Positions 1 through 22,928 of a stretch of 22,928 nucleotides of DNA are shown here, one piece after another. The position numbers and the translations under genes are program-made. The notes under the pieces were generated by a model. The model worked only from the letters and a program-made list of their open reading frames with translations. It had not been told where the DNA came from and ran no database searches. Within the stretch, counting starts at the first letter, position 1, and the number at the start of each line of letters is the position of its first letter. The DNA comes from Paraspadella gotoi (Eukaryota; Animalia; Chaetognatha), in contig JBJCIZ010000121.1 of the NCBI GenBank assembly GCA_051294375.1, positions 1-22,928 on the forward strand, read 5' to 3'.

Positions 1-7
1 ACCTGAA

Positions 8-361
8 ATGGCTCAAGTAAAATCAATCGCCGAAATCCAGGAAGAGATCGCTCGCGATTGGGAAAAGGCAAGGAACATTAGCGATTATACCCAAAGAAAT
101 TCTATGGTGGAGGGCATCGTCTTTAGGGAGCACGAAATTCGAATCCGAAAAAAGAAAGAAGAAAAGGAAGAGAGGATGAAGATCAGCAAAGCCATCGAAG
201 CGTCAGAGATTTACAAAGACATCCAGGAATTCGAGGAGCGTCGAAAATTAGCGATGGACGCAAAACGAAGGAGACCAAATCTCGGCGAGATTTACGACGA
301 GATCGAGAAACGGGCAAAGAAATTGCAAGATGAAGCAAAAGAACGTTTAATGAGAATCTAA
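8..361 (+). CDS. Accessory protein, tentatively family alpha (117 aa, charged helical), copy A
   Basis: ATG ORF; 101/117 aa identical to 18612-18965 by manual alignment, with many synonymous changes. Confidence 0.85.
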   Translation: MAQVKSIAEIQEEIARDWEKARNISDYTQRNSMVEGIVFREHEIRIRKKKEEKEERMKISKAIEASEIYKDIQEFEERRKLAMDAKRRRPNLGEIYDEIEKRAKKLQDEAKERLMRI

Positions 362-430
362 ATAAACTCACCTTTATAATTTCATCCCAAACTGATAATC
401 AGTATTAATTTACTTACCTTCGAATTCAGG

Positions 431-733
431 ATGTTGACTGAACTTGAATATTGCAAACGAGAAATGAGACTTTATGCTAGTTACCTGGTCCCAGAGTCCC
501 TGGAAGGAGCTCTAGAAGAATTGAGAAACAGCGAAAGAGAACTCGCTTGGGAGGATCAGGAAATCGAAAGAGGCATGAAAGGAGAAAAGACGAAGCGGGA
601 CATCGAATGCCATAAAGGCAGAGCAGAGTATTTACGAGATCGCATTGAGATGTTGAGAAAATGGCCAGATATTCTAAAGTTGGAAGGAAAAATATTCGCA
701 AACAGAGACTACAAGATACCTGAGTATTGTTAA
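431..733 (+). CDS. Accessory protein family beta (100 aa), copy A
   Basis: Counterpart of 19041-19343 (REMRLYA.YL.P.SLE.AL ... IEMLRKWPDIL..EGKIF ... IPEYC). Preceded by ACTTACCT (412) and TTCAG acceptor. Confidence 0.85.
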   Translation: MLTELEYCKREMRLYASYLVPESLEGALEELRNSERELAWEDQEIERGMKGEKTKRDIECHKGRAEYLRDRIEMLRKWPDILKLEGKIFANRDYKIPEYC

Positions 734-778
734 ATGTCGAAGTTTATTTACTCCTATTTGAATTTCAGTTTCATCAGC

Positions 779-1042
779 ATGTCTGAAGTGAGAAGAAACT
801 TCAAAAAATATGCCAGGGAGAACGCTATATTTTGGTTGCCAACCAACCTCGAAGATGCCCTGGACGAGATTGGCAAGAGAGAAAACAATCTAATACGGAG
901 GATCCAGGAATACGGAATCCACGGCGCAGACGAACGCGAGTTCAGGACGATCGCGCAGCTTACCAGATAGGCAGAAATCCTAGAGGAGCAAAGGGAAATA
1001 TTTTCATTGGAAACAAAGGCTGTAATGAATTTGCATCTCTAA
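779..1042 (+). pseudogene. Accessory protein family beta, copy A, with premature TAG
   Basis: MSEVRRNFKKYARENAIFWLPT matches 19397-19657. TAG at 968-970 replaces TGG (Trp), and homology continues in frame (AEILEEQREIFSLETK) to TAA at 1040-1042. Confidence 0.8.
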
Positions 1043-1115
1043 CGGACCTACCTTTCCTTTTCGAATTTCTTATCAATTTGTTGCATTTAATAATCAACTT
1101 ACCCTTTAGCTAAAG

Positions 1116-1448
1116 ATGAATATCGAGGCGTTAAACAAAATTTGCGACCAGCTAAACAAAGACTGGACGGAACTAAATCAAAAACCTTGGAGTCAAGAGA
1201 AGATCAAATTGATCATCGACCTAATGGACGGAGAAGATGCCCTACGGAATCAAAGAAAAGAAGAAATCAGGAAACAAGTCCCGCGAACTCTTCTGGAAAT
1301 CAAGAAAGAAGCGGAAAGATCAAGAAATCTCATGCGGATGATCGGAAGGGCGTTAGAGGTTAAGCCAGAAAATGCAAGCATCTATCTTCAATTTCTCAAA
1401 GCAGAAATGAGAAAAATGGAGAAACTGGAAGAGGAAAATGCATCTTAA
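1116..1448 (+). CDS. Accessory protein, tentatively family alpha (110 aa), copy A
   Basis: Counterpart of 19721-20056 (PWSQ, EEIRKQVPRT, AL.VKP.NA.IYLQF). Confidence 0.85.
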   Translation: MNIEALNKICDQLNKDWTELNQKPWSQEKIKLIIDLMDGEDALRNQRKEEIRKQVPRTLLEIKKEAERSRNLMRMIGRALEVKPENASIYLQFLKAEMRKMEKLEEENAS

Positions 1449-1539
1449 TAATTATGATCATTTCTTCATTATTATTGAACCTCACATTTTTTGTTGATAT
1501 TTACATTACCTGTTCCTTTATTAAGCTCATCGATAAGCA

Positions 1540-1884
1540 ATGGAGGAAAACCTTGACCATTGGATTCGTGGTCATAGTCAATTGACCTATATCATGAAGA
1601 CCCGAATGTTGCAAGGAATCACTTTAAGGATGCCGAACTCTGCTGAAGAATCCTTCGAGCAAATCGAAGCTAACCGGTCGGAGATGGCAAGAAGCAGAAT
1701 CGCCATAGGAAATAAACTTACCGAAAATCCACAGGCGGACGTCGAAAATGAAAAGAAAAGAATTCGATTCCTCAACGGCGAAAATACAAACCTGATCCTT
1801 TGGGCAAAGTTAAAGTTGAGGCGAGGAGATTTGTTCGCGGAAAAAACTTTAACTGAAATCGTTGTGAGATTTCACGAAAATTGA
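1540..1884 (+). CDS. Accessory protein family beta (114 aa), copy A
   Basis: Counterpart of 20171-20521 (DHWIRGH.QLTYIMK.RM, RMP.SAEESFEQ, ENTNL.LW.K). Confidence 0.85.
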   Translation: MEENLDHWIRGHSQLTYIMKTRMLQGITLRMPNSAEESFEQIEANRSEMARSRIAIGNKLTENPQADVENEKKRIRFLNGENTNLILWAKLKLRRGDLFAEKTLTEIVVRFHEN

Positions 1885-2136
1885 TATTTCATTGCATTGT
1901 TTGGCTCACAATTATTTGTCATTGGGTTTATTAATAAAATCATTGGTTGAATAGTTAATTGTCCATGTTCAAAACTTACCTTAACAGGGTATCTTTCCAA
2001 TAATCGCGACCGCGATAAAATTAAATTATTCCGAGACTATTTACGAATCTGAACTTTCAATACAAGTGTGACGGAGCAAAGTTCCAGGGGACTCGACGCA
2101 TCCGCATCTTTGAGTTCAAAAGACAACAAATTCAAG

Positions 2137-3507
2137 ATGCTCAACTCGCGCAACGTCATGTGGGCAACGACGAGCTTCTAAACCTTTCCCTCGACGTTCC
2201 CGGCGAAGACTACGCTTCCATCTTCTCGTCGACCTCTCTCTTCGAAGCTCAAAGTTGTGCGAATCCGGACGACGTAGCGGGTTTTAATCGGAGAGACCCG
2301 CTAAATCTCAACACCCCTCCAAATCCCGACCCCCTCGCTAACTCAAGTATCCCTCCAAGGAACAGCACGCCCATCCCTCCCCTTATAGAGTTTCCAGAGG
2401 TATACAAATTGGTACTTGATTAGGATCATTGTGTCAATGTTTATTTATACTCACCTTTGGTAACGTTTACAGTCAAATCTTCAGCGTCAAGCGCCGGATG
2501 ATGCGCTCAACGACTCGACATCAAGCGACGGGACGTTACCTTATGACGTCCCACCCACTCCGAAGACTCCACCCAACTTACCCACGACGTTATTCGACCC
2601 TCCAGCCCGCAAGTTGCCGCCGATCCCGATGCGAAACGGCGCGATCGACACGTCGCAGTGTAACAATAATTTAAGCCTCCTCGCTTACAACAACGACAAA
2701 ATTCCTTTCATCGTCGGGACGACCGACGAATGGAAGTTTCGCAACGATGTTCCACTTACCGGGAAAATAGGGAAGTGGATCAAAACATGCCGTCGAAACT
2801 GGCGAAGGGTAGCGAAGAAGCGAGGAATTGATTACGCCAAATTCGTTTTTGATAACTTTGGACTCATCGTCAACTCCAGTGACGATCACTTACCTTATAA
2901 TGGCGACAAGAATCCGGCGGTGACGAAAAGGAAAGTCGTCTTTAAGAAACCAGCACCGTCGGCGTCCTCATTGTCCATCGTCGAAACGGCGCAGCCCGAG
3001 GTGCCGCTTGCTTCTTCGTCCCTCATCGACGCCTCGACGGACGCGAAGAAAGCGCGGAGCGACGAAGTTCGTCGCCTCCTCGCGGAAAAGGAAACGCTCA
3101 AACTCGAACGCGACAAATTCAAAGCCCGCGCAGCGAAGCTGGAAGAAGAGCTGGCTCAAGAGAAGAAGCTTCGAGAAAAGGATCGCGATCGATTTGAAGA
3201 CAAGATCCAGAAGATAAGGGAAGACTCCGACAAGCGTATTGATCGGCTGACGGAGACGCATCTCCATGAGATAAAGAGCTGGCGGGAAGCCCTCTGCACT
3301 CCGCGTCATTCTTCGAAGCCTCACCCGACTCAAGACAATAAAGAAAAGCAACGTGAGTCTCCAAAGATGAGTGTGCATAGCGAGCCGTTTAAAGTCGCGA
3401 ACACTCGTCCCCACCTACCTTCATTTGATCCCCCTCCCCATCTCCAGCACTTGACAAAAGCCCCTCGTCAGTCCCCACCTCCTCATAAAAAATACAAAAG
3501 GCATTAA
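2137..3507 (+). pseudogene. Two-exon Pro-rich/basic/coiled-coil protein, copy A (exon 1 2137-2399, intron 2400-2472, exon 2 2473-3507), with an apparent 1-nt deletion near 2164
   Basis: ATG CTC AAC TCG CGC matches MLNSR of 20832. The GAG|GTATAC...TTTACAG phase-0 intron joins the 2160 and 2614 ORFs in frame. Near the start, ATG TGG GC AAC GAC is one base short relative to ATG TGG AGT AAT GAC in copy B. Confidence 0.75.
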
Positions 3508-4062
3508 CTATACTCGCCTTGTATATATCTACACTTACCTTTATTCAACTCCCATCTCTATTTCCAACTTCTGACGAATTTCCCCGTCGATTCTCATTTC
3601 ATTGTCAAAACCCAAGAAATAATTAATTACTCACCTTTATATTTGCATTCTATGAATTTATATTTATTATACCGTCAGTCTGATCTTGTATCATAAACAA
3701 TCAAATTTATTCGACTGGCATTTAATACGAATATCTGTTACTTTCACGCAATATTACTCACTTACCTATTACAGTTCTTATTAAAGTTCACTCACCTATC
3801 GTCCAGAATTGTAATGGATTCATTCAATATTTATCATTTAAATTATGTTTACTGCCTCATACTTACCATTCCGTTGGAAATTCTTTAATATTAATTATGT
3901 ACGTATAATATAATAACAATGATGAAATGATGACCTTACCTGTTCCCTTCGCTAAAATAAAAAAGAATTGGACAACGTAATAAGTGTATAATTATAATTT
4001 CAAAAAAAGAAAGGATAGTCGAGAAAAAGCTGTTAGACATTTCGAATTAGTTTACCCCTCAC

Positions 4063-4075
4063 AAAGGGGGGAGAA
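4063..4075 (+). promoter_or_regulatory. Polypurine tract (PPT) of copy A
   Basis: AAAGGGGGGAGAA immediately followed by TG; conserved at 22752-22760. Confidence 0.75.
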
Positions 4076-5100
4076 TGAGATCCCTTTTTTGGAGAAAAAC
4101 TAATCAATCTTGAGTAAACAAGTCTTTTCAAGTCACATAATTTGTGCGGAGATAAACATGATTCGATCTGCAACCGCCAAGACGAGTTTCCATGGCAACC
4201 GGGCTAGTTAAAGGTTCCTGATTCAGCAGTGGAAAGGTTGACGGTGGGAGTGAACCAGTACAAAGACCGCTGACGAATCACCGACGGATCTGCAGATGGG
4301 ATCGCCGACGGGCTCGCAGATGGGATCACCGACGGATCGCAGATGGGACCGCAGATGGGATCGCGGACGGGCTCGCAGATGGAAGTATCGACGATGGTTG
4401 GGAATTTGCAGCCACGAAAGGGGGGAGTCAATGCAGCATCGCCGTATCGGGGAATGCAGCCTTTTGGACGGGGGGAGGAAAAAGGAGAAACGATAAACTT
4501 ACCTTCAAGATGACGCAGTTTGAAATGATTTAGATGTATCACTATGTCTGCGCCTTTCTTTAATTGGCAACCTTGACATACGAGTATTTACAATGTTCCC
4601 AAGGTGGGAGTGTAACAATGGGCGCTAACATAGTGGTACGAGTGGTGAATGAGATGGAACCGATGATCATCTGTTTCCAAATCTTCCCTTACTTTCGCCC
4701 CCTACCGTTCTTGGTTCCAGCTCATTCTCCAATGGAAGGCTGAATCGTAAACATCGAAAATAATAATTTTCTACTATTTTACAAAAATGTAAATATTTAA
4801 TTAAATATTATTATTATCTAATTATTATAACTTAAGAATTAATTAATAAATTAATTCTTCCTTCCATTCTAGGTTTGAACATTCATTCCTTGTTATTTTT
4901 GGAATTCGCGAAAATGAACTCGTCTTCTAAAATAACTGGATAGTTCTACATTAAGTGAATTATATTTAGGTATTATTAGTTTAGACTAGTTAATTTTACA
5001 TTCGAAACATTTTTTCGTAAATTTTAGTTAATTAGTTAAAATTAATTTAAGGATTAAATTTAGGATTTTTATAATTTATAATGTAAAACTAACAAAAGGT
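4076..5100 (+). repeat. LTR between copy A and the gag-pol unit (start supported, end approximate; may include leader)
   Basis: Begins TGAGATCCCTTT after the PPT; 4076-4248 is homologous but diverged relative to 22761-22928. The 3' CA end and PBS were not identified. Confidence 0.55.
4277..4382 (+). repeat. About 24-bp tandem repeat in the LTR (about 4.5 units)
   Basis: Units ATCACCGACGGATCTGCAGATGGG / ATCGCCGACGGGCTCGCAGATGGG / ATCACCGACGGATCGCAGATGGG / ACCGCAGATGGG / ATCGCGGACGGGCTCGCAGATGG. Confidence 0.9.
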
Positions 5101-5385
5101 AAACTTTCTTCGATAGTGGCTCTGCCACGAAATATCGGAGGAAGTACAAAGGAACCGCGGCGCGGAATTTAACCCGTCGCGGGCAAACTTCGCCAGTTGG
5201 GGACCTTTACTCACGGACGAAGTAGTCAGGGAAGAAACTGAGCGTACAAAAATCTGAATTTTCCCCCTTTCAGATTAAAAAACCCTCGGTAAAAAAAATT
5301 ACGGAAATCGAAAATATTTAAGCTAAGCTAATTCCTTCGCGGCGCTTCGCTTCGCTTCCAACGGATTTTCCCAAGGTTAGAGACT

Positions 5386-7179
5386 ATGGATAGTTTCACT
5401 GAAGATAGGGAGAATATCTCTGAGAGGGAATTTAGACATTTTTTGAGTGAATTTAGACAAGTCTTAGACAAATTTAGTTCGAATTACCAAGTATATTTAT
5501 CTAGTCAAACCTCAGCGAACTTACGCGAAACGCTAAAAACGCGTGAAAACCTCGTTGATCTCGTTCGGGATCTGTCGGGCGGGCTCCAAAACCGTCCAGA
5601 CTTAAAAACGGGGCGCGCGGAAAGTCTTTTGCGTGAGGCTGAGGACGTATTATTACGTTGTCCAAATATTGATATTTCTGGGGAGGGTGACCCCGGGCCC
5701 GATGAAACGAGTGTCTGCGATAAACGAGTTGGACCGCTTGACGTTGCTTCTGATTTCGTGCCGGTTCCCGTAACCGACCAGGTCCCCGTAACTAATTCGA
5801 TTCACGTTGCTGACCCCGTTCCTGTAACTAGTTCAACCCCCGCAATTTGTTCGGTTCCCGTAACTAATCCCGTTCCGGTGAGCGTGCACGCCGTCGCGTT
5901 AGTAGATGAAAATAATTCTATCACTCCTCTCGTCCGCCCCGAACCCAATCCATTCCCTCCCCCTGCCCGTGTATCCAGATGGGTCGAGGAGACAGCCGCG
6001 CGTCACAGTAGAGCCACGTCCGCCGACTCTTCAGAAAACCCACGAGCTGAAGACGATCGCCGATCAGGAACGACGTCCTCCGAATCTGGCGCCTCCAAAA
6101 CGTCGCGAGAAGCGCAGCGGGAGAAACTGATCAAGAAAGGTAAGGTCGAGGACCGCCTGCGTAACTTCCGTCGGAAGCTCGAACGTATGGAGCACGAGCA
6201 AAGTCGAAAATTGATTGAACTAAACGAGGCTCGTGATGAAATGGAAAGGATGGAAAGGGAAGCGGAAATAGAGAAAATAGATATTGAAACGCAATATGAA
6301 GAAAACGTTGAAATTCTAGAATTAAACCTCTCTCTAATTAGGAACGACGCGGAACCCAGGAGACGCGAAAGGGTCATACAAACAACGAGGGGACCCGTTT
6401 CCATGGCGACGCCTTCACTTCCCGTCAGGCCGGCTGACCCAAGTCGAATAAAGAATCGACACAAGGAGAATCAGTCACAACCCGTTGCCATGGTCACGAC
6501 GACGCGGCCTAGCCCGGAATCGGCGGAAAACTACCCCTTGAAGAATCGACGCGAGGCCGTTACTACGGTTACGGCGTCGTCCAACGCGCCCCGAATCGCG
6601 ACCAGGGATCCAGCTTGTGCGAATGTCGTCGCGTCGGAGACGCCGGCGTCAAAAACGCCGGGCCCAGCGGTCCTCCAAAGTGTCGGGCAGTCACAGCAGG
6701 AGCCGTTTATTCAAAATTCCAACGTTATGCCTGTAATTTATGATGTCGATCCGCGTATTGCCGTGCCCAGTTCCTCTACCGTTTTGCGAGAATTACAAAT
6801 TGAGAATCGTGTGTCAAACAGTCATTTAAATGAAAATTTCGTAGTGCAAACTAGCGCCCCTATAAATCCGGCAGCTACTACCCCGTTAACGTCTGTTACG
6901 AATTCTCCGGCGTTTGCAATTCCTGCCGCGTCAATTCAACCGGTTGTTGCTCCCTCTGTACCTTGTTTTAAGCAGCAGGAAAATATTCTGTCAGCGATTC
7001 AAACGGCTATTGCACAAGCCATTGCGCCTTTATTTACGGCTCAAAATGTTACGTCGCCGATCGTAGTAGCCCCGACAACGTCGTCGTCGTTGGCGTCCCC
7101 GTCACCGGTTCCCTCTGTTCCATCTCCGACGACGCCGGTTACGATTTCAACACCAACTTCAGCGTCTCCGCCCGTTTGA
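5386..7179 (+). CDS. gag: ORF1 / N-terminal part of Gag (helical N-terminus, PVPV repeats, E/R-rich coiled coil, long Ser/Thr/Pro-rich tail)
   Basis: 597-aa ATG ORF, first after the LTR and directly upstream of the gag core. The coiled-coil plus low-complexity layout resembles BEL/Pao Gag N-termini, but no diagnostic motif is visible. Confidence 0.65.
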   Translation: MDSFTEDRENISEREFRHFLSEFRQVLDKFSSNYQVYLSSQTSANLRETLKTRENLVDLVRDLSGGLQNRPDLKTGRAESLLREAEDVLLRCPNIDISGEGDPGPDETSVCDKRVGPLDVASDFVPVPVTDQVPVTNSIHVADPVPVTSSTPAICSVPVTNPVPVSVHAVALVDENNSITPLVRPEPNPFPPPARVSRWVEETAARHSRATSADSSENPRAEDDRRSGTTSSESGASKTSREAQREKLIKKGKVEDRLRNFRRKLERMEHEQSRKLIELNEARDEMERMEREAEIEKIDIETQYEENVEILELNLSLIRNDAEPRRRERVIQTTRGPVSMATPSLPVRPADPSRIKNRHKENQSQPVAMVTTTRPSPESAENYPLKNRREAVTTVTASSNAPRIATRDPACANVVASETPASKTPGPAVLQSVGQSQQEPFIQNSNVMPVIYDVDPRIAVPSSSTVLRELQIENRVSNSHLNENFVVQTSAPINPAATTPLTSVTNSPAFAIPAASIQPVVAPSVPCFKQQENILSAIQTAIAQAIAPLFTAQNVTSPIVVAPTTSSSLASPSPVPSVPSPTTPVTISTPTSASPPV

Positions 7180-7363
7180 ACTTCGAAACGGGTGGACTGA
7201 CGACTCGAAAACTTGGTGGGCTCTTCGACACCTGACCATCCTCCCCACACCGAGCGTCGAATCAGCTGGAAATCAGGGTTTTGATAGAAAACAAATAAAA
7301 CCAAAACAAACCGTATTAATAATGATTATACTCTCAAGTGATCGATGAGAATCCTTGTTCTGA

Positions 7364-8533
7364 CAATACACATGCGCGTCGGCTCCGAATCGCAGCAAAT
7401 CGCCCGAAGAATGGTCATTGGCACAATTATGTGCCATCCAACTTCAGCAACAGGCCTTTTCTTTGATGAGACAGAAGAGACCGAAACTCAAATTTTCTGG
7501 ACGGGACCGTCGTGTCGATTTCGACAATCAGCTTGCTCTCTTTAACACTCTTTATAGTATCCCAGGAATAACCAATGAGATGCTGGTAGGAGAACTACGG
7601 GAGTACTTCGCAGGTGATGCTCTCATAATCATCCAACAGTATGAATTGGGGAGTGATTATGCTAGGTCGCTAAAAAAGATTAAAAAGGCGCTAAAGGTTC
7701 AATTTGGTAGGAAAGCTTATACAGCGAGACACCTATTAGACAATTTATTAAAAGGTGCGAAAATTAATAGCCGAGATTCGGCGGGTTTAAAAACGTTTAT
7801 TTTAGAATTAGAAAAAATCTATCTGCGAGCGAAGGAGACAAATAGAGAAAAGACGTTCGCAACCCAAGAGATTTACACTGAGATTTTGTCGAAAAAGGCC
7901 CCACATTTGGGAAATGCATGGGCTAAAAGAGCCATAAAAAAGAAAATGGAATGGTTAGAGAGAGAAACTGATGATGAAGACGATGAATGTGACCTTGACC
8001 CTACCTTTGAAACGTTTATCAAATTTCTCAAGTATACGGCCGAAATATCTGAAATGGGTTCCATTTACTCAGGATTCGGCGCTCCGAGCGAAGGCAAAAC
8101 GCCAAACGCGGGACCAACGGCGACGTCAACCCCAAAGCCGCATCGAAAATCATTCCAAGTTCGATTTGCAGCTGTCGCGGCAAAACCAACGAGATCCGGG
8201 CAGATGTCAAAAAGCCAGAGCAACTCGTCCATGAACACTACGCCGAAATTTCCCCATCCGAACGCCAACCCGACGACGCATGCCCCAAGAACCCCGTCGA
8301 CGACCATATGCTACATGTGCAGTGCGAACCACCGGCTGGAGGCTTGTAGGAAATATATCAATCTCGGAATCGAAAAAAGGTGGGATTTTATCAAAAAAAA
8401 CAGTCTATGCCATGTTTGCCTAAGGCGTGGCCATGTTACAAAGGACTGTAAGAGCCTATTAGGTTGCCGAAAGTGCGCCGGTAGGCATCATGTCTCTGTC
8501 CACCCAGAGACGCCGGCGGCGAACTCATCTTGA
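7364..8533 (+). CDS. gag: Gag core with three zinc knuckles (open frame; start codon not defined)
   Basis: Frame open from 7364. KLKFSG...F capsid-like start; CYMCSANHRLEAC, CHVCLRRGHVTKDC, CRKCAGRHHVSVH match the CX2CX3HX4C / CX2CX4HX4C / CX2CX3HX4H triple typical of BEL/Pao. Confidence 0.92.
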   Translation, partial: QYTCASAPNRSKSPEEWSLAQLCAIQLQQQAFSLMRQKRPKLKFSGRDRRVDFDNQLALFNTLYSIPGITNEMLVGELREYFAGDALIIIQQYELGSDYARSLKKIKKALKVQFGRKAYTARHLLDNLLKGAKINSRDSAGLKTFILELEKIYLRAKETNREKTFATQEIYTEILSKKAPHLGNAWAKRAIKKKMEWLERETDDEDDECDLDPTFETFIKFLKYTAEISEMGSIYSGFGAPSEGKTPNAGPTATSTPKPHRKSFQVRFAAVAAKPTRSGQMSKSQSNSSMNTTPKFPHPNANPTTHAPRTPSTTICYMCSANHRLEACRKYINLGIEKRWDFIKKNSLCHVCLRRGHVTKDCKSLLGCRKCAGRHHVSVHPETPAANSS

Positions 8534-8623
8534 CTTGCAGCCGCGTACGCCGTCACAGGGACATTCCGTCCCATCGTTCCCGTTATTATCGCAAACGGAA
8601 ACAAAACGGTGACGACGTACGCG
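8531..8623 (+). promoter_or_regulatory. Candidate stop-codon readthrough signal (UGA-C, 8-nt spacer, long stem)
   Basis: TGA 8531-8533; CGCGTACGCCGTCAC (8542-8556) pairs 14/15 with GTGACGACGTACGCG (8609-8623), enclosing two small hairpins. Confidence 0.65.
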
Positions 8624-11600
8624 CTCCTCGACTCAGGAGCAACTCGCTCCGCGGTCGCAACTTCTATCGTCAACAAATTAAATTTAAACCCTTATACATT
8701 GTTCACTAACCTTACTACTTATGATGCAACTTCACAAATTTGGCGAGACTTCGTAGATTTTGAAATAAGAAATATGGACAATACTTATTCAGTAGAGATT
8801 AAAAAGGCGATTGTCGGCAAAATCCTAACATGTGAAAGCGATAAACCCGTAAAGAATAAAGATATAAGCGAGTATGACTATATGAGAGATGTTGAATTCG
8901 TTGAATTGAAACATAACAATGTCGATTTGATCTTAGATGCAAGCCTCGCCTCGGAATGGATCGGAGGACCTACACGAATCGGACCGCCGGGTTTGCCCTC
9001 TGCCCTACATACCACGTTCGGTTGGACCCTAATTGGACCAAGCGAAAACAGACGCCAAGGAGAGCATATTATTAGTTGCCTTGACGCCAACCCTTCAAGT
9101 TTGGAAGAACTTGAATTCCAAATCTCAAAATTGGAAAAAATGGATTTTTTAATGAAAGAATCCGAACATTATTCGTCCGAGGTTAGTCATCCATCCGTTT
9201 TAGATCAATACGCGATAGAGCAACTGGAAGCTGGAATCTTTTTTAATATCTCTACAGGTCATTACAGCGCCCCCACACCATGGAAAAGAGGGCGAGAGGC
9301 AACCGCGAAAGAGTTCAAGAAAATTAGGGAGGCCACAATCGCAAACGCAAAAAAGAGAGCCATCAAAACAGCAGAAAAATTGGCAAAGGATCCAATTTTG
9401 AGGAAAGGAGTCTTCGAGACGATGCGCGAAAGCATGGAGGTTGGTTTTTCGAGTAAAGTAAAAATAGAAAATTTGAACGGCGAATTGCCAGAATATTACA
9501 CCCCATTGCATATAGTTACGCGTCCTGACAAGCCTGGCAAATTTCGGATTTGTCAGGACGCGGCCTCAAAAACTCGAGGTACATTTTTAAACGAACATTT
9601 AATAGCAGGCCCCGATAACCTAACTCCTTTGTTGGGCGTTTTAATGAGATTCCGGAGAAGGAAAGTAACTTTGTCAGCTGACATAAAAGGGTTCTTCCAT
9701 CAAATCGAAATCGATCCTGCTGATCGAGGGGCTTTTAGATTTTTCTGGTATAGCGACGAAAATATGACAAAACTCGAAACCCATCAAGCTAATGTCCACA
9801 TTTTTGGCGGCTCAGGCAGCCCAGGAGTAGCCAATTGGGTGATAAAGTATCACATGAAAAAAATCAAAGACGAAGTATCTCTCGAAGCCTTTCTTTCCGT
9901 TTTTCTCCAGCTTTACATGGATGATCTTCTGGACTCCTTTAATACGCCACAAGAAGCTCAACAATTAAGAATAGAACTTACTGACGCACTCAAACGCGGA
10001 GGATTCGAGCTTTGCAAATTTAAAAGCTCGGATCCACGGGTGCTCAAGGATGATCCCATTTCAACTGAAGCTCCTCCAATCGCTCTCCAAGAGGCAGATG
10101 AACTCACGGATGATCTCGAGAGGATAGCGGAAAACGCCGCGCCAGAAAGCCCAATGGTTGAAGATCACACAAGTAAGATTTTAGGAGTCGGGTTTAACGC
10201 TGAAAAGGATATATTTTTTATCCGTATTACGGAAAAGGCTAAAAATGAGGCTGTCTCTCGACGAGATTTCTTGAAATTGGTTGCAAGCGTCTATGACCCA
10301 CTTGGGTTTGTCGCACCATACATCCTTAAAGGAAGGTCTTATTTTCAAAAGGCGACAAATGACCAACTCACCTGGGATGAAAAGGTCCCAGAAGATCTTT
10401 TTAAAAAATTTGATAAGTGGAGAAAGGAAATGGAGAGTTTAAAAAGATTTACCTTTCCCCGATGGACATCTATATTAGGCTTAAATGTCGCAAAAACGCA
10501 ATTAATAGTTTTCGCCGATGCATCATCGACCGGATATGGGGTTGTTGCATACTTAAAAAAGATGAACCAGGAGGAAGACAAATGTCACGTCTCCTTATTT
10601 TACGCGAAATCACACGTTGTCCCATTGCAGATGCAAAGGACATTAGTTCCAGGTCAAGAAGACCACCTCGAGAGTATGCCTCGTTTAGAACTAAACGCGG
10701 CAAGGCTTGCAGCACAATCTAGAGACACCATAGTTAGAGAGTCGGGAGAAGAATTTTTCAGTATTGTAATGCTAACAGATTCAATTACGGTATTAAACTG
10801 GATCAATGACTACACCAAAAGATTCAAAACCTTCGAACATTTCAGGCTTAAAACGATACGAAATTTATCTCCTATTCAGGAATGGCGTCACGTCGAAGGA
10901 AAGGAGAATCCCGCCGACTTCACATCCAGAGGCCTGGACGCGAACGACAAAAAGTGGTCCATTTACCACCAAGGTCCAGCTTGGCTCCATCGACCAGAGA
11001 ATGAATGGCCAACGTCGAAATATCCAACCAAATCATCGGCGAAAAAAGAAACACCCAAAAGCAAAGAGAATGTCTGCGAAGAAGTTAATATGGCCGCGAT
11101 TCACGACGACTGCACATATTCCCCAATAGAACTGGTCGTCGTTAATGCCACTCGTGCTTACCCGATCCTTCTGCCTTCGGACTCCAAAGATTGGGCGTTG
11201 AAGATCACGGATAAAGTTCCGGAATGGCGACAAAAGGTGAGAAGAGTCGCTTACTTTACGAAAGCTGTACCGAAATTTTTAGAGTTTTTAAAAGGCAAAA
11301 AAGAAGGAAAGAGAATTAAAATTGAAAACATTTCACTTACCGCTGATGATTTTAAGAATGCAAGGACGAAACTATATCGAGCTATACAGCGAACCCATTT
11401 TGAAAAGGAATTCTACGAATTATTTAAAATGGGTATATTATCTCCTGATGCAAAAAGGGAACTAAGAGCTAAAAGCTCAAGAATGATCTCGTTAAGCCCG
11501 TTCATTGATTCGGAAAACTGCATCAGAGCGGGCGGCAGACTTGGCAACGCCAAAGATATGAAATTTGAAACAAAACACCCTCTAGTACTGCCGAAAAACG

Positions 11601-12727
11601 ATGAAAGCGTGAACTCTATAATTAGGCACCACCATGAGCAATTAAAACATGCTGGAGGCTCCGCGACCTTTCACTCATTAAATCAAAAATTCGCTTTATT
11701 AGGAGGACGAGCAAATGTGGATGCCATCATCCGAAAGTGTCTACGGTGTCAAAAGGCTCACAAAAGCCCAACGCCGCAACAAATGGGACCCCTTCCGGGA
11801 TTTCGAGTGGAAGCAGCCATTCCCTTCAAAACCACGGGCGTCGATGTTTTCGGGCCTTATAAGGTAAAAAACGCCGGCAGAGGTTATAACAATAAACACG
11901 TCCTCCTTCTCACGTGCATGACCACGAGGGCAGTAGTATTTGAAGTACTGAAAGACATGTCAAGCATGTCAGTCATATCAGCCTTAATAAGATTCCGTTC
12001 ACATTTCCCAGGCTTGGAACGACTCGTCTCAGACAACGGAACAAATTTTAGAGGGATCGACAATGAACTCAAAAGGCAATTGAGAACGATTCGCCAAGAC
12101 GAGAAGTTTACAGAATTCATCGCCTCAAACGATATCAGGTGGGACTTTGGCCCTCCACACACCCCCCATTGGGGAGGAGTGTGGGAACGCCTTGTAAAAA
12201 GCACTAAAAAACATATTACAACCTCCTTACCCCAAGAACCCGATCTCGATACCTTTGTTACAATTTTATGCGAAATCTCCGCCATATTAAACAGGAGACC
12301 AATCACCCAGGCTCCAGCAAATCCCAATGAGATTATCGCGTTAAGTCCTGAAAATTTTTTATACCCGTACTTACACGCTTCAACGGCTTTAACGCTTCTC
12401 CCTTATGCTCCTACAGTTGGTGACACATTGCGAGCGTCCTGGAAGACCGTGCGTGACACAGCGGACAGATTCTGGATTCGATGGAAGCAGGAATATCTCA
12501 CGACCCTACGGAATAGGAGCAAGTGGACGACCTCGTCGGACAGCCTCAAAATCGGAGACATTGTCCTAATCGAAGAGGAGAACACACCTCGCGACATCTG
12601 GAGAGTTGGACGAATTCAGAAACTCGTAGGAGAAGATATCCACAAACGAGAAGCGATGGTGAAAACTTCAAACAAGAAGGAGATCCGTCGCCATGTGAAA
12701 ACTTTGATTAAACTCGAAGTCGATTAA
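8534..12727 (+). CDS. pol: Pol polyprotein: aspartic protease, reverse transcriptase, RNase H, integrase
   Basis: RPIVPV...TYALLDSGATRS (PR); LSADIKGFFHQI and LYMDDLL (RT); FADAS, PRLEL, TDS, NPADFTSRG (Pao-type RH); H..H...CLRC zinc finger, GVDVFGP, SDNGTNF, GGVWERLV (DDE IN); FWIRWKQEYL C-terminal motif. Uninterrupted and in frame with gag. Confidence 0.97.
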   Translation, partial: LAAAYAVTGTFRPIVPVIIANGNKTVTTYALLDSGATRSAVATSIVNKLNLNPYTLFTNLTTYDATSQIWRDFVDFEIRNMDNTYSVEIKKAIVGKILTCESDKPVKNKDISEYDYMRDVEFVELKHNNVDLILDASLASEWIGGPTRIGPPGLPSALHTTFGWTLIGPSENRRQGEHIISCLDANPSSLEELEFQISKLEKMDFLMKESEHYSSEVSHPSVLDQYAIEQLEAGIFFNISTGHYSAPTPWKRGREATAKEFKKIREATIANAKKRAIKTAEKLAKDPILRKGVFETMRESMEVGFSSKVKIENLNGELPEYYTPLHIVTRPDKPGKFRICQDAASKTRGTFLNEHLIAGPDNLTPLLGVLMRFRRRKVTLSADIKGFFHQIEIDPADRGAFRFFWYSDENMTKLETHQANVHIFGGSGSPGVANWVIKYHMKKIKDEVSLEAFLSVFLQLYMDDLLDSFNTPQEAQQLRIELTDALKRGGFELCKFKSSDPRVLKDDPISTEAPPIALQEADELTDDLERIAENAAPESPMVEDHTSKILGVGFNAEKDIFFIRITEKAKNEAVSRRDFLKLVASVYDPLGFVAPYILKGRSYFQKATNDQLTWDEKVPEDLFKKFDKWRKEMESLKRFTFPRWTSILGLNVAKTQLIVFADASSTGYGVVAYLKKMNQEEDKCHVSLFYAKSHVVPLQMQRTLVPGQEDHLESMPRLELNAARLAAQSRDTIVRESGEEFFSIVMLTDSITVLNWINDYTKRFKTFEHFRLKTIRNLSPIQEWRHVEGKENPADFTSRGLDANDKKWSIYHQGPAWLHRPENEWPTSKYPTKSSAKKETPKSKENVCEEVNMAAIHDDCTYSPIELVVVNATRAYPILLPSDSKDWALKITDKVPEWRQKVRRVAYFTKAVPKFLEFLKGKKEGKRIKIENISLTADDFKNARTKLYRAIQRTHFEKEFYELFKMGILSPDAKRELRAKSSRMISLSPFIDSENCIRAGGRLGNAKDMKFETKHPLVLPKNDESVNSIIRHHHEQLKHAGGSATFHSLNQKFALLGGRANVDAIIRKCLRCQKAHKSPTPQQMGPLPGFRVEAAIPFKTTGVDVFGPYKVKNAGRGYNNKHVLLLTCMTTRAVVFEVLKDMSSMSVISALIRFRSHFPGLERLVSDNGTNFRGIDNELKRQLRTIRQDEKFTEFIASNDIRWDFGPPHTPHWGGVWERLVKSTKKHITTSLPQEPDLDTFVTILCEISAILNRRPITQAPANPNEIIALSPENFLYPYLHASTALTLLPYAPTVGDTLRASWKTVRDTADRFWIRWKQEYLTTLRNRSKWTTSSDSLKIGDIVLIEEENTPRDIWRVGRIQKLVGEDIHKREAMVKTSNKKEIRRHVKTLIKLEVD

Positions 12728-13258
12728 AAAACATTGAATTTATAAGAATTTGAAGTAAATTTTTTCTTGCTTCAACTACTTATCGTGCAAAAAATTTAAA
12801 AAATTGTACCTGGTTTATTATTGATCGTCAACTACTATGTTTCTAACCGAACGAGTACGTAATCATTTATTAGATAACTTGCCCGTTGTTTGGGAAATAC
12901 TTACCTTTGAAATTCAAAACCGCTGGCTGAAACAAATAATTAGTTAATCCTTGAATTAATGATGAGTACACATATTTAGTTCGAATGGCCAATTTATTTA
13001 CTTGGACGCCGCGTTTAAAATTTGTCTCGCAATCAAGTACAAGAGCATTTGTTGTCCAACAAATCCTATGAGCAACAGACGAACACAAAGCCGATTAGTT
13101 GATTAAGTAATTAGTTATTGCTGAGCTAGATTCGCAGATTAGCAAAAAACAAAGATTAGTAAGAATCTGATACTTATCTGTTTACTTACCTGAAACCGAA
13201 TTATTCAATAACACTTATTTTTCTTACCCAGTATTACCTGTTTGAAGCACATTTCAAA

Positions 13259-13798
13259 ATGGAACCGGCGAACACGATCACAATTGAAGATGAAACTCTG
13301 AGTCAGAATGAGTCATTACCTGCTTCCTTGGGGACAAAGTCGACGCCGCCAGCCTCTCCAGTATTTTCATCGCAGCCAGAATCCGAGGCCGCACCGCCAT
13401 CAAGCTCCGCGTCAATGTCAGAGTTCAAAGACGAGGACATCATCGAAGTCTTGGAAATCTCGAAATGGGCTCCACCATCATCCCCGTCTTCATCCGAGGA
13501 CGAAAAGATCGTTCTAACGAAATCAACGAGTTCGGAATGCCTCGTCGAACTGCGAGAAAAGTGGGAAAAAGAAAGAAAGCACGAATTCCTCCGTCAGCAA
13601 CGAAAAAGGAAAGAAGCGAGGGAGCGCGTACGAATTTGGGAGAAAGAAGTAAAGCGCCTACGAGAAGACCTACAATGCGAAAGAGAGCGAAAAGTGAAGG
13701 AAAAACTGCGTGAGGAAATACGAGGAATCAAAAAGGAAAAGAGGAATCGTGCTCTCCTCGCTAAGATCTATGAAATGGAGAACTCGGAAGAGATTTGA
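13259..13798 (+). CDS. Accessory protein (179 aa): Ser/Pro/acidic N-half, K/R/E coiled-coil C-half
   Basis: ATG ORF after an AT-rich spacer with ACTTACCTG (13184) and an AG acceptor; biased but protein-like composition. Confidence 0.7.
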   Translation: MEPANTITIEDETLSQNESLPASLGTKSTPPASPVFSSQPESEAAPPSSSASMSEFKDEDIIEVLEISKWAPPSSPSSSEDEKIVLTKSTSSECLVELREKWEKERKHEFLRQQRKRKEARERVRIWEKEVKRLREDLQCERERKVKEKLREEIRGIKKEKRNRALLAKIYEMENSEEI

Positions 13799-13941
13799 AT
13801 TTGAATTCTGAATCATTTAACTACCTGTTCGGTTTTTGTTCAATCTTTCTTTTTCTTTTCAAGCAGTAAAATTTAGTCAAGCCATTCAGAGTCGCTTCCA
13901 AACTCGAGGCCGCCCGCTGGGTTTTCTCTGCTCAAGTCGGC

Positions 13942-14043
13942 AACGTCCATCTCGGCGACGGAATTTCTTTCGGCGCTTCCATTTCAGCCCGAAGCCGCGA
14001 ACGTCCATTCGGCGACGGAATTTCTTTCGGCACTTCCATTTCA
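13942..14043 (+). repeat. Direct repeat, 2 x 44-45 bp
   Basis: AACGTCCAT(C)TCGGCGACGGAATTTCTTTCGGCRCTTCCATTTCA at 13942-13986 and 14000-14043. Confidence 0.9.
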
Positions 14044-14179
14044 ATTGTCGCGATGTCGTCGGTAAGGAAATACAGAACAATCCATAAATCGATTCATTTG
14101 ATTAAACATCAGTATTTAAACTTAGGATGCAGCAGCCGAGCGCGCAAGGACGCTAGCAGCAGCGACCTGCAGAAGACCA

Positions 14180-14744
14180 ATGGCATGGGTTAGGCCATTC
14201 CATCCGGATGAGCCAAACCCTCCGGGGGTGGACGATCCGCCACTCAGGGCCAGGATTGAATCTCCAATTGCAGCGCCACTCAGGGCCAGATCTTCGGCTG
14301 CAGCGCCACTCAGGGCCAGGATTGAATCTCCAATTGCAGCGCCACCAGGGTCAGGATTCGATAGCCTGCAGCGCCACCCAGGGTCAGGATCGAACCTGCA
14401 GCGCCACTCGGCAGGACTCGAACCTCCAGCTGCAGCGCCATCAGGTCAGGATCGAACCTCCAGCTGCAGCGCCATCCAGGGTCAGGACGAACCTCCAGCT
14501 GCAGCCCATCCAGTGGTCAGGATCGAACCTCCAGCTGCAGCGCCCGCCAGGTCAGGATCGAACCTCCAGCTGCAGCGCCATCCAGGGTCAGGATCGAACC
14601 TCAGCTGCAGCGCCACCACAAATCTGGACTTATCCGCCAACTCCTGAACCGCAGTACTACAGAGGCTCGCCCGAACGATTCGGGTACCCACCTCTCCTAG
14701 ACGAAGACTCGGACTCGGACATCGTAAGGAAATTTATTATATGA
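14180..14744 (+). CDS. Possible repeat-containing Pro/Ala-rich protein; frame unstable across the minisatellite
   Basis: Two overlapping open frames (14180-14647, 14208-14744), RIEPPAAAP repeats, AATAAA at 14781. Openness may simply reflect the GC-rich repeat. Confidence 0.35.
14237..14616 (+). repeat. GC-rich minisatellite, about 30-36 bp unit, about 11 copies
   Basis: Consensus GCAGCGCCATCCAGGGTCAGGATCGAACCTCCAGCT with small indels between units. Confidence 0.92.
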
Positions 14745-15062
14745 AAAATGCTAGTAAACATTTATTATCAAAAAGATGCTAATAAACAAATGTTCCCTAG
14801 GAGATTACCTACGTCTCAAACCCACGGGCGAGAATCATAAGGCGCGAGGCGGACCACGACTCCGAAATCGCTAGGAACGTAACTTCAACGATCCGTGACT
14901 TGCGCGTATCGCTGTCGCGCGGACGGTCACCAGCTCGGGAGCAGGACGCCAGACCGCGCATCCCGGTCAAAGAGAGATTAGGCTGGCGCGTCAATTAAAA
15001 ACAGGAAAACAGCAATTAAACTGAAAACGTGGATAAGAAACTAATGAGTTAAACGACCAGTC

Positions 15063-15168
15063 GTTGTGATAACCAAATTATTTTTCTATGTATACAATCC
15101 GCAAACATAGTTGTGATAACCAAATTATTTTTCTATGTATACAATCCGCAAACATAGTTGTGATAACC
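15063..15168 (+). repeat. Perfect 47-bp tandem duplication plus 12-bp partial third unit
   Basis: GTTGTGATAACCAAATTATTTTTCTATGTATACAATCCGCAAACATA at 15063 and 15110; GTTGTGATAACC at 15157. Confidence 0.95.
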
Positions 15169-15281
15169 TGATTATTTGTTCATGTCCTTCTTCACATATT
15201 TGTTAGTTTACAGACTCCGTTGCGACAGCATAACAACAAGATTTAACATTTTGACCATTCAAAACGTATTGAGTCCGAGAA

Positions 15282-15593
15282 ATGGAGAAGAAAACTGTAT
15301 CAAATGCACAATCGGCGCCATCGACGCCGCCAACGCCACACCGGCCGGAACCCACGATGAACTTTATCTTCGCGGAAATACCTCTGCCTCGACGCCGCTT
15401 AGCCACGCCACTTTCGGGAACGAAGATTGGGTTCATTATCCCGTCTCACGTCATGTCGACGGACACATATTGCAAAACTCCATGAACAGTATTTCGCGCA
15501 ATATTCTCACGTTCATTGTTAGCAGCGCCTCGTTATTCGGAGGAAGAGGAAAGGAAACAAGAGAGATGGCTTAATGATTCAGCGGCGAATTAA
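15282..15593 (+). pseudogene. Possible small accessory gene with internal TGA at 15483-15485
   Basis: GC-richer island between AT-rich spacers. The ATG frame continues past the TGA as TVFRAIFSRSLLAAPRYSEEEERKQERWLNDSAAN to TAA at 15591-15593. No homolog in the window. Confidence 0.3.
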
Positions 15594-15843
15594 CTGCATT
15601 CCCTTCCTTTATTTATTGAATTATTTTCAGTATATTACTAGAACTCACCTTTAAAGTTGGCGACGCCGGAGACTTGAAATCTGAAAACCTAACACGAGGA
15701 GAAATCTAATCCGAAAACGAAGACCCAGCGCGAACTTCGGTGACGAAATTATGAGATTAATGAACAAATATTTAATGCAAACTTACCCGATGATAACAAA
15801 ATAATAATAAAATTTATCTACTTATAGAAGCCCTCGGCGAATC

Positions 15844-16083
15844 ATGTCATCCCGACGAGTTCTGTTCAATAGGATCATCGACCTCATTCCGATGGAACAT
15901 TTGGCCGAATTCTACGATAGATATAACCATTGGTATGATAAGACGATGCTTCGGATGGATCAAATAGAAGCTCTAAGTTTATCGGAGATAAACAAAGAAC
16001 TCATACTTCAGTTCGTCATGAAGAGAAGACGAGAAATGCTTCAAAAAATCATCATGGAACTGCGAGACAGAGCTGAGAAATAA
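15844..16083 (+). CDS. Accessory protein family gamma (79 aa)
   Basis: RIIDLIPMEHLAEF...HWYDKT resembles the next ORF; TTATAG acceptor upstream. Confidence 0.75.
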   Translation: MSSRRVLFNRIIDLIPMEHLAEFYDRYNHWYDKTMLRMDQIEALSLSEINKELILQFVMKRRREMLQKIIMELRDRAEK

Positions 16084-16166
16084 TTATGGAATCGATTAAT
16101 CAAAAAACTTACCTATTTGTTCGTGAATTATCCGATTAACTTACCTTTAGTTTATTATCAGCGAAA

Positions 16167-16463
16167 ATGCAAAGGGAACGCATCGAGATAGTTGGAGAAC
16201 TTCATATGCGGATTTTACTCGAACTCATCCCAATACGGTACAAAGAAGAATTTGTCATCGAATTTGGACGTTGGAAAGAGCGAACGGAAAAGAAACTGAA
16301 TGACGCAGCAGACGAACTGATGATACAGTATGCCCCAAGCCGCGTTCCCACTGCATCATTGGAGATATTGGATCACATCGAACGAGATGCTCTTGAAGAC
16401 ATTCACGCTATTATTCGGGATTTTACTTATCGTGCTCGCACACAAGACGAAGAACAAAGATGA
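16167..16463 (+). CDS. Accessory protein family gamma (98 aa)
   Basis: RILLELIPIRYKEEF...RWKERT; ACTTACCT at 16139 and ATCAG acceptor just before the ATG. Confidence 0.78.
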   Translation: MQRERIEIVGELHMRILLELIPIRYKEEFVIEFGRWKERTEKKLNDAADELMIQYAPSRVPTASLEILDHIERDALEDIHAIIRDFTYRARTQDEEQR

Positions 16464-16551
16464 ATATGCTGTCTCAATTGGCAAAAATTGATAATATCGC
16501 TGACAATTTCGTAGTAATTGATTAAAATTATGGTGTTCGTTATTTAGGAGA

Positions 16552-16758
16552 ATGACCTCATTTAATGGTTATACGTACGGTAGATTTGGCATTTGCTATA
16601 ATGAAACTCATGGAGTCCCGTATTCTGATCCTGAGAGAGCAAGTGCAAAACGATCCCTGATTTTGCTGAAAAGCAAAAAGATGATTATTCCGGTGTCCAC
16701 TCCGAATCAAAAGATAACAAACTCAATGCAAAAAGTGGAAAAAACCCCGGATGGATAG
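16552..16758 (+). CDS. Possible small accessory ORF (68 aa)
   Basis: Fills a slot in the array, with TTTAG just upstream of the ATG; no paralog seen. Confidence 0.4.
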   Translation: MTSFNGYTYGRFGICYNETHGVPYSDPERASAKRSLILLKSKKMIIPVSTPNQKITNSMQKVEKTPDG

Positions 16759-16840
16759 TTATTCATTATTGCAATTTATTACCTGTTCAAGTTATTATTT
16801 CGAGTATGTTTTTTTTTAAAAAAAAGATTCAGCCCACAGG

Positions 16841-17179
16841 ATGTCTGACAAAGTCGTTTGGCTATGGGACGAATGGAGAAGTCTGAAGCTTCAGAAAGAA
16901 AGTGAGAACAGAAACAGAAAGATTCTGGACGTAATCCTCCGAGAAGCCGAAGCGAATTTATCCTACAAACCTGACTGGGTAAAAGAGATCCTCCTCGGTG
17001 AGAACAAAGGTCCGAAAGACGAAGCCCAAAAGGCAATTCGTCTTGCAAAAGACTGGATAAAGACGGCGGAAATCCTGAAAAAAGAAAAACCCGGAAGAGA
17101 AAAAACTTTCGAAGCCATCATAAAGATGATGCAGGAGCAGATCGGGAAGCAGGAAGTCATTCTAAAAAACATTTCATGA
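16841..17179 (+). CDS. Accessory protein family alpha (112 aa)
   Basis: Shares EW..L, P[DE]W and K.EA...[IV]R.AK.W.KTA..L with 17768-18112. Confidence 0.82.
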   Translation: MSDKVVWLWDEWRSLKLQKESENRNRKILDVILREAEANLSYKPDWVKEILLGENKGPKDEAQKAIRLAKDWIKTAEILKKEKPGREKTFEAIIKMMQEQIGKQEVILKNIS

Positions 17180-17277
17180 ATAAATAAATCTATATGAACT
17201 AATGCAAGAGAATACTGAAAGTGCAGATTGAGTTGTTTTAATTTTGTCGTTATGTACTCGCAGCGTTAACAGATACG

Positions 17278-17661
17278 ATGCAAAGCGGATCTTCACCGAT
17301 TTCAATCTACTCCAGAGAACATCTTGAGCTCTGCGTTTTTAAGCGAAGCAAGACGGACGAACTGGAAGAACGTTTACCAGGCTGCGTCGAAAAGTGCATT
17401 GAGTTAGCGCAAAGTTATTCCACAAAAATCGAAAAGTTGCGCAAGATCATCGCCAAGAAAAAGGCAAAAAACCCGGCAACAAATGTGAAAGAATTCACCG
17501 AAAAAATCAAAAAGATGGAAGAAGAGTTCCCGACCATAGAACGATGGAAGGAAATATACCTGAGCAGAGGCTGCATTTTTAGTCGTGAGAGTCTGGAATC
17601 GGTCAAGGATAAACTTTCCCCGAGAGAAACGGTCGAGGTCGTGGGATTTTCAGTGATGTGA
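17278..17661 (+). CDS. Accessory protein family beta (127 aa)
   Basis: LPGCVEKCIEL ... IERWKEIYLSRGCIFSRESL, clearly similar to 18184-18504. Confidence 0.82.
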   Translation: MQSGSSPISIYSREHLELCVFKRSKTDELEERLPGCVEKCIELAQSYSTKIEKLRKIIAKKKAKNPATNVKEFTEKIKKMEEEFPTIERWKEIYLSRGCIFSRESLESVKDKLSPRETVEVVGFSVM

Positions 17662-17767
17662 AATCAGAAAAGATTTAAATGAACTTATGAATTATTAATT
17701 CATTGTCACGAAATATATTCATTTAATAGGATATTCATATTTACAGCTAATACTTACCCGCTTCAAA

Positions 17768-18112
17768 ATGTCCGATCCAGTAGGCGGTGCTCAATACTTA
17801 CAGGAATGGAAGTATCTTTACGACAACGAAGGGAAAATGAAGGACAAATATTTCGGAAGGAATTTGAACGTAAAGGAGCAAGAGGCGAGGATCAAGCGGC
17901 ATCCGGAATGGTTCAGGAATGGACCTGAAGACTACAAGATAAAGCTAAAAGGAGAAGCGGAGGAAAGTGTCCGCAGCGCGAAAAGCTGGAGAAAAACCGC
18001 TGTGATGCTCAGGTTTCATCAGAAGGAAAAGACCGAAATTTATGATGAAATCTATAAACTGATCAATGACTACATTGAAGAGAAAGAAAGGGAAATTCGA
18101 ATCTTATCGTGA
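17768..18112 (+). CDS. Accessory protein family alpha (114 aa)
   Basis: Paralog of 16841-17179; EIYDEI is also shared with 18612-18965. Confidence 0.82.
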   Translation: MSDPVGGAQYLQEWKYLYDNEGKMKDKYFGRNLNVKEQEARIKRHPEWFRNGPEDYKIKLKGEAEESVRSAKSWRKTAVMLRFHQKEKTEIYDEIYKLINDYIEEKEREIRILS

Positions 18113-18183
18113 AAATTGGTTCAATTTCCAAATTGAGAAATAGTTGTTTATCGTGTTTTTTTTTTAGTTACACCCAGAGCAAA

Positions 18184-18504
18184 ATGCAAGGTTATTGCGG
18201 ATACTCGGCTCATTGCTACAAGGATTTTCGAGAATTCGTTGTGAAACGAACCGAGGAATTCAATAATGAAGCTCCCGATTGCGTCGAAAGGTGCCTTGAT
18301 CTTATCAAAAGGTATTCAGGGGAACTGAACCAACTGCAAGAGGCCGTCAAGACATCAGGAGATGAAGCGAAAACCCATCATGAGCGAATCGAAACTCTAA
18401 AAGAAGAAATATCCTTCGTTGAGAAGTGGAAAAGAATCCGGCTCGCTCAAGGTCACATCTTCACGTATGAGAGTCTTGGAACATTAACCGAGGAACTGCC
18501 GTAA
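18184..18504 (+). CDS. Accessory protein family beta (106 aa)
   Basis: ATG at 18184 after a T-run/TAG acceptor; APDCVERCLDL ... VEKWKRIRLAQGHIFTYESL. Confidence 0.82.
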   Translation: MQGYCGYSAHCYKDFREFVVKRTEEFNNEAPDCVERCLDLIKRYSGELNQLQEAVKTSGDEAKTHHERIETLKEEISFVEKWKRIRLAQGHIFTYESLGTLTEELP

Positions 18505-18611
18505 AAAGGACAATTCAACTTACCTTCGAGTTTGATAAGATTATCTCCATGTTTAAATCCACTCTTATTCAAAGTTTAAACTGATTCATTTAGTCTAGCC
18601 ATTACCATACG

Positions 18612-18965
18612 ATGTCCCGAGTAAAGTCTATCGCCGAAATTCAAGAGGAAATCGCCCGCGATTGGGAAAAGGCGAGAAACATGGACGATTACTATCAAAG
18701 GAACTCTATTGTGGAAAGCATAGTATTTCGGGAACACGAAGTACGAATCCGAAAGAAAAAGGAGGAAAGAGAAGAAAGGATGAAAGGTAGCAAAGCCATC
18801 GAAGCATCCGAAATCTACAAGGATATCCAAGAGTTCGAAAGCCGCCGAAAACTAGCGATGGATGCAAAACGCAAAAGGCCAAATCTCGGAGAGATCTACG
18901 ACGAAATCGGAGATAGAGCAAAGAAACTACAAGCGGAGGCGAAAGAACGTTTAATGAAAATTTAA
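18612..18965 (+). CDS. Accessory protein, tentatively family alpha (117 aa), copy B
   Basis: Counterpart of 8-361. Confidence 0.87.
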   Translation: MSRVKSIAEIQEEIARDWEKARNMDDYYQRNSIVESIVFREHEVRIRKKKEEREERMKGSKAIEASEIYKDIQEFESRRKLAMDAKRKRPNLGEIYDEIGDRAKKLQAEAKERLMKI

Positions 18966-19040
18966 AAAAAAAAAAAAAACTTTTCTTTGATCGGCTCATT
19001 AAACCCCGGTGTCAATTTACTTACCTTATTCAGTTACGAA

Positions 19041-19343
19041 ATGTCGTTAAATTCCGAGTTCCGCATTCGAGAAATGCGACTCTACGCTGGTTATCTGATT
19101 CCAAAGTCGTTGGAGGAAGCTTTACAAAAATTAAGAGGTTACGAAAAAGAACTTATTCGAGAAGAGCAAGAGATCGAAAAAGGAAAGAAAGGAGAAAAGA
19201 CAAAACGAAGTCTCGAATGCCACGAAGGCAGGGCAAAGTACCTACAAGATCATATTGAGATGCTTAGGAAATGGCCGGATATTCTGGAGCAAGAGGGAAA
19301 GATATTCATGTCCAGAACCTATGAAATTCCTGAGTATTGTTAA
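19041..19343 (+). CDS. Accessory protein family beta (100 aa), copy B
   Basis: ATG at 19041 gives the same length as 431-733; ACTTACCT at 19019. Confidence 0.87.
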   Translation: MSLNSEFRIREMRLYAGYLIPKSLEEALQKLRGYEKELIREEQEIEKGKKGEKTKRSLECHEGRAKYLQDHIEMLRKWPDILEQEGKIFMSRTYEIPEYC

Positions 19344-19396
19344 ACATTTATATTACTTACCTTTAAAAAAATTTAGTTTTGTAATAGTACTACGAA

Positions 19397-19657
19397 ATGT
19401 CTGAAGTGAGAAGAAACTTCAAAAAGTATGCCAGAGAAAACGCGATATTCTGGCTGCCTACAAGTCTCGAAGATGCATTGGACGAGATACAAAAGAGGGA
19501 AGACAACCTGGTTCGGAGGATTCAAGAATATGGGATCCATGGCGCGGATGAGCGCGAATTCAAGACAATCGCACAGCTTACCAGATGGGCGAAAATCCTG
19601 GAAGAGCAAAGAGAAATCTTTTCGCTGGAAACCAAAACTATAATGAATCTTCATTAA
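19397..19657 (+). CDS. Accessory protein family beta (86 aa), copy B
   Basis: Intact counterpart of 779-1042; LPTSLEDAL ... RWAKILEEQREIFSLET. Confidence 0.87.
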   Translation: MSEVRRNFKKYARENAIFWLPTSLEDALDEIQKREDNLVRRIQEYGIHGADEREFKTIAQLTRWAKILEEQREIFSLETKTIMNLH

Positions 19658-19720
19658 CTTATTTTTTTTTAGTCGCCACAATATTGATTCAGATGAATAA
19701 TCAATTTATTTTAAGCTAAA

Positions 19721-20056
19721 ATGAATATCAAAGCTTTCAACGAAATCCGGAACCAAATAAACAGAGATTGGAATGACCTGGACCAAAGACCCTGGAGCCA
19801 GGGAAAGACAAAATCCATCATCAGCTTGATGATCAGAGAAGACGCATTATGGAATCTGAGAGAAGAGGAGATCAGAAAACAAGTCCCACGAACGATTGCG
19901 GAAGTTAGAAAAGCAACGGAGAGATCAAAAAATATTATATGGCTGATCGGAGAAGCATTAAAGGTCAAGCCTAAAAACGCAACCATCTACCTCCAATTCA
20001 TCAAGGCGGAAAAAGAAAAGATGGAGAAACTCGAAAAGGAAAATCACGTTCGATGA
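19721..20056 (+). CDS. Accessory protein, tentatively family alpha (111 aa), copy B
   Basis: Counterpart of 1116-1448. Confidence 0.85.
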   Translation: MNIKAFNEIRNQINRDWNDLDQRPWSQGKTKSIISLMIREDALWNLREEEIRKQVPRTIAEVRKATERSKNIIWLIGEALKVKPKNATIYLQFIKAEKEKMEKLEKENHVR

Positions 20057-20170
20057 ACTCATAATCGGTCTTCTTTATTTAGTTGCTCCTTATTGGCGTG
20101 AATTATCATTCATTAACTTTTCCTTTTCGTCATTATTAACAATTCTTGTTTGTTTATAAAGGCAGCGGAT

Positions 20171-20521
20171 ATGTCAAAAAGTCAGGACTCCGACCATTGG
20201 ATTCGCGGCCATTGTCAACTGACTTATATCATGAAGAATCGGATGAAGCAAGGGATACACCAAAGAATGCCGAGTTCCGCTGAGGAGTCATTTGAGCAGC
20301 TCAGAGAGAACTGTTCAGAGATGGCGAAAAACGAAATCGTCATGGAGATGAAGCTTGCCGAAAATGCCCAAGCGGACGTAGAAGTTGAAAAGAAAAGAAT
20401 TCAAATCCTCAACGACGAGAATACAAACCTTAGCCTCTGGGTAAAATTCAAGCTTCAACGGGAGGATTTATTTTCCGAAAGGACTTTAGACGACATCACA
20501 ACAGAATCCTGTGATAATTGA
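20171..20521 (+). CDS. Accessory protein family beta (116 aa), copy B
   Basis: Counterpart of 1540-1884; MPSSAEESF ... LWVKFKLQREDLFSERTL. Confidence 0.85.
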   Translation: MSKSQDSDHWIRGHCQLTYIMKNRMKQGIHQRMPSSAEESFEQLRENCSEMAKNEIVMEMKLAENAQADVEVEKKRIQILNDENTNLSLWVKFKLQREDLFSERTLDDITTESCDN

Positions 20522-20740
20522 CATTTATTTCATGTTGTCTGGTTTATTGATATAATTGTCATTGGCCCCTTTATTGAAATTGATTGGGTAATCGATTGTT
20601 TACTTACTTTAACAGGGCATCTTTCTGATAAAAAGTGTGATCACACTTTAAACTTGAACTCATTGAAATAAACTTGCGATATTTTAAGCGACGCGCGACC
20701 GGAGCGGGACTTCACTCAGTCCGAAAATAGCAAATTCAAG

Positions 20741-20831
20741 GTGAAATATATTCAATACTTACCTGAAAAAATAATATAATTCAAGATATATAACAATCAT
20801 TTAAATACTCACAAAAATTACCTGTTCCCAG
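20741..20831 (+). other. 91-nt 5'UTR spliceosomal intron, absent from copy A
   Basis: CAAATTCAAG|GTGAAA...TTCCCAG|ATGCTT in B versus contiguous CAAATTCAAG|ATGCTC at 2127-2142 in A. Confidence 0.8.
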
Positions 20832-22214
20832 ATGCTTAATTCCCGCGACACCATGTGGAGTAATGACGAACTCCTGAATCTCTCTCTCGACGTACCGGGA
20901 GAAGATTACGCTTCCATATTCCCGTCAACACCTCTTTTCGAAACGCAGAATTGCGCAAATCCGGACGACATAGCGGGCTTCAACGGAAAGGACCCGCTAA
21001 GTCTCAACACACCTCCAAATCCTAACTCCCTCTTCGATCAAAGTATCCCTCCCACAATTAGTACACCCATTTCATCTCTTATGGAACTTCCAGAGGTACT
21101 TAAATTTAAAATTGTTGGGTTATTATTGTTATGTGCTTATACTCACCTGCGATATTACTTATAGCCAACTCTTCTTCAACGTCAGCCATTGGACAACGCG
21201 TTGGAAGATTCTTCATCAAGCGACGGAACGTTGCCCTACGAGATACCACCCACGCCTAAAACCCCACCCAACTTATCTACGACGCTCTTTGATCCGCCAA
21301 CCCGAAGAATGCCGCCAATTCCGATGAAAAACGGGGCAATAGATACATCTCGGTGCAATAACAATCTCAGCCTCCTTGCATTCAACGACGAAAAGATTCC
21401 GTTCATCGTCGGGACGACCGACGAATGGAAGTTCAGGCCGGATGTCTCGCTTTCGGGCAAAATCGGAAAGTGGATCAAGACATGCCGACGCAATTGGCGG
21501 AAAGTTGCAAAGAAACGCGGCATCGATTACGTCAAGTTCGTCTTCGAGAATTTTGGTCTTCTCGTCAATCCCAGCGAGCCTAAAGTCGAAAGACTTCACC
21601 TACCTTCAAATGGCGTTCAAAGGGCGACGATAGCCAAAAGAAACGTCGTCATCAGAAAACCGGCGCCATCAGCTTCATCATCGTCCATCGTCGACTCGGT
21701 GACGCTCGGGGCGCCGTTGGCATCGTCGTCATTTAACGACATATCGGCGGAGTCAAAGAGACCGCGAAGCGATGAAGTTCGTCGTCTACTCGCCGAAAAA
21801 GAGACCTTAAAGTTAGAACGCGACAAATTCAAGGATCGCGCGGCAAAATTGGAGGAAGAACTCGCTCAGGAAAGGAAGTTACGTGAAAAGGATCGCGACC
21901 GCTTTGAGGAGAAAATCAACAAGATAAGAGAAGACTCCGATAAACGTATCGATCGCTTAACAGAGACCCACCTTCACGAGATCAAGAGCTGGCGAGAGGC
22001 CCTTTGCGTTCCCCAACCGTCAAGTTCCCACTTACCTCAAAAAAGTAAAGAGAAAAGTCGTGAACTTCCCAAAATGCGTGTACATAGTGAACCGTTCAAA
22101 ATCGCAGACACTCGTCCCCACTTACCTGTTTTTGATCCCCCACCTCATTTGCAACATCTGACGAAACCCCCACGTCAATCCCCACCCCCTCGTAAAATAC
22201 AAAAAAAGTATTAA
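20832..22214 (+). CDS. Two-exon 437-aa Pro-rich/basic/coiled-coil protein (exon 1 20832-21095, intron 21096-21164, exon 2 21165-22214)
   Basis: The GAG|GTACTT...TTATAG phase-0 intron joins two ORFs in frame, at the same position as in copy A. Exons are conserved while the intron has diverged. Basic WIKTCRRNWRKVAKKRG segment, long coiled coil, basic C-terminus. Confidence 0.85.
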
Positions 22215-22751
22215 AAAAATAGTTACTTACTCTGTACATGTTTATCTTTGAAACCGTCAGGCTGATTTGTATTATAAACAATCAAATTTAATTAACTGAC
22301 GGCTAAAGTCTTACCAACTTTACATTATAGAACATTATCATTTACTTTCCTTTCGTTGAACAACTATTGATGATACTTAATGCTTCTATATAAATAGGAT
22401 TATTTTATTTTATTGATACCTGCTTCCTCATACAAGCAAAATTATTCATGGAATTGATATTCACTTACCTCCTCGTAGAGTTATCTGTTCATTTAACTCC
22501 TCGTGGAAATATAAATAGTCACTTACCTTTTCGCGTATATAATTAGTCATCTAATTAATACTTACCTACCTTTCGTACGTACAATTACTTATCCGATCGA
22601 TATGAAGCAATATGCATAATATAAATGAGAATTTGCTCTCCTGTTCCCCTCTTCTAACAATAAAATTGGACAACGTAATAAAGTAGAATTTAATTTCAAA
22701 TAAGAGATAGTTGAGAAAGGACAAGGTCAAATTTAATTACCCCTCACAAAT

Positions 22752-22760
22752 GGGGGAGAA
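22752..22760 (+). promoter_or_regulatory. Polypurine tract (PPT) of copy B
   Basis: GGGGGAGAA followed by TGAGATCCCTTT, as at 4067-4087. Confidence 0.75.
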
Positions 22761-22928
22761 TGAGATCCCTTTATTAAAGCTGAGTTCCCAAACTAAACCC
22801 GAGTAAATTCAAGCGAATCACATAATTTGTGTGAGGATAATTAAATCCGATCGAGACGGCCGAGACGCATTCCCTGGGCCACCGAGTTGCTGAGAGTTCC
22901 TGGTTGATGCGGGAAAGATCAACGGTGG
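22761..22928 (+). repeat. Start of 3' LTR (truncated by window end)
   Basis: Homologous to 4076-4248 (TGAGATCCCTTT, GAGTAAA, TCACATAATTTGTG, GTTCCTG, GGAAAG, ACGGTGG) but with many substitutions. Confidence 0.75.

Follow-up and report, generated by a model that had tools for sequence, protein, structure and literature searches.

What purpose does the short motif ACTYACCT serve in the spacers of a retrotransposon with many small genes? The question is raised by a stretch of 22,928 nt from the chaetognath Paraspadella gotoi (contig JBJCIZ010000121.1), in the following called the window. An earlier note on this DNA had read the motif as a possible signal for the splicing-based expression of a polycistron and had named donor or U1 sites on an antisense transcript as the alternative.

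The window holds a BEL/Pao LTR retrotransposon with ∼15–16 small genes after pol, and upstream of this element stands an accessory block that belongs to a sister subfamily (Table 1). The pol gene has the BEL/Pao domain order (RT, Pao-type Peptidase_A17, integrase, DUF5641), its reading frame is open immediately past the gag TGA in the same frame, and it was placed in a clade of 42 rows with an SH-aLRT of 100. A PPT followed by an LTR starting with TG occurs twice, and the 3′ LTR is cut off by the window edge. Searches gave no Pfam match for gag, no tRNA match for the PBS and no matches in Rfam and tRNA searches, and no env was detected in the element. No related loci were found among viral and prokaryote contigs. 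The 78 listed metagenome loci, few of which reach far past pol and which therefore say little about relatives, carry 12 motifs on the plus and 10 on the minus strand in 505 kb and no array. When viral contigs were scanned for a pattern of three motif copies, 41 loci were found, mostly short local clusters and none similar to the window.

The accessory genes of the sister subfamilies show dN/dS values of at most 0.13, and the motif is retained in both subfamilies, the synonymous sites of which are near saturation. Block A contains a premature stop in ORF 779 and a frameshift in exon 1 of its two-exon gene. Comparison of the accessory proteins with Pfam yielded no convincing family (three matches below the cutoff), a homologue search with two of the ∼16 proteins found none, and the Atlas leads for two accessory proteins remained below 0.9.

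Table 1. Coordinates of the features in the window
Feature	Position	Strand	Remarks
Accessory block A of the sister subfamily (only its 3′ part)	1..3507	+	ORFs 8, 431, 779, 1116, 1540; two-exon gene 2137–3507
Predicted coding intron, GT-AG, 73 nt	2400..2472	+	in-frame join in both copies; motif A at −19
Gene-free 3′ tail A	3508..4075	+	4 exact and 7 relaxed sites; polypurine tract at end; longest ATG ORF 24 aa
LTR and leader	4076..5385	+	LTR start TGAGATCCC directly after PPT; one motif at 4497
gag	5386..8533	+	C-terminal Cys/His knuckles, read from translation
Insertion interrupting gag, roughly 195 nt	∼7177–7370	+	
pol	8534..12727	+	RVT_1, Pao Peptidase_A17, Integrase_H2C2, rve, DUF5641
Accessory block B	12728..22214	+	∼15–16 small genes, many mutual paralogues
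Block B genes, first half	13259, 14054–14999 (two predicted introns), 15182, 15844, 16167, 16552, 16841, 17278	+	
Block B genes, second half	17768, 18184, 18612, 19041, 19397, 19721, 20171, 20832–22214	+	
Predicted 5′ UTR intron, GT-AG, 91 nt	20741..20831	+	missing exactly from copy A
Predicted coding intron, GT-AG, 69 nt	21096..21164	+	orthologue of 2400–2472; motif A at −19
Gene-free 3′ tail B	22215..22760	+	3 exact and 6 relaxed sites, PPT after; longest ATG ORF 32 aa
3′ LTR, start only	22761..22928	+	resembles LTR at 4076, clearly diverged
Donor-consensus sites AG/GTRAGT, block A, exact	366, 412, 1974, 2449, 2888, 3533, 3629, 3760, 3790	−	
Donor-consensus sites, block A, variants	1046, 1097, 1504, 3413, 3512, 3861, 3934	−	array 366..3941
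Donor-consensus sites, block B, exact, first part	12899, 13184, 15643, 16107, 16139, 18518, 19019, 19355	−	
Donor-consensus sites, block B, exact, rest	20757, 21141, 22030, 22120, 22463, 22521, 22560	−	
Donor-consensus sites, block B, variants	13222, 13232, 13819, 15781, 16777, 17752, 20602, 20816, 21598, 22564	−	array 12899..22571

The motif is confined mainly to the region after pol. The window holds 26 exact copies on the plus strand and none on the minus strand, with an expectation of 0.69 ± 0.79 in 100 dinucleotide shuffles (largest value 3). The strand bias claimed in the earlier note thus withstands comparison with shuffled sequence, and the DNA contains all 22 of its exact positions as well as the near matches that it lists (1097, 1504/1505, 15781, 17752). 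Four copies had escaped it: those at 2888, 22030 and 22120, which lie within accessory coding sequence, and one at 10366 in pol. In gag–pol, where the earlier note had not noticed the motif, this single copy is at chance level (1 versus 0.17, P = 0.16). Twenty-one exact copies fall into the non-coding segments, where only 0.2 would be expected in 4,447 nt, three into accessory coding sequence, one into pol, and one into the LTR. That most spacers are marked is true for a relaxed list of 39 sites (18 of 27 non-coding segments) and not for the exact copies (13 of 27); this list was chosen by a U1-based score in which T>C counts as a match, and it was excluded from the composition argument. The gene-free 3′ tails hold 7 exact copies and 13 of the 39 relaxed sites, and the AT-rich stretch 4700–5385 of the leader holds no exact copy. 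CTTACC and ACTTAC lead the hexamer ranking. An EM search for motifs de novo ended in GC-rich composition, and its result was discarded.

As to the sense strand, the sequence suggests that splicing of a long transcript at the T-rich AG ahead of each ATG probably releases the genes, in agreement with the release of the small ORFs through 3′ acceptors proposed earlier. T-rich YAG acceptors were found upstream of 13 of 18 ATGs against a background of 12.7% (at least 5 T), and of 9 of 18 against 6.1% when at least 6 T are demanded. Short spacers in which an acceptor without a donor partner precedes every downstream ATG are expected of an SL trans-spliced operon, and these counts agree with that; the route of release would be either spliced-leader trans-splicing or splicing to one common leader. 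The predicted 5′ UTR intron contains ATACTTACCTG, ATACTCAC and TTACCTG, and its removal is the best among 126 possible 91-nt deletions (score 76 versus 21 unspliced). The two contigs reaching upstream of ORF 19397, from a run that consists of contigs only and whose type (RNA or not) is a guess, carry spacer-like sequence. From this run, 28 contigs fit 14650–22928, 24 of them being less than 90% alike; among the 15 of 19 contig joints listed, the joints are gaps between similar ORF pieces and none is GT-AG.

The motif itself may have a different role. Read on the opposite strand, ACTYACCT gives the splice-donor consensus AG/GTRAGT, and judging from composition and distribution we suggest with moderate confidence that it supplies the antisense RNA of the retrotransposon with a series of donor sites for U1 and is not a signal of the sense polycistron. 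Among the readings offered earlier, the alternative of antisense donor or U1 sites would then be the best fit. When the motif is anchored on the intron side (CTYAC, n = 36), the following bases are C in 28 and T in 25 cases; when it is anchored on the exon side (ACCT, n = 36), the upstream bases rebuild ACTY and the downstream base is T in 16 or G in 12 cases. Both anchors give (A/C)AG/GTRAGT on the minus strand, confined to −3 to +6, and no signal extends past 9 nt. Among the spacer variants that differ by one base, 11 have T>C at position 3, 4, or 8 versus 0.19 expected, which supports antisense donors because U1 tolerates T>C by wobble on the antisense RNA. C>T or A>G variants, which a sense RNA acting on one donor would tolerate, are found 4 times versus 1.1 expected. 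The motif has no constant spacing to sense AGs. Even synonymous codons in the accessory ORFs favour it (ACYYACCT 6 versus 0.72, compared with 1 versus 0.18 in gag–pol), and His-Leu-Pro is written CAC-YTA-CCT in all five of its occurrences in these ORFs. In the two accessory blocks, 15 strong acceptors are on the minus strand versus 4 on the plus strand. On the other side, the sub-form TTACCTGTTC (CTGTTC 7 versus 1.2) reaches beyond the U1 footprint and counts against antisense donors, since one specific pairing partner explains the extension better.

Whether started by the 3′ LTR or produced by host read-through, antisense RNA would run into a dense series of donors that begins in the 3′ tail and continues through most spacers. 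These donors may be spliced to pyrimidine-rich minus-strand acceptors created by the A-rich ORFs; alternatively, the antisense RNA might be kept in the nucleus for decay. The probable gain would be that dsRNA or piRNA silencing, when aimed at the accessory genes, has less intact antisense RNA to draw on; this anti-silencing purpose is inferred. In two studies on HeT-A, conserved donors and splicing are described only for antisense 3′ UTR RNAs (PMC3235214, PMC2615633), RNA that keeps a 5′ splice-site motif tends to be held in the nucleus and degraded (PMC4380460), and a review names unspliced transcripts as a preferential piRNA source (PMC11599104).

The strongest rival places the function on the sense strand: in the polycistronic pre-mRNA the motif would pair with the donor of SL RNA(s) or of host RNAs and bring this donor next to an acceptor close by, which would give every small gene a capped leader. 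We regard this as possible and rather doubtful. The motif is identical to the U1 5′ end, with 11 of 11 matches at 20755–20765, GTRAGT is almost missing from the sense strand (1 versus 5.0), and the CTGTTC extension would also fit. Besides the acceptors described above, a relaxed site lies at most 100 nt upstream of 12 of the 18 ORF starts (16–94 nt from the ATG), in 11 of these cases separated from the ATG by an AG, and the orthologous sites 1974/20602 and 2449/21141 stay beside a sense acceptor. Both observations speak against antisense donors, as does the fact that the spacers are regions free of coding constraint anyway. With a single sense target, however, the mixture at position 4 (T 15 : C 6) is hard to reconcile, and so is the near absence of drift from C to T at positions 2, 6, and 7 in AT-rich spacers. 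In addition, copies are found in tails, in ORFs, and past an acceptor; site 17752 lies between acceptor and ATG and has no AG downstream of it. The element's own leader offers no GTRAGT donor as a partner. As Lasda is said to have described in 2010, the Ur element of nematode operons adjoins a short stem–loop; an adjacent stem–loop is not consistently present here (mean z −0.6 and −0.4), nor is the site fixed ∼50 nt before a trans-splice site. TACCTT is enriched (11 versus 1.9), TATTTT, TACTTT and TATCTT are not, and wobble forms do not dominate TAYYTT, so that on composition the analogy to the C. elegans Ur element drawn in the earlier note fails. Nematode Ur motifs lie ∼50 nt upstream of trans-splice sites according to PMC7668243, which gives 66–80% TATTTT and <3% TACCTT for T. 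spiralis, a usage opposite to the one found here. Improbable in our view is the far-reaching version, according to which dozens of U1-mimic sites pair with host SL RNA or ordinary pre-mRNA donors for cap capture in trans by ∼15 accessory genes, outside nematodes.

A host-facing role appears unlikely. Here the antisense U1 sites would shield host or cluster read-through transcripts from premature polyadenylation at minus-strand AATAAA and thereby lower the insertion cost, or the motif would be the site of an RNA-binding protein. Minus-strand AATAAA is indeed raised in the spacers (23 versus 10.4) and is the leading AT-only hexamer (z 2.8); the AT-rich leader lacks the exact motif, and a single TTTATT is present in LTR and leader. 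Per spacer, however, AATAAA and the motif are uncorrelated (rho −0.11, p 0.6), and TTTATT may stem from U-rich sense outrons.

Even less probable is a branch-point role, in which splicing to each sense acceptor would use the adenosine of CTYAC. In each of the two coding-intron copies, 19 nt separate the A of CTCAC from the AG, as noted earlier, and between these copies the motif is kept and the remaining intron sequence is not; by eye, CTCAC can be placed near −20 in the 5′ UTR intron and CTAAT near −19 in the intron 14724–14800. The spacer copies do not share the narrow spacing of ∼18–40 nt expected of branch points. A YAG follows the A at 17–23 nt in 5 of 21 and at 8–14 nt in 6 of 21 (13% for a random A in either range), spacing to an AG of 15–30 nt is seen in 5 of 21 against a background of 28%, and 7 of 21 have no YAG or AAG within 30 nt. 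The many copies said to precede by 10–20 nt a YAG next to an ATG thus amount to ∼2× background, an excess that counts against antisense donors. CTRAC and TACTRAC are better U2 partners. They are not enriched (CTRAC 6 versus 6.1 expected, TACTRAC 0), no variant with one changed base carries A or G at position 4, and both introns of 14054–14999 lack the motif. The proposed fit to a CTNAC branch point therefore stands for the intron copy and falls for the spacer copies; the intron copies alone may double as branch points. Finally, a Zelda-type DNA site (CAGGTA) is ruled out by the 26:0 strand bias and by AAGGTRAGT in most sites, and occlusion in cis of the element's own donors is ruled out as the sense donors are not GTRAGT.

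Among known systems, the element resembles BEL/Pao (Belpaoviridae) in its gag–pol with RT, Pao Peptidase_A17, integrase and DUF5641 and in the PPT before a TG-starting LTR, and departs from it by the ∼15–16 small paralogous genes after pol. With the nematode operon Ur element (TAYYTT) it shares a U1-like core, short spacers, and T-rich acceptors before downstream ATGs; it differs in the strict CC instead of wobble T, the variable position, the inconsistent stem–loop, and the copies in tails and ORFs. Drosophila HeT-A/TART are likewise tandem-array retrotransposons with conserved antisense-strand donors in the 3′ non-coding region (PMC3235214, PMC2615633). In contrast, HeT-A is a non-LTR element with few donors and demonstrated junctions, and the LTR element described here has ∼40 predicted sites across a multi-gene cassette. 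Oikopleura Tor (PMC4402516) is an LTR element whose downstream gene is expressed via 5′ LTR splicing or an internal promoter; Tor has one env gene, whereas here many small orphan genes follow a BEL/Pao pol and env was not detected.

Whichever reading of the motif holds, it is unusual for a BEL/Pao element to carry ∼15 orphan genes in an operon-like cassette, and within the literature searched either leading reading, antisense donors or sense U1 mimics, would be without precedent among LTR retrotransposons. If the sense U1 mimics were true, the role reversal of the nematode Ur element would occur elsewhere and be exploited by a mobile element. If the antisense donors are true, the element builds splice signals into its non-coding strand, even by way of synonymous codons, and splicing away from piRNA or dsRNA silencing would become a testable transposon counter-defence.

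The element in the window is a BEL/Pao LTR retrotransposon, a group that to our knowledge is nearly confined to animals. In a domain search the ORF 8774–12727 matched RVT_1, the Pao Peptidase_A17, Integrase_H2C2, rve and DUF5641, and its closest pol relatives (35–43% identity) group in one clade with support, which comprises 42 rows. The pol frame runs open from 8534, immediately behind the gag stop, where TGA is followed by CT (8531–8536). Two distant relatives from metagenomes (L001 and L002) also have TGA-CT in front of the protease region, suggesting read-through of the stop. A polypurine tract followed by TGAGATCCC is found at both 4076 and 22761. The LTR before gag (within 4076–5385) has clearly diverged from the 3′ LTR (22761–22928) and comes after an accessory block that belongs to another subfamily. 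We describe this layout as a tandem or recombinant arrangement with one LTR in common. Gag is interrupted at about 7177–7370 by an insertion of ∼195 nt with TG...CA ends, like a small solo LTR; no target-site duplication was found at this insertion.

Between pol and the second LTR there are ∼15–16 small plus-strand genes, and the bases 1–4260 are a sister copy of 18605–22928 (copies A and B). Six ORF pairs of the two copies have a protein identity of 63–91%, a pS of 0.67–0.81, and a dN/dS of at most 0.13. The accessory genes are therefore real, and the two subfamilies are of an age at which spacer sequence not under selection would be mostly scrambled. Paralogy among the small proteins is common; most belong to a few families of helical orphans with 20–32% identity between paralogues (see table). 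The gene order of 15374–19592 is kept in one 4,230-nt contig of the sequencing run X1.

Paralogous accessory genes and tandem repeats of the window
Feature	Position	Location
Paralogue family members	431, 1540, 17278, 18184, 19041, 19397, 20171	window
Further paralogue sets	16841/17768 and 15844/16167	window
Tandem repeat, ∼35-nt units	14226–14642	proline/alanine-rich accessory gene
Tandem repeat, three 47-nt units	15063–15185	spacer
Tandem repeat, 59-nt units	4265–4382	LTR

The earlier proposal that the small ORFs are released from a long transcript by splicing is strengthened. Of the 18 ATGs, 13 have within 25 nt a YAG with at least five T in the preceding 12 bases, compared with 12.7% of other spacer positions (at six T, 9/18 and 6.1%). 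In two X1 contigs of related copies AAATTTCAG is kept ∼20 nt upstream of the start codon of ORF 19397 though the flanks differ, and copies A and B nearly keep it. With the predicted coding intron removed, the reading frame continues in either copy, and a 91-nt GT-AG segment in the 5′ UTR of copy B (20741–20831) is missing exactly from copy A at 2136/2137, its removal being the best among 126 possible 91-nt deletions. This suggests that copy A may have lost an intron by reverse transcription of spliced element RNA, the alternative being intron gain. GTRAGT is scarce on the plus strand (1 versus 5.0 expected). Judged from the sequence, it is therefore likely that the small genes are freed by splicing to these sense acceptors, the leader being either an SL or one that belongs to the element.

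The motif ACTYACCT occurs 26 times on the plus strand of the whole window and never on the minus strand (0.69 expected). Under the annotation made here the 27 non-coding segments, with 4,447 nt in total, hold 21 copies (0.2 expected), and the others are in accessory coding sequence (3), pol (1), and LTR (1). All sites listed in the earlier note are right, but four copies had been missed. CTTACC and ACTTAC lead the ranking of spacer hexamers, and the AT-rich leader 4700–5385 holds no copy. The motif is dense in both gene-free 3′ tails, which barely align with each other, and synonymous codons of the accessory ORFs prefer it (6 versus 0.72; His-Leu-Pro triplets 5/5). Thus its role appears to be set by density and not by one acceptor. 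In the titles and starts of abstracts listed by literature searches neither such an array nor an operon-like BEL/Pao cassette is described, and a full-text search found no paper that combines ACTTACCT with trans-splicing and spliced leader, the searches covering only a minority of subscription papers.

In minus-strand orientation the motif reads (A/C)AG/GTRAGT, with the information limited to 9 nt; this is the donor consensus, to which the U1 5′ end is complementary. Variants with T>C at positions 3, 4, and 8 number 11, one of them sharing bases with an adjacent copy, versus 0.19 expected; this is the class which U1 tolerates by G-U wobble on antisense RNA. The C>T and A>G variants, the kind compatible with a sense RNA that pairs to a single donor, number 4 versus 1.1. 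We favour the reading of the motif as minus-strand donor/U1 sites and give it about an even chance. An antisense RNA would be made from the 3′ LTR or by read-through, and splicing would join it to the 15 strong acceptors that the accessory blocks have on the minus strand, or it would be retained and degraded. HeT-A is a precedent with conserved donors and splicing confined to antisense RNA (PMC3235214, PMC2615633), a 5′ splice-site motif favours nuclear retention and decay (PMC4380460), and piRNAs derive preferentially from unspliced transcripts (review PMC11599104). At 13184 and 20757 the minus strand reads TTTCAG/GTAAGT and TTTTTTCAG/GTAAGT; in both an acceptor abuts the donor downstream of it, as in recursive splice sites. 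In the distant BEL/Pao locus L025 this 8-mer occurs six times in the other orientation, which places the donors on its sense strand.

Against the minus-strand reading, the sites precede 12 of 18 ATGs, two orthologous sites keep their place beside sense acceptors, and the TTACCTGTTC sub-form suits a specific partner. We therefore keep a sense-strand U1 mimic with several targets as a rather improbable alternative. The sub-form TACCTGTTC recurs at 1504, 3934, 13819, 16777, and 20816 (CTGTTC 7 versus 1.2 expected), and U1 pairing does not explain it.

The branch point proposed earlier may hold for the intron copy, with its A at −19, but is unlikely as a general role: CTRAC is not enriched, no base but T and C occurs at motif position 4, and a YAG follows the A by 17–23 nt in just 5/21 copies and is lacking within 30 nt in seven. 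The placement before YAG and ATG is looser than had been stated. The Ur element of nematode operons, with its stem–loop and reversal of roles, had been offered as an analogy. In its known form it is unlikely here, as TACCTT alone is enriched (11 versus 1.9) and no consistent hairpin was found beside the motif, whereas the T. spiralis candidates are 66–80% TATTTT and 0.6–2.5% TACCTT (PMC7668243).

The mechanism lies between minus-strand donor/U1 sites and a sense U1 mimic, and the minus-strand sites may serve an anti-silencing purpose. The motif set is a real, strongly selected, and strand-specific mirror of the splice donor in an unusual multi-gene BEL/Pao element.

Follow-up and report, generated by a model that had tools for sequence, protein, structure and literature searches.

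A ~19.7 kb BEL/Pao retrotransposon of Paraspadella gotoi with an accessory gene array between pol and the 3' LTR

Introduction

Behind pol and ahead of the 3' LTR, complex retroviruses carry accessory genes, which they express through alternative splicing or an internal promoter. BEL/Pao retrotransposons have been described as elements of 4.2-10 kb that encode gag and pol and only rarely env (PMC3118150). Full-length elements were bounded at 2-15 kb in that survey (PMC3118150), so elements of the size described here may have been passed over. Burro/GYPSM1 of planarians are giant Gypsy elements that have accessory ORFs and much additional coding capacity; a 4,873-aa polyprotein that includes recognisable captured domains and env homology accounts for most of their size, and foamy-like endogenous retroviruses of fish reach 17 kb (PMC6431247). 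Bdelloid rotifer LTR elements carry non-env ORF3s behind pol, some coiled-coil, usually one per element and often an enzyme, and not a tandem multigene array (PMC5408684). Cer1 of C. elegans, an element that must export unspliced RNA, makes CERV from a spliced message, a single novel helical accessory protein partly shared with Gag (PMC10309623). In the MDG1 group, env-less elements have two selected accessory ORFs of ~70-110 aa, sORF1 and sORF2, mostly before gag (10.1101/2025.03.14.642691).

Here we analyse 22,928 nucleotides of P. gotoi DNA (the window), which hold a ~19.7 kb BEL/Pao retrotransposon with an accessory gene array between pol and the 3' LTR (Table 1). The element shares with described BEL/Pao members the PR-RT-RH-IN order, Pao-specific Pfam domains, a three-knuckle gag, a polypurine tract (PPT) and a TG-starting LTR, but it is ~19.7 kb long instead of the usual 4.2-10 kb (PMC3118150), has about 16 extra gene candidates where at most one env is described, and keeps gag separate, with a UGA-CU junction.

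Table 1. Features of the window
Feature	Position	Strand	Details
Five small accessory genes, upstream copy	8-1884	+	8-361, 431-733, 779-~1040, 1116-1448, 1540-1884
Upstream copy of last gene	2137-3507	+	intron 2400-2472; frameshift near 2160
3' UTR and PPT of upstream element	3508-4075 (PPT 4063-4075)	+	
LTR, head-to-tail junction	4076-5116	+	TG start; 3' end uncertain
gag	5386-8533	+	two frames in window copy, 5386-7179 and 7466-8533
pol: protease, RT, RNase H, integrase	8534-12727	+	BEL/Pao type by Pfam domains
ACT[TC]ACC(T), dispersed	12728-22760		spacers, one intron, 3' UTR
Accessory candidate, 179 aa	13259-13798	+	Ser/Pro-rich N-terminus, K/E/R-rich helix; single copy in window
Spliced accessory unit	14053-14998	+	introns 14062-14125, 14724-14800; last exon Arg/Ser-rich
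Uncertain candidate	15182-15574	+	130-aa frame, overlapping 67-aa frame 15282-15485
Family C pair	15844-16083, 16167-16463	+	79 aa, 98 aa
Small single candidate, 68 aa	16552-16758	+	16542-16683 matched by diverged contig
Alternating block	16841-20521	+	A 16841, B 17278, A 17768, B 18184, A? 18612
Alternating block, continued		+	B 19041, B 19397, A? 19721, B 20171
Last accessory gene, 437 aa	20832-22214	+	one intron, 21096-21164
3' UTR and PPT of main element	22215-22760 (PPT 22752-22760)	+	
3' LTR start	22761-22928	+	window end leaves 168 nt

Results

Behind an uninterrupted pol lie about 16 gene candidates on the same strand, then a PPT and the start of an LTR at 22761. Pol, called intact in the preliminary description, does form a single open frame of 1397 codons, which contains the protease motif LDSG, the RT motif YMDD, RNase H and an integrase HHCC/DDE-region, in the protease-RT-RNase H-integrase order that BEL/Pao requires. 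Gag of the window copy is interrupted between 7180 and 7465; its 7466 frame holds three Cys/His knuckles (residues 282, 315 and 334), a BEL/Pao trait, and a DUF1759 match in gag lies below the Pfam cut-off (E 0.012). Pfam matches of pol include Peptidase_A17 (E 1e-32; 113.6 bits, cut-off 22.3), DUF5641 (E 3e-21; 75.7 bits, cut-off 23.1) and RVT_1 (E 7e-11); the best relatives of pol are BEL/Pao proteins, and PF05380 is present in 82/82 matches. In an RT-RNase H tree built without reference members of BEL, Pao, Sinbad, Suzu, Tas, Dan, Flow and Sailor, named clades taken from PMC6238403, the window pol groups solely with unnamed metagenome proteins (local support 1.0) and stands separate from 15 named animal proteins. 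The stop codon of gag is a TGA that lies in the pol frame; the TGA-CT junction is found in the window and the four nearest loci, a stem 3' of the TGA has a z of -5.2, and read-through at this UGA is the likely way in which pol would be translated.

The succession of PPT and TG-starting LTR occurs twice in the window, with LTRs at 4076 and 22761, and both copies finish in the order array, UTR, PPT, LTR. The two LTR starts are identical in only 117/161 columns (73%) and are therefore not a fresh LTR pair; given also the interrupted gag, and the premature stop and frameshift of the upstream copy, both copies may be inactive. A candidate PBS TGG lies at 5117, with no tRNA matched to it, and one contig has a 13-A tail behind 4810.

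Between 12728 and 22760 we count 16 gene candidates on the plus strand. Within 15600-20600, ATG ORFs that reach 68 aa number 13 on the plus strand and 4 on the minus strand, and those that reach 98 aa number 9 and 0; for the two classes, 500 base shuffles gave means of 0.49 and 0.06 (maximum 3 and 2). Twelve compact genes of 68-127 aa (15844-20521) are set 53-114 nt apart (median 83) at a coding density of 80%, and the non-coding DNA of the array and 3' ends has a GC content of 31%. Lys, Glu and Arg together make up 26-42% of 11 of these proteins and 19% of the one at 16552, and their best 19-residue hydropathy is at most 1.01, the value of 1.57 being reached only in an intron read-through stretch. 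The earlier picture of same-strand, K/E/R-rich ORFs without membrane segments was thus borne out. The largest array ORF has 437 aa, and among the array genes we found no signal or membrane segment and no Pfam family at cut-off. For want of a membrane segment the array is not env; it lies in place of env, as had been proposed, with no hydrophobic segment and no large glycoprotein ORF behind pol.

The array was less well described as some 15 independent genes, since most of it stems from the tandem expansion of two or three families, alongside two genes with introns. Family B has five members, families A and C at least two each. The C pair is 32% identical in alignment (Z 5.4, reached by 0/300 shuffles), the B links have Z 8-21, and the A genes at 16841 and 17768 are joined at Z 12.9, while 18612 and 19721 are tied to family A only at Z 3-4. 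The alternation of A and B, repeated three to four times, makes an A-B pair look like the duplicated unit, and one might ask whether such pairs work as toxin-antidote or drive modules and so help the element to be transmitted. We find this improbable: the weak ties just given concern 2/4 A assignments, B has also been duplicated alone (19041 and 19397), and no enzyme or toxin family was found among the array genes at Pfam cut-off.

Predicted structures of the paralogue families are plain helical hairpins. Foldseek returned no match for the family B model at E 0.001, and the best fold matches, at Z 8.4 for B and 9.6 for A, are tied with many generic hairpins below the search tool's bar of about Z 13 for helical bundles. 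The structure search suggested earlier therefore gave models, but only generic fold matches. One of the top rows for family A is Snf7 (Z 9.6, rmsd 1.9 over 66 residues), an ESCRT-III hairpin, and since the array occupies the place of env it might serve particle assembly, transport or cell-to-cell spread with scaffold- or ESCRT-like hairpins, replacing env in function. This seems rather unlikely to us, because the ESCRT-III rows tie with many unrelated hairpins under the bar, because signal and membrane segments are lacking, unlike in sORF2/FAST proteins (10.1101/2025.03.14.642691), and because a scaffold is less expected to duplicate repeatedly and diverge fast. Wide searches with three array groups detected no credible homologue, in line with the statement that the proteins could not be recognised. 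The last gene, for which searches gave no homologue, combines an acidic, Pro-containing N-terminus, a small globular-looking stretch, a coiled coil and a basic Pro-rich tail.

The last six genes recur in the same order at 8-3507, as previously noted, at 71.5-72.8% identity by BLAST (2987/4103 aligned columns identical); a second copy in the window is absent for 10/16 gene candidates. The five small upstream genes are, in order, the counterparts of 18612, 19041, 19397, 19721 and 20171, and the one at 779-~1040 has a premature stop at 968-970. Whereas paralogues within the array are 15-32% alike, these five pairs are 62-92% identical in amino acids, with dN of 0.04-0.26 and dS of 1.5-2.2 or saturated. 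For the second exon of the last gene identity is 77% and dN/dS 0.07, and the six pairs pooled give dN 0.16, dS 2.2 and the same ratio of 0.07. In a third variant of gene 19397, third codon positions account for 22/25 of the differences listed, and antisense frames are closed in 35/36 frame-gene pairs. Six array genes are conserved as proteins under purifying selection.

Removal of three GT-AG introns, 64-77 nt in length, restores long frames. One of the introns sits at the same place in both copies; it separates the ORFs at 20832 and 21309, which form a single two-exon gene, and the join is in frame in each copy. In the unit at 14053-14998, a 35-nt tandem repeat (14238-14616) is crossed by frames of 176 aa and 237 aa that disagree. 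A YAG behind a pyrimidine-rich stretch lies within 25 nt of the ATG at 14/19 starts, compared with 7.0 in shuffles (0/2000 reach 14), and 5/19 starts fail this test. The LTR and leader hold no strong sense-strand donor (best 6 of 9), upstream ATGs occur in 11/16 downstream spacers, and no array-gene splice junction was seen among the best-supported contig joints listed; contigs cross the spacers unspliced.

The motif ACT[TC]ACC is a 5' splice site in reverse complement. The non-coding DNA of both copies contains it 25 times, with 0.5 expected, and on one strand only. Its letters, with or without the final T, are the same as those of the 5' end of U1 snRNA. U1-complementary sites in 12728-22760 number 33 on the minus and 2 on the plus strand; in the same non-coding DNA, ACT[AG]ACC and sense GT[AG]AGT are both at 0 and TTTATT is at 23 (10 expected). 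For only 5/20 sites of the upstream copy does a counterpart lie within 4 nt, which indicates that the density of the motif is kept rather than its position. The motif may act on antisense RNA, a proposal we rate a little below even odds: with donors and poly(A) signals frequent on that strand, transcripts able to silence the element would be fragmented. A U1-like action in sense RNA is also conceivable, though we hold it more tentatively.

The motif and spacing bear on whether the array is a true operon, in which a host spliced leader would be trans-spliced to each acceptor. In the nematode Ur element, a spacer sequence pairs with the 5' splice site of the leader RNA, and here the spacer ACUUACCU would do so. 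The acceptor-like sites before 14/19 starts and a spacing near 100 nt are nematode-type operon traits, the LTR is without a strong cis donor, and the motif lies 14-94 nt before the ATG in 9/16 downstream and 3/5 upstream spacers. The median spacer of 83 nt falls within the nematode intercistronic range of 74-213 bp, and the motif includes TACCT[TG], near the Ur TAYYTT (PMC7668243). Yet AATAAA or ATTAAA is present in just 3/11 compact spacers, and the motif crowds the 3' UTR as well, falls within a cis intron and once lies 3' of the best acceptor (17752); its positions turn over between copies, and no leader sequence was seen in the contigs. We regard such an operon as unlikely, and of the "operon-like" label it is the close spacing that stands, the poly(A) signals being too few.

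We also considered whether array and LTR merely abut pol, either as a non-autonomous element of their own or as a tandem kept by the host, such as a minus-strand small-RNA cluster. The 73% likeness of the LTR starts, the head-to-tail layout, a minus strand enriched in donors and AATAAA, and the failure to find a second contig with both pol and array among those recovered would suit this idea, but the boundary of pol and array shows no LTR or other repeat, selection acts at the protein level on plus-strand frames, the motif recurs in the spacer of the third variant (a loose end behind 19648), and the best-kept array gene has pol-like depth, which together make it quite unlikely. Summed depth, which is not copy number, is 1529 (run X1) and 479 (run X2) at 19576, compared with ~1070-1890 and ~200-430 at most listed pol sites; window-identical X1 contigs have depths of 44-51. 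Pol and the first array gene are bridged by contigs in X1 (10866-14142, 1 difference) and X2 (11322-14267) that may come from the source sample itself. Diverged contigs follow the array order of the window at joints 15948-16242, 16327-16542 and 16683-17448, which share one depth and are taken as one contig, and at 17046-17165-17480; another matches 15374-15465 in the uncertain candidate. Among the nearest loci, those whose 3' sequence is long (L004, L005 and L013; 33-36% pol identity) have larger other ORFs and no array match, so the array is not clade-wide.

Discussion

Our preferred reading, to which we give a probability of roughly 0.55, is that this is a complex, virus-like retroelement whose genes are expressed as single-gene messages by splicing and encode soluble intracellular effectors of counter-silencing and export, not an envelope. 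One long transcript would be spliced into these messages, all ending in the LTR, with a leader joined at each acceptor. Whether that leader comes in cis from a shared leader is about a coin toss; a host spliced leader has a distinctly smaller chance, and so, to the same degree, do separate promoters or other sources. Of the proposed complex BEL/Pao lineage with an accessory genome, the multi-gene region from pol to PPT stands and purifying selection on it is added, whereas the independence of its genes does not hold. In the literature searched we found no description of such an element.

Three known types were set aside: an env-bearing LTR element (no large glycoprotein with signal peptide and anchor behind pol), a sORF2/FAST-like fusogen (no central membrane segment in array proteins) and a Burro-type giant element (pol here is BEL/Pao with 1397 codons, not Gypsy-type within a very long polyprotein). 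In contrast to Burro/GYPSM1, the extra genes are small orphan paralogues behind pol, and in contrast to sORF2 of the MDG1 group, which is a membrane protein (10.1101/2025.03.14.642691), the array proteins are not. Foamy-like fish endogenous retroviruses and complex retroviruses differ in belonging to Retroviridae and having env. Complex retroviruses also carry far fewer accessory genes than this array. CERV (PMC10309623) could serve as a model for the two intron-containing array genes.

By analogy with the accessory genes of complex retroviruses and with CERV, the array proteins could, at about even odds, have a counter-defence or export function: soluble effectors would blunt host silencing and help export unspliced genome RNA. 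The fold matches being generic, the case for counter-defence rests on this analogy. A bolder and rather doubtful extension is a BEL/Pao virus-like element with a self-duplicating ten-kilobase array of orphan effectors, a trans-spliced operon and U1-mirror motifs that steer splicing. If it were true, these motifs would recruit leader RNA on the sense strand or shred silencing-competent antisense transcripts. The 50-fold one-strand excess of splice-donor mirrors is in any case a testable signal on retroelement splicing and antisense-RNA handling, and the array offers a list of candidates for anti-silencing and RNA-export functions, in which paired copies allow selection to be tested. At twice the size described for BEL/Pao and with a selected, tandemly growing set of orphan genes, the element shows that an env-less LTR retrotransposon is able to build an accessory genome in the manner of large viruses.

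Anatomy of the element

Principal features of the window and of related loci (L-handles)
Feature	Position	Strand	Remarks
3' end of one LTR element	1-4075		
Junction of elements	3508-5385		head to tail; one LTR = 3' end of one subfamily + 5' end of another
LTR, second element	from 4076		
12-nt tandem repeat in LTR	4286-4382		about 8 copies; contigs vary in it
gag	5386-8533	+	two frames in window copy
gag stop TGA-CTT	8531-8536		in frame with pol
pol	8534-12727	+	stop-free, 1397 codons; protease, RT, RNase H, integrase motifs
Introns of spliced unit 14053-14998	14062-14125, 14724-14800		join three exons around 35-nt tandem repeat
Last exon of spliced unit	14801-14998		Arg/Ser stretch + KERLG motif
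47-nt tandem repeat	15063-15185		2.6 copies; spacer before compact array
Intron of last gene	21096-21164		its removal fuses ORFs 20832 and 21309 (437 aa)
Intron, upstream copy	2400-2472		matching place, frame kept
Next LTR start	22761		reached by second element
ORF 3' of pol, L005	4841-6082		K/E/R-rich, Arg-Ser repeats
ORF 3' of pol, L013	2513-4807		K/E/R-rich, Arg-Ser repeats
ORF 3' of pol, L004	7777-10254		K/E/R-rich, Arg-Ser repeats
ORF 3' of pol, L037	6395-10471		580-1360 aa class
ORF 3' of pol, L045	6860-9814		580-1360 aa class; inside LTR pair
ORF 3' of pol, L072	6937-9585		580-1360 aa class
ORF 3' of pol, L074	6649-9783		580-1360 aa class
ORF 3' of pol, L075	4276-6027		580-1360 aa class; inside LTR pair
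Repeated unit, L066	1-13230		5.9-kb unit twice, 99.97% alike, spacing 7294 nt; tandem element or assembly loop

The first part of the window is the 3'-terminal portion of one LTR element, and a second element runs from the following LTR to the start of the next. These LTR starts lie 18,685 nt apart; adding an LTR of about 1.04 kb, whose end is uncertain, gives a unit of about 19.7 kb. By every testable feature the second element is a member of BEL/Pao: its pol scores above the Pfam cut-off for Peptidase_A17, DUF5641, RVT_1 and Integrase_H2C2, and the Pao domain is present in all 82 database matches of pol. It differs in size from the BEL/Pao elements of 4.2-10 kb, few of them with env, described in PMC3118150. 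The CpG observed/expected ratio of the window is 1.27, i.e. without depletion, which fits several invertebrate groups. The junction between the two elements perhaps reflects a recombinant LTR or targeting of the element's own copies. A shorter LTR-like variant with other flanks (4611-4682 plus 4931-4992, without 4683-4930) is the deepest contig in sequencing runs X6-X9 (97-421) and was found in X1 and X2 as well. Over 5651-7964, X1 and X2 contigs show 10-12 letter differences and 29 gap letters relative to the window, so the interruption of gag may belong to a single allele or to the assembly only.

We consider it about 85% probable that the array is borne by this element. The preliminary description had placed it there, and at the boundary itself that placement holds: no LTR stands between pol and the array, and contigs, possibly from the source sample, span the junction. 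Both copies in the window end in the order array, UTR, PPT, LTR; diverged, deeper contigs traverse the array genes in window order; and depth at the best-kept array gene is similar to that of pol, depth being no copy number. Runs X5-X8 cover array genes and little or none of gag-pol; as these runs were picked by array sequence, we draw nothing from this. On the other side, the two LTR starts share 73% identity, the elements stand head to tail and no TSD is readable within the window; moreover, a second contig with pol and array was not found, and 0 of 79 related loci match the array.

TGA-CT stands at the place of the gag stop in four of six related loci checked (L001:1043, L002:321, L004:3775 and L006:168), the remaining two being more distant and without a stop at that site. 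UGA-C is a known read-through context, and the shared sequence makes TGA-CT likely to be a read-through junction common to an unnamed BEL/Pao clade. A stem downstream of the gag stop has z -5.2 in the window and -2.2, -1.0, +0.9 and -2.0 in four relatives. In a tree of 80 RT-RNase H sequences, from which 3 of the 82 matches were left out for short cover, pol belongs to a clade made up entirely of unnamed proteins (local support 1.0). The well-supported clade of database proteins P0001-P0039, P0044 and P0058 is diverse BEL/Pao, consisting of unnamed metagenome proteins only, with no named animal protein inside. Long ORFs also lie 3' of pol in L005, L013 and L004; by tblastn they are unrelated to the array, and L004 and L005 show an intron-like GT..AG stretch in this region. 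The ORFs of 580-1360 aa in the more distant BEL/Pao loci L037, L045, L072, L074 and L075 are possibly env-like.

The array and its genes

The array is real. On the plus strand of 15600-20600, ORFs of 68 aa or longer number 13 against 0.49 in shuffles, and 35 of 36 antisense frame-gene pairs are closed. The last six genes recur in the same order in the diverged copy at 1-3507, as had been noticed earlier, with pooled dN 0.16 and dS 2.2, and in a third variant of gene 19397, 22 of the 25 differences listed in the best-supported rows fall at third codon positions. Ten gene candidates are single-copy in the window and are supported by ORF statistics, paralogy and matches to diverged contigs; the weakest are 15182/15282 and 16552. 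The 47-nt tandem repeat is a possible internal promoter region.

The preliminary description had counted about 15 unknown proteins. Large collections yielded no credible homologue for the last gene or for families A and B, and to that extent the description stands; what it took for so many different proteins are largely tandem paralogues from few families. Family B (17278, 18184, 19041, 19397, 20171) is held together by five invariant columns and a shuffle Z of 8-21; 16841 is paralogous to 17768 (Z 12.9), 15844 pairs with 16167, and 18612 and 19721 match family A weakly (Z 3-4, not above some cross-family scores). A and B genes alternate along the array, and the two profiles do not align with each other. 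AlphaFold2 predicts antiparallel helical hairpins for 18184 (pLDDT 82) and 17768 (pLDDT 69, about 90 in the C-terminal half). The suggested Foldseek comparison of these models, and a second one by VIA-align, returned generic hairpin matches only, which rule out no particular named fold. Array proteins have no hydrophobic segment, in agreement with the earlier remark that no TM stretch is obvious in most of them.

Searches for homologues found none among 7722 candidates for exon 2 of the last gene (lengths 160-527) and none among 2226 for family A (lengths 60-205). The family B profile had one match among 1.84 billion representatives, P0199, a Thr/Ser-rich repeat protein that aligns by way of a short repeat; we rejected it. 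Neither Pfam at cut-off (0/18 array ORFs) nor PHROGs (0/17) gave a match, nor did tblastn of 25 array ORFs against the 79 related loci at E 0.01; for 13259, 14053, 15182, family C and 16552 these three were the comparisons made. PDB sequences yielded none for the last gene and GCN4 coiled coils only (E 0.018-0.09) for family B, Rfam had 0 matches, and viral contigs matched neither pol nor the last gene.

Giant LTR elements such as Burro and Ogre are known (PMC6431247), as are extra ORFs, including rotifer ORF3 (PMC5408684), sORF1/2 (10.1101/2025.03.14.642691) and CERV (PMC10309623). No BEL/Pao element with a multigene array appeared in the literature, covered mainly as titles and abstract starts; repeat databases and supplements may hold one.

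Expression and splicing signals

At 14 of 19 starts, YAG after a pyrimidine-rich stretch lies within 25 nt before the ATG, against 7.0 in shuffles, none of 2000 reaching 14, and only 3 of 11 compact spacers contain a poly(A) hexamer. Both observations would fit transcripts that all end in the LTR, with each acceptor receiving a leader. Such a leader could be encoded by the element itself or be a spliced leader supplied by the host; no sense donor in LTR and leader does better than 6 of 9 positions. Several invertebrate groups combine trans-splicing with operons (PMC12460157, PMC12582326), and for env of Tor internal promoters have been described (PMC4402516). The best-supported contig rows contain no spliced joint of the array, and none of the runs listed as containing the sequence is an RNA run. 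Contigs cannot show RNA ends, and we regard as weak hints one X7 contig that begins at the G of acceptor 15826-15827 and carries 8 unmatched letters, one from X5 that begins at the G of 18166-18167 next to a T run, and one X7 contig with 13 A behind LTR position 4810; five other contig starts examined lie off acceptors.

The non-coding bases carry a second signal. In both copies together, 4,420 non-coding bases contain 25 instances of ACT[TC]ACC, usually followed by T, where 0.5 are expected and 300 shuffles reach at most 3; ACT[AG]ACC and sense GT[AG]AGT are both absent from the same bases, and TTTATT occurs 23 times against 10 expected. In array and UTRs, 55 minus-strand and 2 plus-strand sites match the donor consensus at 7/9 or better; in gag-pol these numbers are 7 and 5. 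For only 5 of 20 upstream sites does a counterpart lie no more than 4 nt away, so motif sites are lost and regained. Nearest loci with long 3' sequence show no excess of the motif. A branch-point reading was rejected (ACTAAC 0, ACTGAC 1, no excess), as was a minus-strand protein gene, whose frames are closed and whose donor positions are not kept.

Of two readings we slightly favour an antisense one, in which the minus-strand sites are strong donors that, with the extra poly(A) signals beside them, would cut up RNA that could feed silencing; the presence of the motif in the 3' UTR and an intron speaks for it. On the sense strand, the motif could instead pair with donors, the element's own or those of a leader RNA. 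Its letters are those of the 5' end of U1, and the nematode Ur element reportedly pairs with the leader RNA donor in a comparable way. The Ur motif, TAYYTT, lies some 50 bp ahead of the acceptor (PMC7668243), and U1 is not used in trans-splicing (PMC11229312). A trans-spliced operon with splice-steering motifs seems to us rather doubtful.

Possible functions

Introns retained in an element copied through RNA mean that genome RNA must leave the nucleus unspliced. The window element would share this problem with Cer1, for which CERV solves it (PMC10309623). In the spliced unit, the frames either side of the 35-nt repeat are mismatched in the window copy. The Arg/Ser stretch and KERLG of its last exon are reminiscent of RNA-processing factors. 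By analogy with CERV the two intron-containing genes, with Arg/Ser-rich or basic tails, are candidates for export of unspliced genome RNA.

Soluble small helical proteins, tandem expansion, rapid divergence of paralogues and strong constraint within single genes would together match the pattern of effectors in host-virus conflict. Among the functions raised for the array, particle or transport roles appear unlikely to us and a drive role more unlikely still. Counter-silencing together with export of genome RNA ranks first, and we would give about even odds that this is what the array may do for the element.

Follow-up and report, generated by a model that had tools for sequence, protein, structure and literature searches.

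LTR retrotransposons of the Bel/Pao type (Belpaoviridae in the ICTV profile) measure 4.2–10 kb and carry one to three genes (PMC8742986), and one large survey let full-length elements reach 15 kb at most (PMC3118150). With Bel/Pao described as 4–10 kb and a survey bound of 15 kb, elements like the one studied here could thus be missed. CERV of C. elegans Cer1 is reported to be an accessory protein made from a spliced message that exports genomic RNA (PMC10309623), and in the Drosophila MDG1 group sORF1 (~110 aa) reportedly has a nuclear role while sORF2 acts in transmission and has a transmembrane domain (10.1101/2025.03.14.642691).

We analysed a window of 22,928 nucleotides (the whole stretch of DNA examined) in which a previous sequence-only reading had seen nine ORFs forming two alternating families, alpha and beta, amplified as partner pairs. 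No such element was found in the open-access literature; supplements, Repbase and Dfam lie outside that scope and could hold such a family.

A large Bel/Pao-type element with accessory genes

The nine ORFs lie in what its domains identify as an unusually large Bel/Pao-type LTR retrotransposon carrying accessory genes (Table 1). We observed the Bel/Pao order of Pol domains, with a DSG motif at the start followed by RVT_1 (345–473), Peptidase_A17 (551–725), integrase (999–1186) and DUF5641, and a Gag with nucleocapsid knuckles. The Pfam matches stood at 1e-32 for Peptidase_A17, 3e-21 for DUF5641 and 7e-11 for RVT_1. The Pol was classed as Pao-type from these domains and from its relatives, PF05380 (the Pao peptidase family) being present in 120 of 120 among the matches listed. 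In the second gag ORF three Cys/His knuckles can be read, and DUF1759 matches it weakly (E 0.013, below cut-off).

A polypurine tract followed by an LTR start was found twice, the copies being 69% alike over a 3′ LTR readable for only 168 nt before the window ends; no target-site duplication is visible. The unit from LTR start to LTR start is 18,685 nt (4076 to 22761), or ~19.7 kb with LTRs, roughly double what is usual for the type. Between pol and LTR stretch 10 kb of sense ORFs containing both paralog families; ~14 ORFs are additional to gag and pol, and eight or nine of these descend by old copying from two ancestors. Such a length and gene number fall outside the described range, and we therefore file the element as a variant of the Bel/Pao type. 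Two further ORFs probably form a third duplicated family (gamma), as their alignment suggests, and sister contigs match this region from 16164 onward.

Table 1. Features of the window (forward-strand coordinates)
Feature	Position	Strand	Remarks
3′ end of upstream sister element	8..3507	+	gene order matches; 72–73% nt identity to 18612–20488 and 20830–22214
Upstream alpha3	8–361	+	sister copy
Upstream beta3	431–733	+	sister copy
Upstream beta4	779–1042	+	premature stop at 968–970
Upstream alpha4	1116–1448	+	sister copy
Upstream beta5	1540–1884	+	sister copy
Upstream last ORF	2137–3507	+	frameshift near 2160; predicted intron 2400–2472
Polypurine tract	4063–4075	+	read from sequence
Polypurine tract and putative LTR	4063..5116	+	TG start at 4076; common to upstream and studied elements; aligns with 22735–22928 at 69%; LTR end inferred
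Candidate primer-binding site	begins TGG at 5117	+	tRNA-Arg or tRNA-Gly expected for Bel/Pao; tRNA match putative
gag region	5386..8533	+	ORFs 5386–7179 and 7418–8533; in-frame TGA at end
Intact Bel/Pao pol	8534..12727	+	protease DSG, RT, Peptidase_A17, integrase, DUF5641; in frame with gag behind TGA
ACTYACC(T) motifs	12728..22760 (spacers and 3′ tail)		motif on forward strand is reverse complement of 5′ splice-site consensus
Minus-strand GT of ACTYACC, examples	12904, 13189, 15648, 15786, 16112, 16144, 17757, 18523	−	
Minus-strand GT of ACTYACC, further examples	19024, 19360, 20762, 21146, 22468, 22526, 22565	−	
Accessory ORF, 179 aa	13259..13798	+	N half Ser/Pro-rich, C half charged, coiled-coil-like; no Pfam match
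Two accessory ORFs, putative gamma family	15844–16083, 16167–16463	+	Smith-Waterman z=4.8, 0/300 shuffles
Accessory ORF, 68 aa	16552..16758	+	sister-family pieces start at 16542–16552
alpha1, 112 aa	16841..17179	+	five predicted helices, C-terminal hairpin; pLDDT 66.5
beta1, 127 aa	17278..17661	+	predicted helix, antiparallel hairpin (35–98), short helix; pLDDT 79.5
alpha2, 114 aa	17768..18112	+	homology to alpha1
beta2, 106 aa	18184..18504	+	beta HMM
alpha3, 117 aa	18612..18965	+	22.9 bits on alpha1+2 HMM; 86% identical to sister copy
beta3, 100 aa	19041..19343	+	47.0 bits; 67% identical to sister copy
beta4, 86 aa	19397..19657	+	no preceding alpha; 25.6 bits; 91% identical to sister copy
alpha4, 111 aa	19721..20056	+	weak member, tied to the family via alpha3 alone; shares 63% identity with sister copy
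beta5, 116 aa	20171..20521	+	29.7 bits; 62% identical to sister copy
Last accessory gene, 438 aa	20832..22214	+	two exons; predicted phase-0 GT-AG intron 21096–21164
Polypurine tract and 3′ LTR start	22752..22928	+	TG at 22761; clipped by window end

Homology within the alpha and beta families

All nine ORFs were present at the starts given by the sequence-only reading. Each beta was scored on an HMM built without it, against 200 seven-residue-block shuffles: scores were 25.6–47.0 bits, reached by 0/200 shuffles, which upheld the proposal that the five are homologous. Reversed beta sequences scored 2.7–10.4 bits on the same HMMs, and eight non-beta ORFs gave −1.4 to 12.4 bits on the beta HMM, values that between 9 and 147 of 200 shuffles also reached. 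The motifs previously quoted occur in all five betas; the C-terminal spacing, however, is a constant W-x9-[IL]F and not W-x(6-8)-[IL]F.

The alpha family was borne out for three members. alpha1 and alpha2 are 33% identical (z=11) and alpha3, formerly ranked as a weaker member, is significant on their joint HMM (0/200 shuffles). The weak standing given to alpha4 was appropriate: it obtained 4.1 bits on that HMM, with 100/200 shuffles as high, and is linked via alpha3 at 12.1–14.2 bits (2–6/200 shuffles); adding it to the HMM raised the alpha3 score to 41.6 bits. Also, beta1 reached 13.6 bits with the alpha3 HMM and 12.9 bits when four alpha sequences made up the HMM (0/200 each), cross-scores that count against a clean alpha/beta split and probably reflect a shared coiled-coil make-up. 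Paralogs are very divergent (12–36% identity).

Protein features and homolog searches

Hydropathy scans found no membrane segment in any of 19 ORFs; the highest 19-residue Kyte-Doolittle mean was at most 0.52 for the nine and at most 1.01 across the 19. Pfam, fold searches and hydropathy likewise yielded no signal segment and no enzymatic or pore-forming feature in the accessory ORFs. Charged residues make up 33–48% of the nine. All four alphas are basic (pI 8.7–9.8) and four of five betas neutral to acidic (pI 5.1–6.8). Basic alphas, mostly neutral or acidic betas and a beta behind every alpha are compatible with pairing too.

The two models made (alpha1 and beta1) are all-helical, generic helical hairpins, and fold searches with them retrieved hairpins of a generic kind, with Z reaching at most 8.2 and 9.3 across ~60 residues. 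alpha1, and only alpha1, approached Pfam WXG100_2 (E 0.046, 14.1 bits vs a cut-off of 27). The beta alignment had no homolog at E≤1 among 548 candidates of 47–223 aa, nor the alpha alignment among 1,797 candidates of 60–205 aa. The lone HMMER match to the beta profile in 1.84 billion representatives, a 1,597-aa Thr/Ser/Glu repeat protein, was rejected for low complexity. In the ESM Atlas the best value for beta1 was 0.82, taken as a lead only, and there was no usable match for alpha3. PDB sequences gave coiled-coil noise only (best E 0.018 and 0.0049), and Foldseek against viral models returned nothing at E≤0.001 for beta1. JGI metagenomes held two short loci matching Pol, neither with the accessory region, and viral contigs no match to beta4 or Pol.

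Gene order and duplication history

The order is a-b-a-b-a-b-b-a-b, as previously described, with one extra beta (beta4) breaking strict alternation. A beta directly follows every alpha in 5 of the 126 possible orders of four alphas and five betas (p=0.04), so that alternation is modestly non-random. Ancient tandem amplification and diversification, as the sequence-only reading proposed, was supported by homology, by near-saturated synonymous sites and by a trace of block duplication in the nucleotides, which exceeds shuffles most clearly for alpha1-beta1 vs alpha2-beta2 (score 73, null maximum 44). Spacer-to-spacer DNA similarity was below P 0.02 in 0 of 28 pairs. As these comparisons suggest, the two families likely arose when a DNA block holding one alpha and one beta was copied in tandem long ago, with a single beta added besides. 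Copying a two-gene stretch of DNA alone yields alternation and matching trees; congruence of alpha and beta trees therefore cannot decide the partner-pair claim. Block copying thus explains alternation without any binding and, on this reading, alternation is the footprint of array growth and not a proof that neighbours bind.

Sister copies and selection

Several related element families are present within the same organism. A public contig of a sister family, with matching pieces at alpha1, beta1, beta2, beta3 and beta4, preserves order as well as length, the distance from alpha1 end to beta4 start being 2,184 nt against 2,205 nt. Many sister-family pieces start at an ATG or no more than a few bases away from one (16164, 16552, 16841, 18183, 19393, 20827), and alpha2 finds almost no match at 80%.

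Comparison with the upstream sister copy gave dN/dS of 0.15 for beta3, 0.03 for beta4, 0.16 for alpha4 and 0.15 for beta5, and for alpha3 pN 0.08 with saturated pS (0.77). Purifying selection thus acts on the five alpha/beta genes with a sister counterpart; the most conserved is beta4, which has no alpha in front. Both exons of the last accessory gene have a dN/dS of 0.08. For alpha1, beta1, alpha2 and beta2, which lack a full sister copy within the window, selection rests on sister-contig pieces only. Even from one sister element to the other, synonymous sites have reached saturation or come close to it.

Since the sister family keeps order and spacing, the array is old and stable and does not look engaged in a running arms race. 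The earlier suggestion of an arms race was not sustained: pairwise comparison points to purifying selection, the genes keep their order from family to family, and no current positive selection is shown by a two-sequence test that is blind to single sites.

Splice-like signals

Of 19 start codons, 10 have a TTYAG acceptor-like site at most 30 nt ahead of them, against 1.58 expected from shuffles (0/2000), and a purine stands at −3 in 18 of 19. TTYAG(T) could also be the initiator of internal promoters (arthropod-type initiator). This possibility and the absence of the strong sense-strand donor GGTRAGT, which occurs 0 times in the whole window, count against a splicing reading.

Non-coding DNA contains 26 copies of ACTYACC vs 1.25 expected and none on the other strand, a count made with a coding mask 1–3 nt off at a few ORF ends. 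A yeast-type branch point as its source was rejected (ACTRACC 0 vs ACTYACC 26). In nematode trans-splicing, the Ur element pairs with the 5′ splice site of leader RNA. The predicted sense intron of the last gene has an open frame across it and sits at the same place in both copies. Among runs labelled as RNA, none was listed as containing the stretch. In run X8, which is RNA by guess and may be DNA, 15 of 19 joints could be viewed and none of these was a clean splice joint. Rfam gave nothing at a meaningful score.

Possible functions of the array

The reading we favour, with a probability just short of even, is that the nine ORFs are accessory genes in block-copied families. Each would encode, through its own spliced message, a small and soluble protein of helical-hairpin shape with a host or element protein as its binding partner. 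One long LTR transcript would be spliced to each acceptor, in cis from a shared donor or by host spliced-leader trans-splicing, and each small protein would likely be translated from its own message. Inside the host cell the products would likely attach to proteins of the host or of the element and could manage element RNA, by exporting the genome in unspliced form (CERV does so for Cer1) or by blunting small-RNA silencing; paralogs may have been retained because each drifted to its own target. Against this reading, the searches gave no homolog and no informative fold that would speak to function, and the role is one that we infer.

Obligate cognate heterodimers, in which an alpha hairpin and the following beta hairpin would form a four-helix bundle and pairs diversified together, are unlikely though well worth weighing. 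The 5/126 order and the hairpins predicted for both alpha1 and beta1 fit them; alpha1-alpha2 and beta1-beta2 are mutually closest paralogs, but such an order and such matching trees are also what block duplication would produce, and the alpha tree leaves the deciding fork open. alpha4 and beta5 diverge from their sister copies at similar rates (63% and 62%), whereas alpha3 and beta3 do not (86% vs 67%), and beta4 is best conserved yet has no preceding alpha. The charge contrast also agrees with pairing but fails for alpha1-beta1 (pI 9.3, 8.9) and for the sister alpha4-beta5 (7.8, 8.1).

A broader version is improbable: a 14-gene LTR operon, expressed as single-gene messages via host splicing, whose cognate alpha-beta hairpin heterodimers would each act against a different host silencing or export factor, with the dense, strand-specific ACTYACC motifs as a second, RNA-level device (antisense U1-dependent retention and decay, or leader-RNA recruitment to acceptors). 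If true, U1-dependent retention and decay of antisense transcripts would starve small-RNA defence. We hold it to be quite improbable that the array is an arsenal still growing under positive selection to counter the silencing factors of the host: the divergence of the paralogs and the fast change of alpha2, judged by its near-absence of sister matches, favour it, but dN/dS between lineages is 0.03–0.16 and array length is constant in the sister family. There is still less to be said for stacked toxin-antidote pairs making the element a selfish driver in its host; small adjacent genes, repeated pairs and purifying selection would suit them, but no enzymatic or pore-forming feature and no membrane or signal segment was found in these ORFs, and several related families in the same organism would presumably spread antidotes widely. 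Scarcely credible, finally, is an envelope substitute (fusogens such as sORF2/FAST) or neutral decaying DNA: the ORFs occupy the place of env in other Bel/Pao elements (PMC8742986) and coding in the upstream copy is interrupted by a stop and a frameshift, but hydropathy and dN/dS largely refute this reading, as the ORFs have no hydrophobic segment, whereas sORF2 is reported to have a transmembrane domain (10.1101/2025.03.14.642691), and the tested genes have a dN/dS too low for neutrality.

A retroelement keeping ~14 orphan genes, in duplicated families that are stable between lineages whose synonymous sites are saturated, must have some activity in the host cell besides its own copying. Being small and soluble, the nine paralogs lend themselves readily to an all-against-all comparison of binding, and the splice-donor motifs, with their 26-to-0 strand bias, offer a direct way into how the element may shape host processing of sense and antisense RNA.

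Comparison with known systems

The element resembles Bel/Pao elements in the Cys/His knuckles of Gag, the Pol order protease-RT-RNase H region-integrase, Pao-specific Pfam families, the polypurine tract and a putative LTR of ~1 kb (PMC8742986). It differs by its length and ~14 extra genes, where known ones have at most env, and by an in-frame stop between gag and pol, which are continuous or overlapping in known ones. CERV and sORF1/sORF2 are likewise accessory proteins of LTR elements; they are one or two genes and form no paralog array, the ORFs studied here have no Pfam or database match to them, and the transmembrane domain described for sORF2 sets it further apart. Certain plant gypsy elements share a long pol-to-LTR region (2.9–6.6 kb) with extra ORFs and tandem repeats, but their ORFs are antisense. 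As in nematode operons resolved by SL2 trans-splicing (10.1101/642082), co-directional genes lie close together (45–114 nt here, 50–200 nt in C. elegans) and each is preceded by an acceptor-like site. The planarian giant Ty3/gypsy elements Burro/GYPSM1, Ogre and fish foamy-like ERVs are also giant LTR elements enlarged by accessory coding; they are gypsy-like or retroviral, with recognisable domains (BIR, MATH, BCL2, env) and mostly a polyprotein (PMC6431247), whereas the extras of this Bel/Pao element are many short orphan paralogs.

Alpha and beta are two old paralog families

The nine ORFs of the array, and the motifs quoted for them in the sequence-only reading, are all present in the window. 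Each beta was scored on an HMM from which it and its sister copy were left out, against a null of 200 seven-residue-block shuffles. We obtained 25.6-47.0 bits each (0/200 shuffles as high), bearing out the claimed beta homology. An HMM from beta3-5 only detected beta1 (26.2 bits) and beta2 (23.0 bits; 0/200 shuffles each), and eight non-beta ORFs were unremarkable on the beta HMM (9-147 of 200 shuffles as high). The proposed C-terminal motif is shared by 5/5 betas, but with spacing W-x9-[IL]F instead of W-x(6-8)-[IL]F.

The alpha family stood in part. Alpha1 and alpha2 are 33% identical and alpha3 scored 22.9 bits on their joint HMM (0/200 shuffles), so that these three are homologous; alpha4, in contrast, failed this direct test (4.1 bits, 100/200 shuffles as high) and joins only via alpha3 (2-6 of 200 shuffles). 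Adding alpha4 to the alpha HMM raised the alpha3 score to 41.6 bits. A cross-signal of beta1 on the alpha3 HMM (13.6 bits, 0/200 shuffles) we put down to common charged-helix make-up. The claimed alternation amounts to a beta after every alpha, as in 5/126 possible orders, a modest result noted post hoc. Two ORFs upstream of the array also resemble each other (z=4.8) and are probably a third duplicated family, judging by their sequences.

Positions of the features in the window
Feature	Position	Remark
Sister element, 3′ end	1-3507	upstream copy
ACTYACC(T)	12728-22760, 362-4075	reverse complement of 5′ splice-site consensus; spacers, intron, 3′ tails
Polypurine tract, then TG-starting sequence	4063-4076, 22752-22761	occurs twice
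Inferred LTR; start of 3′ LTR	4076-5116, 22761-22928	
GC-rich short repeats	4255-4400	in inferred LTR
gag	5386-7179, 7418-8533	two ORFs
Gap between gag ORFs	7180-7417	238 nt, frame change
TGA + CT	8531-8533	between gag and pol, both in one frame
pol	to 12727	intact; RVT_1, Peptidase_A17, integrase, DUF5641
Short tandem repeats	13934-14043, 14238-14618, 15065-15175	between pol and array
Overlapping open frames	14180-14647, 14208-14744	hold one tandem-repeat set
Doubtful ORFs, pol-to-LTR region	starts 14180, 15282	
Conserved segment	15374-15485	frame of 15282-15485
Well-formed accessory ORFs	starts 13259, 15844, 16167, 16552	sense; with the nine alpha/beta ORFs and the last gene
Mutually similar ORFs	15844-16463	two ORFs
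alpha1, alpha2	16841-17179, 17768-18112	sense
alpha3, alpha4	18612-18965, 19721-20056	sense
beta1, beta2	17278-17661, 18184-18504	sense
beta3, beta4, beta5	19041-19343, 19397-19657, 20171-20521	sense
Last accessory gene	20832-22214	sense; two exons; upstream copy 2137-3507
Its predicted intron	21096-21164	upstream copy 2400-2472

The array is conserved in a sister element and in sister families

The last six genes recur in identical order, with 72-73% nucleotide identity, in the sister element. Decay is evident in this upstream copy, which has a stop at 968-970 within beta4 and a frameshift near 2160; no break is visible in the main copy. Five alpha/beta genes having an upstream counterpart were compared by the Nei-Gojobori method on two sequences. 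Amino-acid identity was 86% for alpha3, 67% for beta3, 91% for beta4, 63% for alpha4 and 62% for beta5, and synonymous sites differed by 64-77%. dN/dS was 0.15 for beta3, 0.03 for beta4, 0.16 for alpha4 and 0.15 for beta5; for alpha3, with saturated pS, it is not computable (pN 0.08). Given this synonymous divergence and the HMM homology, tandem amplification of both families is real and old, and the sequence-only observation was mostly right. Both exons of the last accessory gene are also under purifying selection (dN/dS 0.08); its product is basic, combines a coiled coil with a conserved core rich in aromatic residues, and has no Pfam match.

Contigs of sequencing run X1 are identical to most of 12700-22745; they maybe share their source with the window and hence are not independent. 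Among the matches listed, further contigs (X1, X5, X7, X8) gave piecewise matches of 80-90% with order kept, the ATG often being the start of a piece; one contig of 4,230 nt carries alpha1, beta1, beta2, beta3 and beta4 pieces in the same order, its end pieces 2,184 nt apart (2,205 in the window). On these ordered matches and spacings, the array is common to several families, its length kept in at least one. The segment 15374-15485 is conserved in sister families as well and may be a further small ORF.

The two elements, which have diverged, lie head to tail with one LTR in common. With just 69% likeness between their LTR starts, the junction may have arisen by recombination between subfamilies.

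Neighbouring genes and their products

At the DNA level, the alpha1-beta1 and alpha2-beta2 blocks align (73 against a shuffle maximum of 44, 30 shuffles), and three further block pairs exceed the null maximum by 3-5 points only. Closest paralogs are alpha1-alpha2 and beta1-beta2; the latter (85/83) join beta5 in the beta tree, separate from beta3 and beta4 and with a long-branch warning, and the key fork of the alpha tree is left unsettled. Such block likeness and paralog pairing are expected from copying of two-gene blocks, with or without binding of the products. That an alpha and its adjoining beta form cognate heterodimers is rather unlikely: the alphas are basic and 4/5 betas are not, but this charge contrast breaks down in two pairs, beta4, the most conserved gene, is without an alpha, and alpha3 and beta3 evolve at unlike rates. 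The pair, toxin and arms-race readings of the array are unproven.

Sequence-homolog searches with both families found none. The AlphaFold2 model of beta1 shows a helix, an antiparallel hairpin (35-98) and a short helix (pLDDT 79.5, 7 sequences), that of alpha1 five helices, the last ones a hairpin (pLDDT 66.5, 6 sequences). Structure searches returned nothing beyond hairpins of a common kind; the best matches had Z 8.2 (rmsd 1.9, 61 residues) and Z 9.3 (rmsd 1.5, 58 residues). Since alpha/beta proteins contain 33-48% charged residues and no hydrophobic segment was found in them, we infer that they are soluble and intracellular rather than of envelope or FAST-like type.

Expression of the array

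Translation of 14 genes from one LTR promoter is impossible by scanning. Spacers between array genes measure 45-114 nt. TTYAG lies within 30 nt of the start codon in 10/19 cases (base-shuffle expectation 1.58; none of 2000 as high), against 2/19 on the opposite strand, and YAG within 20 nt in 14/19 (8.1 expected, P 0.0025); all 15 combinations of five patterns and three widths tried gave P<0.04. A purine occupies -3 in 18/19 starts. The last gene has a predicted phase-0 GT-AG intron, matched in position in both copies. Most simply, each accessory gene would have its own message via splicing to its acceptor, in cis or in trans; internal promoters may be at work instead. The last gene is also a case of a sense-strand intron retained within a retroelement.

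The 6,945 non-coding nt contain 26 copies of ACTYACC, where second-order Markov simulations give 1.25 (highest of 200 simulations: 5), and no copy of its complement; over the whole window, GGTRAGT was counted 34 times in minus-strand orientation and never in plus-strand orientation. Spacers and 3′ tails are rich in the motif (6 in 570 nt, 4 in 547 nt); it is scarce in the LTR (1 in 1,038) and not found in the leader. It is enriched in the coding DNA of the upstream array (6 vs 1.43, 0 of 500), but not in that of the main array, nor in gag-pol. The sites do not look like a branch point with pyrimidine tract: ACTRACC does not occur, and the flanking bases (T at +5 in 30/48; +6 = T20, G13, A12, C3) fit the complement of MAG|GTRAGT instead. 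One copy is conserved 19 nt ahead of the sense-intron AG in both element copies, and another precedes alpha1 in a sister family (loose match ends). Acceptor patterns on the minus strand show no enrichment (15 vs 10).

By analogy, the sites could plausibly be unpaired antisense donors that cause antisense or read-through transcripts to be retained in the nucleus and degraded, the effect that lone 5′ splice-site motifs have on RNA in human cells (PMC4380460). In nematode operons, the Ur element pairs with the leader RNA's donor. Less probably, ACTYACC may act in the sense strand, pairing likewise or serving as branch sites; it would then be comparable to the Ur element (10.1101/642082). A directional promoter motif or host-wide trait is improbable.

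A Bel/Pao-type element of unusual content

The eukaryotic DNA of the window contains a Bel/Pao-type LTR retrotransposon. The Pao peptidase family is present in 120/120 listed Pol relatives (among 176 at E<=1e-20); among the matches listed, the nearest are at most 46% identical and come, with few exceptions, from ENA or JGI assemblies; those with names stand lower and are mostly animal. As the tract and TG sequence are found twice, the unit from LTR start to LTR start is 18,685 nt, about 19.7 kb when an LTR of ~1 kb is counted. From pol to the 3′ tract, 10 kb hold 14 well-formed sense ORFs.

The gag-pol TGA is likely a stop-codon read-through conserved in this clade, on sequence grounds: residues after it are near-identical in a distant metagenomic relative (L001, site at 1043-1045), and the protease region is the start in all 13 closest Pol relatives checked. 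The gap between the gag ORFs may be an intron or reflect a separate gene.

Literature searches (repeat databases and supplements being outside their scope) found no Bel/Pao element with so large a paralog array. LTR elements with extra ORFs have been described before: Burro and Ogre (PMC6431247), Retand (PMC11963269), and those carrying CERV (PMC10309623), sORF1/2 (10.1101/2025.03.14.642691) or, in Bel/Pao, env (PMC13524379). The 18,685-nt unit of the main element compares with 4.2-10 kb for Bel/Pao elements in the ICTV profile (PMC8742986), which gives them one to three genes.
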